In this document: one piece after another, positions 1 to 64,000 of the stretch
Numbering within the stretch: the stretch's first letter is position 1
How the letters are laid out: every line of letters starts with the position of its first letter
IMG/VR virus record: IMGVR_UViG_3300006802_000087
Location: 11,824-75,823 of that record
DNA from: a virus
Strand: one strand, 5' to 3'
Length of the DNA: 64,000 nucleotides
Position numbers and translations under genes: made by a program
The notes under the pieces: generated by a model
The model's database searches: none
The model's input: only the letters and a program-made list of their open reading frames with translations
What the model was told of the DNA's origin: nothing

Positions 1-21
1 ATAACAGACGTTCTTAAATAT

Positions 22-384
22 GTGTTAGAGAATGAGACAGTGGAGATACAGAACTTAGACGATAGCGTTGCAGGTGCCCTTATTGAAATATTGTTAGCAT
101 ACCATGCTGATTTATTGTTTCTTCGAGGATACGGATTGATTAAAGATCCGTACTATAATGAAGGAGGATGGCATACTAATGATCATGATGCAGATGTTCA
201 GACAATTGAAGAATTTATGAATACTGATAGGGAAAAAATGATGTGGGTCGACAGCAGTCATTGGGGATATTATCCCGGGCAGTTTTTTACAGAAGGCGAA
301 ATTAGGAGTTATTTGAGTAATAATTATAGTCAGGATGTTATTGCATACCTCAACGCGAATGTTCTAGAATTTGCACCTGCGTAA
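22..384 (+). CDS. Hypothetical protein, probably 5'-truncated by window edge; C-terminus resembles that of 396..2123
   Basis: FFTEGEIRSYLSNNYS resembles PFTSSEIQNYMRGNFS in the next ORF. Confidence 0.6.
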   Translation: MLENETVEIQNLDDSVAGALIEILLAYHADLLFLRGYGLIKDPYYNEGGWHTNDHDADVQTIEEFMNTDREKMMWVDSSHWGYYPGQFFTEGEIRSYLSNNYSQDVIAYLNANVLEFAPA

Positions 385-395
385 TAGGAAGATAA

Positions 396-2123
396 ATGAG
401 AATAACAAAAAGACAACTAAACTTACTAATCGAACAATACCTTTTAAACGAAGCAGTGCATGATAAAGTTGCTAACCAACTAGGTATAACAGATCCTGAA
501 AGAATAGAGCAATTGAGAATTGCTTCTGAAAAACCACACAGTTTGCAAAAGCCTGAATTGTTATGGATAGGCAAGTATTTTACTACCTCTGAAGGTATGC
601 AAACAAAAGAGCCGATAGAAGATATTGTGGGATCAATTAAGTCTCTAAAACAAAATAAGTCAGCTTTGATAAGGAGGGGAAGTGCCACTAATTTATCAGA
701 TTACGAATCACCAGGTCAGATTAATATTGCTGTTTCCTTATCCCGTGGATTTGTAGATATCAGTCAACTAAGTGAACAGGTCGACGTTCTATATGAAGAT
801 GAAGATTGGACACTTTATATGCCACACTCAAGGGAAGCTTCCTGCACTATTGGGAGAGGTACCTCATGGTGCACTGCAATACCGGGGCCTGGTAATAATC
901 TTTTTTATAACTACGTAATCGGCGGACGAGCGATACTTTACTACTTAGTCAAGAAGAAAAAAGAAGAAAATGAAGGCCCAGCAACAACTCATTTTTCACT
1001 AGGTACAATAGGGGGAATAATTCCATTTCCGAAAGAAGGGGAAGGGAGCGGTCACATTGTTGTTGATGGTAGCAATATCGGTCTATCCAAGGCAAGATTC
1101 TTAAGTTCTGTAGGAGAGCAACTAGGCAATCAGCTGATATCAGTAATAGAGCAACATTCAAAGCAAAACAGGAACAATCATCCAGCAAAAAACAAAGTAA
1201 TGGAGATGTTAAAAAATCCTGCTTTGTATGGGGTAGAAATAAGAGGCAAGTCTATAGATGCAAGATACGATTTTACTGGAATGTTAACTAGTACGTACAG
1301 AAACATGATGGAATCGAATAAAGTAACAAAAGAGGAAGATAATTTAATAGCTGATGTATTTACTAATCCGGATAATGATTTTCATAAATTAATTGCTGCT
1401 GCAACTGAAATCAAACAAAAAGATATCAATGCCTATGAAACAGCTGTAAAATCAAAAGATACAGCACAGATGCAAAAATACGGCAAAATATTTGCAGACG
1501 GTGCAACTATTAAAGAAGCTGAGTATGCAATTAGAAGCATAGCCGAAGACCCGTCTTTAGATGAATCAGGAACGAGTGGTTATAGATTCTGTAAGAATTT
1601 AGATAAATTATCCGGATCGATTCCTTACTATTATTATCAAATGGTTGAAAGAATGGCAAATGACACAGCAATTGCATGGCAGTCCAAGACACCTGATGAG
1701 GATTATGTAATAGAGACTGATTTAGAAGTTACGCCTAGTATCAGATATTATATTGAAGAGGATCCGTCTATTAATGGTATAGAAAGCATGTTAAATAAAT
1801 ATTTTGATGAATTTATAGAAATGCTAGGGGTTTATCACGCAAATATACTAATAGGCCAAGGATACTGTGTTGTTCATGATCCGGAAGAACATAATAATAC
1901 AGGTCAGTTACATCACGAAAACGCTGGACTGCCGGTTGCATATATCGAAGACTTTATAGAAGCAACAAGTGATGATGATTATGCGTTGTGGTGGACCAAT
2001 GATCAATACCCAGAATATCGATATGAACCCTTTACAAGTAGTGAAATACAAAACTATATGCGAGGTAACTTTTCTCTAGAGTTTGTTGATTGGTGCTCCA
2101 TGCGTGGATTTACTTTTACATAG
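396..2123 (+). CDS. MKIT-leader protein with ASC-x-IG-x-GT-x-WCTA domain
   Basis: 575 aa ORF; N-terminus MRITKRQLNLLIEQ; motif EASCTIGRGTSWCTA. Confidence 0.75.
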   Translation: MRITKRQLNLLIEQYLLNEAVHDKVANQLGITDPERIEQLRIASEKPHSLQKPELLWIGKYFTTSEGMQTKEPIEDIVGSIKSLKQNKSALIRRGSATNLSDYESPGQINIAVSLSRGFVDISQLSEQVDVLYEDEDWTLYMPHSREASCTIGRGTSWCTAIPGPGNNLFYNYVIGGRAILYYLVKKKKEENEGPATTHFSLGTIGGIIPFPKEGEGSGHIVVDGSNIGLSKARFLSSVGEQLGNQLISVIEQHSKQNRNNHPAKNKVMEMLKNPALYGVEIRGKSIDARYDFTGMLTSTYRNMMESNKVTKEEDNLIADVFTNPDNDFHKLIAAATEIKQKDINAYETAVKSKDTAQMQKYGKIFADGATIKEAEYAIRSIAEDPSLDESGTSGYRFCKNLDKLSGSIPYYYYQMVERMANDTAIAWQSKTPDEDYVIETDLEVTPSIRYYIEEDPSINGIESMLNKYFDEFIEMLGVYHANILIGQGYCVVHDPEEHNNTGQLHHENAGLPVAYIEDFIEATSDDDYALWWTNDQYPEYRYEPFTSSEIQNYMRGNFSLEFVDWCSMRGFTFT

Positions 2124-2142
2124 GGTAAATAGTCTGTTTTTA

Positions 2143-2171
2143 ATGTAATATCAATTAAAACTATATATAAT
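2143..2171 (+). promoter_or_regulatory. RTGTAA-N17-TATAAT promoter upstream of tmRNA
   Basis: ATGTAA 2143-2148, 17-nt spacer, TATAAT 2166-2171. Confidence 0.75.
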
Positions 2172-2181
2172 AAAACTATAC

Positions 2182-2569
2182 GGGCCCGTAATGGCTTCGA
2201 CGGAATAGAATCAAGGGGAGAATGCAAGCAGGGAAGATACGCCCTTAACAGTTCAAATTTTATAGTTGCAAATAATAACGCACACTTCGATTCAGTAGCA
2301 GTAGCTGCTTAATTGACGCCGGTATCTCTTCCGGTGCAAAACAAGAGGTTAGTCAGATGGGTGAGACGAAAAATTATAAGGGAGTCTAGCGGACTTTGCC
2401 GACACCTAAAATGGTTATCCACGTGGTATGTGGTGGAACTCAAGGTTACCTAGAGTTGGTGGAAAGAGGTGGCTATCCTTGTTATCAGGAGAAAAACGAT
2501 AACTAAGCTTGTGAACGACTCAAACTAAGACTATTGCGGACGCGGGTTCGACTCCCGCCGGGTCCACCA
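2182..2569 (+). ncRNA. ssrA: tmRNA; tag peptide ANNNAHFDSVAVAA* (2268-2312)
   Basis: GGGCCCG/CGGGTCC-ACCA acceptor stem with G3.U, TTCGAC D-region, GGTTCGACTCC T-arm, resume codon GCA and tag ending AA-stop. Confidence 0.95.
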
Positions 2570-2623
2570 TTTTTTTGATTTTTCATCATGATCTGTATAA
2601 TTATAGATAAAAATGAGGTCATA

Positions 2624-3466
2624 ATGAAAATAACAAGAAGTCAATTAAGACGATTAATAGAAGGAATGATCGGATATCCGGACAAGCCTCCTGTAAATGC
2701 AAAAAAACACCTGTCGAGCGACCAGTTTGGCCCTAAGTTAGGCGGCATGCTAAGATCAGATGACCCTGCTTTTCGTAATCAAGGTATTAATTTAGGTGCA
2801 ATCCTAGGTGATGACGTACTAGATGTTTTAGACAACATGCCAACATCTCAAATCGACTCTTTTATTGACAGTGGTGAAGGTTCCTTGGACAAAAAAGAAG
2901 CGCTATTTCAGTCAGTTTTAGAAAATGCAGAATCATTGTCACCATGGAGAGGCAAACAAGTCTCTTCATATTTAGTAATAGGATATGGAGATGAGTTTGA
3001 CTTATTAATTGACGGTGATATTCTCACAGACATTTATGAAACTATAGCTGATGGTCGAGATGCTGAGGCTAAACAAATTGCATACGACTATTTAAATACA
3101 GAATTTTTAAATTCAAATCAAAAAATTGCAAATTGGTATAATAGTAATGTTGCCAGTGATCAAAATTTTCAAGGTTACTCTTCTTTTGCAGACTTTTACT
3201 TTAATCAAAAATTTGACGATATTCACATTTATGGAATATTACCATATGAATTTGATGTAGCTGGGTGGAATCGATATACTGCAGATAAAACTTTTAGAAT
3301 TTATAAGAAAGGATTACCAAGTATTACTCGTTCAACCGGTCCTGAAACTCGTAGACAAGTATATATACTTGCTAAAGCATTTGGTTTCCCATCACAAGGA
3401 TTTGGTAGCCACCCCGTTGATTTTTATTTTTATGATCAGGAAAAAGGCGAAATTGTGATTGGATGA
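2624..3466 (+). CDS. MKIT-leader hypothetical protein
   Basis: MKITRSQLRRLIEG start behind GAGG; ATAATTA at 2597. Confidence 0.75.
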   Translation: MKITRSQLRRLIEGMIGYPDKPPVNAKKHLSSDQFGPKLGGMLRSDDPAFRNQGINLGAILGDDVLDVLDNMPTSQIDSFIDSGEGSLDKKEALFQSVLENAESLSPWRGKQVSSYLVIGYGDEFDLLIDGDILTDIYETIADGRDAEAKQIAYDYLNTEFLNSNQKIANWYNSNVASDQNFQGYSSFADFYFNQKFDDIHIYGILPYEFDVAGWNRYTADKTFRIYKKGLPSITRSTGPETRRQVYILAKAFGFPSQGFGSHPVDFYFYDQEKGEIVIG

Positions 3467-3567
3467 TATCATTGTTATTTATTATATTTTAATTTTTACT
3501 AAATTCTAAAGATAATTACTAATATCGTATTAAAAAATAAACAGTTTGTAGCGGGGTTAGATCATAT

Positions 3568-4011
3568 ATGAAACTTACAAAAAGAAAACTTAGAAAAATA
3601 TTACTCAAGGAAATGGACCTCATGGGAATGGGAATTGACATGGGACAAGTAATGCAAGCTGTACAAGGATTACTTGCAGCTGGATTATCTTTGGGTGCTG
3701 TTATGGTAGCACTCTTATCAATGTTGGGACCGGTCATGTTTAATGGATTTATTGATGGTTATTACAGAGGCTTATTTTCAGAAAATGAATTTAAGCGATT
3801 TGTAGAATTGCAAAAAACTGATCCTGAAGCAGCAAAGAGATATGCCGATCGTATTATTACTACGAAAGGATATAGTGCACCATCTGAATCAGAATATGGT
3901 CAGCCTGTTCATCTAGCAACAGGTGAAGTCGATGCTAGACATGCACGTGACTATACTGCACAGCATGGTGATATCGATTTTGACCCATATGACGATGATC
4001 TAGATTATTAA
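3568..4011 (+). CDS. MKIT-leader protein with hydrophobic segment
   Basis: MKLTKRKLRKILLKE; GLLAAGLSLGAVMVALLSMLG. Confidence 0.7.
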   Translation: MKLTKRKLRKILLKEMDLMGMGIDMGQVMQAVQGLLAAGLSLGAVMVALLSMLGPVMFNGFIDGYYRGLFSENEFKRFVELQKTDPEAAKRYADRIITTKGYSAPSESEYGQPVHLATGEVDARHARDYTAQHGDIDFDPYDDDLDY

Positions 4012-4067
4012 ATTTTAATTAATCAATTTACACAAGATAATTAAGGCATGAGGAAGGAGAGTTCTTT

Positions 4068-4643
4068 ATGTCTTTTTTATTGTCTGAAGGTTTGAGTTAT
4101 CACATTGATAAGTCTTTACCGATTAGAGAGAGTGTATATCGTCCGGGCTCTGAGATGTTTTTTCATTTTATCTCTGAAGCGAAAAGATGTTACCGCCAAG
4201 GACTGTTTGAGGTTGATGCATATGATCATGACCTGTTAATGTCAGACATAGGAGAATACGGTCTGTGGGAAGGTAATGTCGTCCCCTTAGATTATCCTAT
4301 TCCTGCTGAGTTAGATACTCTAAATGAATCTGAGGAATTCGTGCCTAACTTAAATGATGCTGAATACAAAGGTAAAAAAGTAAAACTTAATAAGCCTCAG
4401 CGAGGTGGTTCAAAAAAGTTTTATGTCTATGTCAAGAATCCTAAGACAGGTAAGATTAAAAAAGTATCTTTTGGCGCAAAAGGCATGTCAGTCGGTCTCA
4501 AAGATCCCAAGCGTAGAAAATCATTTGCAGCTCGTCATAAGTGTAGTGAAAAGAAAGATAAGACTAAGGCAGGTTATTGGGCGTGTCGAATTGGTAGATA
4601 CCCGCATCTTTTTGGCGGAAAAACAAAATATACATGGTGGTAA
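4068..4643 (+). CDS. Conserved phage protein with basic C-terminal domain
   Basis: KKFYVYVKNPKTG..KKVSFG, RRKSFAARHKC, AGYWACR motifs; GGAG RBS. Confidence 0.7.
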   Translation: MSFLLSEGLSYHIDKSLPIRESVYRPGSEMFFHFISEAKRCYRQGLFEVDAYDHDLLMSDIGEYGLWEGNVVPLDYPIPAELDTLNESEEFVPNLNDAEYKGKKVKLNKPQRGGSKKFYVYVKNPKTGKIKKVSFGAKGMSVGLKDPKRRKSFAARHKCSEKKDKTKAGYWACRIGRYPHLFGGKTKYTWW

Positions 4644-4646
4644 GAT

Positions 4647-5063
4647 ATGGCACTAAATCATCAAGTACTTCGTGGGTTAGGTTATGTTCCTTCATATCAA
4701 GCATCTGCTGTACCTTTTTTGACTAGCTCTTTAACAATCCCCGTATCAACATCTGAACCGATTGTGATTAATTTTAATACTGTCACAAGATTTATTACAG
4801 TTACGAATACAAACGCTATTGATGATCCAAATTATCCATTGCGTTTTGGATTTTCTAGAAATGGTATCAAAGGTGTAGAAAACAATAATTATATTGTTTT
4901 AAACAATGGCGACTCATTTGAAGGAGCGTTTAAAGTTACTAGTATTTTTTTATTAAGTGACTCTTCTGTTTATTCATCGTCGGGTTCTATAGTTGCAGGA
5001 TTGACTGATATACAGTCTTCACATTTAAGCCACAATTGGTCAGGTTCAATAGGGGTGGGATAA
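4647..5063 (+). CDS. Probable virion structural protein (beta-rich)
   Basis: S/T/G-rich 138 aa ORF coupled to the next gene. Confidence 0.5.
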   Translation: MALNHQVLRGLGYVPSYQASAVPFLTSSLTIPVSTSEPIVINFNTVTRFITVTNTNAIDDPNYPLRFGFSRNGIKGVENNNYIVLNNGDSFEGAFKVTSIFLLSDSSVYSSSGSIVAGLTDIQSSHLSHNWSGSIGVG

Positions 5064-5064
5064 T

Positions 5065-6600
5065 ATGGGATTTACTAACTTACATGGAAAACAAGGAAAA
5101 TCAACAAATAATCCTACAATTGGTTTTGGTGGCGTAGAAGTAAGTCAGCTGGTGCCGGTTGCACAAGGAGACTTCATATACGGAATACAGACGCCTCAAA
5201 CTTTTGTAACTGCATCTTTTGTAGGCTCTTCTGTTACAGCTGCAAATGGCATGGCAGTATTAAATTGTGGCACTGATGTATCCGGCTCTGCGGTATTAAA
5301 TTTAAGAAGAGGTATCAAATATAGGCCCGGCCAGGGTTCAATTATGAGAGCTACAGCTCTTTTTGATACACCGGTAGAAGATAATCTGCAATTGATCGGT
5401 CTAGCAAACAACGAAACCGGTTACTCATTTGGTTATCAAGGAACAGACTTTGGGATACTCCACAGAGAAACAGGTCAGCTAGAAATAAGAAAGCTAACCA
5501 TAACTGCCGGTGCAACAAATGGGGAGACAGTTACGGTTACTTTAGACGGTGACGCATTTACTTTTGATATTGATATTGAAGGGACTACTTCAACTACACA
5601 AACAGCTTATAAGTTGTCTTTGGAAGATTATACTCAGCTAGGAGAGACGGGATTTCTGGTTGATGTTGTGGGTGCTGATGTGTATTTTATTTCTGGTAGG
5701 TGTAATCCTGATTTGACTGGAACGTATTCTATTTCAGGAACCGGTACCATCGCCGGAACTTTTACACGTGTATTAGCAGGTGCTAATCATGAAGAAACGT
5801 TTATTCCGACTGGTTCTTTTAATATTGATAAACTAGACGGTACCGGTCCGTCAGGGATGATCATAAATCCTCAAAGAGGAAATGTATATGAAATTGACTT
5901 TCAGTATCTCGGTTTTGGCAACGCAAGATTCGCCGTTGAAGATCCCAATACAGGAAGATTTACTAATTGTCATATGATTAAAAACGCAAATAATCGTATA
6001 ACTCCGGTCCTTAAAAATCCTAATGTTCAAATTAGATTAGAATCTTCAAATAGCGGAAACACTAGTGATGTGTCAGTCAAGTCTGCATCTATGTCAGGTT
6101 TTATTTCTGGAGAGATAATAAAATTAGATCCAAAATTTGCTCAAAGTTTTGCTTTTACGAATCTTAATAAATTAACCTATCACCCGCTAGCAATGATTAA
6201 AACAAATAGAATTCATAAAAATCAATCTTGTTTTGGAGAGTTTGATATATTAAGGTTGGCAGGTTCAAATGAAGTAAGTTCGAAAACTTTAATTATTGGA
6301 TTCTTTTTGGGTGCAGAAATAACAGGAAATGTTAACTACCAATTTGTTAACGATGAAAATAGTATTGTTTCAATAGCAACTTTAGACCCAACAACAAACT
6401 CACCTCCGAATACAATTAGTAATTTAAGTGATATTGTTCCTTTCCATGAAATTGTTGTAGGTCCTTTGGCGGGTGTATCTGAAGATTTGGACAAACTTGA
6501 ATTTATATTTCCTCCTGGTGTTCCGCTTTTAATTGCTGTTAAAGCTACAAATACTGGTGTTAATGGCTCAGTTTCTATTAACTGGTTTGAACAGCAATAA
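5065..6600 (+). CDS. Probable virion structural protein (beta-rich)
   Basis: 511 aa, G/T/N-rich; YRPGQG and IDFQYLGFG motifs recalled from phage structural proteins. Confidence 0.5.
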   Translation: MGFTNLHGKQGKSTNNPTIGFGGVEVSQLVPVAQGDFIYGIQTPQTFVTASFVGSSVTAANGMAVLNCGTDVSGSAVLNLRRGIKYRPGQGSIMRATALFDTPVEDNLQLIGLANNETGYSFGYQGTDFGILHRETGQLEIRKLTITAGATNGETVTVTLDGDAFTFDIDIEGTTSTTQTAYKLSLEDYTQLGETGFLVDVVGADVYFISGRCNPDLTGTYSISGTGTIAGTFTRVLAGANHEETFIPTGSFNIDKLDGTGPSGMIINPQRGNVYEIDFQYLGFGNARFAVEDPNTGRFTNCHMIKNANNRITPVLKNPNVQIRLESSNSGNTSDVSVKSASMSGFISGEIIKLDPKFAQSFAFTNLNKLTYHPLAMIKTNRIHKNQSCFGEFDILRLAGSNEVSSKTLIIGFFLGAEITGNVNYQFVNDENSIVSIATLDPTTNSPPNTISNLSDIVPFHEIVVGPLAGVSEDLDKLEFIFPPGVPLLIAVKATNTGVNGSVSINWFEQQ

Positions 6601-6607
6601 AGAAGTT

Positions 6608-6982
6608 ATGATGATGCGTCGAAAAAGAAAAAAGAAAAAGTTATGGAGTAAACAGTCTCTTTACGAAAGAAAAGACGGAAGTAAAGTTCTCATGGACAGC
6701 ACGTGGGAAGTTGCAATGGCTAAAAGGTTAGATCATCTTAAAATAGTGTGGGAAAGACGAGAAGATATGAAGCTACCCTATCTGTCAAAGACAGGACGAA
6801 AAAGAAACTATATTCCTGATTTTTACCTACCTGATCATGATATATATATTGAGGTGAAAGGTTACTGGACAGATGCTGCAAGGTATAAAATGAACGCTGT
6901 TCAAGATGCAAACCTAGTAAAAATTGTTATACTGGAATCATTAGAAGCAGTTAACAAATTTACAAGATGGAAGTTAAAATGA
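6608..6982 (+). CDS. PD-(D/E)xK endonuclease (TnsA-N / T7 endonuclease I-like)
   Basis: DSTWE ... YIPDFYLPDHDIYIEVKGY. Confidence 0.8.
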   Translation: MMMRRKRKKKKLWSKQSLYERKDGSKVLMDSTWEVAMAKRLDHLKIVWERREDMKLPYLSKTGRKRNYIPDFYLPDHDIYIEVKGYWTDAARYKMNAVQDANLVKIVILESLEAVNKFTRWKLK

Positions 6983-7698
6983 AAATAACAAGAAGACAAT
7001 TAAGACGATTAATAAACGAAGTCCGAATAAAACCAAGCATTCCTAATATACCTAGTGATGATGCCTTAGGTAAGGTTGATGACTTGGCGCGACAGGAAGA
7101 ATTTCAACCTAGCGCTGATTCTTTAGCAGGTGCTTTTGGATATCCTGAAGATCGTAGTTATTCGGCCGATTTAAAAGGTTACGATAATCTTGAAGCAGAG
7201 ATGGGTCGATATAAAATTGAAAAATATCTACCCGGATTCCTTAATTTACCCGAGGATGTAATTGAAGTAGTAGCGGAATTTGTGTTCTTGTCTGAAGTTC
7301 CCGTATTACATATACAACTTGATGAAGACATGGTTGAGCATGAATTAGGTGAAGACACTTATCATAGAGGCACACACTTTCAAGAAGTGCAAAAGCCGGA
7401 AAATGCTGAAATAGTCGCGATGACTAATGATTTTCGCGAGAACCCTAAAGCTCATGATGTTAAGTTTTATTATATCTATGCAGCTCATGGCTCTTACAAT
7501 GGATCAGATCCGTTTGCAAGAATAGACCCGCATGGAATGGGCGACGCTCAAACAGGTTTTCATGATGGTTTCAGAGAAGAATATCAAAAAGTTACTACAA
7601 ACCGCGCGCATAGAATTTCAAGTTTAGCAGTAGAGGAATCGTTTATTGAAATGATGAGAGCCTTGAGGCCTGATCACGAAGAAGAAGTAATTAATTGA
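6979..7698 (+). CDS. MKIT-leader protein; N-terminal part paralogous to 61783..62271
   Basis: MKITRRQLRRLINE; RIKPSIPNIP vs RIKPSVANIP. Confidence 0.75.
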   Translation: MKITRRQLRRLINEVRIKPSIPNIPSDDALGKVDDLARQEEFQPSADSLAGAFGYPEDRSYSADLKGYDNLEAEMGRYKIEKYLPGFLNLPEDVIEVVAEFVFLSEVPVLHIQLDEDMVEHELGEDTYHRGTHFQEVQKPENAEIVAMTNDFRENPKAHDVKFYYIYAAHGSYNGSDPFARIDPHGMGDAQTGFHDGFREEYQKVTTNRAHRISSLAVEESFIEMMRALRPDHEEEVIN

Positions 7699-7705
7699 GG
7701 TGAAC

Positions 7706-9142
7706 ATGAAAATAACAAGAAGACAATTAAGAAGATTAATAAATGAAACAATGTTACAGCCAACTTTCTTTTTAAATATGAAAGCGCGCCAAGAGTTTCT
7801 ACCTAAGATCGTAGCAGATCCGAATGTACACCCAAAGATTAAGGATCTGCTAAAGAGTGGAGAAGAATCACAGACCAATCAAGGTGTAGAACTTTTGAAG
7901 TCTTTGAATCCCGAGTACATAGAAGAATTAGAATCTTATGAGTCACACCAAGATTCAATAGAATACGATAGAGAATTTGAAGACCAACGAGACAATCTGT
8001 TTTTTACCCGCATAAAGAGTATCGTTGACAAATATAAGTATGACATGGGCATTCCACTTAAGTCGGATATTTTAACGGTTGAAAACATATCCAAAGATAC
8101 AGCAGCAGGTAGTTATACTGATCGTTCCAGTGGGCGTCGTGCAAAAAGGTTTACGCACAAAAGACTTCACGGTGCAGCAATTTATGCTACTGACAAAGCG
8201 ACGCTTGAGCGAATAGCGCGAGAGCTAGACTCAGAAAAAGACATGGGTGGAGAACAGGCATACCATGGTGTTGGCGGAGCAGGCCAACCTCTACTTCCTT
8301 ACATAAACGATTATTATCTGACAGCACTTGATTCAAATCTTAAATATAAAAATGAAATGCACAAGAAGGGAAAGTATGAGTTAAAAGTTTTTCCAGCTAC
8401 TCCTGATCAAAGAATATATAAGCAACCGACACATCGCAAACTAAATGTGAGTATGTATGAGACGAAAATAAAAAGAAGACAATTAAGAAAATTAATATCA
8501 GAGTTTTTACATGAGAACACAAACACACAAAGATATCAAAACACTCCGTTAAGATCAAGAACTGTAGATAGTTTAATTAAAGACATTGAAATCGCTAAAA
8601 AAGAGTTTGGTAAAGTTAAGAAGCAAGATGGAAAGCATAGTTTATTTGACCTGGCTATGACAATGTTAGTTACAAGTGACACTTCTTATAGTAAAGGCGG
8701 CGGTGAAGGAAAAATGATAATAAATTTTGGTACCAGCTCAAGTACTCCAAGAAAAGTAGTAGCTCAGTTAGTTAAATATCAAGATAAAAATGGAAAAGAG
8801 TTCGAATCAATTGGCGTAAGGGATTTTAAATCAAACAAAGACTATGAGTTAGTCGACTTAAATAAATCTGGCCCTTATATAGATATACTGTTTGGTATTG
8901 ACGGTTTACAAACAGTTTTTAAAGATAAAGGTAGATATACTAAAGTTTATAATCATCTATACAAAGAGTTTGAAAGAAACAATATTGAACCAAAACAGTT
9001 TGAAACGCCTGGTGAAAAATTTAGAAGAGAAAAAGAAGCAAATTTTGTTAAAGACAAGGATTATTATCTAGGTAAAAATCCCCATAAAAGACCGTGGTAT
9101 TTAAAAACAGGAATTCCGGATGGTGTGACAGACCTGTTTTGA
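7706..9142 (+). CDS. MKIT-leader protein with a second, internal leader
   Basis: MKITRRQLRRLINE and internal TKIKRRQLRKLISE near 8462. Confidence 0.75.
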   Translation: MKITRRQLRRLINETMLQPTFFLNMKARQEFLPKIVADPNVHPKIKDLLKSGEESQTNQGVELLKSLNPEYIEELESYESHQDSIEYDREFEDQRDNLFFTRIKSIVDKYKYDMGIPLKSDILTVENISKDTAAGSYTDRSSGRRAKRFTHKRLHGAAIYATDKATLERIARELDSEKDMGGEQAYHGVGGAGQPLLPYINDYYLTALDSNLKYKNEMHKKGKYELKVFPATPDQRIYKQPTHRKLNVSMYETKIKRRQLRKLISEFLHENTNTQRYQNTPLRSRTVDSLIKDIEIAKKEFGKVKKQDGKHSLFDLAMTMLVTSDTSYSKGGGEGKMIINFGTSSSTPRKVVAQLVKYQDKNGKEFESIGVRDFKSNKDYELVDLNKSGPYIDILFGIDGLQTVFKDKGRYTKVYNHLYKEFERNNIEPKQFETPGEKFRREKEANFVKDKDYYLGKNPHKRPWYLKTGIPDGVTDLF

Positions 9143-9183
9143 TCTGTAAATCAAATTAAAAAATAGAATACAAAGAGATAAAA

Positions 9184-9615
9184 ATGAAAATAACAAGAAA
9201 ACAATTAAAAAAATTAATATCAGAGGCATATCAGCCCCCTATGGGCAGATCAGTTAGCGGAATTGCAAAGATTGACATGCAACCAGGTAGAGGATATGTT
9301 ATTGAAGATAAACATGGAAATATTACAGAAACTGATAATCCTGTTATGATCTTAAATGAGCTTATGAGTCAAGGACATGATAGAGTATACGATAAAATGA
9401 CAGAAGAGGTTGAAGATATTGAGACATATATCGAACAACTTGAAATGTTTATGGGAGACTTTGTAGAATATAGAGATACGGATGTCGATCCTTTGCTTGC
9501 TCATGACCCGCTAGATATTATGTCAAGAGACTTTGACAAAGATTATGATGTTGACTTGGATGTTTTCGATGAAGAGAGTGAAGAAGAATCTAGTTTTGAC
9601 GATGATTGGATATAA
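9184..9615 (+). CDS. MKIT-leader acidic protein
   Basis: MKITRKQLKKLISE. Confidence 0.75.
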   Translation: MKITRKQLKKLISEAYQPPMGRSVSGIAKIDMQPGRGYVIEDKHGNITETDNPVMILNELMSQGHDRVYDKMTEEVEDIETYIEQLEMFMGDFVEYRDTDVDPLLAHDPLDIMSRDFDKDYDVDLDVFDEESEEESSFDDDWI

Positions 9616-9627
9616 GAGATTAATGCA

Positions 9628-10113
9628 ATGAAAATAACAAGACGACAATTAAAAAAAATATTAATGAGAGAGTTTAGAGACACAGGATCGTATCGTAACT
9701 TTGACTTTGGATCATCATCAGGCGGAGGACAAATACCTCCTACACAACCGCCTAACGGCGGCGGTGGCGGAGGTGATGACGGTGGAGGCTTCGGAGGTTT
9801 CAGCGGAAGAAATAACAATCCTTGTGGGTTTGGAAGCCCAAAAGGTGATTACTATTACGATTTAGTATTTAATACTTTTGGTTCGTGGATGTCATCTAAT
9901 ATGAAGACTAATCCAAATGATAATGAATACGATAACTACTTAAGTCATTTAAAGCGGATATATCCAGAATTCACAATGGATATGGTTTCTAATGAGTATA
10001 ATGAATTTTTTGAATTAATCATGACAGCAATTGCTGAATATGCATGTGCAAATAATATTGAAGATGTTGAATCAATATACTTTAATCCTATCCCTGCAAT
10101 ATTAGATTTTTAA
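9628..10113 (+). CDS. MKIT-leader protein with Gly-rich linker
   Basis: MKITRRQLKKILMRE. Confidence 0.75.
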   Translation: MKITRRQLKKILMREFRDTGSYRNFDFGSSSGGGQIPPTQPPNGGGGGGDDGGGFGGFSGRNNNPCGFGSPKGDYYYDLVFNTFGSWMSSNMKTNPNDNEYDNYLSHLKRIYPEFTMDMVSNEYNEFFELIMTAIAEYACANNIEDVESIYFNPIPAILDF

Positions 10114-10170
10114 CTTTAATTTGTAAATTTTATAAAATTATCTATAATAAACTATTGAAGGAGTTAATAA

Positions 10171-10590
10171 ATGACCAGTGCGGCAGGGATAATAATTATT
10201 AGAAACGTTAATAATCACCCAGAATTCTTAGGATTAATAGCATTAAAAAAAGATAGAAAAAGAGTTGGTGGGACATATGATATTCCGAAAGGCCATGTTG
10301 AATCAGGAGAAGATCTTTTAGAAGCAGCTAAAAGAGAATGTTTTGAAGAGTGTGGTTTAAACCCAAAAATTATTAGTGAACCATATTCAAATGGAAAAAT
10401 AACTGTGTGGCTAGGAATAGTTGATGAAGAAGATGAAGTTATAATAAAAACAAATCCTGGAACAGGATTGCTAGAACATGAAGGTTATGTGTGGTTAATA
10501 CCAGAAGATATGAGACGTAACTGTTTAAGTTATTTACTAGATCATATCCGATGGGCTGAAAAAAGAGCATGGGAATATTTTAAATTATGA
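10171..10590 (+). CDS. NUDIX hydrolase
   Basis: Nudix box GHVESGEDLLEAAKRECFEECGL. Confidence 0.9.
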   Translation: MTSAAGIIIIRNVNNHPEFLGLIALKKDRKRVGGTYDIPKGHVESGEDLLEAAKRECFEECGLNPKIISEPYSNGKITVWLGIVDEEDEVIIKTNPGTGLLEHEGYVWLIPEDMRRNCLSYLLDHIRWAEKRAWEYFKL

Positions 10591-10961
10591 AAATTACTAG
10601 AAGGCAATTAAGAAAGATAATAAGCGAAAACTTTAAAGGAAGCAAATTTACTGATGAAATAGGTCGATATTTTAGTGTTGAAAAAGCTGTGTCATTCGCA
10701 GAAAAAAATAAAGATAAATATTTTATTCCTAATTTTCCAGTAGAGAATATTAAGCATGATTTAAAATACTGGCAAGGCGATGAAAAAAGAATGATGAATG
10801 CTGACACTAGTTTTCCTTTATTAGTAATTATAGAAAATGGATGTCTAAGCGTAGCAGATGGCTTAAACAGGCTTTATAAAGCAGTCAACGTGGAAGAAAA
10901 AGAAACCATAGATGTGTACATTGTACCTAAAGAAGAACTGTTGGAGTTTGAAATAGAATGA
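10587..10961 (+). CDS. MKIT-leader ParB/sulfiredoxin-like protein
   Basis: MKITRRQLRKIISE; ADTSFPLLV..VADGLNRLYKA. Confidence 0.65.
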   Translation: MKITRRQLRKIISENFKGSKFTDEIGRYFSVEKAVSFAEKNKDKYFIPNFPVENIKHDLKYWQGDEKRMMNADTSFPLLVIIENGCLSVADGLNRLYKAVNVEEKETIDVYIVPKEELLEFEIE

Positions 10962-11809
10962 AGATCACAGGAAGCACACCGTTAATCGCAATTGACGATG
11001 ATGGACGAATTTGGGCAAAGTTAGAAACTCATAACAGAACCGGTTCTGTTAAAGACAGAATGATAGAATATATTTGCGATCGTGCATTAGCAGAAGATAA
11101 AATTATTCCTGGAGAAACCAAACTGATTGAGGCTACTAGTGGTAATACCGGAATCGCATTAGCTTCTTATGCTGCTTCTATAAATTGTCAGTGTGAGATT
11201 ATCATGCCTTGCAATATGTCTCAGAAACGAAAAGACATGATGAAGGCATACGGCGCAGAAATAATTGAAGTTGGACCTAATGAATTCCAAAAAGCAATAG
11301 AATTAAGAGATAATAGATTAAACGAGTTTAATTCTAGTTATTTTTCACCCTTACAATTTAGTAACCCATTAAATGTTGAGTGCCATTACACCACAACAGC
11401 ACCAGAAATCCACAGTAATATAAAAGAAACACATTTAAATTGGCATACTTTTGTACATGGCGCAGGAACAGGTGGTACAATGATGGGAATAAAACAGTAT
11501 ATTGACAACAAAGGATTAAAAGTTAAATGTGTTTTAACACAACCTGTTGAAGATAATGCAACACACGGTATCCAGGGAATTAATGACGGAGCAGATTTTT
11601 TACTTGATAGAAATTTAATGGATGAAACTATTTCTATTAAAACAGAAGATGCTATTTTAAGAATGAAGAGATTTTGGAAAGAGAGCGGAATACTTATAGG
11701 TATTAGCAGCGGTGCAAATATTTTAGCTGCTGAAAAGTATGTTGAAAAATATGACCCGAAAGGTGTCGTAGTAACCATACTTTGTGACAGAGGAGAGCGA
11801 TATTTATGA
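10958..11809 (+). CDS. cysK: PLP-dependent cysteine synthase (CysK/CysM family)
   Basis: KLETHNRTGSVKDR, EATSGNTGIALA, GAGTGGT, HGIQGI, GISSGAN, CDRGERYL. Confidence 0.9.
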   Translation: MKITGSTPLIAIDDDGRIWAKLETHNRTGSVKDRMIEYICDRALAEDKIIPGETKLIEATSGNTGIALASYAASINCQCEIIMPCNMSQKRKDMMKAYGAEIIEVGPNEFQKAIELRDNRLNEFNSSYFSPLQFSNPLNVECHYTTTAPEIHSNIKETHLNWHTFVHGAGTGGTMMGIKQYIDNKGLKVKCVLTQPVEDNATHGIQGINDGADFLLDRNLMDETISIKTEDAILRMKRFWKESGILIGISSGANILAAEKYVEKYDPKGVVVTILCDRGERYL

Positions 11810-12813
11810 GTAGAGTAACAGTAATGATTGGCGCAATGAAGCCAATGACAGCAGGCCATTATCGTCTTATTACAGAGGCAGTTTCTGATTCACAATGCCC
11901 AGAAGGAGAAACGCCTGCCAATGAAACTTATGTTTTGGTTTCCATGCAAGATCGCATTAAAAAGAATGAATTCCCAGTTCGTGGAGAAACAGCACTATCA
12001 GCACTTAGAGACATCTATATGGATCCACAAGCAGCTCTTTTTCAATTTGGTGAAGACAAGTATGTTAAATTAGTTTTTTGCCACTCCCAAAAATTTGGAA
12101 AAGAAAATCCAGAAAGAGTGGCTGAAATGAGAGAAATTATTTCAGGTATTCGTGAATCATTAGGTTCTCGAGGTTTGACAAATGTATCTGTTGATGTTGA
12201 AGAAGTTAGAAGCGGACCTCCTGATGTACTTATGGGTTTAGCTGAGTCTAGACCGGAAGATCATTTTATTCTATATACAGGTGATGATGATCTTAAAAAA
12301 TATCAGTATTTTAAAAAATACGCAACCAACGTTGACTTTGCTGGGTTTGAAAGATTCGAAGGCGGCATGTCAGGTACTGAAGTACGTTCACTTTTTCAAA
12401 CAGATTCTGATACTGAAGGTTTTGACACAGATAGATTTGGATCTGCTTTCCCTCAAGGAGTTGACGTATCTAGAGTAAGACAAAGATATAGAACAGATGC
12501 AGGGTTAGACCCCCTCAAAGAAATTAAAAGAGCAGACAAAGGTACACCTGACTATTCTAGATATTTACAAGAAATGATCGATGAATTACAACACATTAAA
12601 GTCTCATATAATTCTAGAAAAAAAGAGGGAAAGCAATATAGAAAAGAAGCTTCACTAATCCAAAATACAATTTCAGAATTAAAGAGACAAAAAAGAAAAA
12701 ACGATAGATTGAATGAAATTGAAAATGACAATACATTAAATGAAAACAAAGGTATTGACGATCGTCAAGTTTTAAAAGAATGGTTTAAAAGACTTTATAA
12801 AAACTCATACTAA
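11806..12813 (+). CDS. Cytidyltransferase-like (HxGH-type) nucleotidyltransferase
   Basis: GAMKPMTAGH and GMSGTEVR motifs. Confidence 0.6.
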   Translation: MSRVTVMIGAMKPMTAGHYRLITEAVSDSQCPEGETPANETYVLVSMQDRIKKNEFPVRGETALSALRDIYMDPQAALFQFGEDKYVKLVFCHSQKFGKENPERVAEMREIISGIRESLGSRGLTNVSVDVEEVRSGPPDVLMGLAESRPEDHFILYTGDDDLKKYQYFKKYATNVDFAGFERFEGGMSGTEVRSLFQTDSDTEGFDTDRFGSAFPQGVDVSRVRQRYRTDAGLDPLKEIKRADKGTPDYSRYLQEMIDELQHIKVSYNSRKKEGKQYRKEASLIQNTISELKRQKRKNDRLNEIENDNTLNENKGIDDRQVLKEWFKRLYKNSY

Positions 12814-12846
12814 GTTGTTATAATACTAAAAGACAAAGGAGGCTCT

Positions 12847-13338
12847 ATGTCACTAGTTATTAATGATACAGCTTATTGGAAAGATGCTGACGGGAAAGAG
12901 CACGATGACCAATTCATTAAAAAAGAAATTAAAGACTATGTTGCAAGAGGTGGAAAGATATTTGTGGGTTCTGACAGTATGCTTTTTCCTAATAAGTGCA
13001 ATTTTGCTGCAGTGATTGCATTTCACGATAGAGATTTAAACATTGCTAGGTATTATTTTAAAAAGATAAAAGCTCAGTCTAAAAAGTATAGAGAGCTTCA
13101 AAAAAAGATATTAGAAGAAGTTTCTCTAGCAATTCAAACTGCTCAGTTTGTTTTAGAAATATGCCCCGAAGCAGATATCGAATTACACATTGACATAGGC
13201 ACAAAAAAGAAAAACGAGACTGCAAAGTTTTTTAAAATGATCAAAGGCTGGGTAACTGGAACTGGGTTTGATTTAAGGGTCAAACCAAACAGTTGGGCGT
13301 CTAGTTTAGCAGACGGTCACACAAAAGGAAAAAGATGA
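12847..13338 (+). CDS. RNase H-like YkuK-family protein
   Basis: IFVGSDS, EEVSLAI, ELHIDIG, KPNSWASSLAD. Confidence 0.75.
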   Translation: MSLVINDTAYWKDADGKEHDDQFIKKEIKDYVARGGKIFVGSDSMLFPNKCNFAAVIAFHDRDLNIARYYFKKIKAQSKKYRELQKKILEEVSLAIQTAQFVLEICPEADIELHIDIGTKKKNETAKFFKMIKGWVTGTGFDLRVKPNSWASSLADGHTKGKR

Positions 13339-13754
13339 CAATATCAATTAAAAAAAATAAAAATTATCAGAATTCATATGGAAAACTATTCAAGACGATG
13401 GGGATAACAGGGACTTTATTAGGTACACCCTTAGGAGACAATGATAAGACAAATCAACTATTCGAAGAGATCGTTAAAGAAACAATTCAGAGAATTATTT
13501 GTGATAAACTTTTGCTGATATCTCCAAGAGCTATTAAGAGATTAGACTATTTTCCTACATACTTTTTAGAAAATGGACAAAAGAAAATCAAGTCTATCAG
13601 AGTCAAAAAGAGAGTCTGGAAATCCTTTGTAGAAATATCTAGCGAAGACATTAAAAAATCAGGAATTAAAGGCGAAGAATTTATTAATTTTTTAAAAAAC
13701 AAAAGATGTAGAAAAGTAAAAATAGATAACGATAAATTTGAAAATATCATTTAG
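13335..13754 (+). CDS. Hypothetical protein
   Basis: Translationally coupled ORF. Confidence 0.55.
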   Translation: MTISIKKNKNYQNSYGKLFKTMGITGTLLGTPLGDNDKTNQLFEEIVKETIQRIICDKLLLISPRAIKRLDYFPTYFLENGQKKIKSIRVKKRVWKSFVEISSEDIKKSGIKGEEFINFLKNKRCRKVKIDNDKFENII

Positions 13755-13786
13755 TTATTGTATACTTTCTTTACCCAGGAGGATAA

Positions 13787-15418
13787 ATGAAAGATTATGA
13801 TATGTTTTTTCCCTACGTTAAACCTAGAAAAGAACAGCGAGATGCAATTGAGTTCGCAATCAAAGCAATTAAAGATAGTGACAAACGATTTGTGATTGTT
13901 GAAGCCGGTACAGGAGTAGGTAAGTCAGCTATTGGATTAACACTTTCTCGTTACCTAGCAAATAATATTCCTGATAGTGAAGGCTATGATCAAGGTGGTT
14001 ATTTTTTAACAACACAAAAAATTCTGCAAAAACAATATGAGAAAGACTTTGGTGGAAGTAAAGGTGAGATGAAATCAATATACTCATCTTCAAACTACAA
14101 ATGTAAGTTTTATCCTCAAAACGATTGTAGAACTACGCATGAAATGATGCGATCGCTAGATGCATCAAAAAATAAAGCGTTATTCAAGTGTTGTGGCGGT
14201 GGTTGCACCTATAAAATTGCAAAGAAAAACTTTCTCGAGTCAAAGGAATCAGTAACAAATTTTCCATATTTTTTGACAGAAGCAACTTTTAGTGGTGGAA
14301 TTACTCCTAGAAAAGTTTTGGTTATCGATGAGGCTCATAATACAGAATCAGTCCTAAGTAGTTTTGTTGAAGTATCTGTAAGTCAATACTTTGCTGAAAG
14401 AGTTGTCAAGTGTAAATGGCCTGATAAAGTAACATCAGTAAACTTTGTTAAGTGGATAGAGAACGTATATCATCCTAAATTACAATCACAAATTATGTTC
14501 TTTGAGAAACAGATTGAAGATCTTGGGATTAAAGATAAAATTAAAGATATGGCAAATATTTCTAAAAAATATGATATGATGAAAAGTCATTCAGATAAGT
14601 TAGATAAGTTTTTAAAAGACTACGATAAAGATAACTGGGTTATGGAGAAACAAGAAACAGAAAAGCGAGGCTCTATAAAGGTTGTTTATAGAGCAATTGA
14701 TATATCAAACTATGCTGAAGAGTACTTGTTTAGACTCGGGCAAAAAATTGTTTTGATGTCTGCTACGATTTTAAATGCCGATGCATTCGCAACTTCGCTA
14801 GGTATTCCAAAAGACCAGTATGAATCAATCAGCATTCCTTCACCTTTCCCAAAAGAAAACCGTCCTATTATTAATGCATCAGTAGGAAGCATGAGTGCAA
14901 AAGCTATTGAAGGTACGCTCCCTCAACTTAAAGAAGCAGTTAAAGCAATCATGGAAGAACACGGAAAAGAAAAAGGAATTATTCATTGTCACACTTATCG
15001 AATTGCAAATTATCTAAAAAAGAACATTAAAGGAAAGTTAGGAAAGAGAATTCTTATACACGATAGTAGTAACAGAGATAACATTCTTAAAAAACATATG
15101 ACTTCAAAAGAGCCGACTGTATTGTTATCGCCGTCCATGACAGAGGGCGTAGATCTCAAGGGCGACTTAAGTCGTTTCCAGGTTATTTGCAAAGTTCCTT
15201 ATCCTTGGTTAGGTGATCCAATTGTGAAAAAACGTATGCATAAGTTTCCTGATTGGTACCCGCTTAAGACTGCCATGACTATAGTCCAATCAGTAGGTAG
15301 AAGTATTAGAAACAGCGAAGACACAGCTGTGACTTATATACTTGATAGTGACTGGCAAAACTTCTATAACAAAAACAAAAGATTATTCTGCGAAGATTTT
15401 AAAAGATTGATTGTATAA
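13787..15418 (+). CDS. DinG/XPD-like SF2 helicase
   Basis: EAGTGVGKS, DEAH, MSAT, EGVD, QSVGRSIR; Cys cluster. Confidence 0.9.
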   Translation: MKDYDMFFPYVKPRKEQRDAIEFAIKAIKDSDKRFVIVEAGTGVGKSAIGLTLSRYLANNIPDSEGYDQGGYFLTTQKILQKQYEKDFGGSKGEMKSIYSSSNYKCKFYPQNDCRTTHEMMRSLDASKNKALFKCCGGGCTYKIAKKNFLESKESVTNFPYFLTEATFSGGITPRKVLVIDEAHNTESVLSSFVEVSVSQYFAERVVKCKWPDKVTSVNFVKWIENVYHPKLQSQIMFFEKQIEDLGIKDKIKDMANISKKYDMMKSHSDKLDKFLKDYDKDNWVMEKQETEKRGSIKVVYRAIDISNYAEEYLFRLGQKIVLMSATILNADAFATSLGIPKDQYESISIPSPFPKENRPIINASVGSMSAKAIEGTLPQLKEAVKAIMEEHGKEKGIIHCHTYRIANYLKKNIKGKLGKRILIHDSSNRDNILKKHMTSKEPTVLLSPSMTEGVDLKGDLSRFQVICKVPYPWLGDPIVKKRMHKFPDWYPLKTAMTIVQSVGRSIRNSEDTAVTYILDSDWQNFYNKNKRLFCEDFKRLIV

Positions 15419-15442
15419 TTATATCTTATTAAGGAAGTTACA

Positions 15443-16285
15443 ATGAAAATATCTAAACGCAGTTTAAGTATCTTAATAGAACAATTTCTCTTTGAAGACG
15501 AAGATAGATTTAACTTTGGAACAGGAAAAGAAGTACCTTCAGCGAAAGGAGCTATGGGTGCTTTATACTTCATGAAAAATCAGTTTCAAGACGGAACAAA
15601 CTATCTCTTAATGGATAATGAAAGCCTTTATTCACTAGCAGGTGGAGTTAGTAACAAAGAAAATATAAATGAGATGAGTAGCTTTATGCACAATATGCTT
15701 TTCTTAATTTGTTTGAGTGTGATGTCACAAAACAAAATATCAAAACAAGATATTAGAAGAACAGTTGTTATTACTAGTCTGGAAAGATCAGCAGAAGCTC
15801 AATTACAAGCGATGAAAAATAAAGTTAAAATAGCCAAAGATAACGGTCAAGATCCAATTGAAACTGTTGGAAATTTATATTCTCCAGAAGGAGATACCAG
15901 CATGACTCAAGCAGGATTTGAAAATGCAAAAAAAATTATAAGTTTAATTGATCAGGGCGATGATGAGCAAGCGTTAAGTCTGCTTTCTCAAACACCTGTT
16001 TCTCCACATGCTTCAAACAATGCTTTCGATTTTAGAAGCGAAGGAGGTAGAGGGGAAAAAATTGTAAATGCTATTGAAAACTTAAAGAAAAACGGTGTTT
16101 TTAATCAAAACTTAAACTATAAAGTAGAAGATAAAGGAACAAGAAATCAGCATATACACGTTGCCGCAATTAGTGACCCGATCACAGAAAAAGGAAAAAA
16201 TATTTTGGCAAAGCTTAGAGAAGCAAAAAATGAAGCTGCTGCTGAAAATGCATTTAAATACATGGAAAAAGTAGGCGCAATTTAA
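15443..16285 (+). CDS. MKIT-leader protein with M15/LAS-type Zn peptidase motifs
   Basis: MKISKRSLSILIEQ; ITSLERS, SPHASNNAFDFR (H-x6-D), HIH. Confidence 0.6.
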   Translation: MKISKRSLSILIEQFLFEDEDRFNFGTGKEVPSAKGAMGALYFMKNQFQDGTNYLLMDNESLYSLAGGVSNKENINEMSSFMHNMLFLICLSVMSQNKISKQDIRRTVVITSLERSAEAQLQAMKNKVKIAKDNGQDPIETVGNLYSPEGDTSMTQAGFENAKKIISLIDQGDDEQALSLLSQTPVSPHASNNAFDFRSEGGRGEKIVNAIENLKKNGVFNQNLNYKVEDKGTRNQHIHVAAISDPITEKGKNILAKLREAKNEAAAENAFKYMEKVGAI

Positions 16286-16809
16286 AATTATGTAACCCTT
16301 AAATATTTTTGTTATAATAAAAATATAGCAGGAGGCAATATGAAAAATAAGATTTTAACAGCAATAATTTTAATCCCAATACTTTTTTTAGGTTACACAG
16401 CTAATTTTTTGTATAAACTAGAAACAGGTAAGCTTCCTCCAGAAGTAGCTAGTGAGTATATCATCACAATACCTACTGACTGCACGAACAGCCAGTTCCA
16501 AAAAAATCTTTCTAAAAAGAAAGAAGAAAAATTAATGTAGGAAAATATGTCAAATAATATTCGCCCGGGTGATAAAGTATATATGACTCATCATATGAGT
16601 AACAAAGGAATTGTCACAGAAGTTTTTTACAGACCAATTAGTGCAAATATTGGTCCGGGTACGCTGTCAAAACAAATGTGGGTAAGATTTCAAAGTCAAT
16701 TAACAGGTGAAATTGTAACAGCAAAAAGACAAGACGTCACAAAAGATATTACATAAATTTTGAAGATTACACTATGACGATATAATTAGTATTATTAGTT
16801 GAGTAGTGT

Positions 16810-17049
16810 ATGAGTAAAAAGAAAAACAGCGCAATTAAAGATTTATATTTAGATCGTCCTACATCTCACGGTGGTTGGCCTAAAGGTCACGATGGATCTT
16901 ATAGAGACAACAAAACACCCGTCAATAAACAGATCGCTGATTATCTTAAAGCGATGGGCCTTATTGATGACTCGAATGAAAGAGCAAGACTGTCTGAGAC
17001 AAGATTAAGGCAAATGATACGCCAATCAATTAGGAGACTTTTAAAATGA
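16810..17049 (+). CDS. Small protein with C-terminal leader-like helix
   Basis: RLSETRLRQMIRQSIRRLLK; ATAATTA at 16782. Confidence 0.65.
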   Translation: MSKKKNSAIKDLYLDRPTSHGGWPKGHDGSYRDNKTPVNKQIADYLKAMGLIDDSNERARLSETRLRQMIRQSIRRLLK

Positions 17050-17266
17050 CTTCTAATATTAACGAGAGATTTGAGAGACTAAAAGAATTGCGTGAAACTC
17101 TTTGCAAAAAAAATGAAAAATGGAACGAAGTATTTGACTTGAGAGACTGGTTAATTAATAATCTTAGAGAAGTCATAGAGCAATCTAAATCTGATCTTGT
17201 TAAAAAAGAAGACATAATTAACAAGCTTGAAGATTTGATATGCGTTGTTGAACCCGAGGAATAAAA

Positions 17267-18502
17267 ATGAAAAATACTATATACTACGATAGCTTAATTC
17301 CTATATATAGAAAACAAATCATGCTTGAACAAAGAGGCACTTCTTTAGTACAAGAAGGCGTTTTTATTGAGGCAGGAAAAGTATTTTTAGAAGATGCAAT
17401 TAAAAATTTAATGGCATCTGGCGCTGTTGTTCTAACTGGAGGATTGCCTGCTGATACTGTTGTAGAAATAATGTATGCAATTGAAAGAACAAAATCGGCA
17501 ATTGACATGTACAATGGTATTATTAATGCAAAAGACAATAGCAAAATTCATATGATAAACTTTATGAATGCAATGGATCACGCTATTCTAGAAAACAACA
17601 TAAAAGAGTTGACAAGGATCGGTATTAATACAGCAATTAATTTAAGCAGAGAGTTAGACACGATTGCAGGGGAAGGCACCTCAGGTGATATCGCACATGA
17701 TGTAAAAGTCATAATTGATGATTTAAGAAAAGATTTTTTAGAGTTTTTTAAAGTTAAATTAGCAGCTTTAGCAGACTGGGTTTCTGCATTTATTCCTGAT
17801 GATGGCGGAAATATAAGTGCTTTTTTAAAGATAACGATGTTTTCAATTATCGAAGATGCATCTAAGTACCCATTACAAACTTTTATTGATTTGACTAAGC
17901 ATCTACCGGGTGAAGGTTCAAAAATAATTTTTGATGAAGCTAAGCTTGAATCTTTTTTAATTAATCTTTGCAATCAAGTTGCTGACGGAATAGAAGACAT
18001 GCGAGGTGGTAAGATCGATCAAGGAATTGATTATTTAAAAGATTATACTAAACAAGCATACGATTATATGCCTGATTGGGTTGCTGACACAAATAAAAAA
18101 TACGGTTTAGCTTCGCAAAAGCTAGCTAATAGATTTGCAGGTGAAGATTCAAGCCTCGGAAAGGCTTCTAGGGCTTTCTTTGATCCGATATATAGAATAG
18201 ACACCGCTGATGAACTTTTTGATAAAACAATTGATGAATTCCCAAACTATATTAGAAATGAATTAATTCCAAATATCGGAGATGCTGTTGATATATACGC
18301 TAAGTTTATGAAATATACTATTGCTTTTCTTGGTTTGCTTGAAGCAACAACGACAGGTACGCTAGAAAAAACTTTTAGATTAAACCAGGATTTATCTAAC
18401 ACTCCAAAACCATTAGCTTTAGACATGACTTATGATGATGCGCTAATGACTGAAATTAGAAAATCTTTAAGAGGACAATCAAGCCGCCGGAGGCTTAGAT
18501 GA
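17267..18502 (+). CDS. Hypothetical helical protein
   Basis: 411 aa ORF. Confidence 0.65.
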   Translation: MKNTIYYDSLIPIYRKQIMLEQRGTSLVQEGVFIEAGKVFLEDAIKNLMASGAVVLTGGLPADTVVEIMYAIERTKSAIDMYNGIINAKDNSKIHMINFMNAMDHAILENNIKELTRIGINTAINLSRELDTIAGEGTSGDIAHDVKVIIDDLRKDFLEFFKVKLAALADWVSAFIPDDGGNISAFLKITMFSIIEDASKYPLQTFIDLTKHLPGEGSKIIFDEAKLESFLINLCNQVADGIEDMRGGKIDQGIDYLKDYTKQAYDYMPDWVADTNKKYGLASQKLANRFAGEDSSLGKASRAFFDPIYRIDTADELFDKTIDEFPNYIRNELIPNIGDAVDIYAKFMKYTIAFLGLLEATTTGTLEKTFRLNQDLSNTPKPLALDMTYDDALMTEIRKSLRGQSSRRRLR

Positions 18503-18822
18503 CAAACGATAGTAACGGCTGGGGTGAATATTCCAAACTTGTTCTAAAAGAACTAGAGACACTAGCACAAGGTATCAAAGATCTCAATGAAAGCCTCAAC
18601 GACATGAAAAAAGAAATGGCTGAGATTCGAGCAAAAGAAGACAAGATCTTGGAATTAAATCGCTGGAAAGAACGGATTGATGAGGTTGCCTCACCCACAC
18701 AACTTAAAGAGCTAAAACAAGAAGTGGAAGACTTAAAGATGTTCCGCACCAAAGCTGTCACTGTTTTTGCTGTTATACAATTTTTGATGGCAGCAGTAGT
18801 ATTCGCCCAGAGGGTTTTATAA
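18499..18822 (+). CDS. Coiled-coil protein with C-terminal transmembrane helix
   Basis: Heptad pattern then AVTVFAVIQFLMAAVVFA. Confidence 0.6.
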   Translation: MTNDSNGWGEYSKLVLKELETLAQGIKDLNESLNDMKKEMAEIRAKEDKILELNRWKERIDEVASPTQLKELKQEVEDLKMFRTKAVTVFAVIQFLMAAVVFAQRVL

Positions 18823-20858
18823 TGAGAAAAGTGAAAATAACAGAATCAAAAATAAGAAAGTTAATCAGTAACTTGCTAAATGAGTCTATTAGCGATGATG
18901 AGATTAATCAACGTATAATTGGTATTAAGGCACAGGGGTTAGCTAAAAACCCAGCTTTTGAAGCACTTCATAATTTAACAAAGGAACTGGTATCAGATCA
19001 ACAGATGAAAAATTTGATTGATGCATCTGTCTCTGTTAAATCACATACTGGAGAAGTCCCAGTATGGAACAGTCATGGTTTTGATCATAGTGACTATTGG
19101 AAATTTGTTGTTAATGTTGACCCGGCAAACAGAAGCAGCTCGGGAGGTGGATTGGCTGGAAGCTATACATATCCTAAAATTACTGAAAATTTCCGCACAG
19201 ACCAAAAGCCTTTAAATTATATCTTAGAAGATATGAGGAATAGTACTTTAACACCACCAACTAGCTATTCTGGCGCGTCTATAACAATAGCAGACCAGGA
19301 TATACTAACTTTCTTAGAAGACACTTCATATGTAAAATCTGTTGCTGACGGACATGAAGCTTTTGCTGCACTATTATTTGCAAAATACCTAGACAAGAAT
19401 TTCACCGTTACTCCTTCCACACAAAAAGGAATGGATTGTATTTCTGATGACGGAACCATTTCTATCGAAGTAAAAGGTTCTCAGAAGCCAGAACCTCAAA
19501 CAAATTTCTCTGGTTCACTTCCCAAGTATTCAACTAATCATTTCTATTTATTCTTAGCTACAGACAGAAGTTATATAGTTAGATCTGACCTGTTAAGAAG
19601 ATTTTATATGCTCTCTCAATTTAATGAAGAAGATCAAGAAGAGTCTTTTTATAGAAGATTAGTAGGAGATGGATCTTTGGCAGCCCCAGACTCATTTCCT
19701 AGACTAGGTACACTAAGAGACTTTATGATAACTGCTTCCCCAAGTGATGAAGCTTTTGACGCCATTAAAACACAAAGCTATAGCGAATTTAATGAGGCAA
19801 TCAACGATCCGAACACACCGCAAGAAATTAAAGTGTTATATTATAAAATGTTGTCAGAAGTAGAAAGTCAAACTGAAACATTGGCAGCAACTTTAATCCA
19901 GTCATTGTTTGGGTTTGAGGGAACAGAAAGAATTAATCCTCCCGATCTTAGTTTTCTAGGATTGCAAGTCTATTTAAGACCAGTGTTGAAAGGCGTAAAA
20001 AGCCAGCAAGATCCTTCTATTCCTGCTTTGACAACGGGCCTAGGCGATGGTGAAGAAAGAAGTCAAGTCTATACGCAAGGAGGAACTCTTCACCCTAATT
20101 ATGTGACTTATATAAGAAGTCAAGTCAATAGTTTAGTAGAGAGAATAAAAAGCAAGTACAACTATTCTAGTGTCAACAGAAGCTTTAAGATAAAAATACT
20201 TGCATACATTGTTACGTCAGTAAGAGAAAAAATTAATCAACTTGCCCAACAAGTTTATGCTGATATAATAGCAACATATGATAGTAACAATGTAACTGCA
20301 GATGTACTTAGGTCACTAAAAGATGAAGCCTTAGAGAAAAATAGCGAATATAAAGATTCTGTAGCTGCACACAAAGCTGATAAAGCCGCAAGAGAAGCAG
20401 CAATAAATGCATTGGCAGCCAGCCTATCCAATTGGTCAACAATGACTAAAGTAGCAAAAAATAAAGCAATCAAAGATGCAGATATTAAGAAAAGTTATCC
20501 TATTCGTAAAAAGAAAAAACGTCCAACTAGCGGATATCGTTTAATTTTAATGTTACGAGATGCCGAAAAGACAGGGACACCAATTTCAGGAACAGAATTT
20601 GGTGAAGCATTTGTAGAATCAATTACTGCTGAAATTGAACGACTCAAGGAAGAATTAACTGCTAGCATAGCTGAAGAAGCTAGTAATCTAGAGTCGACAC
20701 CGATGTCGACTAGACTTTTTGAAGAAAAGGACACAAACTTATATCAATCCATACTTTCAGACCTGCAAGAAGCCTCTCGTCAGCAGCGCAGAAAACAACT
20801 CTCTAACTTAGACGAACAAAAACTGCGCGAACTCATAAGACAGACAATGCGAAAATAA
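18822..20858 (+). CDS. Large protein with leader-like motifs at both ends and a PD-(D/E)xK-like motif
   Basis: VKITESKIRKLI; GMDCISDDGTISIEVKGS; C-terminal LDEQKLRELIRQTMRK. Confidence 0.6.
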   Translation: MRKVKITESKIRKLISNLLNESISDDEINQRIIGIKAQGLAKNPAFEALHNLTKELVSDQQMKNLIDASVSVKSHTGEVPVWNSHGFDHSDYWKFVVNVDPANRSSSGGGLAGSYTYPKITENFRTDQKPLNYILEDMRNSTLTPPTSYSGASITIADQDILTFLEDTSYVKSVADGHEAFAALLFAKYLDKNFTVTPSTQKGMDCISDDGTISIEVKGSQKPEPQTNFSGSLPKYSTNHFYLFLATDRSYIVRSDLLRRFYMLSQFNEEDQEESFYRRLVGDGSLAAPDSFPRLGTLRDFMITASPSDEAFDAIKTQSYSEFNEAINDPNTPQEIKVLYYKMLSEVESQTETLAATLIQSLFGFEGTERINPPDLSFLGLQVYLRPVLKGVKSQQDPSIPALTTGLGDGEERSQVYTQGGTLHPNYVTYIRSQVNSLVERIKSKYNYSSVNRSFKIKILAYIVTSVREKINQLAQQVYADIIATYDSNNVTADVLRSLKDEALEKNSEYKDSVAAHKADKAAREAAINALAASLSNWSTMTKVAKNKAIKDADIKKSYPIRKKKKRPTSGYRLILMLRDAEKTGTPISGTEFGEAFVESITAEIERLKEELTASIAEEASNLESTPMSTRLFEEKDTNLYQSILSDLQEASRQQRRKQLSNLDEQKLRELIRQTMRK

Positions 20859-20921
20859 AAATGTAATATGCATATCTTTTGTTTATAATATAAGAGTAAA
20901 TATTAAACAAGGGACTAACAC

Positions 20922-21719
20922 ATGTATTTAACACGCGAAGACTGCCTAGAGATCATTTCTGGCATGCAAGATTTTGAATCACGACTTAAACAACTCTTTG
21001 GAGACTTTAATTACGACTTACACGAAAACTTAGGTAGGCGCAATATGCTACTCAGTGCTGTCCAAGAAAAAGAAACAGCACGAGTTCTACGGAAAAAGTT
21101 TAAATCAGTATTGGACGACGGTACCCCTGGTAAGCCCGACGTTGTTATCTATGACATTGACAAAGAACTCGAATGTAAATTAACATCGGGCAGCAGAAGT
21201 AATGGCACAGTATCATATTCGTTCCAGACAGACTACGCAACAATACAAAACAAAGAGAAGTTAGACTACATCTTTCTTGTTGCCAATGACGACTTTACAG
21301 AATTCTGCGCACTCTTCTTTGAAGGCTTGACGGCTGATGATTATTTTCCACCCGCTAGCGGAAGTCGTGGTAAATCCCGAATGAACAAACATAACGCCAT
21401 GAAAAAAGTCAGACCACTTGTGGGGAATGTTGTTAATATCTCTGAAGAAAGAGTTGAGCAACTTTATGCAGCAATTGTAGGCAAACGCGCAGAAAAAGAG
21501 GCACGATTAAAGTCTCTACAAGAACGTTTAGAAAGTGCCTCTGATAACGCCGTCAAGTTTAAAGAAAAGACTGAACAAATCATTTTTAACGAAACAGAGC
21601 GATATGATAACGCAATTTCAAAGCTTTATGATAGCATTAGCTATTGGGCCAACAATCCAAAATACAGTCTAGAGTTTGAAAAAGTTGGTCAGGATAAAAC
21701 AACCGAAGAGGCTGCATAG
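20922..21719 (+). CDS. PD-(D/E)xK nuclease-like protein with coiled coil
   Basis: GKPDVVI..ELECKLT; own promoter at 20861. Confidence 0.6.
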   Translation: MYLTREDCLEIISGMQDFESRLKQLFGDFNYDLHENLGRRNMLLSAVQEKETARVLRKKFKSVLDDGTPGKPDVVIYDIDKELECKLTSGSRSNGTVSYSFQTDYATIQNKEKLDYIFLVANDDFTEFCALFFEGLTADDYFPPASGSRGKSRMNKHNAMKKVRPLVGNVVNISEERVEQLYAAIVGKRAEKEARLKSLQERLESASDNAVKFKEKTEQIIFNETERYDNAISKLYDSISYWANNPKYSLEFEKVGQDKTTEEAA

Positions 21720-21860
21720 TGAAAACAATTGTGAGGTATGTACAATTCGGTAATCGGTCTTATAAGGTGACTGAGACGCACTGGAGAGGACCGGGAGGTT
21801 CAATCATGATTTCTAGAAAGTCAGAACCTCTCTATACAATAGAAGACATCAAGGTAAGCA

Positions 21861-22184
21861 ATGAAATACGATCACACAGCAATAACAGTTCAAACCGAGT
21901 CACTACTGAAAAGTAATGTCAAGTGGTATTGTGATAAATACAAAGCCAAAGTCTTGCATCAAGATGATACCTGGGCATTACTTTCTGTGTGGGGAACCAA
22001 GATTGCTTTTGTTCTACCAGAACAACATCCGCCTCATATCGCATTTCGTCTAGATAGAACACAATGGGAAGAGTTTAAAGCAGAAGGAAAACAATTTAAA
22101 AAGCATAGAGACGGTAGTGAGTCATTTTACGAGAAAGATCTGTGCGGAAATTACATGGAGTTTATATTTTGGCCAAAAGAATAG
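21861..22184 (+). CDS. VOC/glyoxalase-family protein
   Basis: DHTAI, HIAF, YEKDLCGNYMEF. Confidence 0.75.
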   Translation: MKYDHTAITVQTESLLKSNVKWYCDKYKAKVLHQDDTWALLSVWGTKIAFVLPEQHPPHIAFRLDRTQWEEFKAEGKQFKKHRDGSESFYEKDLCGNYMEFIFWPKE

Positions 22185-22906
22185 AACAGATAAAAAGAGC
22201 TTGGAATAAATTCATGCTGCCTATAGATGTTGACAAAGAGAAAGATGATAAATCTTTGGCGGCATTTCTTAAAATAGTCGATGTCATGACAAATATTGGT
22301 TACGGAATATTTGCAATTGTAGCAACAATATCAATATACCTTTTTATAACTAAAGAGCTTTTATGATTAATTTATTTAAAAAAATTAAATCTCAAAGAAG
22401 AGAATATACAAAAGCTTTATTTATTATAATTGTACTTTATATTTATATATTATTAAATTTTAACAGGATGCATGTATATGAAAGTAAAAAATAAAAGACT
22501 TATTGAATTGTTTAAGATAATAAAAGAGATTAATAGTAGTGACAATATTATTAATGTTAGGGGAGGTCGAGGATATGGATTTGGACACCCGTATCCTGTC
22601 AAGAATGGCGCAAGGCCAGTACTAGGACCGGTTGACGGTGAGACAAAAGTGCAACAAGACAAGGAGCCGGTTAAAATAAGCAAGGCGTTTAAAAATAAAA
22701 AAAGGAAATAATATGTTTGACTGGTTAGAATTATACTGTCATAAAAAAGGCTATAATATTATAGATAATTGCATATACAAAAATGACACACAAATAGGCA
22801 CAATACACTTTAAAGATAAATACATACAGGTCGGAAATAACCGATTCAAACCCGGAGACTTCGCTTTGCTATTAATGGAAGACTTCGACATATTAGGAGA
22901 AGAATA

Positions 22907-23512
22907 ATGACAATTTACAGAACAGAATACGATACCCGACTTTTATATTCACAGTCATACATGGCTGATGAGAGCATGCATGTAACAACTGATATGCATG
23001 CTGTTATGTGGACATATCCAGGTGCCACTAGTCCAACAACAACGAGAGTACGCTTAACATTTATCTATAACAAAGAAGCAAAAGGTATTTCACCAGTTCA
23101 AGGTTTACTAGAACAGTGGAAGTCAGAGGGGTGGTCTGTGATGGATGAATACTGCGATGGTTATCTAGACTTTGAATCAGTAGACGACTTTCGTGCACAC
23201 TTACTGGAAATGACTAGAAGTTTTCTCTTAGGAGTTCCATTTGGCGCAGAAGTAGAGGGGGATGTATCACCTGGTCCTAAAAAGCCTTCGCCGAACAAAG
23301 AAGTAAGAATTCCAAAAATGCCTGGATTTACATCAAGAATTGATAAAATTATTAAAAAGTCAGACGAAAAGCCATCAGCTGTGAAATCTCCTGACGAGGA
23401 TGATATATATGCTAGTAGTGGTAAATCTGCTAAAGAGGATATCAAGCCTGTTGTTAAGAATGAAGATGTCAAAGATCCGAATGACGAAGATGACGACGAT
23501 GATTGGATTTAA
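22907..23512 (+). CDS. Hypothetical protein
   Basis: 201 aa ORF, GGAG RBS. Confidence 0.65.
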   Translation: MTIYRTEYDTRLLYSQSYMADESMHVTTDMHAVMWTYPGATSPTTTRVRLTFIYNKEAKGISPVQGLLEQWKSEGWSVMDEYCDGYLDFESVDDFRAHLLEMTRSFLLGVPFGAEVEGDVSPGPKKPSPNKEVRIPKMPGFTSRIDKIIKKSDEKPSAVKSPDEDDIYASSGKSAKEDIKPVVKNEDVKDPNDEDDDDDWI

Positions 23513-23526
23513 TAGGGAGTAATAAA

Positions 23527-24792
23527 ATGGGCGGAGCAGCTGGACATATGAGGCATCCGTATGACTTAGATAGAGTCAGTGACGGGCCAGGATTAATTCA
23601 AATATTTGAAGACTTAAAAAGTTATGCAATGACTTCAGCACAAGATATCAACGTTAAGATTGACGGTGTTAATGTTTCTTTTAAGTTGGTAGGTAATGAA
23701 TTCGCAGTTGACAGAGGTTCAACAAAAGAAATCGATGTGAGTGGTGTTACTCTGGCTCGTCTTCCTGAAAGATTTGGCGAGGGACACGGAATGATACCTG
23801 CTATTACAAATCTTTTAACAATACTTAACGAGGCTTTACCTAGTATCCAGCAAGAAATAAACGCACTTGGCCTCTCGTCAAACCCACACTATTTTCTAAA
23901 CACTGAATATGTATTAGGTACAACTAATGCAACTTCTTACAATAACAATTTTATTGCTATTCATGGTGTTAATGCTTTTTATGCAAAGTACAAAAATCCA
24001 ACTAAAGCAATGCTAGCAAAAAATCCAGGAATGGAGCCAATTATGCTCAGACCTGGATTGCCTCCTGCAGGATCCAGCAAATCTACAGAAGTGCAATACA
24101 ACCCTGCAGTAATGCAATCCCTCATCCAAAAACTGAAGCCTTATGCATCCCAACACGGGTTTGATGTATATGGACCGGTGCCGACAAAAATTAAGCAAGG
24201 TGTAAATATAAACTATTCTGTTGCGCTATCTACTCCTTTTGAAGTCAACATTACTGATGAGTATTCTGATATGTACGGTCAGTTCGAACATTTACAAGGG
24301 CAGCCGATTAGTAGTTGGTTATCTGAGATAGACGAAAAACCTGCAAGATATAATGCACCTACTTATGATCGATCTTATCGTACCACTGACGGCAAGCGTA
24401 TTAACCCATATCATAAGAACACTTATCTAAGAATATTAGAGAAAGCTGAGCCTGTCGACTCATTTATTGTTGCTGATGAATCGGGTGATGATGTCCGACA
24501 AGTAATTAACGGGGCGGTAATGTTACATGCAACACGACTTTTAGGGAATGCTTTTCTGGCAGGTTTAACGTCTGATATTGGTGACATGGTAAGTGATGAA
24601 GCTAATCATGAGGGAGTCGTAATTAGAGATGATCAATTCTCTCCTTACCCGTTTAAGATAACAGGAGAGTTTATTGTAACAGGTATGTATGGTGTCATTG
24701 CACAGAAGATGCAACAAAATGAATCTATAATAAGAAAAATGGTGCGACAAAAAATTCGACGCACCTTGTTAGAATCAATAAGAAGATACTAA
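23527..24792 (+). CDS. Ligase-superfamily nucleotidyltransferase-like protein
   Basis: MGGAAGHMRHPYD, KIDG, EGVVIR, FKITG; C-terminal leader-like helix ESIIRKMVRQKIRRTLLE. Confidence 0.55.
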   Translation: MGGAAGHMRHPYDLDRVSDGPGLIQIFEDLKSYAMTSAQDINVKIDGVNVSFKLVGNEFAVDRGSTKEIDVSGVTLARLPERFGEGHGMIPAITNLLTILNEALPSIQQEINALGLSSNPHYFLNTEYVLGTTNATSYNNNFIAIHGVNAFYAKYKNPTKAMLAKNPGMEPIMLRPGLPPAGSSKSTEVQYNPAVMQSLIQKLKPYASQHGFDVYGPVPTKIKQGVNINYSVALSTPFEVNITDEYSDMYGQFEHLQGQPISSWLSEIDEKPARYNAPTYDRSYRTTDGKRINPYHKNTYLRILEKAEPVDSFIVADESGDDVRQVINGAVMLHATRLLGNAFLAGLTSDIGDMVSDEANHEGVVIRDDQFSPYPFKITGEFIVTGMYGVIAQKMQQNESIIRKMVRQKIRRTLLESIRRY

Positions 24793-24796
24793 TTAA

Positions 24797-25468
24797 TCAT
24801 TCGAGATGTTTCATAGCGACAGGCCACAAGTCAGTCGCTATTTTTTTGCACGCCTCAGCGACATCCCTGATCTCTTTTTGTGCGCCATCATGTGTTCTTA
24901 GCTTGATAAACTTAATCAAATTATTTAGATTTGTAGTACCATAATACTCAGTGTAGAGATTTTGAGGTAATACACCGCGGGCTTGTTCTCTGCAGACGCC
25001 TGCCTCAATAAGCCTATTAAAAAGATCCAAGCTTTTTACATGATGTCTTTGAATTTCTTGGCTAGCAGTTGTTTTATCAAAAGCCATCTCCGGATTAATT
25101 AATTGTTCTTCATTAGACGCTTGACGATTTGATTTATGTTGCGTTCTAAATTGCTGGGGCTCATAAAACTGTAGATTTAATTCTGTGTATCTTCGACTGA
25201 TTTCGTTGTAAGACCATGTTCGATGACGATGGTGCTGAGAGCGAATGAAGAGAGGAACACAAAACCTAAAAGTAACAACATTATGCTCCAGCGTGCTCGT
25301 GTGCTGATGTTTGATAAGATATCTGATAAGCTTTTCGTCTCTTTCATCTATTTCCTCTTTTTGTTTTCCGAAACTAACACGGGCAGAATTGACAATTGTA
25401 AGGTCGTCACCCATGTGTTGAATATATTCAACACAACCAATGTTATCATCATATAGATTAATTTTCAT
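24797..25468 (-). CDS. thyX: Flavin-dependent thymidylate synthase
   Basis: SARVS, RHRTWSYNEISRRY, EQARGVLPQ, HDGAQKEIR. Confidence 0.95.
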   Translation of the reverse strand: MKINLYDDNIGCVEYIQHMGDDLTIVNSARVSFGKQKEEIDERDEKLIRYLIKHQHTSTLEHNVVTFRFCVPLFIRSQHHRHRTWSYNEISRRYTELNLQFYEPQQFRTQHKSNRQASNEEQLINPEMAFDKTTASQEIQRHHVKSLDLFNRLIEAGVCREQARGVLPQNLYTEYYGTTNLNNLIKFIKLRTHDGAQKEIRDVAEACKKIATDLWPVAMKHLE

Positions 25469-25554
25469 ATTTACTCCGATATTAAATTAAAGATAATTTT
25501 AACATGTTTAACTTTAATTTATAATTGTATTTTAAAGATTTAAAGGAGAAAAAC

Positions 25555-26478
25555 ATGTTAAGATATATCTTGATATTTTTAATAGGGTGCACAACAGACG
25601 TATCAATATCAAAAACCTACAAAAGTAGTGACGATACAAGCATCGCAAGAGATGACACTACTACATCAACAGAGACTGCTAATGATCCCAAGGATACTGG
25701 AGAAAGTACTTTAAGTCAAGATTTAAGTAATACTGTTGCCTATGTTGAAATGGGTCTTATGCAAGCATCCTGTCCTTATTGTATGGGTTTGCAGCAAGAG
25801 ATTAATATAACAGCCAAGGCAAGGTTTCATCAGCCTACAACTGGTGAACATACTTCTTGGCTCCCGTCACAGAGCGGATGTCGAGACTATTACGCTTCAT
25901 CTGTAACTAGTCCAAATATCAACGCTAATGGAATTGTAACATTAATCAATGATTTTGGTGATAGCGTTCAACTCCAACAATCAGCCGATCAAACCGGTGT
26001 AATATATGAAAGCAATTTCTTTCTTGAATCTAATTTTAGAAGAAACTCATATCATACACTTAAAGTTAATAATAAAACAGCACAGGATGTAATTCAGACA
26101 CTTAGAGGTTTTGACTATGTTGAACCATATACAATGCTCTATGTTGATCCTAGCTATGCTTTCCAAGCACCCATCAATCGATACGGAAACAACTTATTTA
26201 CTTGGGGTCCCAGTGGTGACAACAATAGTTTTTTTACAATTCACATTTCAGTCTACAGCTATGATGGAAGCCAGTATTATGGAACAGTTATTTGCAGATC
26301 AGAAGACGTGGGATCGATGTCAATCCCGGGATCTTATTTTCAACAATATCAGCAAGGAAGTCTAGTATCAATTCATCTTATGCGCCACAGAATATTTAAA
26401 AAAGAATATGAAGACTTTTACGGAACGATTGAAGGTTATAGTTGGTGGGAAGTTATTGGAACGGGTTATATTCAATAG
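25555..26478 (+). CDS. Lipoprotein
   Basis: MLRYILIFLIGC lipobox-like start behind GGAG; D/T/S-rich linker. Confidence 0.65.
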   Translation: MLRYILIFLIGCTTDVSISKTYKSSDDTSIARDDTTTSTETANDPKDTGESTLSQDLSNTVAYVEMGLMQASCPYCMGLQQEINITAKARFHQPTTGEHTSWLPSQSGCRDYYASSVTSPNINANGIVTLINDFGDSVQLQQSADQTGVIYESNFFLESNFRRNSYHTLKVNNKTAQDVIQTLRGFDYVEPYTMLYVDPSYAFQAPINRYGNNLFTWGPSGDNNSFFTIHISVYSYDGSQYYGTVICRSEDVGSMSIPGSYFQQYQQGSLVSIHLMRHRIFKKEYEDFYGTIEGYSWWEVIGTGYIQ

Positions 26479-26524
26479 GAATTTATATTTTCTTAAAGAT
26501 ATATAATTATACGACAGAGGCTCT

Positions 26525-27040
26525 ATGAGAATATCTAGGAAAAATCTTAAAAATTTAATTGAAACATATCTTTACGAGCAGGAAGAAGACGCTGAAGAGT
26601 TGGAGGCTGATGCTGAAGTTGAAGAAGAACCGGAAGAGTCCGAAGACACTGAAGAAACTGATGCTGAAGAAACTGATGCTGAAGTTGAAGAAGAACCGGA
26701 AGAAGAATTCAAGCCTGTCAAAGGGATACAAATTGAAATTGATGGTAGAGTTCGAACTATAGATTTTATCTTAGATAAAGGGTCGAAAGAATTAAACTAT
26801 AAAGTTGACGGTCAGACTGTACCGAACAAAGACATGTCTTCTTTTGTATCTTTAGCTGCTCTAGGATTAATGCAAACTAAAGATAAAAATAAACAAGACA
26901 ATCTTTTAAAAATAATGAAGTTAAATAAAGAATTTAGTTCAGCATCTATTGAAAGAGCAAAGCAGATGATTAAACAAAAATTAGATACAGAAAGGCTAGG
27001 TTTTGGAATTAAAGATATTAAAAAAGCATTAGGCGACTAA
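26525..27040 (+). CDS. MKIT-leader acidic protein with internal duplication
   Basis: MRISRKNLKNLIE; DAEVEEEPEE twice; ATAATTA at 26503. Confidence 0.7.
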   Translation: MRISRKNLKNLIETYLYEQEEDAEELEADAEVEEEPEESEDTEETDAEETDAEVEEEPEEEFKPVKGIQIEIDGRVRTIDFILDKGSKELNYKVDGQTVPNKDMSSFVSLAALGLMQTKDKNKQDNLLKIMKLNKEFSSASIERAKQMIKQKLDTERLGFGIKDIKKALGD

Positions 27041-27566
27041 GGATTAAAGTGTGCCTCCTATTAGAAAACTCACATTAAATGATTTGTTTAATTTAAAAAG
27101 AAGAGAGACTAAAAAAAAAGTTGAGGCAAATCCTGGCGATTTAATTAAAATTTACATAGACAATCAGGAAATAATAGTAATTGTTATTTCAATGGATGAA
27201 AATTCTTTAGAGGTCAATGATCCTAGCGGTAAAATAAAATGGATATCTAGATTTGTAAAGTATAAAAAAATTTAGTATTATATGTTCAACATTAAGAGGT
27301 TGAACAAAACATGACCAAATCAAAAGATAAAGAATTAAAAAAACTTGATGCTTATAAACCCGGTGATTTCTGCTATTATCTAGACAATTATAATAAAATA
27401 TCTTTTGCTGAAATTAAACATGTCAGACAGACTGATTCAGGTGAATATTACTATGAAGTAATCGATCAAAAACAGTATAGATTTATAACTGTTGAACATC
27501 GATATTGTGCTGATGAAGAAAAATTACTTAAAAAGAAAAAGAGGTCAGATCTGCAAGGAGAGTATA

Positions 27567-27971
27567 ATGGAAAATAATGACATAAATATAGGTAAAATAA
27601 TAGGTGAATCGATAGTCGATGTCCTTCGTCACAAGGTTAAGCAAGAAAATATTGCTGATGTAGTAAAAGAAAAATTAGACGATGCAATCAAGCATCGTAG
27701 TGATATCATTAAAGAGACAACGGAAAAGTTTTCTGAAACGTTTAAAAAACTTGCTAAAGACGAAGAAATAAATCATCCTTCGCACTACGGTGGAGATACT
27801 ACTTATGAAGTGATTAAAGTGCTTGAAGCATGGGAATTAGGTTTCCACCTAGGTAACGTTATAAAATATGTAGTCAGAGCAAACAAAAAAGATCCTAAAA
27901 AAGAATTACAAGATCTAAGAAAAGCGCAATGGTACTTAGAAAGATATATTGAAAGTAAAATTGTAAAGTAA
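27567..27971 (+). CDS. DUF3310-like protein
   Basis: INHPSHY, GNVIKYVVRA, DLRKAQWYL. Confidence 0.8.
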   Translation: MENNDINIGKIIGESIVDVLRHKVKQENIADVVKEKLDDAIKHRSDIIKETTEKFSETFKKLAKDEEINHPSHYGGDTTYEVIKVLEAWELGFHLGNVIKYVVRANKKDPKKELQDLRKAQWYLERYIESKIVK

Positions 27972-28022
27972 AATGTAACACTTTATTATGGTGTATATAA
28001 TAAAAAAGTCAATGGAGGAACA

Positions 28023-28253
28023 ATGACAGACGAACTTAAAAAATTTATTGATAAATATAAGGCTATCGAAAACGAAATCAAGTCTTTACAAGAAGATAAA
28101 AAGATTCTGATTGAAGATCTTAAAGATAATCATGGTATTTCACCTAAGGTCATTCGAAAAGCGATACAAGTTGCAAAAATTCGAACAGGAATGGGCGATG
28201 AAATTGTTCAACTTGACAATATCGTAGAACAATTAGAAGGGAGCATTGTATGA
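28023..28253 (+). CDS. GapR/DUF2312/T4 DsbA-like dsDNA-binding protein
   Basis: LKKFIDKYKAIENE..EDKK..PKVIRKAI pattern; promoter at 27973. Confidence 0.6.
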   Translation: MTDELKKFIDKYKAIENEIKSLQEDKKILIEDLKDNHGISPKVIRKAIQVAKIRTGMGDEIVQLDNIVEQLEGSIV

Positions 28254-28736
28254 TTGAATCATCACGTGAGGTAACTGTGAAAGGTTACGCAAATAAAAAA
28301 CACAAATTCTCTATTGAACGTACTAAAGTCGGCGGTCATGAGAGTGTTCATGTTAAAAAGAACGGAAATATTGTTGTGACATGCACACCAAAAGAATTTA
28401 TCAAACTTAAAATATTATTTTGTGAGGACTAAAAATGTCAAAATGGAAAGAGATTAATCGATATAGAATAGGCAACACTGAAGGGAAAACAGAAGAAATC
28501 CTCCTAGAAAAAGATAGTGAAGGTAATTTTAGAGTAATCAACGATTATGGAAATAAATCTTTTGAATTTGAGAGAATGTCAGGACATGAATTTTTTAGAA
28601 AGGTTGATAGAGATATTTCCGAAGATTTAGAACGAGAATTTAACCATATTTGGAACACAGATGTTGAAGAACCAACTGTCTATGACGACAATAACAATAA
28701 TTGCATAGGCGATATTCCAGGAGACGAGGATTAATT

Positions 28737-29312
28737 ATGGGAAACTTTACAACAGCGAAGGCAGTTACTTTTTTAGATATTGAAACAACACATTTAGACC
28801 CTAAAAAGTCTACAGTCTTAGAAATATCATTTATTACTGATTGGGAAGATGGAAATACAGATACTTGGACAACAAAGATCAAACCCAAGCCTATTGAATT
28901 AGAGTTTGCTTCGAAGGAAGCACTCGAAATATGCGGATATACCGACGAGGAATGGGAAGATGCACCGTCATTTGAAGAAGTTGCTGATACAATTGCAAAT
29001 AAACTAAGATTTGGCCCACTTGTCGCACACAATATTGATTTTGATATTAGTCACCTCACAGCTGTCTTTGAAAGATACGGTTACAAAAGGTGGACTCGAG
29101 AAGCTAAAGAAGGTGACAAAACTTATAGCTTTGGCTATCCTAAGATCGATACTTGTGCATTGTCATACCTATTCCTTCCGACAGATCGACAAAACTTAGA
29201 CTCACTGAGAGAGCATTTTGATATATCAAAAGATGGAGCTCATACTGCAGCAAAAGATGTGGAAGACTGTCGAACAGTATTTTATAATATTATCTCTGAA
29301 ACAACCAAATAG
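28737..29312 (+). CDS. DEDDh 3'-5' exonuclease
   Basis: DIETT, AHNIDFD, IDT, HTAAKD. Confidence 0.9.
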   Translation: MGNFTTAKAVTFLDIETTHLDPKKSTVLEISFITDWEDGNTDTWTTKIKPKPIELEFASKEALEICGYTDEEWEDAPSFEEVADTIANKLRFGPLVAHNIDFDISHLTAVFERYGYKRWTREAKEGDKTYSFGYPKIDTCALSYLFLPTDRQNLDSLREHFDISKDGAHTAAKDVEDCRTVFYNIISETTK

Positions 29313-29326
29313 TCTAGGAGATTTCA

Positions 29327-30574
29327 ATGTTAGTGACTGATAGAGTTTTAGACATGCTTGACGCAATATCAAGCGCAAAAGGCACGAATGCCAAAAAAGA
29401 ATTACTTGAATTATATTTGGATCACTACCTTTTCCAAAGATTGATTAAATATACATTTGACCCATATCGATCTTTTCATGTGGTAAAAGTTCCAAAAGTA
29501 AAGAAAGAAAATAGAAAGCCGATCAATCCACAACTGGCCTGGGAAAACTTTTTAACAAATGCAGACGCTTGCTCTAGACGAGAAGTAACAGGAAACGCTG
29601 CAATTAACTTAATGCACCACACATTTATGCACAGTAGCGAGCAACAAGAAAAATGGATGCGAAAAATCTTGAAGAAAAATCTAGCTATCGGAGTTTCTAC
29701 AAAGACAATCAACAAGGTTTTACCGGGACTTATCCCGACTTTTGATGTTGCACTTGCACAAAAGTTTGAATATAAACGAATGAGTCAATGGGTTTATGTC
29801 GAGCCGAAACTAGACGGCATTCGTTGTCTAGCAGTAGTAGATGGTGAAGATGTAAAGCTCTTCACACGAGCCGGTAAACTCATTACAAACTTTGACGACA
29901 CTGTCGGAAAAGAACTGGCCCGATTACCTTCTGGCGCTTACGATGGTGAAATTATGAGCAATGATTTTACAGATCTGATGCGCCAGGTTTATCGAAAAGA
30001 AAACAAAGATGTAAGTGATGTATACTTTGCAATCTTTGATTATTTGACGCCAGAAGAGTGGCGAAAAAAAGGAACGACAAATTCGCTAAAAACTAGAAAA
30101 AATATTTTGAAGTCCTTTATAAACTCAGCCCATAAATCAGAAAACTTAAAATACTTAAAGCAAGTTAGGTATGTACTCTTTCCAGATCCCACAGAAGCTC
30201 AGCTTAAAAGTGAACATGACAGAAGGGTTGAACAGGGTTATGAAGGTATCATGATCAAAGATACTGATGCACAATATTGTTTTGGTAGAGACTGGTCAGT
30301 AATGAAATACAAAGCATTTTTTGATGCTGATGTTAAAGTTATTGGTTTGCAGGAAGGCACAGGAAAACACCAGGGAAAACTAGGCAGTTTCTTGGTAGAT
30401 TATAAAGGTGTAGAAGTTAACGTAGGTTCTGGATTAAATGATGAACTGAGAGAACAAATCTGGAATGATCAAAACAATATTATTGGTAGAACAATAGAAG
30501 TGAGATACCAAGAAGAAACACCTGACGGTTCTTTGCGATTTCCAACATTTGTATGTTTTAGGAATGATAAATGA
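29327..30574 (+). CDS. ATP-dependent DNA ligase
   Basis: EPKLDGIR, DGEI, FD, EGIMIK, SLRFP. Confidence 0.95.
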   Translation: MLVTDRVLDMLDAISSAKGTNAKKELLELYLDHYLFQRLIKYTFDPYRSFHVVKVPKVKKENRKPINPQLAWENFLTNADACSRREVTGNAAINLMHHTFMHSSEQQEKWMRKILKKNLAIGVSTKTINKVLPGLIPTFDVALAQKFEYKRMSQWVYVEPKLDGIRCLAVVDGEDVKLFTRAGKLITNFDDTVGKELARLPSGAYDGEIMSNDFTDLMRQVYRKENKDVSDVYFAIFDYLTPEEWRKKGTTNSLKTRKNILKSFINSAHKSENLKYLKQVRYVLFPDPTEAQLKSEHDRRVEQGYEGIMIKDTDAQYCFGRDWSVMKYKAFFDADVKVIGLQEGTGKHQGKLGSFLVDYKGVEVNVGSGLNDELREQIWNDQNNIIGRTIEVRYQEETPDGSLRFPTFVCFRNDK

Positions 30575-31052
30575 CAATACAGGACGCAATTAAGCATGTA
30601 GAGAATAATAAGGCAGTCAATCGATTTACTTATATAATTCCTAGAAACAATCAAGATCCTTTTAGAAAAGACGAATTAATGACAATAGAGTCTATTAATG
30701 AAAATCAAATATCTATAAGAAGACATGCTGACTGGTACGTGTATTCAATCAAAGCTGATTTAATAAAACACTTTAAGCTAATATGAATAATCAAATTATC
30801 AAAGGGAACCTTGTCAAGATAATATCAAACATAACTCTTCGAGGAGAATTTGGGATTGTTGTTTCTGTCTCTGGTAGAAGGCAAGGATATGCACACAATA
30901 CTAAATATATTAATCAGTATTGGGTTACTGGAAGTTTCGGTACACTTGTTCTATATTCTCCTGATATTGCAAAATTAAATTAAAACAACACAAAAGTGTA
31001 AAGCCACACATACTATGTTATACTATATTAAACCTAATACAAAGGAGAAGGT

Positions 31053-31496
31053 ATGGATGAAAAAGCCAAAAAAGACTTCGTCAAATACACGACGGAAGGT
31101 TTCCCAATCAAACTCAACGACAATCAAGTTGATGAATTCTTAGGTCTTTACATAAACTACGTAAATCAATCAGATAATAACTTTTTTGCAGAAGCTATCC
31201 CAGGCGGAGCATTAATGCATGCAGGTATGAGAACTGAAGTATGTAAAATCATGTATGACTTTGTCAATAGCAAAATCATTGTCTTGACTAGTCTTGTTAA
31301 TGAAGACCGGTTTGAAGAGGGAGAATTCTCTGAATTCGAGAATAAACAAATACTCGGTATGGCTTGTATGGGCCTCTTTACTTTTTGCAAGACATTTAAA
31401 GAAATGATCATGGAAAACGTTTTTAACAAACAAGACGCCTTGCCTACTGAAAAGATTATTTCAAATAATACTAAATATACACCCTGGTCTCTATGA
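31053..31496 (+). CDS. Hypothetical protein
   Basis: Promoter at 30996, AGGAG RBS. Confidence 0.65.
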   Translation: MDEKAKKDFVKYTTEGFPIKLNDNQVDEFLGLYINYVNQSDNNFFAEAIPGGALMHAGMRTEVCKIMYDFVNSKIIVLTSLVNEDRFEEGEFSEFENKQILGMACMGLFTFCKTFKEMIMENVFNKQDALPTEKIISNNTKYTPWSL

Positions 31497-31503
31497 GGAT
31501 AAC

Positions 31504-32088
31504 ATGTCATTTTATAATGAAGTCATTATTGATAAAGACGATATCGTCTTTTGCAACACAAAAACAAAAGGAAAACATTTTATAGAGAAGGCTGAACCCG
31601 GATCTCATTATTTGGTAACGTCAGTTTATACAAATAATTTCGGTACAAAAAAATATTTTTTGGTCGACAGCGGGTCTAATGAAAGGTTCTCAACCGAATC
31701 ATGTTTGCAAAAGGTGACGTCACTTTTAAAAGAAAAAATTGCTAAATCAGATATCGAGAAAAACTTAATTGCAAAGTTTAAGACAGCAAAAATAGGATGG
31801 CAAGACAAAACATATGTACCTGTTTTTGGTTCACATATTTATGACTATTCAGGTCACCCAGTTCTAACATCTAGAGATCACCAAGCTGTACTTATCCAAA
31901 AGATGGATGGGGAAAAAATCTGGGTAGGCAAATCAATGGTTCATTGCAACGACATTAAATTGCTGATGTCATCTTCTCTACCTCCCGATATTGAAAAGAA
32001 AGGTGATCGATCTGAGACAATTACATTTCGTGTACCTACTTGGTTTGCTGATAAAAAAGGATTTATTGGATTCGATGGATCAGAATAA
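31504..32088 (+). CDS. Hypothetical protein
   Basis: C-terminal IWVGKS..VPTWFADKKG resembles end of 56591..57187. Confidence 0.6.
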   Translation: MSFYNEVIIDKDDIVFCNTKTKGKHFIEKAEPGSHYLVTSVYTNNFGTKKYFLVDSGSNERFSTESCLQKVTSLLKEKIAKSDIEKNLIAKFKTAKIGWQDKTYVPVFGSHIYDYSGHPVLTSRDHQAVLIQKMDGEKIWVGKSMVHCNDIKLLMSSSLPPDIEKKGDRSETITFRVPTWFADKKGFIGFDGSE

Positions 32089-32292
32089 ATGGGAAGACTT
32101 AGTGATTAGGCTAGTTAATTCTCTAAGAAGAAGAGAAGATATTATAGAATTAATATGTAAAAACTATCCAAGTCATAGTAAGATTGAAATAATTAATAAC
32201 GTCGATAAGGCAATTGAAAATTTGATTAACGAAGGTAAAATTCATATCAAATCTAACCTTCGTATTATTGACTTAACCAGATAGGAGATCTC

Positions 32293-33048
32293 ATGAAAAT
32301 TAATGTTAAAGTTAAGGATGTACCATTCGGAACTTCGATACAGGATGTAACTGTTCCTGATGTATTAAAGAAAAAAGTCCGAACCGGTCTAGACTATTTT
32401 GATTGTGTCTTAGGTGGTGAAGGCTTCACACCCTCAATGGTAACACTCTTTACCGGAACTCCCGGCGCTGGTAAAACAACAATGATGATGACACTTGCAA
32501 ACGCAATCCAAGGTAATGGAGGTCAAGTAGTCTTTAATACAGCAGAAGAGTCACTGTATCAAATTAAAATGACAGCCGATCGTCTAAAACTTAGACATAA
32601 ATTTCTTGTGGGCGGAGAAGATACAATAACTACTTTACTTGAAGGTTGTGACAAGATAAGAAGTCAAACACCTGAAAGACCGTTCTTTCTTATTGTCGAT
32701 TCACTTCAGTGTATGAATGATGGTAAGTTTAAATCTGGAAGAATTACGTCAGCAACTTCAGAAAGATCCCTAGGCCTTCTTACAAATTATGCAAAAGAGC
32801 ATGCATGCAATGTCATTGTTATTGGGCAAGTGACTAAAGACGGAAAAATGGCAGGTTCTAATAAACTCAAACACATGGTTGACAGTCACATCCATCTTTC
32901 AGTAGAAAGTAAGGATCCGGATTTAATGGGTTGCAGAGTTTTAGAAACACAAAAGAATCGTTTTGGTGGTTCAGGACATCTTATATTTCTAAAGCTTAGA
33001 AGAAGCGGGTTTACTGAAGTTGCTAGGTTGAGTGATTCTGGAGTATGA
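32293..33048 (+). CDS. RadA/Sms-like ATPase (ATPase core only), copy 1
   Basis: GTPGAGKTT, AEES, IVDSLQ, GQVTKDG, HMVD, KNRFG. Confidence 0.85.
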   Translation: MKINVKVKDVPFGTSIQDVTVPDVLKKKVRTGLDYFDCVLGGEGFTPSMVTLFTGTPGAGKTTMMMTLANAIQGNGGQVVFNTAEESLYQIKMTADRLKLRHKFLVGGEDTITTLLEGCDKIRSQTPERPFFLIVDSLQCMNDGKFKSGRITSATSERSLGLLTNYAKEHACNVIVIGQVTKDGKMAGSNKLKHMVDSHIHLSVESKDPDLMGCRVLETQKNRFGGSGHLIFLKLRRSGFTEVARLSDSGV

Positions 33049-33486
33049 GATGCATGATCAAGAAGACTTCGATAATCTGCCTAAATGGGTGGTAACATTC
33101 GTTTTAATAGACGATAAAGAAACAAAGCTAACTGATGAAGTTTACGGAAGAAATCCATTCCAAGCTTACTATAATGCAATGATGTTGTTGCAAATTAAAA
33201 CAAAAACTAAAAACTTTATTATAAAAAGTATCGATCCAAAAAGAGAGGAATAACATGGAAAAGAGAAAGAAGATTAATCAATGTACGTTAGAAGAATTAA
33301 ATGAGAGATTGTCAAACTTATCAAAGCACGACAAGACTTTGAATTCACTTTATGCCGGCCACTTATTGGCAAGAATTAAATTCTTACAAAGCCAAGAAAA
33401 AAATAAATAAAAAGTGTAATTGCTAAAATATGTTGGTATAATATAAACATATAAATAAGATCTTTTAAATTGTTAGATTAATAAAA

Positions 33487-33570
33487 GCCTTGATGGTGAA
33501 ATTGGTAGACACGCAAGACTTAAAATCTTGTTTCCGCTAGGAAGTACCGGTTCGATTCCGGTTCAAGGCA
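33487..33570 (+). tRNA. tRNA-Leu(UAA), CCA not encoded
   Basis: GCCTTGA/TCAAGGC stem, CAAGA-CTTAAAA-TCTTG anticodon arm, long variable arm. Confidence 0.9.
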
Positions 33571-33574
33571 TTAT

Positions 33575-33651
33575 GCACCCGTAGCTCAGCTGGATAGAGC
33601 ATCCGCCTTCTAAGCGGACGGTCACAGGTTCGAATCCTGTCGGGTGTACCA
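33575..33651 (+). tRNA. tRNA-Arg(UCU)
   Basis: GCACCCG/CGGGTGT-ACCA, anticodon TCT, GGTTCGAATCC. Confidence 0.95.
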
Positions 33652-33843
33652 CTTTGATATAACCGGGAATACGCTCCTCGTCCCCAGTTTTTATTTATGA
33701 GATGTTAGGACTATCTCGGTTATATCTTTTTTTAAAGAATGCAAGGGGGCTTCCTGAGGCGGGTCAGTCTTAAACGATGGTAATCCCAGGTGTACCGATA
33801 ATCGCGAAGATATGTCGGAGATATCACGCCCTTGCTTCTATGA

Positions 33844-33920
33844 TGCGGGATGGAGCAGTTGGTTAGCTTGTCGGGCTCATAACCCGAAGGTCGGGGGTTC
33901 GAATCCCTCTCCCGCACCCA
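33844..33920 (+). tRNA. tRNA-Met(CAU), initiator-like
   Basis: TCGGG-CTCATAA-CCCGA arm with three G-C pairs; ends CCA. Confidence 0.9.
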
Positions 33921-33951
33921 TTTTAAACAAACGAGTAACAAGAGAAAACAA

Positions 33952-34233
33952 ATGAGAATTTTAATATTACTATCTTATATAGGCTGTACACAGCACGTTC
34001 ATACAAAAGACATTAACAAAGTCAATGTGGGAATGTCATATGATACCACAACACGAATCTTAGGGGAGCCTAATAAAGTGGTAAATAATTCTATAAGGGT
34101 ATATCAAGGTACAGAAACTGCATACAATCATGAAGTTTTATTGTACAGATCACACTCAAATGCATCTGAGTCTCTTAGAGATTGTTATCTGATATTTACA
34201 GATAAAGTTTTAAGAGAAGTGAATTGTTTTTAA
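33952..34233 (+). CDS. Small lipoprotein, SmpA/BamE-like
   Basis: LLSYIGC; VNVGMSYDTTTRILGEP. Confidence 0.55.
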   Translation: MRILILLSYIGCTQHVHTKDINKVNVGMSYDTTTRILGEPNKVVNNSIRVYQGTETAYNHEVLLYRSHSNASESLRDCYLIFTDKVLREVNCF

Positions 34234-34241
34234 TGTTATTT

Positions 34242-34314
34242 GGGCACTTGGCGCAGCGGTTAGCGCAGGGAACTCATAATTCTTTGGTCGTAGGTTCAAA
34301 TCCTACAGTGCCCA
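34242..34314 (+). tRNA. tRNA with CAU anticodon, probably Ile2 (lysidine type)
   Basis: GGGCACT/AGTGCCC-A; body resembles E. coli ileX; elongator Met not excluded. Confidence 0.8.
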
Positions 34315-34422
34315 CTTTACTATCAATGCTCTGGGTTAGGTTAAAACTGCCGGTCGGATTAGGGCATTGATATAAAACTCCTTGGTTAATCCGACCGGCA
34401 CCCTTTTTAATTGGAGATAAAA

Positions 34423-34719
34423 ATGACAGAACAAGAATACGAAAACGCAGTTAAAGACAAAAACGTCGTAGTACAATTTTCAGCAAATTGGTGCGGCCCA
34501 TGCAAGACTGTAACACCAATTTTAGAAAATCTAACTAGTCAGCTAGATGTTGATTATCTTAAAATTGATATTGGTGAGTCGCCTGAGCTAGCGAGAAAGC
34601 TAGGGATACGAAGCATTCCGCATATCTTATATATTAAGGATGGCCTAGTTGAAGAAGAAGTGACAGGTGCCAGACCAAGCGATCACTTTTTAAAATTGTT
34701 AAAGGAGAGTTACGGATAA
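34423..34719 (+). CDS. Thioredoxin
   Basis: FSANWCGPCK, IRSIP. Confidence 0.9.
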   Translation: MTEQEYENAVKDKNVVVQFSANWCGPCKTVTPILENLTSQLDVDYLKIDIGESPELARKLGIRSIPHILYIKDGLVEEEVTGARPSDHFLKLLKESYG

Positions 34720-34793
34720 TGATATCTATTTTATCAGTTATAACTTTTGTATTCGTATTCGTATGGGGATGGCTTAAGCTTTTCGGAGAATAA

Positions 34794-35075
34794 ATGAACG
34801 ACAAACCTTACACACACCTTCAAGTTTCTACTAACTCTTTTATTAGAACATTTGAGTCAGATGTTAATCCCGAAGATTTGGTCTGGCATCGTGATGAAAG
34901 AGAAAGACTAGTCTACGTTATCCACGTTGGTTCTGGTTGGTCTTTCCAGCGAGATAACCAGTTACCACAAAAAATGGTTTCAAATGAAACTGTAATAAGA
35001 ATTAAAGCTGAGGAGTACCATCGTATCATTAAAGGTGAAGGTGTATGTGTGCTCTATATTGAGGAGAAATTTTAA
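34794..35075 (+). CDS. Cupin-like conserved phage protein
   Basis: LVWHRDERER, YHRIIKGEG. Confidence 0.55.
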   Translation: MNDKPYTHLQVSTNSFIRTFESDVNPEDLVWHRDERERLVYVIHVGSGWSFQRDNQLPQKMVSNETVIRIKAEEYHRIIKGEGVCVLYIEEKF

Positions 35076-35883
35076 TGTCGACAATCAAAAATTATTTAAC
35101 CACTGCATGGACTTGGGTATATGATAGAACTCCGCTCTGGATTATTCTCTTGTTTGGATATGCAACATTCATGGGTGTTCTAAATGAAAGCACACAAGCA
35201 TCAAGAACTAATCAAGAAACAATCAACTGTAAAACAGCATGTACACCAAGCGCTTCAGAATATCTTTCTCAAAAAGAATTTGATAAATGCTGGTGTTACA
35301 AAGACAAAAACACACTCATTAGACTCCAAGATGTCACTCCAACAACGAATTAACTCAATGGCTGGTGGTTGTCATGTCGATATTAATAATCTAGAAGTGA
35401 TAAGAATAATACCACGGCTAGATATATGCGTCATTAAAATACTCGATATGCCAGTTGCAATTTCACTTAATGAATATAAAAAGTTAACACAAAATGTAAT
35501 TAAATAAATTACACTATATACTAATAATACACAACAATAATACAACACACAAAAAGGAGACAATATGTCAGCAAACTTAGCACTTATGTGCAAATCTCAA
35601 AACTATACAAAAAGTAATAACGGAGAATACCGAGTAGGAAACTGGGTTATTTCAGAGTCGAAGCGCAAAGAATTACTAGGTGCCAACGTTATTCTTACAA
35701 CAACACAGCGATCACCTGCTTATTTAGGTGGTAAAATCGTAGGTTTCAATCCTACACAAAATGGAAAGAAATGTGAAGTAATCTTTAAAGAAGACAGCAC
35801 ACTTTCTGGAAATACAGACGCAGTAGGTCATCGAGGCTGGGGTACCGGTCGAAGTGTCTGCTATATTTAAAAAAGGAGAAGAT

Positions 35884-36102
35884 ATGAAATTAATGTTAAT
35901 TCCATTCGCATTTCTTTTAGCTTGTTCGGGCAAAACGTCAGAATCAGTTAATACTCAGAATGCAAAAACAGAGACAACAGAAACAACAGAAACGAAATCA
36001 GATGAAAAATCAAGTGAGGCAACGTCTGATCAAAGTACTTCTGACAATACAGAAGAAAAAACACAAACGGTTGAAGAAACCAAGGAAGAGACTAATGACT
36101 AG
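35884..36102 (+). CDS. Small acidic lipoprotein
   Basis: MKLMLIPFAFLLAC-SG; T/E-rich tail. Confidence 0.7.
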   Translation: MKLMLIPFAFLLACSGKTSESVNTQNAKTETTETTETKSDEKSSEATSDQSTSDNTEEKTQTVEETKEETND

Positions 36103-36271
36103 TTTGCTTATGACATTATTTTTAGCTTGCGGCGATAAAGAAGAAGAACAGGATACAGCAGTTGAAGAGGTTGAAGATACTGAAACAACTGAAAATACTG
36201 AAGCAGAAGATACATCAGAGTCGTCTGACCCTGTAGAAGAAGAAGACACAGCAACAGAAACAGCTGAATAA
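36095..36271 (+). CDS. Small acidic lipoprotein
   Basis: MTSLLMTLFLAC-GDKEEEQDTA; repeated EDT. Confidence 0.7.
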   Translation: MTSLLMTLFLACGDKEEEQDTAVEEVEDTETTENTEAEDTSESSDPVEEEDTATETAE

Positions 36272-37162
36272 TATAAAAGCTGTTGATTAATTAACAATAC
36301 AAAACTAGGAATATATTATGGCTGAAATTATCGACATACGTGAGGCAATTAAAGCAAGACAAAATGAAAGATTAGAGAAAGTTAAATCAGATCTAGATCA
36401 TGAAATTGACTTATTGGATCTTTCAATTGACGAAATATTAACTAGTTTTGTATTTCCGTTTGTTTTACCTTCACTATATGAAAACAATTCTGAAAAAGAT
36501 TTGGAGTTTGAAAATGATTATTGCGTATTTCTACTTAATCAAATATCAAACTCTTTTAAAGATAAAGATATTCAAAATGACATCAAAAATTTAATCAACA
36601 AAATCAATTTAAAAGGAATAGAAAAATGACACACGGTCTTAAAGATAGAGTTGTCCTTAAAGAACAGGACATTAAAAGAGCAGGGTTTAAAGTAAAAGGA
36701 ACAATTGTTAAGCTTTATAAAGGAAAGAGAGGTTCTATTAAAACTTGCGGTGTTTTATGGGACAATGAATGGCCTGTTACAAACAGCAAGGTAAAGAATG
36801 ATCGATATACATCGGGTAAGGTTTTTTATTATAAACCTGAAGACCTAGATATTGTTGACACTTGGAGTTTGGACTAATGTCAAATCGCTGGGACGATGAT
36901 AAGATCATTGACATTACTCCTAGGGTAAATAAAAATGGCAATTCTTTGCATCAGGATGATATACCTATTGAGATAAATAGACGTATTTCTGAAAGAATTC
37001 AGAGAGAACATAGAGAAAAGACAAGAAAACTATATGTCGACTCTATGTTGACAATCTTATTCTCGCTCCAGCTTATAATAGTTTTGGTAATATTTTTATT
37101 TTTACTTTAATTATTAAGTTTTCGAATGATAATTATAATGAACAGCAAGGATGGTTGTAATT

Positions 37163-37852
37163 ATGAGATTATCTCGAAAACAATTAAGAGAAGCTATTTC
37201 TCTTCAAATGAAAAATCATATTTTTGAGACATCAAAAGATCGGATTGATATTGACAAAGACACAAAAATAGATGACGCAGCGCCTGGCAGATCAATAAGC
37301 GATTTAGGTCTACCATCAATTGACATAGAAGATTCTGATGATAGAGATGAAATTGAAGGTATGATGTTTGATGATGAAGAAATGTCGCATACAGAGTCTG
37401 AAACAGATTGGAATCCTATGTCAAGCATTAAATTTCCAGTTCCGGGAGACAGACCTTCATTCCACGATCCTAGAGGTAGAACACCAGATCAAATTAGAGC
37501 GGATGTACACGGTATAGCTGATGAGTTAGAAAGCAGAATTCCTAAGAAGCCAGGCAAGTCTAAGAACCAAAAAGAAGGAGAGTTTATTGAAGAGCTGGAA
37601 AAGCTTTTAGGTAAGACAGGCCCACTCGGCCCTGACGACTTTCATACTGATCCTGAGTTTGGACCTTTAACACCTCCATTCGACACGGGTTTGCCTGATA
37701 TACCAGCGCCATCAATGGAAGACACAGTTGAGTTAGATCCGGATCGATTTAGAAAAGGACTACCGAATGACAATGATCCTACCAAGCCTTTAGACGAGGC
37801 AATTCGCAGAGTTATCAGAAGAGAAATTCGCAAAAGACTTCAAAGAATGTAA
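37163..37852 (+). CDS. Acidic protein with leader-like helices at both ends
   Basis: MRLSRKQLREAI; LDEAIRRVIRREIRKRL; ATAATTA at 37129. Confidence 0.7.
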   Translation: MRLSRKQLREAISLQMKNHIFETSKDRIDIDKDTKIDDAAPGRSISDLGLPSIDIEDSDDRDEIEGMMFDDEEMSHTESETDWNPMSSIKFPVPGDRPSFHDPRGRTPDQIRADVHGIADELESRIPKKPGKSKNQKEGEFIEELEKLLGKTGPLGPDDFHTDPEFGPLTPPFDTGLPDIPAPSMEDTVELDPDRFRKGLPNDNDPTKPLDEAIRRVIRREIRKRLQRM

Positions 37853-38151
37853 AATCATTTCTGCTTCTGTATAATACAATATAACATTAAACATAGGCAG
37901 AAAAATGAAAGGTAAAATTGGTTCTCTGTGTGAGAGTACTCAATACATATCAGGCTGGCATTTGTCTGATAGTATCAAAGACCCGGGATGGCTCACAACA
38001 CACATCGAGCCCAGAACACAATTTATAATTACAGATATCAAAGAGTGTAATGAAACAGGTATTATTGAAATTGTTTTATTTTTCAATAATTCTTTATTCA
38101 CTGCGCAATTTAATAATCGAGATGATCAATATTTTCCATGGAGAGTGTTAA

Positions 38152-38418
38152 GTGAACAATAAATGGTATGTTTATATTGTCGAATGTGCTGACGGATCTT
38201 TTTATACCGGCATCACAATAGACTTAGATCGTCGTCTTAACGAACATAACTATTCGTTTAAACTAGGCGCTAAATATACACGTAGTCGAAGACCGGTAAG
38301 ACTAGTCTATAAAGAAGAAAAACTTGATCGATCTGACGCGTCTAAAAGAGAAGCACAGATCAAACGCTATACGCGCAATAAAAAACTCGAATTAGTCAAT
38401 TCACAGAAACAACAATAA
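38152..38418 (+). CDS. GIY-YIG nuclease (UPF0213-like)
   Basis: YVYIVECADGSFYTGIT..RRLNEHN..GAKYTR. Confidence 0.9.
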   Translation: MNNKWYVYIVECADGSFYTGITIDLDRRLNEHNYSFKLGAKYTRSRRPVRLVYKEEKLDRSDASKREAQIKRYTRNKKLELVNSQKQQ

Positions 38419-38475
38419 AATGTAAACTCGAGCCTATCTTGTTATAATAATATAAACAAATAGCAGGTAAGAGAA

Positions 38476-39084
38476 ATGGAATGTAAAGACAAATTAAAAT
38501 TGTATTCTTTTAAAGAACTTGATCAGGTAATTCAAGACAATATAATATCTGAATATATAGAAAATTATTCTTATGGCTGGTGGCTCGAAGATGTAATTAA
38601 CAAAATTGAAAACGAGTCGAAATGTTACAGGCTTAAAAATTTTGAGTTTTCATGTAGGGGATTTTTCGCAGACAAAAGTAATGTAAAATTTACCGGTGAG
38701 CTCAGTCTTCTTGATGGATTAGAAACAATTTATCACTTAAAAGATACAGAGTTTAACATGCACCAGGAATGCATTGATACACTCAAGTTATCTCAACAAA
38801 AGAAAATAGATATTAAGTTTTTGTTTAATGACAATGCTCCGTCATATGAATTTAATATAAATTCTAGACTAGAACCGGTTCAGTTTAATAAAATAAAATA
38901 CTTGTTGACACATTCTACTTTTATGTTAGATATCTGGTACAACGCAATCATAGATAGATGGTACGAATATATTATTGATGCACAACCTGAAGATTTTGCA
39001 TCTTTTCAAAATAAGACTGAGTTAATAAATGACTTAAATACATGTGGAAAAGTATTTGACATCAATGGGAAAAGACACAAATAA
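38476..39084 (+). CDS. Hypothetical protein, distant paralogue of 48560..49120
   Basis: YSFKEL / FTFSEL; FSCRGF..FTG / FQYSGF..FTG. Confidence 0.6.
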   Translation: MECKDKLKLYSFKELDQVIQDNIISEYIENYSYGWWLEDVINKIENESKCYRLKNFEFSCRGFFADKSNVKFTGELSLLDGLETIYHLKDTEFNMHQECIDTLKLSQQKKIDIKFLFNDNAPSYEFNINSRLEPVQFNKIKYLLTHSTFMLDIWYNAIIDRWYEYIIDAQPEDFASFQNKTELINDLNTCGKVFDINGKRHK

Positions 39085-39407
39085 GAGAATACATACAAAT
39101 GTTCAACGGAGAAAACATGGAAAAACACATTATCACAATCGAAATAACATCTAACATTGACCCAAGTACTTTGTTATCATTAGCAATTACATGTGCTGAA
39201 CAATTAGCACAAGAAATAGAAGATCATGGTAATGATGTAACTTTTGATGACAATGACGTAGTAGTAGAATCAGACATTGTCGACGATTGACACTGGTTTG
39301 GTGTAGGTCTGGCATTCTGAGGAGTGAGCAGACTGAGGTTGGGCTACGGTATTTATTTATGTAACAACAGTAATTGCCTAGTATAATAGTACTATTAGGA
39401 GGCAATA

Positions 39408-40031
39408 ATGACAAGCTTATTTCATAATAAAGATTTTTATTATAATGATCTAACAAAATCAATTACAGATTCGATATGGGATTTAATGGCCAAAGGTATT
39501 GATGAGTTTATGGAATACGAGCCATGGGAATATCCTATTTTGTTATCTGAAGACTATGACGAACGTTTAGTATGCTGGGAGTACAGGATAGCTCGTGCAC
39601 CCGTGAATAAAGACTTTAATCGTGACTTCGACATCTGGGCCTCAGCAGGCTATAACGAATCAGGTGAACTAAGTATTGCAATAACTGTCATACTTCCAAA
39701 AGGAAAATGGATCAAGAAACACAATGTTAGCTATCCTGAATTGTTTGGTGTTATTGCTCATGAACTTCATCACTTATCACAGAATGCATCAGGCATTGAT
39801 ACCAGTGCAGAAGATATCGAATGCGAAAGACTACAATACTTTCTAAGTCAGTCAGAGATAGAAGCATTTCATATCGGCTTTCGGGCACAATGTGCCTTGT
39901 CAGGTGAAGATATGGAAGTGGCAATTAGAAATTATCTGCAATTGCATAAGTTATCTTGTGCTCAAATAGATGAGATATCTAGCGCGTGGATATCTCCATC
40001 GTTTACATTATCAGAAAGAAATATCATTTAG
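39408..40031 (+). CDS. HExxH zinc-metallopeptidase-like protein
   Basis: IAHELHHLSQ ... EIEAF. Confidence 0.6.
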   Translation: MTSLFHNKDFYYNDLTKSITDSIWDLMAKGIDEFMEYEPWEYPILLSEDYDERLVCWEYRIARAPVNKDFNRDFDIWASAGYNESGELSIAITVILPKGKWIKKHNVSYPELFGVIAHELHHLSQNASGIDTSAEDIECERLQYFLSQSEIEAFHIGFRAQCALSGEDMEVAIRNYLQLHKLSCAQIDEISSAWISPSFTLSERNII

Positions 40032-42440
40032 CACAAGACGTCTCGCGCCCTACGTCATCTCGCGCCCGGGAACTTTATTAACGGAGAAAAAATGGAAACA
40101 ACAATAGCACATATCGTAATCGAGCGACTAAATCACAGTTTGAAAAAGAAAATCATATTCCCTGACAATATAAAGGGAGACTTAATGAAGGAACATGCAT
40201 GGGCAATGTTTTCCCAAACCGGCCCAAAGTTAATCGTCAATCATAAAGAGCTTTTTGAAAACGTGTGCAAAGAAGTCGATCATGCAATTGCTGAAGGTGT
40301 CGTTGTTTGGGATGGTTCCGGAAAGATAACAATCTTGAACGGGAGTTTATAATGACAAATGTTCTACCAATAATCAAGTTCACCACAAAGGTGGCTCAAA
40401 AGAATGTGGCAGTAAATGTGTATCATATCTCTTATATTAGCGGTCCGCACAAATCCAGTAAATACCCGAATCATAAATCTTATTATGAACTAGTTATGTC
40501 TAATGGAAACTTATTCCGGATTGGCGAAGAAGATGCCGTTCGAATCGAAGCAGCTATTACAAAAGTGCAACAGCCCATATAGTATTGTATAATATAAAGG
40601 CGAGGAGGAAATGAAATATGAAAATAATAACGGCAAACAAAAATCATAAAATAGGAAGTATTATCCGATATGGAGGTCGTGTTTTTCAGATACTAACGAT
40701 AAACAATCGGATTATGATTGCTCATTCGTATGATGAACATCATGGGATTGATGATACAATCTTTGTAACACAATCAACAGGAAAAGTCTTTGCAACCAAA
40801 TCCGTAAGACGAAAAGTGTAACCGTACTTTACATACTGTATAATATAAAAGAACCAACTAACCAAGGAAATACAATGAAATACATTGAATATAAAACAGA
40901 AAGCTTAAAGCTCAATAATGAATCATCACCCGGTGGCCTTAATGTTGAATTGAGAGTTACTGATGAAGGTCAGGTCATTATTCAAATCGGTCATACGTGC
41001 ACACTTAGACTTGATAACGATGATGCAGATCAATTAGCCATGGCAATCAAAACAGCCCAATCAATTGCTGAGCAATTGTCGAATGGTACGAACCCAAAAG
41101 AACTGATCAATACAAGTGTATCGATTCGATACAATTGCATCGATGGATCGATACAAACACTCAATAAAATGTAACCAGTACAACCATTATATATAATATA
41201 ACCACAACAACAACCAATGGAGGATCTAATGGATCACTACAAATTCTTTCTTCAATCACTTAGTTGGGATGAATTCCAAACATATAAATCAAATGTAAAT
41301 GAAGACAACCTTACACCTGAGCAACAACAAACTCTAAAAGAAGAGTCAGCACGTCGGTCAGAATCATTCAATAAATACATGTCATTCTAAGGAGATAACA
41401 TATGAATCTTTATGTAATCAGGCAAAGCGTTAATAACGATTGGGACACTTATGATAGTGCAGTCGTTATTGCAAAATCAGAAGAAGAAGCAAGAACAGTT
41501 CATCCAGACGGTAATCGATGGATCGATGGCAAATGGGAAGGTTATTCCAGTGCTAGCACTTGGTGCAATCCGGAAGTTGTCGAAGTCGAGCTTATCGGGA
41601 CGACAACTTCCGGTGCTAGCGGAACTGTAATAATATCATCATTCAATGCAGGATAGGAGGACAAATAATCATGAAACTCTCTAAAGAACTCCAACATTGG
41701 GTCGACATTGACGATGCTTGTGACATTGAGTCGATCAGGGGAAGATCGGTAATCGTATCATATCACGATACATCAAACCCAGAACTGGAACTGCCGTTTA
41801 TAATCGATCGAATTAAATCCCTTTATGCTGCAGGTGGAGCTGTTGAGGCAATCCACATTATTCCTGAAACCGGTTTAAAACTTAATCGATCTAGTACAAA
41901 CCATGACGACTGTCAAGGTATACCAGACGATAAGCTGGTCATAAAATGTAACACAACAAACAACACATTATAATATAACTACACAACAACCAAGAGGTAA
42001 AACATGTACAAACTAGAACAAATAATTGAAAACGCAGTTCAACAATATATTGAGGAAAGCGACGTCGTTGAAATCGGTGCAACCGGTCTAGAAGAACTCG
42101 GCCTTGACTTTCGATGTGGCCGCATTCTTATATCAGTCGATGAAGGCTTTGTTGCAGCCTGTAGTCCTAGATCGATTGAGTACTACGGTGGGTGGGAATA
42201 TATCGACTCAGAATACAAGCTCGATGCTGGTGACTACCGTTTTTACGACAAAGAGGCCAGTCGAGTCGAGTCAGTCATTCAGTATTATCTCGAGCTCTTG
42301 GAAGAAGGGTATCAATACGAAGACGGAAAGGGCTTCGTTAACTCTGATGGACTAACTCCACGAGAAGTTTTAGCTGCCAAAAGTGCAACAGCTGAAGAAA
42401 AATAATATACTAAAACCACATAACAACCAATGGAGGTATT

Positions 42441-42944
42441 ATGGGCGGCAAAGCTCTTAATGGAAAACAAATCACAAACGAAGAAGCACACCAACTTTTT
42501 GAACGACTAGTCTTAGATAACAACTTAGGATGCAAAGTTGAAAAGATCCTGCTTTGTGGATCAGCTCGTCGTGGAAAGGGCAAGTGCGGAGATCTAGACA
42601 TTGTGTTTATCGATGGAGGCGAAGAAGAAAATCTCTTGAAGAAGTGGCTAGTCGACAACTATGGTGTCAAAAAGAACGGAAAGCCACAGACAACAATCCT
42701 ATATGAAGGTGTCCAAGTAGAGTTCTATGAGGCAACACAGGAGTCATGGGGATCCAATGTTTTAATGTGGACAGGATCAGCATTCAATAATGTCCGCCTC
42801 AGAAGAAAGGCAAAGAAACGAGGCCTCAAGTTAAGTCAACATGGACTGTTCAATGAGCAAGGTGACAATGTGGCTGCTGGGATGACAGAGAATGACATCT
42901 ATGAATACTTAGGCTATGAATATGTTGAACCACAAAAACGATAA
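42441..42944 (+). CDS. Minimal family X DNA polymerase
   Basis: GSARRG..GDLDIV, WTGS..NVRLR..AK.RGLKLSQHGL, EYVEPQKR; 167 aa. Confidence 0.85.
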   Translation: MGGKALNGKQITNEEAHQLFERLVLDNNLGCKVEKILLCGSARRGKGKCGDLDIVFIDGGEEENLLKKWLVDNYGVKKNGKPQTTILYEGVQVEFYEATQESWGSNVLMWTGSAFNNVRLRRKAKKRGLKLSQHGLFNEQGDNVAAGMTENDIYEYLGYEYVEPQKR

Positions 42945-42951
42945 TAAATAA

Positions 42952-43058
42952 ACTCCGTGGTTGGTAGTTGATCCCAGTATTCGATCGATGAGATTATCGG
43001 CTGGGATTGGTGTCATAGGTGGTACCTATGGCGGACAGGGTGGGTATATATCAATCAC
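42952..43058 (+). ncRNA. Structured ACTCCGTGGTTGG element, copy 1
   Basis: Closing stem plus two hairpins and GGACAGGGTGGGTA; see findings. Confidence 0.6.
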
Positions 43059-43998
43059 AAGCAATCAAAGGAAATAAAATGGAATTAATACACTCAATCA
43101 TTGTATTGTCAATGTTTATGACAGCAGTTCTTGGCCCTATCTTTTTTGCGCTAAGAGACTTTAAAGAGGCAGACACGGAAACCAAGAAGACAAGAACACA
43201 CTTCATGAAGGGATAAGTATGAAAACATCATTAACACAATTGCAAATAAGCTTGGATGGCATCAACTGGACTGTAGCTGGAGAAGCGAAGTCTAATGTAA
43301 GTCGAGAAATGCTCGAGCTTAAAAGGTTGGAATGGGATCTAAGGAACAAACATCGAAAGACACCGGGTTTTAAGTTGCAATATGCCGAAGTAAAACAAAC
43401 AAAAATGTAACTCTATTGCACACCATGTATAATATAACCACAACCAATGGAGGCAAAATGGAAACACAACAAAAGACAAAGGTTTCAATCGCATTGATCT
43501 TGGACTTATTGGCGATCACATTAATAATACTTCGACTTACTGGAGTTATTCAGATTGATTGGGTTTGGGTTCTATCACCATGGTGGATACCTTTAACTTT
43601 GGCAGCAGGAATAACAGTAGCATCAATTGCAGACGAATGGATAAAATAATGAAACTGAAAATCAATTCAAAACATATTGAGTGGGTAGACCATGTATTCG
43701 CTTCTAGCTCAAGTCATAACATCTCAGCGTGTTATGCAGATGTAGGGAAAGCAAGGATCAAGAAGAAACTGATAGAGGCTGTCAGTGCAGGGGATCTACC
43801 GCGAGAAGTTGAAGTCACCGGTGAGGTAAATCTTTCTTTTAAGATTGCCAGCTATCAAAATGATGGCTTCTGGTTTCGATCAACTTCTACACACAAAGAC
43901 AAGATCTGGAAACTTTGGATCGAAGCTGAAGAGGCAATATGCGGACCAAAGCCATCACTACCTGAAATCATAAAACAAAAACACAAAAAGGGAAAGAA

Positions 43999-44958
43999 AT
44001 GAACTCAGAAATGATTCTCCTTGCAGGGAATGCCGTCCCTGTCTTGGCCGATTCAATCGCTAAACAATTAGGTCTTAGACTCTCTGAGGCAAATGTATCT
44101 CGTTTTTCTGACGGAGAGATATCTGTCGAAATCGATTCAAATGTGAGAGGAAGGGACGTCTTTATTGTTCAGTCAACATCTCAGCCAGCCAATGATCACT
44201 TGATGGAGTTGCTCATTATGGTCGATGCGTGTAAAAGAGCCAGCGCTGGTCGAATCACAGCTGTGATACCATATTATGGCTATTCCCGACAAGATCGCAA
44301 AGTCAGGTCTCGTGCTCCAATCACGGCAAAACTAATAGCAGATATGATAACTGTAGCCGGTGTATCTCGCGTTCTCACAATGGACTTGCACGCTGGGCAG
44401 ATCCAGGGCTTTTTTAATATGCCTGTCGATAATCTGTTTGCTTCAGGCATCTTGTCTGAAAGAATGCAACAAATCTTAAACGCCGACTGTGTTGATAACA
44501 CTGACTGTGTTGTCGTTTCTCCTGACGCAGGTGGTGCTGAGCGCGCGAGATACTTTGCAAAAAGGCTCGGAGCAGACATGGCAATCGTTGATAAACGAAG
44601 AAGTGAACCTAATCAATCAGAAGTCATGAACATTGTGGGTGATGTGAATGGAAAGACAGCAATTATTGTTGATGACTTGGCTGACACAGCGGGAACTCTC
44701 TGCAAGGCAGCTACAGCTCTCAAAGAACAGGGAGCAATAGAAGTTTATGCTTGTTGCACACATCCCGTTTTATCCGGTCCCGCATTCGAAAGAATAGCGC
44801 AGTCAGATATCAAAAAAATCTTAGTAACAGACACAATCGATCGATTAAAAAGTCAGAATAAATCAGATAAAATTGAAACAGTATCAACAGCTTCTTTATT
44901 CGCAGACGCGATTGAAGCCATTCACAAGAACTCGTCTATCTCTCGCTTATTCGGATGA
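43999..44958 (+). CDS. prs: Ribose-phosphate pyrophosphokinase
   Basis: FSDGE, PYYGYSRQDRK, DLHAGQIQGFF, VSPDAGG, VDDLADTAGT. Confidence 0.95.
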   Translation: MNSEMILLAGNAVPVLADSIAKQLGLRLSEANVSRFSDGEISVEIDSNVRGRDVFIVQSTSQPANDHLMELLIMVDACKRASAGRITAVIPYYGYSRQDRKVRSRAPITAKLIADMITVAGVSRVLTMDLHAGQIQGFFNMPVDNLFASGILSERMQQILNADCVDNTDCVVVSPDAGGAERARYFAKRLGADMAIVDKRRSEPNQSEVMNIVGDVNGKTAIIVDDLADTAGTLCKAATALKEQGAIEVYACCTHPVLSGPAFERIAQSDIKKILVTDTIDRLKSQNKSDKIETVSTASLFADAIEAIHKNSSISRLFG

Positions 44959-45344
44959 TAGACAAACAAAAGGGGAGACAATGAAAACAATCTTAACAGT
45001 AAAAGAAGCAGTATATGGATTCGAATCTTATTATGTTGTAAAATACACAGACGGTTCTTCGAAGATAATACATTATCTTACCAAAGAGCTTGAAAAACAT
45101 CTCGAGGAGTAAATAAATGTTGTCAATAAAAACTTTAAAATATGTTAAGGAAATAATCAATCTTCACGACGACGTTGGAGTTTGGGCAATAACATCTAAA
45201 ATGGTCTTTGACTATATTAAGAATAAAGATAAAAGTATAACAGAAGAAGAAGTAAAACAATGTTTTGATGTATTATCAAAAAATAATAAAATTGTGTTTG
45301 ATGAGACTCGATCTTTTGTTCGACCTGTTAACTTAAAAGAATAA

Positions 45345-45472
45345 ACTCCGTGGTTGGTGTTTAAGTCTGCACAGCAATGATAAGGCTGACTCTGAAACAT
45401 GAGACATAAGAAGGGCAGACGGAGAGAGAGCTGGTTACTCTCGGGACAGGGTGGGTATATAACACCAACACA
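45345..45472 (+). ncRNA. Structured ACTCCGTGGTTGG element, copy 2
   Basis: GTTGGTGTT/AACACCAAC, GTCTGC/GCAGAC, GAGAG/CTCTC, GGACAGGGTGGGTA. Confidence 0.6.
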
Positions 45473-47381
45473 CAAAAATGTAACAGTACAAAACCAATAA
45501 TATAATATAACCATAACCAATCAAGGAGATAACTTATGAAAACACCATCAACAACCAAAACCCTAATCTTTGGGATTGCAATCGGTATCTACACTGACTG
45601 GGGATTATTGCTAACAGACCTTATCAAAGGTTTTACTTTTACAACTGACTTAGTTGCTGAACAGTTTAATCTAGACAAAGAAAAACAGACAGTTCCAGAA
45701 TATAAAGAAGAAAGTACATCACAAAATGTAACAGTACAAAACCAATAGTATAATATAACCACAACCAATCAACCAAACATGGAGGCAATATGCCAAAACA
45801 AAACACACTCCCTAAATACTCAAATGATCCGAACTTTGTGGGATACCCATTCTTTTATGTTGTCGAAGACTATAAATGTGAATGTCATGAATGTGCTACT
45901 GAATCCCGCGATGAAGGTAAGACAGTGACACCACATGTCAACTATGATGACCCACAACTCTATTGTTTCACATGCTCAGAACAAATTGAAGCTTCAAATG
46001 GTGCTCATGAAACTGATGAAGATGAAGACGACGGGAATGATGATGACTTCGTTCTTGAAGGTCGACGACTTCTCCGCGACCGATGCTTTTACATCTAAAA
46101 TGTAACACTGACACACATAGTGTATAATATAAAAGAACCAATCAACCAAGGAAATAATATGACAAAAAAACTTAAAACACCTGATGTATACTATCGAGTT
46201 CGATTAGCATGCCCAGGTCGAAACCTGGCAATAGAATATATCGATGGTACTGATGAAGCTGCCGGCAGGTATTATGAGACATGGCGACTTATCGACTTGG
46301 ATACAGGTGAAGTATTCGCAAAGGATGTCGTTCCACACGAAGTATTGTCCGTTGCATCTGAAATGACTAGTCAAAGCTCATATGAGAATATCACAGGAGA
46401 GTTTGAATATATTCGCGAAGCCAGACAATACCGTTTATTCAAAGATCTACCTCTCAAAGAGCGAATGAAGTATATCCTGTCACATGCTCAAGACTTAGAG
46501 AAAGACTTCAACAATGACGGTATTGATGCTGATCCGATCGAAGTAGCAACACAAGAAATGAACGATATGTATAATGAAACCCCGTGCTTCTATCATGACT
46601 CTGAAAAGAATGAATGGGTCTTAGATACAGACATGTACTAGAGGTGATGAATGAATACAAAAAACTATACATTGCGATGGCTCTTTCATGGTAAAGAACC
46701 ACAGTCCCATGAAATGGCGAATGCCACACTCCAGTCAGTACAAACTTATATCAACATCCTCAAAGGCTGGGGTTGCATGCACTTCAAGTTAGTTGATGAC
46801 ACCGGGCATGAATATGAGATCTCGAGAATGGGCACAATAAAGGCATTACAAAATGTGTAACACTGACACACATAGTGTATAATATAAAAGAACCAACCAA
46901 GGAGACACAATGCCAAACATTCAAGAAACACCTAGGACATTCAAGGATGTCAAAGTAGGCGAAAACTTTTTGATGAGTGACGGTAAGTATACAAAACAGA
47001 GCTCGAGAACAGCAACAAGCTGGCGATCGGGTGGAACGATATATATCACTTCAAGTCAAAAGATTCGACAAGTAAAACATTCATGGGGATGGGGAGTTTA
47101 ATATGAAAATAACAGTAGACAAAACATACAAAGTTGGTGACACAGTACGGTATGAGACTTTCACTGGAGAATTGAGGACTGTCAAAGTTACTGAAAAGGA
47201 TGATGAGATCAAGAACAGCCGAGCAGGTTTTAGTGGCACTGATGTGCACACCCTTCAATCGGTCTGGGGACTAAACGATCAAATACTCAGAGTATATTGT
47301 CAAGAACAAAAACGCTGGAAAATGTAACATTGTCACACACTGTGTATACTATATCCATAACCAACCAACCAAGGAAACACA

Positions 47382-47732
47382 ATGAGATACTTCTCACTTG
47401 ATTACCGTTCACCTCCATCTGGAATGGGTCAAATTATCGACAGTACACAATACAAGAGGGTCGGAGACAAATGGAACATGATCTTGGTAGACTATGGAGA
47501 TAATCCGCATGAAGATCCAACCTATACTCAGACCAAGTACTTTCACTCTGAGCAAGCAGCACAAGAAGGGTGGCCAGGCCCAATCATACCAGAGATCATC
47601 CAGTATCTCCGTGATCAAGGGGTCACTCATGTACATGACGCGGAGCTCTCATATGACTTTTTTGCAACAGGTGAGTTCGGTTACTTCCCGATCGACCAAT
47701 GGGCCGAGATCATGATGAACATGTTCAAATAA
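47382..47732 (+). CDS. Hypothetical protein, tandem paralogue A
   Basis: YFSLDYRSPPSGMGQI, GVTHVHDAEL. Confidence 0.75.
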   Translation: MRYFSLDYRSPPSGMGQIIDSTQYKRVGDKWNMILVDYGDNPHEDPTYTQTKYFHSEQAAQEGWPGPIIPEIIQYLRDQGVTHVHDAELSYDFFATGEFGYFPIDQWAEIMMNMFK

Positions 47733-47764
47733 ACAAGCAAAATCGCTTAATCACAGGAGTCTAC

Positions 47765-48115
47765 ATGTCAAATCTAGATAAACTTACTTACTTCTCAATC
47801 GATTATCGATCACCACCCAGCGGATTAGGTCAGATTGTTTTCCCGGGTGGGAGTGATAAACCTGCTGATCTCGTTCTTGTCACTTATAAAGGCAATGGTG
47901 ATGTTGCAAATCCGTTTTACAAAGCCACCCAGCACTTTCCTGAAGATCTGTTCGAAGAGGGCGGCAGAGAGTGGCTAGCTGAAAAGCTTCTTGGCTATGG
48001 TGTCACTCATGTTTATGATCCAGAACTGGGAGACCAGTGGGGAATGTCTCAGCATCTTGGCGAGCATTACTATCCCATTGCGATCTGGTTTAACCGAACC
48101 TTTGGTGCATTATAA
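47765..48115 (+). CDS. Hypothetical protein, tandem paralogue B
   Basis: YFSIDYRSPPSGLGQI, GVTHVYDPEL. Confidence 0.75.
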   Translation: MSNLDKLTYFSIDYRSPPSGLGQIVFPGGSDKPADLVLVTYKGNGDVANPFYKATQHFPEDLFEEGGREWLAEKLLGYGVTHVYDPELGDQWGMSQHLGEHYYPIAIWFNRTFGAL

Positions 48116-48559
48116 AATGTAACACCACAAAACCGGTAGTATAATATAACCATAACCCACGGAGGCACCATGAAAACTTACATATTCCCCACACTCAATA
48201 CTCAGGCAATCACAAGAAATGTTAATGAGATCCTCTCTGATGCTGAGTCATCTGTTCGAACTCGAACTTTTGGCGACTTACTCGTGGCGGCACAGATTGC
48301 CAAGAAAGAAGCAGACAAGTGGTTGTCACCCGAGTCATTGATCGCTAATGAGGGACTTGCTTCTCACTTCATATCTAGAGATTGGGCAAATCTGCAACAG
48401 ATCTCAGATGTTTTACACCACTTCTTGCTGACAGGTGAAGTTTCTATCAAGGCAATGGATCAAGAAGACATTGATAAAGAACTGAAACGCTTACACTAAA
48501 ATGTAACACCACAAAACTAACAGTATAATATAAAAGAACCAACAACCACCGGAGGCAAT

Positions 48560-49120
48560 ATGCCAGAGCTTCACACAATCAAAACATTCACATTCTCAGA
48601 ACTTCCAGAAGACATTCGACAAGAAGTCATTGAAGCCTACGAGGTGCCTGATAACTGGGACGAATGGGTTATCGATGCAATCAACGAAGAAGCTGCTGAG
48701 CTCGGTATCGAAAACTTCGACTTCCAATACTCAGGCTTTTGGTCTCAAGGCGACGGAGCTTCTTTCACCGGCACATTATCAACAGAACTCCTGACTTCGC
48801 TTTTGAAAGAGGAAGTCAATGAAGAACTCAGTTTCAATATAACTACATGCACGGCTCAAATCGACCGCAAGTCATACCCACATTATGTACATGAAAACAT
48901 GGTCTATGCTAGTTTCGACAGTGGAGATGAGCCTGTCACAGACGAAGACCGTGATGCTATTCTCACAGCATTGGAAGCATGGAAGAATGCATTATGCTCC
49001 AAATGGTATCGGCAACTTCGAGAATCATATGACGCAGAATATGAAGAAGAGAGAATCGCTGAAGAGTTTGAAGGCACTCGTTTTCTGAGAAATGGTAAGG
49101 TATTCGACTTTAACTTTTAG
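48560..49120 (+). CDS. Acidic conserved hypothetical protein
   Basis: YSGFWSQGDGASF motif; promoter at 48501. Confidence 0.7.
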   Translation: MPELHTIKTFTFSELPEDIRQEVIEAYEVPDNWDEWVIDAINEEAAELGIENFDFQYSGFWSQGDGASFTGTLSTELLTSLLKEEVNEELSFNITTCTAQIDRKSYPHYVHENMVYASFDSGDEPVTDEDRDAILTALEAWKNALCSKWYRQLRESYDAEYEEERIAEEFEGTRFLRNGKVFDFNF

Positions 49121-49124
49121 TTAG

Positions 49125-49230
49125 ACTCCGTGGTTGGAGTGGTGGCAGTATTCGCTCATTGATCAGCGGCTGCAACCACGGTGACACAGGTGGTAACTGT
49201 GGCAGGAAAGAGGTGGGTAACCAACCAAGG
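49125..49230 (+). ncRNA. Structured ACTCCGTGGTTGG element, copy 3
   Basis: TGGTTGG/CCAACCA, GTGGTGGCAG/CTGCAACCAC, CACAG/CTGTG, GGAAAGAGGTGGGTA. Confidence 0.6.
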
Positions 49231-51357
49231 CTAACAAAAAATGTAACACCACACAACTGGTGGTATAATATAAAAGTAACCAACCAACAAGGAGTTCAAC
49301 ATGAAAGTTAAGTTTCATATCAGAGTTTACACAAACCCAGGTGGTCCCCGTGCGCATTGGAAAGATCAGGAGTTTGAAGATGTGGATCACATCGGAACAG
49401 TGGTCGGAAAACGAAGAGTTCGAGAAGACTATTGGACTCGGTTCGACTATGAAGTTGAGTATCAAACTGAGGACGGTAAAACTTTATACCGATGGGTACC
49501 CGACTACAATGTTGTAAAGATCGACGAAGCAAATGTGTAACCACACAAAACAGTTAGTATAATATAACCACAACCAACCAAACAGGAGTTCATATGAACA
49601 TATACAGCAACATTCTCAACCGTTACTTCGATTACAAAGGCCAAGCTTGGCAAGTTATCGGACATTGTGAAGACAGATACGGGCAGACTTTTCGAAAGGT
49701 GATCAACATGAAAACAGCAGAGGAAATATACCTAGGCTACGAAGAGTTTTGGAAGGTGACACCCCGAGGCTACTCACACAACGGAAATGTAACAGCATAA
49801 AACCAATAGTATAATATAACCACAAAAACTAACCAAGGAAATAATATGATTATCACACTATTAGCACACCATATCGAATGGGACACCGACGGAAACAATG
49901 ATGTTGCGCGATCACTGCCGTCTAAGGTAGCAGTTGAAGTCGACTTAGTCGAAGATTCCGAAGCAGGATCGATTAATGACCAGATCTGCAACCAGTTATC
50001 AGACTTAGTCGGCTTCTGTGTTTTGGACTACAAACTGGAAGGATACTCAGCTGAGGCTGATTATGCTCTTCAAATGACCGGCACAAAATCGGAAGCATAA
50101 TAAAACCATAACCAATCAACCAATACAGGAGGCAATATGCCAAAATACCAAGGACACAAAAACTGGAACCACTGGAACATCGAACTCTGGATCAGCAATG
50201 AATATGATGTTTACAAACGAGTTCAATACCTTCTCGGCCGCAAACATATCTCAAAGAACGAGATCGCATCAGTCTTGTTAGGAGAGCTCCGCAATCGCTG
50301 GGGTGAGACAACACCAGACGGAGCACCTCTCACATACACAGGGATCCGAGCACACTTGACCGGTGTCGACCGCGACGACTACTAATACAAAAAGTGTAAC
50401 ACCACAAAACCAATAGTATAATATAAAAGAACCAACAACAACCAACACCCAAAAGGAGTCATTATGACTACAACAATCAGTATCAAAACAGGAAACTACG
50501 TGAAGTCTATTCAGTCAAGAGAGGCAGTCTATCGAATCAAAGCCGTAACAGCTGACACTGTCACCCTCAAGAGAGTTAACGGTCGCCTTAACGGTGAGTA
50601 TGAAGTTCCTCGATCGACCTTCTCTAAATACTTCCACGCAGCAGCATAAGAGTTCACATGAGTCAGGAAAGAGCAATCATCATTGAGGTCGAGTCCCTCC
50701 TCCACGAGGGACAATCACCGGCTGTCATAAAGAGAGCAATAGAAAAGAAATACATCAAGAGCTTCTCCCAAAAAGACTGGGAGCGCATCATGATCCAGGC
50801 ACAGCTAAGAAGAGCATTCACACGGCCAGTACCATAATGCAAAAGAACACCAAAGTGTAACAGAACAGAGCCAAGTATATAATATATCTACAACCAAAGG
50901 AGACCGCATGTTTATCAAACTCACAAAGGTAACACAAACAACAACAGGATACGGTGTGTCTCTCAAAGTAGACAGCATCCAAACAGATATCTGGATCAAC
51001 ACCTCCCATATCATTACAATGTATATATCAGGCCTGACATATGTCAACACCACTCATGAGACGATCAAAGTGTTAGAGACACCTGAGCAGATCATTGCTC
51101 TCATGAGCGCCGAGTAGGAGAGAGGTAACCATGACAGGAAGAGTCATCTACAGATTCGCAAGAGAGATCCTCCGAGAGCCACTCATCCTCGCTCGGGTAT
51201 CACTGCGCCAGGAGTATCACTATACTCGACAACTTTTAAGGCAGCGACTGCGCCGCTGTGGCCGTATGGCCACAGTCAGGGAGGTGCTGAGTCGGCATGT
51301 GGAGAATGCAGAGACTCGGGACAAGGGCATATTCTTTTAACTCCTCTGTGCGGGGTG

Positions 51358-51377
51358 GGAAATGATAATCATTATCA
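51358..51377. promoter_or_regulatory. Fur-box-like operator
   Basis: GGAAATGATAATCATTATC, 17/19 to the classical consensus; perfect 7-1-7 TGATAAT-C-ATTATCA. Confidence 0.55.
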
Positions 51378-51566
51378 ATTGGGTTCGGACTAAGTGCGCG
51401 AGATGAAAGTGAGTTATTCGATCGACTTGACTTAAACATACGAACGACCGACAGCACTTTTATGAACTCTCCCCGGGGCGGGTTGCCGCAAATCCTCACA
51501 AAAATGTAACGGCTCTTCACACCCTGTATAATATAATCACAACCCATCCAACCAAGGACAACAACC

Positions 51567-52319
51567 ATGAAACTTAACGTTAAAATCGAAGATATCGCTT
51601 TTGGTACTTCAATCCAAGATATCGCTGTACCGGCTCTCCTTCAAAAGCGCATTCCTAGTGGCCTCGGCTTCTTTGATTATGCACTCGGCGGGAAAGGCTT
51701 TACTCCCTCTCTCTGCGGTCTCTTTACTGGAACACCCGGAGCAGGCAAAACTACAATGATGCTCACTCTGGCTAATGCACTCCAAGGACATGGAGCTCAG
51801 GTGATCTTCAACACGGCAGAGGAATCGCTCTATCAGGTAAAGATGACAGCCAATCGACTTAAACTCCGTCATCCATTCTGTGTCGGCGGTGAGTCTAATG
51901 TTCCTAGCCTCCTCAAAGGCTGCGATACAGTGCGCGAGGCTCATCCCGATCGCCCCTTCTTCCTCATCGTCGACTCTCTGCAATGTATGGATGACGGGCA
52001 CTTCAACAGCGGTCGTATCACCACAGCAACAGCAGAACGCAGTCTGGCCCAACTCACCTCATATGCCAAGGAAAACGGGTGCAATGTGCTGGTCATCGGG
52101 CAGGTAAACAAGGACGGCAAGATGTCGGGATCGAATAAGCTCAAGCACATGGTGGATATGCACATTCACCTCTCTGTGGAGGAAAAGGATGAGGACCTCC
52201 GCGGTTGTCGCATTCTCTCTACAGCCAAGAACCGTTTCGGAGGCTCAGGCCACTTGGTTTATCTCAAGCTCATGAAATCAGGGTTCACAGAAGTGGCTCG
52301 CTTAGGTGAGGGGAGTTAA
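51567..52319 (+). CDS. RadA/Sms-like ATPase (ATPase core only), copy 2
   Basis: Same motifs as 32293..33048; KNRFG. Confidence 0.85.
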   Translation: MKLNVKIEDIAFGTSIQDIAVPALLQKRIPSGLGFFDYALGGKGFTPSLCGLFTGTPGAGKTTMMLTLANALQGHGAQVIFNTAEESLYQVKMTANRLKLRHPFCVGGESNVPSLLKGCDTVREAHPDRPFFLIVDSLQCMDDGHFNSGRITTATAERSLAQLTSYAKENGCNVLVIGQVNKDGKMSGSNKLKHMVDMHIHLSVEEKDEDLRGCRILSTAKNRFGGSGHLVYLKLMKSGFTEVARLGEGS

Positions 52320-52338
52320 TCCCCGCCTTCGGGCTCTT

Positions 52339-52422
52339 TGTATCTCGCGCTACGCACGCGTATACGCGCGGGATCCTCTGGGCACAATGTATCTCGCGCT
52401 ACGCGCGTACTGCGCGCGCGAG
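52339..52422 (+). repeat. 17-bp direct repeat TGTATCTCGCGCTACGC with alternating-CG tails
   Basis: Copies at 52339 and 52388. Confidence 0.8.
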
Positions 52423-53527
52423 AGCTTTTATGTAACAGGACACACAGGGTGGTATAATATAAAGGTACCACAGGAGGACACATGGACAGAGGAATAACAC
52501 TAACACATCTAATGATTCATTATACCGATGGCAGCAAAGGTTCACTAGACCTCACTCAGTCATCGCCATGGCGCCGCCAGAAGTTATTACGCGAATGGTC
52601 GGAGCAATCACACGTCGCATCAGCTTATCTATACAAAGGACACTAGGAGACACTATGACACAATTCAACAACACATATCAAAACGGTTTTAAACTTCTCT
52701 TCTTGGCCGTGTGGCCCGGTGAGGATCACTCCCCAGAGATCTGGACACGAGGTGACATTGCTGCCGACTTCGAAGACAGCCCTGAGGTTCTATCACTCAT
52801 CGATCAGATGGAACTGGGTGACAGTATCCGGCATGAAGAGTCCAATCTGGTCTTGATCCGTATCCCCGACTACTTATCCCAGCAGAGCTTATTGGCTCAG
52901 TTCTAACCCTTCTCCCACCTCCGAGATAGGGAATAACAGTTATGACCAAAAGTGTAACCGTTATTCCCGTGGTGTATAATATAAAAGAACCACAGGAGGT
53001 AACATGGGAAATGAAAGGATAACCATTAAGATAACCGTTAAGGGAAGATGGTGTGATAATGATGAATATGACCAGTATGGGGAATTGATCCGTTGGCCTA
53101 ATCCAGATCCGTTAGTAGTCTGGAACAGTGGGTGTTGGGACAAGGAACTAGGCCAAGGGGTGATGATGGAAATGCCCGCCTCGAAGTTTAGAGAGCTCAC
53201 CGGTCATATTATATATGGAGGGGATATTGAACCTCGCGGCCTTCATAAGATATCGATCCTGTTTGGGGATTACACCCGACTTAAGTCCTATAGAGAGGAA
53301 GGGGTCATCATTCGAAGAGCTCGAAAGAAGTCCGGAACTCCCAAACAAGTAAGAACCCTCCCAGGTCGAGACAAGCTCAAAGAGGTATTGGAAGGCCGAG
53401 GTCAACAGCTCAAAGGTGTTCAAGCCAGGGTCCGGAAACGGACCTGAGCTCCCTCACAAAAAATGTAACAGCACTACACACCCAGTATAATATAAAAGAA
53501 CCAATCAACCAACAACGGAGGCCAAAC

Positions 53528-53953
53528 ATGGCTACTACAAAAACTCTCCTCTCAAACCTTTCAAGCCTTGTGCATAACGGTGTCATGACCCAAAAGGAAG
53601 CTGACAAGTTCAAAAACCGTATTCTCAAGGAAATCCAACAAGCCGAGCACGATCAAAAGGTCCAAGCTCTCTCACTCAAAACTTCTGAGTTCATGACTCC
53701 AGGTGTTCAATACTCCATCTCCGACCTGGTCAAGGAAGTGATGGGAATCCTGGCACCCTGTCATGGTCACAAGGAAACCAAAGCTGAACAAAAGCATCGA
53801 GATGGAGTTGCTAAACCCCTGATGAAAGCGGCCTTGGAGAACCTAGGTGCGGTAACAGTGGGAAGTGGGGCACAAACTCGATATATGATCCCACCTCAAC
53901 TTCCTGCCCTGGCTCCCATCACTGTAGAACCTGAAGCTCATGATGAGGACTAA
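53528..53953 (+). CDS. Hypothetical protein, paralogue of 60462..60902
   Basis: MATTKTL, ISDLVKEVMGI, APCHG, QTRY shared. Confidence 0.8.
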   Translation: MATTKTLLSNLSSLVHNGVMTQKEADKFKNRILKEIQQAEHDQKVQALSLKTSEFMTPGVQYSISDLVKEVMGILAPCHGHKETKAEQKHRDGVAKPLMKAALENLGAVTVGSGAQTRYMIPPQLPALAPITVEPEAHDED

Positions 53954-54211
53954 CCCATAACTTGGGAGGGGTTATACAAAAAGTGTAACCCATTCCCTCT
54001 CTCAGTATAATATAAAAGAACCACAACAACCACAACGGAGTCATCATGACAGTTATCTACAAAGGCAACACCTATCGTTTCATCGGCTATGTTGGTCTAC
54101 CTGGCACAGAAGTCACAGCTGAACGCGGCGGCAAGTTCTATCGGTTACCCGTCAGTCAGTGTCAACTCATCCGCCAAACCGCTTAACCTCAACCCATACT
54201 TAGGAGTCACC

Positions 54212-54472
54212 ATGACAACACTTATCTTTACTGCACTTATCTCATTGGCAACAGCTGAACCGGTTCAAGAAGCAACAGCTGAACCCACTCAAGAAGCACC
54301 AGTTGTCTTCATTGACTTCGATGAGATCTCTCTCACAGGGGAGTTGGTCAAGCCGTCACTTACTTTGGTTGTAGCTGACCGACAGCCGGCTCAGCCTGAT
54401 CTTCTCATTCCAGATCTCCGTCAGTTCGTGCTGGATATGGAGCGCGCGAAAGTAGCTGAGCCGGCTAAATAA
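54212..54472 (+). CDS. Secreted CglF/GltF-like small protein
   Basis: Signal peptide MTTLIFTALISLATA; IDFDEISLTGELVKP; AGGAG RBS. Confidence 0.6.
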   Translation: MTTLIFTALISLATAEPVQEATAEPTQEAPVVFIDFDEISLTGELVKPSLTLVVADRQPAQPDLLIPDLRQFVLDMERAKVAEPAK

Positions 54473-56590
54473 AGGGAAGTGATTGAGGGTCGGGCAAAGG
54501 AGAAGTTCGCCTGGCTCTCTCTCTTTTGTGTAACAACACATCAAGCATTGTATAATATAACCACAACCACCGCAGGAGATACTATGCGACTTTACAAGGA
54601 CAAAAACAATCACAGCCTCAGACGCCGCTCGCGCAAGAACCGTCAATTGCAGAAGCGATATGAAGAAGAGTTGAAGCAACAGCAACAGCGCGCCGCAAAG
54701 AAGCAATGGCTGAGCATTCTGGCAGAACTCGCTGAAGATGCAGACTAGGGAGAGAATATGAGACAGTTTTTGAAAGACCCAGACAATATGGGTTTCGTTT
54801 GGTTGGCGGTTATCGTCACAGTTTTTGCCTTCCTCATCTATTGGGAGGCGGGACAGAATACGCCGGAGAGGCAAGCAGAGAGTGATCTGCGTCTTAAGTG
54901 TATCAGCAAGGCTAGTGGTTCCCAGCCAGAATGCTGGGACGAGAAGGACTGGCAGGTATTCTGCCAGAAGACCGGAATATGTAGGGGGACAAAATGAGCA
55001 ACGACAGAGACTACTTTAACATTCCCGGCACAGATCGAAAGCTAGCGATCGACAGAGTTCTGGTCTTGCCATTGGCATTTGCAGTTCCCTTCGGTCTGAT
55101 CGCTATCATGATCTGGGCAGTAGGTATCGGCTGGACCTTCACCATTGTGGCTGCCTTGGTGCTATGGCGGATCCTGGATGGCATAAGACTGGTATAAAAT
55201 GTAACGCTGTGTCAGGTGGTGTATAATATAAACAACCACCACAGGAGGCAACATGGTTATCGTTATCGGACTCATGATCATCACATTAGGACCATTATTC
55301 TTATTGACCCTCACACCCCCAAACAACGGAGACAAATAATATGGTAGGATGGATACTTGCTGCAATGGCAGCAGACTTAGTGCATACAAAGGCAGCGGAA
55401 GCAGAGAAGCAAAAGCGGATCAAGCGGATGGGGCAACTACAGTTCCTCCTTGGTCGTCCGGCAACGCGCACTCACTTCATGGACTGTAGATGCGGATTAT
55501 GCCGCAACCGCAGAACAGCCTGGCAGGCTGAACTGGACAGGCTAAAGTGTAACTGCTAACACAACCCAATATAATATACAAGAACCAACCAAGGAAATAC
55601 CATGACAGCATTACTCGTTATCAACGCATTCTTACTTTTAATTGTCGCAGTCAAAATTGAACGAATGGCACATCAACAGTTCGAACTTGACAATGACGAT
55701 GCAAACTACAACGACTGGGACTTTGGTTTCAGTGACAAATAGGAGGTAACATGACAGAACTCATCATCCCAGGCGGAGTATTCTTCCCTCACAGCACAAC
55801 ACCTAAACCCAGACCAAAGGATCGACCATGACAGCAGAACAATTAGAACAGCAGTTAGAGCAACTTAAAGACCGTATCAATGCTCTCTGGGTAGAGCGAG
55901 AGGCACAGGAGCAGCGACGTCGCCGGGCAAATCAGGCAGCGAACAACCATGTGTATGAAGTGGGTTACAGTCACAGCTGGATGGAATACACCTCGATCAG
56001 CAACGCAGCCGCGGCAGCAAAAGAGAGATTGACAGAGATCAGCAGCGAACTGGATCAGGCATATGCAGAGCAGAGAGAACTACTGGAACAATGTAACGCA
56101 CTTGCAGGCTTGGTATAATATATAGGTCAACCATCAACGGAGATAACATGAAACACGAACTTTTACTTACAAATGAAGCAGCAACTTACTTCGCATCACA
56201 GGGACAAACACAGCAACAAGTCCTCCGCAATATGGCCTTGGTAGCAGATCAGATCTGTGAAGCCAAAGGCTGGACAGTGGGCATCAACGCCATGGTGGTC
56301 ATCCGGGAAGCAGTGACCGGTGGCAGCACTGGACTTAAACCCTGGTTCGTCATCAATCAGGTGCTGGATACTCACAAGACGGCTGTAAGCGATCCTGACT
56401 TAAACCGCAATACACCTTCACTCAATCGTCATGCACACTGTATCCTTACATCTCGCAAGAACGGGCCGAACCGCTATGGTGGCTTCACTCGTCTGGTGGC
56501 ACAAGCAAGGAACGGCAACCTGACACAGCGCATTGTGTAACACCACCTCACACCCTGTATAATATAACCACAACCCCAATCGGAGATACT

Positions 56591-57187
56591 ATGACTAGTC
56601 ACACTAAAAGTCAAATCCAAACCTTGCTCAACAACCCAGCCTATGTCGACGAGGCCATCCGCATTCTTGGCCAGAACCAGACACCAGGCGAACTCCGTGC
56701 CAAAAGCACACATATCAACAATGACATCGGCTTCTCAGCAGCATACGGCACCACCGGCACTCGTCTCTTTGAGTTCGTCACTGGCATCAACACCAAGACA
56801 GGTGAGAAGAAGTGGCAGCCCAAGTCACTGGCACACCCAGTCGCTAATCGAGTCTTCAGCCGCTACATCAACAATCACGGCTTGGACAGTGCATTGGCAC
56901 TTGGCCAGAAGATTGCTGGGATCCACTGGAAGCAACTGGGAGAACTTCTCACCTGGCAACCAGTTACCTTACCCACAAAGCCGGTGGAAGTAAAGAGAGA
57001 CAACGACGGAACTGCAGCATCCATCACCATCCGTGGTGTGGAAGTACAGCTAGTGAAAGGAAAGGCAGTCCGTGTGCTATGGGACAGCAAGAGAGTCTGG
57101 TTGCCGAAGTCTCAGATCCAAATCAACGCATCCTCAGGCGACATCACAATGCCACGATGGCTCGCTCGCAATAAAGGCATGCTCTAA
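56591..57187 (+). CDS. Conserved phage protein
   Basis: QTPGE..THINNDIGF; C-terminal WLPKSQI..MPRWLARNKG. Confidence 0.7.
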   Translation: MTSHTKSQIQTLLNNPAYVDEAIRILGQNQTPGELRAKSTHINNDIGFSAAYGTTGTRLFEFVTGINTKTGEKKWQPKSLAHPVANRVFSRYINNHGLDSALALGQKIAGIHWKQLGELLTWQPVTLPTKPVEVKRDNDGTAASITIRGVEVQLVKGKAVRVLWDSKRVWLPKSQIQINASSGDITMPRWLARNKGML

Positions 57188-57193
57188 AGAATA

Positions 57194-57252
57194 ACTCCGT
57201 GGTTGGTGTTTGGAAGAGTGGCAAAAGGACGCTGCTCTTCCTCTTACCGCCG
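57194..57252 (+). ncRNA. Short ACTCCGTGGTTGG element, copy 4
   Basis: ACTCCGTGGTTGGTGTT then hairpin GGAAGAGTGGC/GCTGCTCTTCC. Confidence 0.5.
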
Positions 57253-57306
57253 ATGTAACAGCACATCATGTATTGTATAATATAACCACAACCACTGGAG
57301 GCAAAC

Positions 57307-58566
57307 ATGACAAACTATATCTACTTAGTTGCAGGAGAGCGAAACACTAAACCCGGGTCTGTGTCTGACAGCGGAGGCCTCTATGCTAATGTAGGAATGA
57401 CACATAATGGCAGACTACCAGAAGACAGATTCAGAGATCCTGATTATAAGAAGAAGCAATCAGGTGGCAGATGGGTACTGATCAAACAATGGGCAGTAGG
57501 TGACATGAAGGATCATTCTATTCACAACTTCCTCAAGCGACATGATGATGTAAGATGGAATCCGATCTCACACAATACAGAAGAGTTTTTGTTTATTGAC
57601 GACGAAGGTGACGGTCTTAAAGCCATTGACATTATTGAACACATCATGTTAGAGCATTTGATGCCATCTTTTATTAAGGAGAAGCTAAGTTCTACACAGG
57701 CTGCATTGACAGAAGAACGGAATAAGAGAGAGCATATTGCGAATGCAGAGCCATGGCTTCTTCTCCAAGAAGCATTGATCCGCCAAGAAGAAGCTTTTAA
57801 AATAGAATGTGACAAAAGAAGGGAAGCATTAGAGCGTGATAATGATATACACCTTGCACTAAAAGAAGCACAACTCCGCAATACAGTGGATGAAAGGCTT
57901 AATGAAGCTATGACAGAAGCAAAACAAATGGTTGAAATAGCACAAAAAGAAGTCAAAACAGCCAATGATACTACTAATGCGCTTACTCGACAGAGAGATC
58001 AAGCAATTGCCAAGTCTAAGTCAAGAACACGTCTGTCAGTTTTGTCAATGGCACTTGGGTTTGTATGTTCTTTGTCACTAGGAACAGAAGCATTCTCAAA
58101 TATAGCTGGTGATAAGGTTGCCATGGCAGAGTATCAGGTTGAAAGAAGCAATCAAGCAATGTTAGCTTCTAATAGCAAAGCAAAAGAACTTGAACTGGAG
58201 ATCAATAGGTTGACGCGCGAGAACAATAATCTTAAGCAAACACTGTCTGAACACCAGCAAAAGACAACAAAGGCAGTGTCAGCCGCGGCAAAACGACACA
58301 AACAAATATGCTTGTCAGCTTCTTCTTGTGTTGCGGATGATCAAGACGACAATAGCTTTGTGTGCTCTGTATACAAAGGAGACAAAAGATATCAATGTAA
58401 ATATACAGTTGAGGGTCGTATACCTGTGTGTGGTTTTGGTAACTGTCAGAGTATAGGCGAAGACGCAGCAATAATCAGCCTCAACAATGGGAAAGCTTAT
58501 TCAGACTGGTTGGGCGACACCGGCTGGAAAATTGTAAAGTATGAGTCATATGGCACACCACAATAA
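57307..58566 (+). CDS. Membrane-anchored coiled-coil protein with Cys-rich C-terminus
   Basis: Globular N-terminus, coiled coil, LSVLSMALGFVCSLSL, coiled coil, six Cys. Confidence 0.65.
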   Translation: MTNYIYLVAGERNTKPGSVSDSGGLYANVGMTHNGRLPEDRFRDPDYKKKQSGGRWVLIKQWAVGDMKDHSIHNFLKRHDDVRWNPISHNTEEFLFIDDEGDGLKAIDIIEHIMLEHLMPSFIKEKLSSTQAALTEERNKREHIANAEPWLLLQEALIRQEEAFKIECDKRREALERDNDIHLALKEAQLRNTVDERLNEAMTEAKQMVEIAQKEVKTANDTTNALTRQRDQAIAKSKSRTRLSVLSMALGFVCSLSLGTEAFSNIAGDKVAMAEYQVERSNQAMLASNSKAKELELEINRLTRENNNLKQTLSEHQQKTTKAVSAAAKRHKQICLSASSCVADDQDDNSFVCSVYKGDKRYQCKYTVEGRIPVCGFGNCQSIGEDAAIISLNNGKAYSDWLGDTGWKIVKYESYGTPQ

Positions 58567-60100
58567 TGTAAAACAGGCAACAGCGGTGTATAATATATAA
58601 GAACCAAGCAATCCCAAACGGAGACACCATGACACTTTACATTCTTATTCGATCTTTCGACCACTCACCGTCAGTTATCCTTGGCGCGTTTCACACACTT
58701 CAAGCAGCACAGGCTCATGCTGAGGGTCTTGCTGTAGATAACGGTGACGAACTGGATAGAGATCTAGGAGATATGGAAGAGGAGATGTATAATATGCATA
58801 ATGCGGCTGATGCATTCTTCTTTGACGGCTTCTACCACGAGATCGTTAGCACTCAACTTCACGCGCAAGATTAGGAGGCACCATGACTTCAAGACTTTCA
58901 TATCCTCACAACGACATCCGCATTATCAGCATCAGCCAGCCAAAAGCCCGCAAAGAATATGTGTGCATTGGTTGCAGCTGCAAGATCAGCAAGGGTGACC
59001 GCTATCAGCGCAGCAACTTCACCGACGACAACATCAATGAGGGACGACAGCTACTATCTACCACATCATGTCTGGCATGCTCTCCCACAGATCATCCCAT
59101 CTTTGGTGTGGCTAACGGCAAGTTCCGCAAGAGCGCAGATCTTACTTGGCGGCCGAAGACACAGCAGTATCCTATTGACTGGTATTCATGTTAAGACCCG
59201 ATCTGCAACCGGGTGCACTGATGCACCTCTCTAATCTACCCCTTCAACTAGACGGCTTTGCCATTGTCCTATCTACCTCAGATAAGAAGAGGGGAAGACT
59301 ACGCGGCGTTGGCTACAACATTCTCTTTAATGGCGCAGTAGTCACCTTCTATGCAGCCAGCACACCCAACAAGCTGATCCTCTCAGCGAAGATTAATCCG
59401 CAACAACCTAACATATACTACACATTCAAACCAATACTACTCGCAGGAGCACCACATGACAGACAGCAACGGCAAGATCATCAGATCAATCACGCAAGCA
59501 GCAGCAGGCAATAACAGCTACTACATTGTCTACTACAAAGACGGCAGCTGCAAGACATACACTAGAGCTACAGGGGTGATCACCAGGTGGTTCCAGAAGA
59601 ATGGGTAGATAGAATGGGGCGGAGAGCAAAGACAAAGAAGACCAAAGCTGCATGGCAATGGTCAGGGAAGAAGCTCCGCGAAGAAGAGCGGAGACTCCGC
59701 CGCTTAGTAACAGAGCAGAAGCAGAGAGAAGCAGCTAGGTGGAAGCAGTACCGGGACAGTATCTATGCAGACTGGGATGACGAGGACGAGTGGGATGAAC
59801 CGGTGCCAGATACTTCGTGCTCATCAGTGTCTGACGCAGAACTCTTGCACGAGCTATCTCGCGTTCAGCTCGAGATCGCAGAGAGGGAAAGTCATCTCGC
59901 GCGCGGGGAAAGGGAGACCGAAGAAGATGTGCACCTTGCACAGTGGTACGCAGAGCTAGTGCTAGAGCGGCAGAGAAGGAGGATCTAGGAATGGAACAGA
60001 GATACATTGCACCCGTGACCAGGTGGATACAAGGCTATAAACTACACCATGCTCTAGGAGCAACCTGTGTCCTCTTGGCAGCTGCTCTTTGGTGCATCCT

Positions 60101-60367
60101 CTAAGTACTTCGTGCCCGGGCAACTATGCTGGGATGGTGTAGCACAGCGTGCACACGAATGATCTGGTGGATAAACACTACACGGCCACCAGGTGAAACT
60201 ACATCACACCAGTGGCTGCGAGGATCCGTTATCTCGTGCACATGGACAGTAATGATAATGGCGAAGTGTCTCGTGCCCGTCTCGTCCTCCATCCACTCTA
60301 TCAAGAAGCCAGGCCGGAGGTGGGGAGTTAACTGAGGACGGGGAATGTAGGGAAGACTAGTCGGCAT
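60101..60367 (-). CDS. Small hypothetical protein flanked by direct repeats
   Basis: MPTSLPYIPRP start; LRPGFLIEW. Confidence 0.45.
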   Translation of the reverse strand: MPTSLPYIPRPQLTPHLRPGFLIEWMEDETGTRHFAIIITVHVHEITDPRSHWCDVVSPGGRVVFIHQIIRVHAVLHHPSIVARARST

Positions 60368-60411
60368 GGTCTTAAGTATCTTGTGCCCGGGCAGTCTTCG
60401 TATCTCGAGCA

Positions 60412-60441
60412 CAAAAAGAGGGAGCTCCTCTCGGAGCTCCC
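60412..60441 (-). terminator. Intrinsic terminator
   Basis: GGGAGCTCC-GAGA-GGAGCTCCC then TCTTTTT on minus strand. Confidence 0.75.
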
Positions 60442-60461
60442 CGCGGGAGTGGGTGTGTGGC

Positions 60462-60902
60462 TTAGGCCTCTGTGTCTGAGCTGTCTTGAGCTAGCTCATC
60501 CATGGCTTCCACGACTTGAGGCAGTTCACCGTTGAAGAGGTAGCGAGTCTGTGCTTTTGAGCCAGACACTGTAACCATCTCACCCAGTGAGGCAATGGCA
60601 GCTTTCATACGAGGCTTAGCCACACCGTTGCGGTACTTCTCCTCTTCCTGTGTCTCTTGATAACCGTGACAAGGTGCTGAGATACCCATAACTTCCTTGA
60701 CCAGATCTGAGATGGCATAAGGTGTACCAGGCTGGGCAAAGGCTGTGAGATTGGTGGTGAGCTCTGCAACGATGGCTGCTTCTTCGCGGTCGGCTTCGGC
60801 TTGGATGATGCGTCGTTTGATGCGCTTGTGTTCTGCCTCTGAGATACAGCCGTTGCATAGCAGAGAGTTGAGGTTAGCGATGAGGGTCTTGGTTGTAGCC
60901 AT
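60462..60902 (-). CDS. Hypothetical protein, paralogue of 53528..53953
   Basis: MATTKTL start behind AGGAG; promoter 61016-60988 on minus strand. Confidence 0.8.
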   Translation of the reverse strand: MATTKTLIANLNSLLCNGCISEAEHKRIKRRIIQAEADREEAAIVAELTTNLTAFAQPGTPYAISDLVKEVMGISAPCHGYQETQEEEKYRNGVAKPRMKAAIASLGEMVTVSGSKAQTRYLFNGELPQVVEAMDELAQDSSDTEA

Positions 60903-61388
60903 AGTGGGCTCCTGTCTTTTGGTTGGTGGGTGGTGTCCTTTAAGCCGGTTTCCCGTTCCAGCGCCTCTGAGCGAGGTGGGCATATATATTATACACCACG
61001 GGGTCGAGTGTTACATTTTTGTGTGTGTCTTGAGTGGGCGCGAGATGCATTGTGGCGATGGGTGCAATGTGCTGGGAGGTGTCTAGAGGGCCGTTACAGA
61101 GCCCCCTTTTAGAGCCCCTCTCTGACCCCCTGGGCCCCCGCCCCTAGCGCGCAGCCCCCCTAAATGCCCACCGGCGGAGCCCCCTGGCGCCAGGCTGCCT
61201 AAGTACAATTTTTCTGCACGTCAACTTTTTGACCAGCTTACCGGAACATACGAACACGCAGCAGCAATTTAATTTACAGCCCTGTTTTCTGCGCGCCAGA
61301 CTGTGGACATAAGGGTTTTTCTCACAAAAATTTCCGGAGAATATTCTGAAAACTTTTCCTAATTATTGTATAATATACAGAGGAAAAT

Positions 61389-61721
61389 ATGGCAGGACTT
61401 GACACATCATGGGAAACAGGCGACCGGGTCATTCATTTGGAAGACATATTCCGGTACCTAAATGTGAGAAGAAGACGAGTGCACCGGATGCCCGCTCGTT
61501 CACTCTATAAAATGTTGGGGCGTCGACTGAGTATACAAAAGCGGCGCATGAGGCGTGCTGATATTTCTGTGCCGATCATCCTTGTTGTAGACAGGGCGAC
61601 TCGCCGACCTGAGGTCGTTCTGGACGGGAATCATCGGCTAGCTAAGGCAGTGACGATGAAAAGGGATATCCCTTTTCGTATTCTGTACAGTGATGAATAC
61701 GATTTGTTGTTCGGATCATAA
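61389..61721 (+). CDS. ParB/sulfiredoxin-like domain protein
   Basis: ADISVPIILV..VLDGNHRLAKA. Confidence 0.7.
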   Translation: MAGLDTSWETGDRVIHLEDIFRYLNVRRRRVHRMPARSLYKMLGRRLSIQKRRMRRADISVPIILVVDRATRRPEVVLDGNHRLAKAVTMKRDIPFRILYSDEYDLLFGS

Positions 61722-61782
61722 AAATTTCTCCGGGAAAATTTGACCAATTTTTAGATAATTATGCTTATATATTGGAGATGCA

Positions 61783-62271
61783 ATGAAGATTACACGAAGT
61801 CAACTGCGAAGTTTAATTAAAGAGGCAATTAACGAACACAGAATTAAGCCCTCTGTTGCTAATATCCCGCCGGAACATTTAGATAAAATACACAGTCTTA
61901 TTGATGGCGGTCGGCTAGCGCAGGCACAGTCTTTTATTGATGCATTTGGTGGTGATCCTGATTATGTGGATGATTATATCGCGTATGGTGAGGTGGGTGA
62001 CTTAGAAAAATTAGGAAACAAAGCTTCAGATGTGATTGCCACGATTCCTAAAGATTCCTATGGTTTTTCAAAGTTAAAGGACATGGAACCGGTATACGAT
62101 ATTGATCAGCAGGCATATGATCTAGTCAAATCAAAAATTTTAAAAGATGAACAGGTGGATCCCGAATATTTCGACCGTGAGATGGTTCATAACCGGAGAT
62201 ACTACGGTAATAGAAATAGAGATCCTAGTGTTGATCGATCCGGATATTTTGAAGATGATTTTATTCGGTGA
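61783..62271 (+). CDS. MKIT-leader protein
   Basis: MKITRSQLRSLIKE; ATAATTA at 61755. Confidence 0.75.
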   Translation: MKITRSQLRSLIKEAINEHRIKPSVANIPPEHLDKIHSLIDGGRLAQAQSFIDAFGGDPDYVDDYIAYGEVGDLEKLGNKASDVIATIPKDSYGFSKLKDMEPVYDIDQQAYDLVKSKILKDEQVDPEYFDREMVHNRRYYGNRNRDPSVDRSGYFEDDFIR

Positions 62272-62333
62272 CAGTGCGGCGAGGATGACCCCGGGGGCTT
62301 ATACTCGTCGTTCATAGGGCAGGGCTAGCTCGC

Positions 62334-62354
62334 GCCAGTTGACACTGGCTTTTT
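62334..62354 (+). terminator. Intrinsic terminator
   Basis: GCCAGT-TGAC-ACTGGC-TTTTT. Confidence 0.6.
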
Positions 62355-62400
62355 ATTTTCTCCGGAAAATTTGAGGAACTTTTAGATAGTTATTATCACT

Positions 62401-62991
62401 ATGAGAATTACGCGCAGACATATAAGAAGATTAATCGAGGGAATGCTTAACGAGATGCCGATGTTGCAACCTGATCTTTTGCCCTCGGGTTTCTATGTTA
62501 CGGTTCAAAAAGATACTTATGTGCCTGACATGTCTGACTGGTTTACCCATGAAGACGGCGGACCGGTCGATCCAATGAAAATGATGATGATTCATATACA
62601 CGATCAGAGTGGAGGAATCAAGGCTGAATTATATATGAGATATTGGACGTCTCGGTATTGTGGAGGAACTTGGGAAGTTTATCGTGCTTATTTAAGAGGC
62701 GCACCTGACGGCACCGGTCCCTTGTTGTATGATATCGCAATGGATATCGCCGCTGATCGTGGGATCATGAGTGATCGGATGACGACGTCTGATGATGCAG
62801 CTAGAGTTTGGGAATATTACCTGGATAATCGGCCGGATGTCATAACTAAGCCTATAGGTCGATGTGTTGGGAAATGGATGAGAGAATTAGCTGAGGGAAG
62901 GCGTCCTGAGTTTTCTGAGTTGAAGTTTATAAAATCGGCAGGATCTCCGAGCATCATCGATGCCTTAGGCGACAAGATACGTTTTGGATAG
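62401..62991 (+). CDS. MKIT-leader GNAT-like protein A
   Basis: MRITRRHIRRLIE; GTGPLLYDIAM..SD..SDDAARVWEYY. Confidence 0.6.
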   Translation: MRITRRHIRRLIEGMLNEMPMLQPDLLPSGFYVTVQKDTYVPDMSDWFTHEDGGPVDPMKMMMIHIHDQSGGIKAELYMRYWTSRYCGGTWEVYRAYLRGAPDGTGPLLYDIAMDIAADRGIMSDRMTTSDDAARVWEYYLDNRPDVITKPIGRCVGKWMRELAEGRRPEFSELKFIKSAGSPSIIDALGDKIRFG

Positions 62992-63009
62992 GTAAAAAGT
63001 GAGTCATAT

Positions 63010-63621
63010 ATGAAAATAACACGAAACTATTTAAGAAGACTTATTGAAGGTGTACTTAATGAGATGCCCGCCAGGCAACCTAGTGGTCTAGACCCAAGTT
63101 TCTATTGGACTGTCCAAAGATTTTCTCTAGACGCAGCTGACGAAGACGAGTGGGACGGCATTACTGAGGGGATTGTTGAAACAGTACATATCACTGGTAA
63201 TATGATCTTGCCAAAATGGGGTGACACTGAGATTGCACATTTACAAATGAAAAAAACAGCCGACTGCCCTCACTGGGAGATCAAGAACGTCTCCGTGCGA
63301 GGTGATAAGTTCTACAAAAATCACGGAATACGACAACCCCAGACGGCAAAAGACCTGGGCCCGATGATGTATGACATTGCCATGGAGATCGCCGGCCTGG
63401 CCGGCCTTATTAGTGACAGTAGTGGGTCTTCTGCTGATGCTCAAAGAGTTTGGAATTTTTATCTAGATAATCGGGCAGGTGTCGATGTCGACGTCACTGC
63501 CCTATCTCCCGGGACTTGCGGCCGCAGAGATCAATTGACTTTCCAGAACAGAGTATATCGAAAGAAGACGGGTGGCCCGAGTATAATTTCTGCCTTAGGC
63601 GATAAGATTAACTTTGTTTAA
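63010..63621 (+). CDS. MKIT-leader GNAT-like protein B
   Basis: MKITRNYLRRLIE; LGPMMYDIAM..SD..SADAQRVWNFY. Confidence 0.6.
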   Translation: MKITRNYLRRLIEGVLNEMPARQPSGLDPSFYWTVQRFSLDAADEDEWDGITEGIVETVHITGNMILPKWGDTEIAHLQMKKTADCPHWEIKNVSVRGDKFYKNHGIRQPQTAKDLGPMMYDIAMEIAGLAGLISDSSGSSADAQRVWNFYLDNRAGVDVDVTALSPGTCGRRDQLTFQNRVYRKKTGGPSIISALGDKINFV

Positions 63622-63731
63622 AGTAAAAAAGTGAGAGCAGCTCCGTGAGAAAATCTCATTATTTCACAAAAATTTCCGGAGAAATTTCGCAAAACTTTAC
63701 CTATGTATACAGTATATAATATGGAGTAGCA

Positions 63732-64000
63732 ATGAAAATTACAAGACGTCAGATAAGACAACTTATCTTACAAGAGGGTTTCCTAGACTTCTTTAAAAGA
63801 GGAGTTTTTCGAGACACCTCTGATCAAGATGAAAAGCAATTAATTACCAATTTAGATGTTGCATACGACGAGGCTGAAAGACAAGGCAGAAAACACAACC
63901 AAAGATACAATGATCAGTGGCCTATATCAGCGATTAAAAGTGCGTATAGCGGCCCATTTGAAATAAAGCATATTTCAGAATTATCGGAAAGTAGTCAACA
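63732..64000 (+). CDS. MKIT-leader protein, truncated by window edge
   Basis: ATG AAA ATT ACA AGA CGT CAG = MKITRRQIRQLILQE, GGAG RBS. Confidence 0.7.
   Translation, partial: MKITRRQIRQLILQEGFLDFFKRGVFRDTSDQDEKQLITNLDVAYDEAERQGRKHNQRYNDQWPISAIKSAYSGPFEIKHISELSESSQ

Follow-up and report, generated by a model that had tools for sequence, protein, structure and literature searches.

Why should some 17 proteins with largely unrelated bodies all begin with one and the same short peptide? This is the question raised by the window analysed here, a stretch of 64,000 nucleotides from an uncultured marine T4-like jumbo phage fragment. The whole contig (G000) is 75.8 kb long, corresponds to ~37% of the phage genome by completeness estimate, and carries the leader at a density of ~17 per 76 kb. 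A sequence-only reading had proposed that the leader is a portable tag which loads proteins into the phage head, and had listed 16 ORF starts and one internal copy near 8462. Every one of the 16 starts does open an ORF with the leader, and the internal copy is present too. The features of the window are as follows.

396 to 2123, + strand: leader ORF of 575 aa, with a leader subtype ending LIEQYLLNE
2624 to 3466, + strand: leader ORF of 280 aa with an acidic body; a TATAATTAT box lies 28 nt upstream
3568 to 4011, + strand: leader ORF of 147 aa, with the leader Glu at residue 15
5065 to 6600, + strand: ORF without leader inside the leader cluster, homologous to a 'virion structural protein' of T4-like cyanophages (phrog_1645 at E 7e-26; ~29% identity to Synechococcus phage S-T4 and others)
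6979 to 7698, + strand: leader ORF of 239 aa, with LINE
7706 to 9142, + strand: two-module leader ORF of 478 aa, with an N-terminal and an internal leader; its body is the only basic one (pI 9.2)
8462 to 8506, + strand: internal leader copy, TKIKRRQLRKLISE, in frame with the upstream module, ACG replacing the start codon
9184 to 9615, + strand: leader ORF of 143 aa, very acidic (31% D+E)
9628 to 10113, + strand: leader ORF of 161 aa, Gly-rich
10587 to 10961, + strand: leader ORF of 124 aa, with a body weakly like 'ParB' of Erwinia jumbo phages
15443 to 16285, + strand: leader ORF of 280 aa with a candidate LAS/M15-like zinc peptidase body; two L/I-x-E sites (LIE, LFE) and a TATAATTAT box upstream
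18822 to 20858, + strand: leader ORF of 678 aa, with a diverged leader after three extra residues, MRK
26525 to 27040, + strand: leader ORF of 171 aa with an acidic low-complexity start
37163 to 37852, + strand: leader ORF of 229 aa with the most diverged leader (18 bits), an acidic body and a basic C-terminal helix
61783 to 62271, + strand: leader ORF of 162 aa, with LIKE, then INE
62401 to 62991, + strand: leader ORF of 196 aa, paralogue of the ORF at 63010; weak GNAT lead
63010 to 63621, + strand: leader ORF of 203 aa, paralogue of the ORF at 62401
63732 to 64000, + strand: leader ORF, open at the end of window and contig

We have built a profile HMM of the leader from the 16 N-termini and run it on the six frames of the whole contig. 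The scan gives 18 matches with scores of 14–29 bits, all on the + strand, and a clear gap separates them from the next best hit at 7.5 bits. Seventeen of these matches are ORF starts, and the remaining one is the internal copy. The 17th N-terminal copy lies 1331 nt upstream of the window, where it opens a 571-aa ORF paralogous to that at 396 (44% identity). At the DNA level, a degenerate pattern of the leader occurs 14 times in the window, while 100 dinucleotide-preserving shuffles give an expectation of 0.06 (largest 1). The consensus reads M-[KR]-[IL]-[TS]-[RK]-x-x-L-[RK]-x-[LI]-I, followed by E 1–3 residues on, so that the leader is 13–15 residues long. A literature search did not find this motif in published work.

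What is conserved could be the DNA and not the peptide, i.e., the leader could be a translation-initiation enhancer or a cassette recombination site without any peptide role. The leader is indeed A-rich, its DNA is near-identical among many cassettes, and breakpoints fall at or inside it. However, the residues are kept through both synonymous and cross-family codon changes: residue 8 is encoded by six Leu codons, residue 5 by five Arg codons, and residue 4 is Thr or Ser via seven codons (across families ACN, TCN and AGC, with Arg as AGA or CGN). Since the positions are conserved through synonymous codons, selection acts on the peptide. In addition, internal copies, which do not initiate translation, still preserve the peptide, and its conservation tracks the hydrophobic periodicity and the Glu. 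A purely nucleotide-level explanation is thus highly improbable, while a recombination role may well exist beside the peptide role.

The end of the leader is the most informative part. A [LIVM]-x-E motif at residues 13–15 ends 15 of the 17 N-terminal copies of the contig. For the counts on a larger scale, we have used 74 leader ORFs and 415 other ORFs of G000 and two relatives, G001 and G003. A [LIVMF]-x-E ending at residue 13–15 is found in 64/74 leader ORFs compared with 44/415 others (11%), and the strict [LI]-x-E within residues 9–26 in 71/74 compared with 85/415 (20%). That is, the earlier claim that the leader ends in L/I-x-E holds well against the background. Conservation in the leader is strongest at the hydrophobic positions and, next to these, at the Glu and at the L/I that precedes it by two residues; E13 or E14 is invariant inside orthologue families, and a second L/I-x-E site often lies ~5 residues past the first. 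The leader had also been described as a basic amphipathic helix. Basic it is, with a mean net charge of +4 over residues 1–12, but its amphipathicity is only moderate (hydrophobic moment 0.72, equalled by ~5% of shuffles). In the AF2 models it forms a helix, followed by a low-confidence linker.

Such a helix might simply be retained. It could bind the scaffold, the portal or DNA, or keep the enzymes inactive, with no protease removing it, and the proteins would perhaps be virion parts other than ejected cargo. The cationic charge suits this idea, as does the fact that two families also have a basic C-terminal helix. Internal copies persist in fused proteins, and therefore the N-terminal position is not essential. 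A mere basic helix, however, has no need of a conserved L/I and Glu spaced two residues apart, which a cleavage site requires; the invariance of E13/E14 within orthologue families and the crowding of L/I-x-E in a protein at the scaffold position (see below) also speak against retention, which we consider unlikely.

We have further considered whether the leader is a recognition tag for a modifying enzyme, such as a radical-SAM enzyme, or for another sorting machine, e.g., a secretion or Tat-like signal. T-R-R-x-L superficially recalls the twin-arginine motif. However, neither a hydrophobic h-region nor an A-x-A site follows the leader, save in ORF 3568, where a hydrophobic Gly/Ala-rich, membrane-like segment comes after it; the other post-leader stretches are polar, acidic or Pro-rich, and the Tat/Sec signal peptide was rejected. 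For a radical-SAM/RiPP-like tag, strict co-occurrence fails: Radical_SAM (PF04055) is present in one of five large leader-bearing contigs, compared with four of five for the gp21 protease. There is very little chance that either kind of recognition tag is the right explanation.

If the Glu marks a cleavage site, a prohead protease would be expected in the phage. The 75.8-kb contig, with its ~37% of the genome, has no Peptidase_S77 protease, head genes or capsid gene, and the link to a gp21 protease therefore runs via relatives. The contig is syntenic with G001 at 40–84% amino-acid identity. The syntenic relatives G001 and G003, with contigs of 200–240 kb, carry 28–29 leader ORFs each, and both encode a T4 gp21-type prohead protease and the gp23 capsid protein; in G001, TerL, portal, Peptidase_S77 (98 bits) and gp23 (E 3e-77) stand in T4 order. 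The gp21-like protease suspected from the leader was thus found in the relatives, not in the contig itself. Peptidase_S77 occurs in 6/15 leader-bearing contigs (G001, G002, G003, G005, G010 and G015, at 86–99 bits), including 3/3 of those with a completeness of 57% or more. In both G001 and G003, the run of leader ORFs begins directly after gp23.

Directly upstream of gp23 in the same two relatives lies an acidic ORF (490 and 494 aa, pI 4.5 and 4.4 in G001 and G003, respectively) without a Pfam or PHROGs match. It contains 26 and 24 [LI]-x-E sites compared with 10.1 and 9.0 expected (~2.6-fold), and this density ranks second among the 192 and 202 ORFs of the two contigs. The ORFs beside the protease are also enriched in [LI]-x-E. 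By its position, charge and motif density, the acidic ORF is a putative scaffold protein, and the specificity of the protease looks conserved in this lineage.

What, then, does the leader carry? The bodies had been called unrelated, which is largely right: once the N-terminal 22 residues are removed, similarity remains in just two pairs, i.e., the upstream copy with 396, and 62401 with 63010. Most bodies are acidic. At E <= 0.01, Pfam gives nothing for any leader protein; the sole trace, far below threshold, is an LEA_4 line for 18822. Among the functional labels given earlier, M15-like (15443) and PD-(D/E)xK (18822) are backed by invariant motifs and weak fold matches, while ParB (10587) and GNAT (62401/63010) are weak leads.

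The 15443 protein has eight homologues, which keep the leader, and the zinc ligands H-x6-D and H-x-H (H189, D196, H237, H239) are invariant in the nine sequences. Its AF2 model (pLDDT 71) was aligned by VIA with the Hedgehog N-domain (Z 7.0), VldE (6.5), the T5 L-Ala-D-Glu peptidase (5.3) and a Zn DD-peptidase (4.5); Foldseek gave nothing significant for the model, and the sequence has no Pfam match. In the 18822 family, D176, E179, D205, E216 and K218 are invariant in seven sequences, of which D205, E216 and K218 form a candidate D...(D/E)-x-K motif. The low-confidence AF2 model (pLDDT 57) places the core elements in alpha-beta-beta-beta order, and its top VIA match is the restriction endonuclease 3ndh (Z 6.4, residues 61–266). 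A long helical tail follows the core and ends in a basic, leader-like helix. Judged from motifs and models, these two bodies look enzymatic, one a LAS/M15-like peptidase and the other a PD-(D/E)xK-like nuclease.

The remaining leads are fainter. The 10587 protein matches phrog_17560 at 8e-12 and, by tblastn, phage proteins annotated ParB (35% identity over 85 aa, E 2e-4). In the atlas search, 62401 matched clusters of hypothetical viral proteins, and in one such cluster 14% of the members bear Acetyltransf_1. None of 10587, 62401 and 63010 has a Pfam match, and 396 has only a weak match to phrog_28193, with no Pfam or PDB sequence match.

Compared with the backbone, the cargo bodies are replaced at a much higher rate. 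In the syntenic part, 5/13 leader bodies have a homologue in G001 or G003 (median identity 28%), compared with 32/39 of the other ORFs (median 69%). The body of 9628 is among the few kept in G001 (63% identity), and 26525 has a distant homologue there (28%). Actually, one conserved cargo gene is followed by at least 10 different leader-tagged genes in 18 metagenome loci, and the breakpoint is always at the leader. The two-module proteins tell of the same joint. In a relative, the C-terminal half of 7706 exists by itself as a protein of 230 aa that begins with a normal leader (88% identity), and in some relatives the 6979 body type is joined behind the N-terminal half of 7706. Three in-frame fused forms, all with the same junction, keep an intact internal leader, each with a different second module. 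The crossover appears to fall inside the tag itself.

Based on the above analyses, the leader is probably a T4-type capsid-targeting and cleavage tag. The cationic helical N-terminal peptide would dock the cargo onto the acidic scaffolding core as the prohead forms, and the gp21-type protease would cut after the Glu of L/I-x-E at residues 13–15. The freed cargo would remain in the head and then enter the host along with the DNA, as a set in which numerous small acidic proteins accompany a LAS-type peptidase and a PD-(D/E)xK-like nuclease. Two-module proteins with an internal leader would be separated by the same protease. Since every cassette encodes this short tag with nearly the same DNA, the leader boundary would be the point at which cargo genes are swapped, acquired or dropped. 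The head-packaging idea is thus carried by the motif, the protease and gp23 of the relatives, the motif-crowded protein at the scaffold position, the gene position after gp23 and the hypervariable cargo; from these we infer docking, packaging, cleavage and injection. The leader cluster of the window also encloses the virion-structural-protein homologue (ORF 5065). Against the tag count the location of many leader genes among DNA-metabolism genes (NUDIX, PLP enzyme, RNase H-like, helicase, ligase) and the sigma-70-like TATAAT box that precedes several of them.

A bolder version, which we regard as possible yet rather doubtful, makes the leader the joint of a modular effector-shuffling system, in which one peptide gives ~40 ejected proteins per genome their address, their cut site and their recombination joint at the same time. 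The near-identical leader DNA would then be the crossover point for swapping injected-cargo cassettes between phages, and the in-frame fusions would be polyproteins, split by the head protease after packaging. A number of some 40 cargo species in each genome greatly exceeds that of T4, which counts against the tag reading.

If the tag reading is true, phages of a marine jumbo clade deliver tens of different proteins into the host together with their DNA, drawn from a pool with rapid turnover between relatives. Such an injected set might comprise a cell-wall peptidase and a nuclease, together with numerous small acidic proteins as potential anti-defence factors, and the T4 internal-protein strategy would be extended to the scale of an effector arsenal. 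The leader plus L/I-x-E would also become a sequence rule for listing the injected proteomes of uncultured phages, and the engineering of protein delivery in T4-type capsids would gain a second packaging tag, unrelated to that of T4.

Among the known systems, the phiKZ-like giants (phiKZ gp175, 201phi2-1, SPN3US gp245) have dozens of head proteins cut after Glu by a gp21-related protease, eject a large protein cargo with the DNA, and contain paralogues with identical N-termini (PMC5694885, PMC10052503). Their sites are S/A-x-E and their propeptides mostly longer than 100 residues, whereas the leader phages have L/I-x-E, 13–15 residues and T4-type capsid genes. A phiKZ-type propeptide (S/A/G-x-E, >100 aa) was therefore rejected for the leader, which has L/I/M two residues before the Glu in nearly all copies.

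The leader is closer to the capsid-targeting sequence (CTS) of T4, which is carried by IPI, IPII, IPIII and Alt and removed by the prohead protease gp21 (Mullaney and Black 1996, via PMC9026906, PMC3012670, PMC5694885); gp21 cuts after L/I-x-E, and the tag has 10–20 residues (PMC9026906, PMC5694885). Both are short N-terminal peptides on otherwise unrelated proteins, ending in L/I-x-E. The leader lineage has a gp21-type protease and gp23, its cargo is diverse and fast-evolving with a conserved tag, and its leader genes are scattered among metabolism genes, like T4 ipII and ipIII. On the other hand, ipII and ipIII start with MKTYQEFIAE, and the N-termini of ipI, ipII and ipIII score <0 bits with the leader model. 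The leader has 13–15 residues and is strongly cationic, whereas the T4 tag has 10 and a slightly acidic character; the two may therefore dock to different partners. T4 IPII and IPIII are basic proteins, unlike the mostly acidic leader bodies, a contrast that also counts against the tag reading. The leader phages have ~17 leaders per 76 kb and 28–29 per 200–240 kb contig, compared with a handful in T4, and have in-frame two-module fusions with an internal tag. The leader would thus be a functional analogue of the T4 tag, homology being not demonstrable.

The T-even internal proteins are diverse and only the CTS is conserved (PMC3012670 and its reference 23), and IPI* inhibits the GmrSD restriction enzyme. 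As in the polymorphic T-even loci, close relatives differ in which cargo gene they have, with tag and flanking backbone unchanged. The leader phages differ in swapping at least 10 bodies at one site, with the crossover apparently within the tag, and in that an anti-defence role, such as that of IPI*, is for their bodies no more than a possibility. Overall, the best reading is that the leader is a T4-style tag, new in sequence and in scale.

We have built a profile from the first 16 residues of the ORFs with the leader, i.e., the basic N-terminal tag of 13–15 residues with the pattern M-[KR]-[IL]-[TS]-[RK]-x-x-L-[RK]-x-[LI]-I and, 1–3 residues further, E, and searched it in all six frames of the whole contig holding the window (G000). 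The search gave 18 matches at 14–29 bits, all on the + strand, and the next best scored only 7.5 bits. Seventeen of them lie at ORF starts and one is internal, at 8462. The sequence-only reading had named 16 start positions and an internal copy near 8462; each of the 16 does begin an ORF with the leader, and the internal copy is confirmed by its profile match. A further N-terminal copy, on a paralogue of ORF 396 (ORFs are named by their start in the window), is found 1331 nt before the window begins. A degenerate DNA pattern for the leader occurs 14 times in the window; shuffles give an expectation of 0.06. The claim that the bodies behind the leader are unrelated largely holds, since past about residue 20 only two paralogous pairs are alike.

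At the conserved positions of 74 leaders, Leu 8 is written with all six Leu codons, residue 5 with AGA, CGA, CGC, CGT and AGG, and residue 4 (Thr or Ser) with seven codons. This variety indicates that selection acts on the peptide. A role of the leader purely at the nucleotide level is contradicted by the codon diversity as well as by the internal leader copies. The mean net charge of the leader is +4. The proposed amphipathic helix is moderately supported for the consensus, whose hydrophobic moment of 0.72 is reached by 5% of shuffles, and less so for the other variants. At least three subtypes are seen in G000 and its syntenic viral relatives G001 and G003: a cationic one ending LI(N/S/K)E, a less basic one ending IENYLxE, mostly on lone scattered genes, and one ending IL(M/L)(R/K)EFRD, found on a Gly-rich protein family.

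In T4, the head protease gp21 cuts after L/I-x-E, and the tag consists of the first 10 residues of IPIII, of which residues 4 and 7 are needed for targeting and 8 and 10 for cutting (PMC9026906). Among the 17 leaders of G000, 15 have [LIVM]-x-E ending at residues 13–15, and in many another such site follows some five residues later. In G000, G001 and G003 the motif is far more frequent in leader ORFs than in the rest:

Table. Protease-type motifs in leader ORFs and other ORFs
[LIVMF]-x-E ending at residues 13–15: 64/74 leader ORFs, 44/415 other ORFs
Strict [LI]-x-E within residues 9–26: 71/74 leader ORFs, 85/415 other ORFs

The Glu does not vary within families of orthologues, i.e., E13 and E18 in the family of ORF 15443 and E14 in that of the N-terminal half of ORF 7706. 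In T4, changing this Glu to Asp stops the cutting and leaves targeting intact. The leader may instead be a helix that is retained uncut, but such a reading leaves the invariant Glu unexplained. Overall, we consider it likely that the leader is a capsid-targeting signal of the T4 type, cut by a gp21-type protease.

The source is a single linear IMG/VR virus record of 75,823 bp without end repeats, with a CheckV completeness of ~37%; the window covers its bases 11824–75823. Megablast of 9 kb against phage records revealed no close known phage at the DNA level, and tblastn of ORF 9628 against phage records gave no match. Compared by capsid protein, even the closest phages in culture are distant, namely Microcystis phage Mel-JY01 (34% identity) and Flavobacterium phage immuto (45%, across two thirds of the protein). 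The first 64 kb of G000 is syntenic with 133–201 kb of the 202-kb G001, at 40–84% amino-acid identity. The part upstream of the window (bases 1–11823 of G000), which begins within a GroEL-like gene and also holds a sigma-70-like gene, is conserved at 133–146 kb of G001 with 45–80% identity. The strict back-translated leader pattern matches 28 viral contigs of 5.7–242 kb; those large enough for checking are 18–77% complete, so the genomes should be roughly 250–400 kb. Metagenome relatives come from marine assemblies, Tara among them.

The gp21-like protease that the sequence-only reading called for is present in relatives, on 6 of the 15 leader-bearing contigs tested, including G001 and all three with a completeness of 57% or more. 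The reading of the leader as a tag recognised by a radical-SAM enzyme was weighed and rejected, as this enzyme occurs in one of five large leader-bearing contigs and the gp21-type protease in four of five. The head module of G001 follows the T4 order:

large terminase
portal-sized ORF
Peptidase_S77 (gp21 family), 98 bits
several small ORFs, between Peptidase_S77 and the acidic ORF
acidic ORF of 490 aa, directly upstream of gp23, the position of the T4 scaffold gp22
gp23, E 3e-77

PHROGs gave no scaffold annotation among these ORFs. For a check of specificity, [LI]-x-E was counted in every ORF of G001 and G003. The ORF in the scaffold position has the second-highest density in each of the two, with 26 sites against 10.1 expected from composition in G001 and 24 against 9.0 in G003, and the ORFs adjoining the protease are enriched as well. 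As judged from sequence, such crowding is the pattern of a core chopped by the protease, as in T4. With a pI of 4.4–4.5, the protein in this position would be a natural partner for the +4 leader, which could dock on it.

A start-codon-anchored scan counted 17 leader ORFs in the 76-kb G000, 28 in G001 and 29 in the 237-kb G003. In both G001 and G003 a run of leader ORFs starts immediately after gp23, and the leader cluster at 396–10961 of the window surrounds a gene whose product is homologous to a virion structural protein of cyanophages. Also inside this cluster (4068–4643) is a conserved basic protein of 191 aa without leader (phrog_7595), in which [LI]-x-E occurs 7 times where 1.5 would be expected, and whose G001 homologue is equally enriched; on these counts it may be another substrate of the protease. 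Just upstream of ORF 18822, a coiled-coil-like protein of 107 aa with a hydrophobic C-terminus (18499–18822) has an [LI]-x-E density among the highest in both G000 and G001. Other leader genes lie singly among metabolism genes, and the following are found between them:

10171–10590, NUDIX hydrolase
10958–11809, PLP-dependent enzyme (PALP, 195 bits)
12847–13338, RNase H-like protein
13787–15418, XPD/DinG-like helicase
29327–30574, ATP-dependent DNA ligase

This recalls T4, where ipII and ipIII adjoin denV, e and nudE. From 38000 to 61000 the G+C content climbs from ~35% to 45–48% and many small ORFs are seen; from 61783 on, leader genes are seen again. The loose leader pattern is scarce or absent in T4-like phages further removed (none in immuto or Mel-JY01, 0 and 2 in two huge uncultured phages), so the tag should be specific to the clade of G000.

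A box, ATAATTA/TATAATTA, lies 23–36 nt upstream of six leader genes in the window. As [TG]ATAATTA it is at 2596, 3511, 4036, 15414, 16781, 26502, 37128 and 61754, which is 23–57 nt before the start codons of six leader genes plus some further genes. In G001 a similar box, AATAATTA, precedes the gene in the scaffold position and also a tail gene. The box is a candidate promoter. As its strand bias is weak ([TG]ATAATTA 13 vs 9 and 30 vs 19; ATAATTA 20 vs 20 and 52 vs 33) and it also precedes genes without leader, we take a late promoter as a hint only.

In the syntenic part of G000, 5 of 13 leader bodies have a homologue in G001 or G003 (median identity 28%); for other ORFs the figures are 32 of 39 and 69%. 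In G001, four leader genes are inserted between two backbone genes that adjoin in the window. For ORF 7706, a locus search found no relatives in viral contigs, and a metagenome scan did find them. Its N-terminal half stands alone in most relatives (231–254 aa), and its C-terminal half does so in one, as a protein of 230 aa with a normal Met-initiated leader and 88% identity. In ORF 7706 an in-frame junction, ...SMYET-, connects the halves, and the internal leader has ACG in the position of its start codon. By the same junction the N-half is fused elsewhere to a 6979-like body (in the relatives P0021 and P0025) and to a 9628-like body (in locus L067). Two of the fused forms are alike over leader residues 1–8 and differ from there on, which puts a crossover within the leader. 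In 18 metagenome loci, what follows the N-half module is one of at least 10 different bodies, each with a leader start. The swapped bodies and the fused forms thus point to cassettes exchanged at the leader boundary. The internal leader is intact in the fused forms, as would be expected if the protease separates the modules.

As for the cargo, Pfam gave no match at E ≤ 0.01 for the leader proteins (a LEA_4 line on the ORF 18822 protein is far below threshold), PHROGs matched just two families, both of unknown function, and PDB sequence searches of four bodies returned nothing. Of the labels proposed earlier, two are accompanied by invariant motifs and weak model matches. ORF 15443, labelled M15-like, has invariant H-x6-D and H-x-H residues, and the best structural matches of its model are of the LAS fold (Hedgehog N-domain, Z 7.0; VldE, 6.5; T5 L-Ala-D-Glu peptidase, 5.3; Zn DD-peptidase, 4.5); Foldseek on the model gave nothing significant. 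A cell-wall peptidase is plausible. Delivery of a wall hydrolase from the head would have a precedent in phage T7, whose head-borne gp16 contains a transglycosylase. In ORF 18822, labelled PD-(D/E)xK, a D...E-x-K motif on an alpha/beta core is invariant, and the top match of its low-confidence model is a restriction endonuclease, weak at Z 6.4. The other labels are fainter: ORF 10587 weakly resembles phage proteins annotated ParB, and for ORFs 62401 and 63010 there is no more than a faint GNAT lead. The remaining leader proteins are small and mostly acidic (pI 4.1–5.7), some of low complexity and one, ORF 3568, with a segment of membrane type. The C-termini of ORFs 18822 and 37163 likewise form a basic helix that resembles the leader (20790–20858 and 37790–37852), and this helix is conserved across the ORF 18822 family; it recalls T4 Alt, where both ends are processed (PMC9026906).

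No paper containing the leader motif came up in a literature search. The leader, known here from sequence, would work like the T4 capsid-targeting sequence, and its loci like the polymorphic internal-protein loci of T-even phages (PMC3012670, PMC9026906). It has no sequence relatedness to the T4 tag. Length, charge and scale also set it apart from T4, as does an in-frame cargo of two modules.

Follow-up and report, generated by a model that had tools for sequence, protein, structure and literature searches.

An early-gene array with four structured elements

The window, a 64,000-nt stretch of DNA from a large, uncultivated and probably virulent aquatic phage, contains an array of early gene cassettes (Table 1). 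Approximately 30 promoters of the form AAAATGTAACA-N16-GTATAATATAA are each followed by a CA-rich leader resembling AACCAACCAAGGAG, an ATG and a small ORF. The plus strand also carries four exact copies of ACTCCGTGGTTGG, compared with 0.47 expected by chance, and the six matches found with up to two mismatches are reached in none of 100 shuffles. The copies begin 7, 0, 4 and 6 nt, respectively, after the stop codon of the upstream ORF, in agreement with an earlier note on this DNA that placed all four starts within 8 nt of a stop codon.

Copies 1–3 share the single architecture that the earlier note described, in which a closing stem encloses a variable hairpin and a second hairpin with a TGGT(A/T) loop, the latter followed by GGA(C/A)AG(A)GGTGGGTA. 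The stems of the second hairpin differ in sequence (CATAG/CTATG, GAGAG/CTCTC and CACAG/CTGTG), and the variable hairpins of copies 1 and 3 retain CAG-TATT-CG(A/C)T...A(T/G)CG-G-CTG with a compensatory change from A-T to C-G. Copy 1 folds as a three-way junction in both the minimum free energy (MFE) and centroid structures (−38.4 kcal/mol, z −2.7), matches the covariance model at 97.2 bits and carries a compensatory change in P1 (A18-U in place of the consensus G-C). Copy 2 matches at 92.8 bits, with a P1 formation probability of 0.99. The fold of copy 3 (81.8 bits) is ambiguous because the MFE favours an alternative pairing of CCGTGGTTG with an internal CAACCACGG; its motif variant also creates a perfect local hairpin, ACTCC:GGAGT. 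Copy 4 is different, as the earlier description implied, and consists only of the 5′ motif and a simple hairpin (−31 kcal/mol, z −4.0), with near-identical copies at metagenome loci L158 and L194. None of the four copies exhibits the GC-rich hairpin plus U-run signature of an intrinsic terminator.

Table 1 Positions of the elements, their parts and the surrounding features in the window
Feature	Position	Strand	Details
Early cassette array	40817–58640	+	Putative targets; regex map of promoters and leaders
Copy 1, preceding stop	42942–42944		TAA
Copy 1, full element	42945–43058	+	Operon-internal, no promoter after
Copy 1, A/U-rich box	42945–42951		
Copy 1, 5′ motif	42952–42968	+	Variant GGTAGTT
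Copy 1, P1 5′ strand	42957–42966		
Copy 1, P2	42970–43008		
Copy 1, P3	43011–43033		
Copy 1, G-rich junction	43034–43048		
Copy 1, P1 3′ strand	43049–43058		
Downstream of copy 1	43079		AAGGAAA-N5-ATG of next gene
Copy 2, preceding stop	45342–45344		TAA
Copy 2, full element	45336–45471	+	AAAGAATAA box overlaps stop of ORF 45117–45344
Copy 2, 5′ motif	45345–45361	+	
Copy 2, P2	45365–45420		Subtype I, multi-hairpin
Copy 2, J2/3	45421–45425		GGAGA
Copy 2, P3	45426–45442		GAGAG/CTCTC, loop CTGGTTA
Copy 2, junction	45443–45460		GGGACAGGGTGGGTATAT
Copy 2, P1 3′ strand	45461–45471		AACACCAACAC
Downstream of copy 2	45479		Promoter −35 TGTAACA, then leader
Motif match in leader	46893–46905	−	Pairs at 12/13 positions
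Copy 3, preceding stop	49118–49120		TAG
Copy 3, full element	49121–49227	+	
Copy 3, 5′ motif	49125–49141	+	Variant GGAGTGG
Copy 3, P2	~49138–49183		
Copy 3, P3	49185–49201		CACAG/CTGTG, loop GTGGTAA
Copy 3, junction	49202–49219		
Copy 3, P1 3′ strand	49221–49227		CCAACCA
Downstream of copy 3	49242		Promoter
Motif match in leader	53509–53521	−	Pairs at 12/13 positions
Copy 4, preceding stop	57185–57187		TAA
Copy 4, class-b element	57188–57251	+	AGAATA box
Copy 4, 5′ motif	57194–57210	+	
Copy 4, hairpin	57212–57241		GGAAGAG...CTCTTCC, simple, GC-rich; T-run absent
Copy 4, 3′ end	57242–57251		TCTTACCGCC, able to pair back with GGT..GG
Downstream of copy 4	57254		Promoter −35

An RNA family with a covarying core

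An exact-word scan of metagenome contigs recovered the motif in more than 116 contigs, which is a lower bound. At least 109 distinct instances have flanking sequence, comprising 92 full elements and 17 members of a second class (class b) in which the motif is joined to a hairpin or terminator. Thus the family, for which the earlier note had proposed a covariance-model search of metagenomes, extends far beyond the window. Six class-b loci (L160, L172, L206, L217, L241 and L242) are textbook intrinsic terminators with T-runs, and a minimal member (L230) is a P1 hairpin only.

The element family matches no catalogued RNA family, as the earlier note had supposed. Searches of Rfam 15 returned no match at the gathering score for the elements, none at E values up to 10 across 42–58 kb of the window, and none at E values up to 1 for 16 metagenome loci with other subtypes. 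Searches of cultured phages and 185,579 prokaryote genomes also gave no match, and no match to the element was found in the literature.

The full element is a three-way junction formed by a closing helix (P1), a swappable hairpin (P2) and a conserved 5-bp hairpin (P3) with the loop consensus YUGGUWA, together with an invariant G-tract junction, GGG-N3-GGG-Y-GGG. Covariation, which the earlier note had named as a check, is clear in P3: this hairpin is 99.4% paired, all five of its pairs show changes on both sides, and its score is reached by none of 500 shuffles. Indeed, the pairs of highest mutual information in the alignment are exactly those of P3. G-U pairs occur on the plus strand only and, together with the compensatory changes in internal helices, indicate selection at the RNA level. 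P2 ranges from 17 to 94 nt (mean z −3.5) and is closed by a terminal helix in 89 of the 92 full elements, with unrelated sequences. The mean energy of P1 is −18.1 kcal/mol, compared with −10.4 kcal/mol for shuffled tails and −9.1 kcal/mol upstream of 433 element-free promoters (p ~1e-47), and its formation probability across the family is 0.91.

The motif alone can also fold as a small hairpin, HP5, wherein ACUCC pairs with GGUGU or GGAGU around a UGGU loop. The pair flanking HP5 is AU in 55 instances, UA in 32 and mismatched in 22 (Fisher 3e-11, for one covarying pair and with kinship ignored); in one P2 subtype the counts are 13 AU, 10 UA and no mismatch. Because HP5 and P1 are mutually exclusive, the earlier proposal that the closing stem acts as a switch is plausible.

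Genomic context

The earlier note had taken the start at a stop codon as characteristic of these RNAs. This adjacency holds in the window but does not stand as a rule: the A/U-rich AUAA(A) ahead of CUCC belongs to the element, and one subfamily follows tRNA-Leu in place of an ORF. Proximity to the stop codon is thus a by-product and not essential.

Elements are always co-oriented with transcription. Directly after 33 of the 92 full elements lie an RBS and an ATG, and GGAG falls within the closing strand of some members, such as CATCAACTAGGAG of L169 and L164. The other 59, like copies 2, 3 and 4, precede a promoter (TGTAACA-N16-TATAAT) and leader that belong to the next gene itself, so that the closing strand is not the working leader there and any effect in cis would be limited to read-through transcripts. 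For roughly one-third of full elements, the strand that closes the fold on the 3′ side coincides with the genuine leader region of the gene that follows, an arrangement that speaks for action in cis at least as much as for action in trans. Downstream ORFs fall into 65 clusters, whereas upstream ORFs are more coherent (24 clusters).

Complementarity to early leaders

The constant part of the element, AUAA(A)CUCCGUGGUUGG(UGUU), is complementary to the CA-rich enhancer and Shine-Dalgarno (SD) sequence of early genes. Across the interval from 40.8 to 58.6 kb, almost every CA-rich leader forms a much more stable duplex with the motif than with shuffled versions of it (−15 to −20 kcal/mol versus −8 to −10 kcal/mol), as expected from the earlier claim that the 5′ end is antisense to a shared early leader; the two leader complements on which that claim was built each pair at 12 of 13 positions (Table 1). 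Leaders before 40.5 kb yield duplex energies at the control level, and strong pairing is confined to the region of CA-rich leaders.

The 5′ strand is invariant, whereas the 3′ strand varies among CACCAAC, CATCAAC, CACCGAC and CAATCAC. Because the metagenome members were recovered with an exact word, part of the motif's invariance among them is imposed by the search itself; the same pattern is present in secondary copies that were not selected by the search, which indicates that the 5′ strand is constrained beyond its role in P1. Key-lock covariation of the kind expected of a c4/CI-type antisense RNA is not observable with an invariant motif. Furthermore, an invariant G of the motif faces a position where the commonest leader (CCAAGGAG) would require U, and thus the motif is not optimized for its majority target. 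Each phage record carries one to four copies, compared with tens of leaders.

A candidate switch on translation

Because the first 13–17 bases are constant and complementary to the RBS leaders of early genes, this sequence pattern makes translation control by the element probable. Our best reading, offered tentatively, is that the element is an anti-leader RNA switch on translation that acts in cis and perhaps also in trans. The element RNA would be made from the gene strand within early transcripts, where it would form the 3′ UTR, the spacer between cistrons or the trailer of a tRNA. The anti-leader strand can take either of two exclusive partners in cis, the weak local HP5 or the strong long-range P1, the latter formed with a leader-like strand (CACCAACCAC) 80–160 nt downstream. 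P1 formation would sequester the leader region ahead of the next cistron, which is the real leader in one-third of members and takes in GGAG in some. A strand outside P1, in class-b members or before P1 is transcribed, could pair through ACUCCGUGGUUGG with any of about 30 early leaders. Both routes would lower translation initiation of early cassettes, and the conserved junction may set the balance between HP5 and P1 via a putative factor. The fold predicts that the anti-leader is buried in P1 at equilibrium, and full elements could therefore act in trans only if this helix opened.

The c4 antisense RNA of temperate phages is a lone regulator dedicated to one operon, and it is processed by RNase P. 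Like c4 (P1/P7, Rfam RF01695) and the P4 CI RNA, the element is a phage-encoded structured RNA, and in those systems short exposed segments, complementary to a ribosome-binding region in the operon transcript that carries them, repress translation; by analogy, the element may do likewise. A comparable RBS-complementary segment is present here, with the motif–leader energies given above, and the closing strand adjoins or includes the SD in one-third of members. The element differs in having no sequence or model similarity to c4 or CI and no match to the Rfam C4 model, in the sharing of its target motif by about 30 cassettes, and in an antisense strand that also closes the fold.

Other systems offer partial likenesses. 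Class-b members resemble 3′ UTR-derived Hfq-type sRNAs (CpxQ and SroC) in joining a seed to a terminator hairpin and U-tail directly after a stop codon, behind an A-rich (AAG-AAU-AAA) tract, but most of the family lacks a terminator and the seed would be directed at leaders of the phage itself. The tRNA-Leu subfamily recalls the T4 species 1/2 stable RNAs (rnaC and rnaD), which are structured RNAs co-transcribed directly behind phage tRNAs, whereas most members here lie behind protein genes; homology is rejected by model scores of at most 8 bits on the T4 locus. Three-way-junction riboswitches, such as purine riboswitches, likewise have a P1 that closes a junction with conserved nucleotides, a P1 3′ strand at or near the RBS, and an alternative hairpin that competes for the P1 5′ strand. 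In the element, by contrast, this 5′ strand is invariant and not free to covary, and two-thirds of members lie upstream of a promoter and not within a 5′ UTR. The riboswitch candidate was rejected on the lack of a coherent downstream gene set among the 65 clusters.

Alternative explanations

PeSL (promoter-early stem-loop) cassettes of T4-type phages consist of a stop codon, a stem-loop, an A-rich tract, a strong sigma70-like early promoter and an SD (Arbiol et al. 2010, PMC2839356; Comeau et al. 2014, PMC4122927). A boundary module of this type would serve mainly as a transcription attenuator, RNA-stabilizing 3′ end and homologous-recombination substrate at cassette borders, with leader complementarity a by-product of hairpin closure by neighbouring leader-like DNA. 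We consider this account rather unlikely. It fits the PeSL order of parts, at the edges of small early genes or ORFans within a hyperplastic region, in copies 2, 3 and 4 and in the 59 full elements that precede a promoter and leader. It also fits the class-b terminators, the occurrence of identical element subtypes beside 65 different downstream gene clusters, and the gain, loss and swapping of cassettes across the region in DNA contigs of other samples. However, the recombination joints in those samples lie in the promoter and leader repeats, none in the element, and one to four elements per record stand against tens of cassette borders and about 30 promoters in the window. PeSLs are simple G/C terminating hairpins; all 92 full forms, by contrast, fold as three-way junctions that lack a T-run and precede A-runs, features that do not match an intrinsic terminator. 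The covariation of P3, the invariant G-tracts and the invariant 17-nt anti-leader with which the elements open exceed the needs of a terminator or recombination site, and one subfamily sits behind a tRNA.

It is doubtful that the 5′ hairpin is a nascent-RNA site resembling lambda nut/boxB or HK022 put, which would recruit a protein or modify RNA polymerase for transcription past following terminators, with the three-way junction adding affinity. Protein-binding sites are typically sequence-invariant, as the motif is, and HP5 is small and conserved, with UGGU in its loop and one covarying pair. The consistent co-orientation with transcription also agrees with such a site, as does the class-b hairpin immediately preceding a terminator, comparable to nutR before tR1. 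This account leaves the strong leader complementarity and long-range P1 unexplained; terminators are absent after most full elements, no gene resembling N or Q was recognized, and Rfam searches gave no similarity to put/nut models.

Very unlikely is a self-cleaving ribozyme or dedicated RNase processing site, cut at the A/U-rich 5′ edge to separate cistrons or tRNA trailers and free a stable P1-closed RNA. The sharp 5′ boundary with its A/U-rich box, the paired ends (as in stable processed RNAs) and the position downstream of a tRNA, a site of processing-enzyme activity, are compatible with this idea. Moreover, a possible pairing of ACUCC with GGAG of the junction, across P1, would recall the HDV-like double pseudoknot. 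This pairing is 82.6% compatible, but it lacks covariation, and in 25 of the 92 members it is broken by a U-U or U-C mismatch. Helix roles are also inverted relative to HDV, with the variable hairpin in the catalytic P3/L3 place; class-b members lack the core entirely, and no Rfam ribozyme family (hammerhead, twister, pistol and hatchet included) matched even at E values up to 10.

Finally, a DNA-level mobile or recombination element (MITE, Correia-like or integron attC-like) with its termini formed by the inverted repeats GGTTGGTGTT/AACACCAACC would accommodate the variable centre, the palindromic minimal form L230 and the spread of one subtype through many gene contexts, but is highly improbable given a 3′ repeat that varies in sequence and spacing beside an invariant 5′ repeat, the signs of RNA-level selection, attC cores (RYYYAAC/GTTRRRY) that do not fit, the lack of a transposase, integrase or recombinase among the neighbours tested, and the absence from the prokaryote genomes searched.

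Implications

This phage and many metagenomic relatives carry a conserved folded RNA behind genes or a tRNA. An extended form of the anti-leader switch, which we regard as unlikely as a whole, is a 'universal anti-leader' RNA gated by its own structure: the three-way junction would act as a sensor, through the P3 loop and possibly a G-tract core, and would hold the 13–17-nt anti-enhancer/anti-SD strand in P1 until a cue, be it processing, a terminating ribosome or a factor from phage or host, frees it to silence about 30 early cassettes together. If true, it would be an RNA counterpart of the early shut-off by T4 RegA/RegB.

An uncatalogued RNA family in phage early regions

The 5′ motif of the elements (written here as ACTCCGTGGTTGG, CUCCGUGGUUGG or GUGGUUGGUG, with the element start as AUAACUCC) is complementary to CA-rich early leaders and their RBS. 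The word ACTCCGTGGTTGG occurs as an exact match four times on the + strand of the window, where 0.47 occurrences would be expected, and these are the four copies claimed in an earlier note on this DNA. The architecture described there for copies 1–3 is likewise present: a closing stem (P1), a variable hairpin (P2), a hairpin with a TGGT(A/T) loop (P3) and GGA(C/A)AG(A)GGTGGGTA, in that order. In copy 4, the motif is followed by one strong hairpin (−31 kcal/mol, z = −4.0).

Scanning metagenome contigs for an 18-mer gave at least 116 that carry it, from TARA and further marine sets; the public runs in which the window itself occurs bear freshwater and salt-marsh labels. After duplicate removal there are at least 109 distinct flanked instances, among which 92 are full three-way-junction elements (class a) and 17 carry the motif with a simple hairpin or terminator (class b). 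Several class-b members have a T-run and look like intrinsic terminators, and one (contig L230) is the closing helix alone, GGTTGGTGTT-AACACCAACC. Most occurrences of the exact word in IMG/VR were due to chance, but four other records share the architecture, and a pattern scan of IMG/VR returned the known elements and three chance hits, but nothing further.

A covariance model based on seven seed sequences retrieves the full forms with scores of 54–97 bits. Five related phage records each hold one to four motif copies, and the model found no diverged further copies over the whole of these records. Weak matches in two related records (G001:C1:16572-16669 and G002:C1:51645-51742; 10.6 bits, E ~0.7–1) could be degenerate copies or noise. 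Among 185,579 prokaryote genomes the 18-mer has six matches, all of them chance occurrences without the architecture. The earlier remark that no known RNA family was recognised here withstood comparison with Rfam 15, which gave no match even at permissive thresholds and with several subtypes included. The RNA family is absent from Rfam, from cultured phages and from the searchable literature, where the motif was not found.

Source phage and its early cassette array

The source IMG/VR viral record is 75.8 kb long, of which the window covers 64 kb. CheckV estimates the record to be 37% complete, and the full genome is therefore probably about 200 kb. The window phage has no close cultured relative, and megablast and blastn searches of INPHARED gave no nucleotide match. 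Its helicase shares 37% identity with the helicase of Tunturiibacter phage Tunturi_5 and 31% with the one of Bacillus phage G; the nearest record is a 202-kb IMG/VR contig (helicase identity 79%). A tmRNA gene is uncommon cargo in phages, and the one found here might point to the host group.

Where the cassette array begins, at roughly 40.8 kb, GC content climbs from 0.34 to 0.48. In each cassette, a promoter is followed by a CA-rich leader resembling AACCAACCAAGGAG and then by the ATG of a short ORF; all four elements lie inside the array (~40.8–58.6 kb). Promoters before 40.5 kb have the same −35 and −10 boxes without the CA-rich leader.

Table. Positions of features in the window and of cassette joints seen in other samples
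Feature	Position	Strand	Remarks
tmRNA gene, full-length	2182-2569	+	Rfam 103 bits; ARAGORN tag peptide ANNNAHFDSVAVAA
Four tRNA genes	33487-34315	+	Leu-UAA, Arg-UCU, two Met-CAU
Early cassette array	40566-58640	+	~30 near-identical promoters AAAATGTAACA-N16-GTATAATATAA, one small ORF each
Gene before copy 1	42441-42944	+	167-aa minimal family-X nucleotidyltransferase (DNA polymerase beta palm + thumb)
Element copies 1–4 (starts)	42952, 45345, 49125, 57194	+	
PRPP synthetase	43999-44958		near the copy 1 gene
UGAAACAU-loop hairpin of P2 subtype I	45396-45409		commonest P2 subtype; also in contigs L140, L151, L227 and others
Leader-to-leader joints	45777 to 49299; 57293 to 54037; 57295 to 49299; 53496 to 47358		four other samples
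Joint with alternative promoter between	57248 to 58587		other samples

Conserved architecture of the element

P3 is a 5-bp hairpin with the loop YUGGUWA. All five of its pairs vary on both sides while 99.4% of cells are paired, and no shuffle or slid register comes near this score. Indeed, the top five mutual-information pairs of the whole alignment are exactly the P3 pairs, and the same scan revealed no tertiary or pseudoknot covariation outside P3. G-U pairs on the + strand fix this as the functional strand. Two possible roles of the P3 loop, one as a mimic of the tRNA-Thr anticodon and one as a partner for 3′ ends with ACCA, were considered and set aside.

P2 is 17–94 nt in length and comprises unrelated sequences with several recurrent subtypes. 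In 89 of the 92 listed class a members a terminal helix directly adjoining the next junction closes P2 (mean folding z −3.5), and copies 1 and 3 belong to a common subtype with a compensatory change between them. Subtype I includes a small hairpin whose loop, UGAAACAU, is invariant and whose 3-bp stems, as read from the sequences, covary (CCC/GGG, CUC/GAG, GUC/GAC), so that the ‘variable’ arm has conserved modules of its own. A hammerhead in this subtype was dropped as a candidate, given that G8 is absent and no model matched.

P1 forms between the motif, GUGGUUGGUG(UU), and a CACCAAC-like strand directly 3′ of a G-rich junction. Its mean energy is −18.1 kcal/mol, compared with −10.4 when tails are shuffled and −9.1 at the equivalent position before 433 promoters without the element, and partition-function folds give it a mean probability of 0.91. 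Copy 1 has an A-U pair at a consensus G-C position. Automatic RNAalifold lacks P1 and P2 because of alignment register.

The junction 3′ of P3 reads GGG-N3-GGG-Y-GGG, with invariant G-tracts and variable spacers; a G-quadruplex there was considered and set aside. The junction 5′ of P3 reads GG(A/U/C)G. Pairing of ACUCC with GGAG before P3, crossing P1, is possible, with both sides nearly invariable, and junction type (GGAG or GGUG) shows no significant correlation with the extent of P1 (p = 0.08).

A second conformation of the 5′ motif

RNAalifold of 28 short members yields a local hairpin of the motif, HP5, which has the form (U/A)AAC-U-CCG[UGGU]UGG-U-GUU(A/U) and an energy of about −5 kcal/mol. 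The pair flanking its invariant part covaries, being A-U in 55 cases, U-A in 32 and other in 22 (Fisher p = 3e-11, relatedness ignored), and within one P2 subtype it is A-U in 13 and U-A in 10, with no mismatch. The motif variants of the window also keep HP5. In copy 3, GGAGU permits a perfect ACUCC:GGAGU pairing of −7.5 kcal/mol.

Because HP5 and P1 share nucleotides, they define two exclusive RNA states. The closing stem had been proposed to work as a switch, and the predicted alternation between HP5 and P1 supports this idea to the extent of one covarying pair scored with relatedness ignored.

Pairing with early leaders and downstream context

Of the CA-rich leaders in the 40.8–58.6 kb region, almost all are predicted to pair with the motif, at energies of −13 to −20 kcal/mol. 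Among 200 shuffled motifs a few at most reach such values, and pairing with the leaders of promoters before 40.5 kb is at control level. Two leader complements cited previously prove to be the sole minus-strand near-matches of the 13-mer in the window. The 5′ strand is invariant, secondary copies not picked by the search included (GGTGGT, GGTAGT and one ACTTCC variant), whereas its cis partner strand is variable, which argues that the 5′ strand is constrained by more than P1. Pairing with many leaders would be the simplest candidate for the source of this constraint, with protein binding as the alternative. A G in the motif, at a point where the commonest leader would require U, counts against perfect tuning. 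Mimicry of the 16S 3′ end was dropped, as the motif, although of the same sense as the anti-SD, is otherwise unlike it.

Among the 92 listed class a members, 59 precede a promoter, the −35 of which lies directly against the P1 3′ strand. In the remaining 33 an RBS and ATG come directly afterwards, and here the P1 3′ strand sits at the position of the CA-rich leader. In some of these 33 the strand reaches GGAG, and the SD itself is predicted to be paired with ACUCC. A GC-rich word, (A)TCTCGCG(C/G), is present two to three times between element and next gene in some contigs (L026:4750-4830, L164:640-730, L142 and L231); these repeats could be another type of promoter or operator.

Upstream border and cassette exchange

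Upstream ORFs end between 11 nt before and 1 nt into the motif, TAA being used in 102 of 108 stops, and the motif is preceded by an A/T-rich stretch of ten bases, in many cases AAAGAATAA. The earlier note had each copy starting near a stop codon. This is correct for the window, in which upstream stops end 0–7 nt before all four motifs, but the rule is secondary because tRNA-Leu contexts exist. Specifically, at five loci of one subfamily the element lies 14–15 nt behind a tRNA-Leu(UAA) gene, in place of an ORF. Such linkage occurs in related contigs (L026, L164, L182 and L229) and is absent behind the tRNA-Leu gene of the window. In copy 4, moreover, the actual stop is upstream of the A/T-rich box.

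The variable stop position, copy 4 and the tRNA-Leu loci together indicate that AUAA(A), which is the outer stem of HP5, belongs to the element and that ORFs merely reach it. These contexts argue against mechanisms that require a terminating ribosome in every case, and favour an RNA module that may function in any transcript. Stop-codon read-through or bypassing was dropped, the stop phase (−11 to +1) and the tRNA context being contrary to it.

Upstream ORFs form 24 clusters, the largest of which contains 34 of 99 ORFs and corresponds to the family to which window ORF 48560-49120 belongs (PHROG 5162, function unknown), whereas downstream ORFs form 65. The element thus moves with its upstream gene, and exchange takes place between it and the gene that follows. 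Contigs from four other samples (runs) show cassette swaps with joints in leader and promoter repeats, and such joints across 41000–59000 indicate that cassettes are gained, lost and swapped between populations. The 41–51 kb part is represented in other samples by short low-depth contigs only. An apparent P2 replacement (45363 to 45420) has sides of just 30 nt and so probably represents a related element, not an allele.

Discussion

We rank first, though tentatively, a putative regulatory role at the RNA level that relies on the anti-leader strand. The element would sequester a leader-like or real leader strand in cis, and the anti-leader strand would be open to trans pairing when not closed. 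The HP5/P1 alternative would act as the switch, and the conserved junction may be a sensor or protein site.

A possible but less likely explanation is an insulator and recombination module akin to the promoter-early stem-loop (PeSL) cassettes of T4-type phages (PMC2839356, PMC4122927), which have the same layout as the elements here and whose description the class-b terminators fit. However, the full elements differ in having no T-run, in being few per genome and in a structure under strong selection. A nut- or put-like recruitment site is doubtful, a ribozyme or processing site improbable, and a DNA-level mobile element more improbable still. Searches of the genes flanking the elements with Pfam and PHROGs produced no pointer to a partner that binds RNA.

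Known kinds that resemble the family are PeSL cassettes, anti-RBS RNAs of the c4 type (an antisense RNA of phages P1 and P7), 3′UTR sRNAs and orphan phage RNAs; the stable T4 RNAs rnaC and rnaD are not homologous to it. There is a real chance that the family is something beyond these kinds.

This uncatalogued RNA family is well supported, with more than 90 distinct members, and is common in marine and freshwater viromes. Within large phage genomes it occupies the arrays of tiny early genes, the part that is understood least. Its 13-nt invariant word offers a handle for locating such early regions in metagenomes. Even if the element is merely an elaborate PeSL-like insulator, cassette borders can bear strongly selected RNA structures. 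If the anti-leader reading is true, the leader shared by dozens of early genes could let one short RNA strand curb their translation, which would be a simple device for global timing that, to our knowledge, is undescribed for virulent phages.

Follow-up and report, generated by a model that had tools for sequence, protein, structure and literature searches.

GltF is a small periplasmic linker of the envelope-spanning, gliding-type Agl-Glt machine of the Myxococcota. To our knowledge the Glt machine is found only in Myxococcota and in relatives of Bdellovibrio. GltF, a protein required for gliding, is the least understood part of Agl-Glt, and its contacts with the TonB-like domain of GltG and with the crevice of GltC have so far only been predicted. 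Phages, for their part, make small early exported proteins that block envelope functions, such as T5 Llp, Cor and T4 Imm and Sp, most of which are lipoproteins or membrane proteins. In Myxococcus xanthus the G1 cluster has the gene order gltD-E-F-G-H, GltF has been localised to periplasmic positions at the focal adhesion clusters, and the protein has been reported from Myxococcales and Bdellovibrionales only (PMC3169522). M. xanthus GltF has been described as largely disordered with two helices, and in a published AlphaFold model its strand 94-111 extends the sheet of GltG's TonB-like C-terminal domain and its helix 133-147 sits in the GltC crevice (PMC11761067).

Here we analysed a 64,000-nucleotide stretch of DNA from a large uncultured marine phage (positions 11,824 to 75,823 of IMG/VR record IMGVR_UViG_3300006802_000087), which we call the window. 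An open reading frame (ORF) on its + strand at 54212-54472, stop included, encodes a protein of 86 residues, P0001, which the reading of the ORF and the profile searches described below identify as a putative diverged GltF/CglF homologue. A preliminary description of this DNA had reported an 86-residue ORF with the motif IDFDEISLTGELVKP; both were borne out, with the motif at residues 34-48. An AGGAG ribosome-binding site, read from the sequence, is located five bases 5' of the ATG (54202-54206, + strand). Since more than 36 homologues of P0001 are known and dN/dS against close relatives is 0.22-0.38, this ORF is a genuine gene and not a chance ORF. These values indicate that the GltF-like gene is under purifying selection, more relaxed than that acting on the neighbouring genes, whose dN/dS is 0.07-0.22. 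Some gene callers choose an alternative reading of 127 residues from 54089, which is unlikely, as it overlaps a separately conserved ORF of 46 residues at 54046-54186 (dN/dS 0.07); it also lacks support from the relatives, whose starts all match position 54212. A search for longer, fused forms of P0001 found none, which we count as weak evidence.

The N-terminus of P0001 (54212-54256, + strand) comprises 15 residues, hydrophobic for the most part, which end in A-T-A and are followed by E. Aligned with the N-termini of canonical GltF proteins, this segment resembles a signal peptide: the A-T-A end lines up with A-x-A ends in all relatives, and the Ala directly before the predicted cut is kept in 98% of the bacterial rows and 92% of the diverged rows. 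The n-region lacks any basic residue. On the sequence of this segment we consider it likely that P0001 is exported via an N-terminal signal peptide. Sequence and alignment delimit an acidic, Pro/Gln-rich linker (54254-54301, + strand), part of which (residues 15-24) has AF2 pLDDT values below 50. It includes a 24-nt tandem duplication (8 residues), which the window gene shares with a single 99%-identical protein (P0002); the other close relatives do not have it, and the length of the linker appears free to vary. Conservation then marks a strand segment with IDF...GELVKP at residues 32-53 (54305-54370, + strand), the proposed docking strand for a TonB-like C-terminal domain of the GltG type. 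Finally, AF2 predicts a C-terminal helix at residues 69-81 (54416-54454, + strand), whose sequence differs from that of the canonical GltC-docking helix.

The overall AF2 model of P0001 (pTM 0.24) comprises a helix at residues 3-13, an extended middle and the helix at 69-81, the latter with block-mean pLDDT values of 77 and 87. The model of a canonical protein, P0094 (pTM 0.23), has a helix at 2-12, an extended middle and a helix at 68-78. Both proteins thus have the same order of elements, in agreement with the layout reported for M. xanthus GltF (PMC11761067), and there is no globular fold in either model.

The preliminary description had proposed that P0001 is a homologue of CglF/GltF and had set a check against the CglF profile beforehand as the test that could refute this. 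That check formally failed: in an NCBIfam search the sole match of P0001 was CglF (NF033764), at E 0.058 and 13.4 bits, below the 90 bits or more that define the equivalog. This model was nevertheless matched by 10 of the 15 members of the P0001 family (best E 6.3e-4), with no other family recurring, and the canonical subfamily matches it at 5e-15. Because syntenic gltF from marine and freshwater Myxococcota MAGs (metagenome-assembled genomes) also falls short of 90, with 52.6 bits for locus L073 as an example, the cut-off of NF033764 is tuned to Myxococcus-type sequences.

A GltF profile made only from bacterial sequences (92 proteins from 80 loci) gave a different result. Searched against the six-frame ORFs of the window, it found P0001 as its single significant match (E 3.9e-8, 28.8 bits, an E-value that rests on few columns since P0001 is short), and it matched 36 of the 36 members of the diverged family to which P0001 belongs. 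When alignments were compared using hhalign, the diverged family scored 97.8% (E 1e-12) against the bacterial-only alignment and 98.4% (E 5.7e-15) against a mixed canonical alignment, over 56-64 columns. P0001 thus has significant profile similarity to the wider GltF family, that is, to the proteins encoded between gltE and gltG. Judged by these profile comparisons, P0001 is almost certainly a remote GltF/CglF homologue, so that the homology proposed earlier stands on the bacterial-only profile and hhalign and falls short on the curated model.

Broader searches placed the protein in a small group of its own. When 1.84 billion representative proteins were searched exhaustively, a profile restricted to the close relatives returned 14 clusters; every one was of the diverged type, and canonical GltF was not reached at E <=0.001. 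The link emerged with a broader family profile, which retrieved 1466 proteins at E <=10, among them, at about E 1e-9, another and larger subfamily, the canonical one. In the ESM Atlas the three nearest clusters, with scores of 0.82, were a Bdellovibrionota hypothetical, a Myxococcota hypothetical and a CglF-family cluster, a proximity that we treat only as a lead. P0001 matched no family in a PHROGs search, and none of 50,697 records of cultured phages was matched by tblastn. A resemblance to the Pas factor saposin fold (PF09016) was rejected: it reached 20 bits for a threshold of 27.5, covered only residues 1-22 and was found in 2 of the 15 family members, and we attribute it to the hydrophobic N-terminus.

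A scan of bacterial genomes with the canonical subfamily yielded 80 loci that were kept (L007-L086), mostly from MAGs that are Myxococcota by name. The order gltD-gltE-[F]-gltG-gltH/cglE was found in 77 of the 80, and in L073 it was confirmed using the NCBIfam models for GltE, GltG, the AgmX/PglI C-terminal domain and CglE. Since this gene order equals that of the M. xanthus G1 cluster, the small genes of the syntenic loci are true gltF orthologues. The C-terminal domain of GltG/GltJ is TonB-like, with matches to NF033768 and TIGR01352. In seven of the loci (L018, L020, L021, L025, L050, L065 and L068) a tandem second GltF-like ORF, more divergent and with 40-73 bits on the canonical profile, lies about 400-700 bases upstream of gltF. 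The gene for P0001 has a different setting, outside any G1-type glt cluster and within a cassette region of the phage. Neither the window nor the related contigs yielded a relative of GltD, E, G or H, the phage record holds no AgmX/PglI (GltG/GltJ-type) domain, and a scan of 185,579 bacterial species representatives with two peptide patterns found no relatives of the P0001 type.

We then compared 92 bacterial with 36 diverged sequences column by column. Conserved in both families (in P0001 numbering) are the Ala before the cut, T32, I34, D35, F36, V39, E44, K47 and P48, as well as L65, I66 and R70. P0001 has the core (I/V)DF-x2-V-x3-G-E-L-x-K-P at residues 34-48, of which I, D, F, V, E, K and P reach at least 70% in both families. 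The Y-K-x-R lead-in, the G after K-P-x and the F-N-P turn, all highly conserved among the bacterial sequences, are replaced in the diverged family. All of the residues that characterise the bacterial C-terminal helix (E 99%, M 84%, S 95%, V 74%, K 74%) are replaced as well, and the canonical helix signature D-F-x2-E-(M/L)-x2-S-(V/A) is missing from P0001 although a helix is predicted there.

These segments were mapped onto the published M. xanthus model by counting from the C-terminus on the Myxococcales-type orthologues of L079 and L081, which assumes an equal C-terminal spacing in M. xanthus. Strand 94-111 then coincides exactly with the VDF...GEL motif, helix 133-147 with the conserved D-F-x2-E-L-x2-S segment, and a third element, helix 55-70, with the core of the signal peptide. 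The IDF-x5-G(D/E)L-x-KP core that the preliminary description had given for CglF/GltF was correct, and it maps to the published GltG-docking strand. By this mapping the part kept in the diverged family would be the one that docks on GltG, and the part replaced would be the signature of the GltC-docking helix.

GltF is also encoded by other phages. Canonical-type GltF is carried by at least 85 IMG/VR contigs. L004, which also encodes a canonical copy, is a clear phage contig with terminase and portal genes. At L004:5268-5925 the canonical GltF gene (81 residues) is followed at once by a gene for a 134-residue protein that has a signal peptide and, at its C-terminus, a membrane segment; it is possibly a partner gene or one involved in lysis. 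Among 80 viral canonical loci (L110-L189), none had glt neighbours and none had the promoter motif of the window phage. On the canonical profile the phage copies of this type reach 100-130 bits, P0001 27-29 bits. No paper on a phage-encoded GltF/CglF was found in the literature searched; the earlier statement that such a protein is undescribed in phages holds to that extent, although phage-borne GltF is common in viral contigs. What is particular to P0001 is its diverged subfamily and the segment-specific pattern of conservation.

The diverged type comprises 36 sequences, and the contigs on which it was found (L087-L108) are all short and from marine metagenomes. A promoter of the form TGTAAC-N-TATAATATAA is present on 11 of these 22 contigs, with 14 copies in 13 kb of L106, and the longer related contigs tested have early-region genes in common with the window, in shuffled order. 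Two contigs carry two diverged GltF paralogues each, at the approximate positions 5532-5850 and 8567-8831 in L097 and 1846-2090 and 4099-4350 in L105, which suggests diversification within one genome. In a further metagenome contig with 34% GC, L109, a canonical-like GltF gene (approximately 2035-2330) lies directly behind the same type of promoter and leader, and this copy is possibly intermediate between the canonical and the diverged phage copies.

In a maximum-likelihood tree, whose 193 sequences and 79 columns give limited resolution and include no confirmed Bdellovibrionota sequences, the diverged sequences form one clade (36 rows, SH-aLRT 98). This clade nests in clades of 45 rows (97), 54 rows (97) and 89 rows (66), which hold viral or metagenome sequences only; bacterial sequences join afterwards. 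The simplest reading of this tree is that phages captured gltF and that the divergence took place subsequently within one phage group. A Bdellovibrionota origin of the diverged type is possible.

The GltF-like gene comes second in a unit of two genes. The unit is preceded by a putative cassette promoter (53984-54015, + strand), recognised as a repeated pattern, which consists of TGTAAC (53984-53989), a 16-nt spacer and TATAATATAA (54006-54015), and then continues into a C/A-rich leader. Units with this layout (TGTAAC, 16 nt, the second element, C/A-rich leader and GGAG) occur in about 30 near-identical copies between 40.5 and 57.3 kb of the window, on the + strand only and before small ORFans; a related 21-base promoter pattern has 19 matches where 1.5 are expected by chance, and related metagenome contigs have the same promoter architecture. 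The first gene of the unit (54046-54186, + strand), conserved in relatives, encodes a 46-residue protein without a signal peptide, which is 93-100% identical in L087-L090 (dN/dS 0.07-0.09) and had no match in a Pfam search. Because the two genes are apart in L106, they are not obligately linked. Behind the GltF-like gene there is a terminator-like hairpin (54485-54519) with a U-rich tract (together 54485-54527, + strand; folding energy -22.7 kcal/mol, z -2.9), equalled by 1 of 200 shuffled sequences and located directly 5' of the -35 box of the next cassette (54529-54534).

The order of the whole neighbourhood is kept on the close-relative contigs L087-L090. Of ten neighbouring ORFs compared with Pfam, none matched a family except for one KaiC/RecA-like ATPase. 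The window has two paralogous genes for such ATPases of about 250 residues, at 32293-33048 and 51567-52319, and one stretch of L106 matches both. Since the GltF-like gene follows a recurring putative promoter with sigma-70 spacing, is closed by a terminator-like hairpin of its own and lies among ORFans in an order that is shuffled between relatives, analogy with known phage cassettes suggests that it is expressed early. The early expression proposed in the preliminary description fits this context, from which it is also deduced.

The preliminary description had placed the host in the Myxococcota or Bdellovibrionota, which is plausible since the family is limited to these groups. In our genome scan glt clusters were found almost only in MAGs named Myxococcota or Deltaproteobacteria, or in MAGs with unreliable names. 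The window also encodes a tmRNA (2182-2569) whose tag starts with A-N-N-N-A-H-F and ends with V-A-V-A-A, and the tags of five GltF-bearing MAGs start with A-N-N-N-N-H-F, A-N-N-N-D-N-F, A-N-N-N-N-N-F or A-N-D-N-R-A-F. This likeness of tag sequences to GltF-bearing Myxococcota MAGs is suggestive as a host hint. Searched as DNA against 401 genomes from the phylum of a GltF-bearing MAG, the phage tmRNA matched only at its universal 3' end, a result that is uninformative on the host. Four tRNA genes are present in the window at 33487-34315, for Leu (taa), Arg (tct) and twice Met (cat).

The base composition calls for caution over the host. The phage has 34-37% GC over most of the window and 46-47% in the cassette region, with the step between 1-40000 and 48000-64000, whereas the bacterial glt loci have 48-72%. 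Because the cassette regions of related contigs also have 41-48% GC, the step within the window is a regional property and not an assembly chimera. No cultured relative indicates the host, since the helicase and ligase are at most 30-37% identical to those of cultured phages; blastn of the surrounding 8 kb gave a single match to cultured phages, of 75 bases. Overall the host is probably a member of the Myxococcota, with a Bdellovibrionota host possible.

Our best reading, which we hold tentatively and with somewhat less than even confidence, is that P0001 is an early exported decoy or uncoupler of a Glt-type machine of the host. Under this proposal the cassette would be transcribed from the strong, repeated promoter of sigma-70 geometry, probably early in infection, and P0001 would be exported to the periplasm by its N-terminal signal peptide. 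There the extended segment T-x-IDF-x2-V-x3-GELVKP would add as a strand to the TonB-like C-terminal domain of GltG, or perhaps GltJ, in the host; going by the published model, we give the identification of GltG/GltJ as the partner an even chance. The C-terminal helix, without the canonical conserved residues modelled for the GltC crevice, would not make the normal link to the outer-membrane platform. P0001 would in this way fill the motor-side site, compete with the host GltF and uncouple or re-route the machine, and the phage might gain by stopping movement, by remodelling the envelope or by blocking the entry of competing phages. The pattern of kept and lost segments, as read from the alignments, favours such a machine-altering mimic. 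A fuller account, in which the phage captured a subunit of the TonB-like-powered host machine and made it a decoy that retains the strand for the motor-side GltG and gives up the helix for the outer-membrane adaptor GltC, deployed it in early cassettes and sometimes kept two paralogues, is possible but doubtful.

A counterpoint to the decoy is that the predicted C-terminal helix may still bind the GltC of an unsampled host, which would make P0001 a plain functional GltF; a canonical copy could also be encoded elsewhere in the phage genome, of which the record is about 37% complete. Developed further, this becomes the proposal that the phage supplies a working GltF as a spare part to keep or adjust the host machine, with a C-terminus that fits the GltC of an unsampled lineage. 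The many phages with well-preserved canonical GltF suggest selection for function over interference, and P0001 itself keeps the whole architecture, including a confidently modelled C-terminal helix, and is under purifying selection; the two diverged paralogues in each of L097 and L105 look as if made for different partners. Yet no bacterial relative of the diverged type was found among the species representatives (with two peptide patterns only), and the clade nests in phage copies and not beside a bacterial lineage. Moreover, all the conserved residues of the canonical C-terminal helix and the Y-K-x-R before the strand have been lost, and dN/dS is two to four times that of the neighbouring genes. 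We regard the supply of a working GltF as the main rival of the decoy reading, though as less likely than it.

Two further explanations also have to be weighed against the decoy reading. The same strand could serve on a different target, either another TonB/TolA-like periplasmic domain or a phage protein, and act in superinfection exclusion, receptor masking or lysis timing. A small, exported protein in an early-type cassette has what is generally the profile of an exclusion protein, a TonB-like fold is what the C-terminal domain of GltG/GltJ has, and the canonical copy of L004 adjoins a signal-peptide protein with a C-terminal membrane segment. However, P0001 retains precisely the strand residues that genuine GltF proteins conserve, no domain of the AgmX/PglI type is encoded in the phage record and nothing points directly to another partner, which makes a switch of target improbable in our judgement. 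That P0001 is instead an unrelated small secreted ORFan with a short CglF-like motif is scarcely credible. The insignificant NF033764 match (E 0.058), the empty PHROGs and cultured-phage searches and the ESM Atlas scores of only 0.82 could be read in that sense, but a chance resemblance is effectively refuted by the profile comparisons (97.8-98.4% over 56-64 columns) and by the match of all 36 diverged members to the bacterial-only profile. The alignment moreover extends beyond the motif, covering the end of the signal peptide, the strand and the L-I...R segment, and intermediates exist in L109 and in the viral canonical clades.

A natural family in which one contact segment is kept and the other rewritten is a reagent for testing the model of GltF. 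Specifically, the decoy model predicts that P0001 binds GltG without GltC and has a dominant-negative effect on motility. If true, P0001 would be a natural dominant-negative that dissects the two interfaces of GltF, and the phage would be the first that disables a gliding or focal-adhesion apparatus from within the envelope. The results also add to the evidence for abundant uncultured marine phages that act on the Glt machine, and the narrow distribution of this machine provides a host clue for phage lineages without cultured relatives. The canonical and diverged phage copies, compared with each other, would show a captured host gene being reshaped within early-gene cassettes of phages.

Compared with known systems, the cassettes of the window phage resemble the promoter-early stem-loop (PeSL) cassettes of T4-type phages (Arbiol et al. 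2010, PMC2839356): small ORFans are framed by a Shine-Dalgarno leader, a stem-loop and a putative strong promoter that recurs from cassette to cassette, and the order is shuffled between relatives. They differ in the -35 box, which in the window phage is TGTAAC and not the E. coli consensus. With T5 Llp, Cor and T4 Imm and Sp, P0001 has a functional analogy only, in its size, putative export signal and early-type expression context; there is no sequence relationship, and P0001 has no lipobox.

P0001 is closer to GltF itself. Like M. xanthus GltF, which is CglF (MXAN_4868; NF033764), it is small (86 versus 89 residues, in a family of about 80-90), with a putative signal peptide, apparently without a membrane segment and without a globular fold, and it has the IDF...GELxKP strand followed by L-I...R and then a C-terminal helix. 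Unlike that protein it is encoded by a phage and not between gltE and gltG, and it lacks the Y-K-x-R-T-E lead-in, the P-(Q/E)-G after the strand, the F-N-P turn and the conserved residues of the C-terminal helix. The syntenic gltF products of marine and freshwater Myxococcota MAGs (L007-L086) share the strand core and the overall layout with P0001, but their genes are located in glt clusters (77 of 80 loci) and have a GC content of 48-72%, versus 46% for the phage region. The canonical GltF proteins of uncultured marine phages resemble it in being phage-borne, putatively exported and equal in length and architecture; they have kept the signature of the C-terminal helix, which P0001 has lost.
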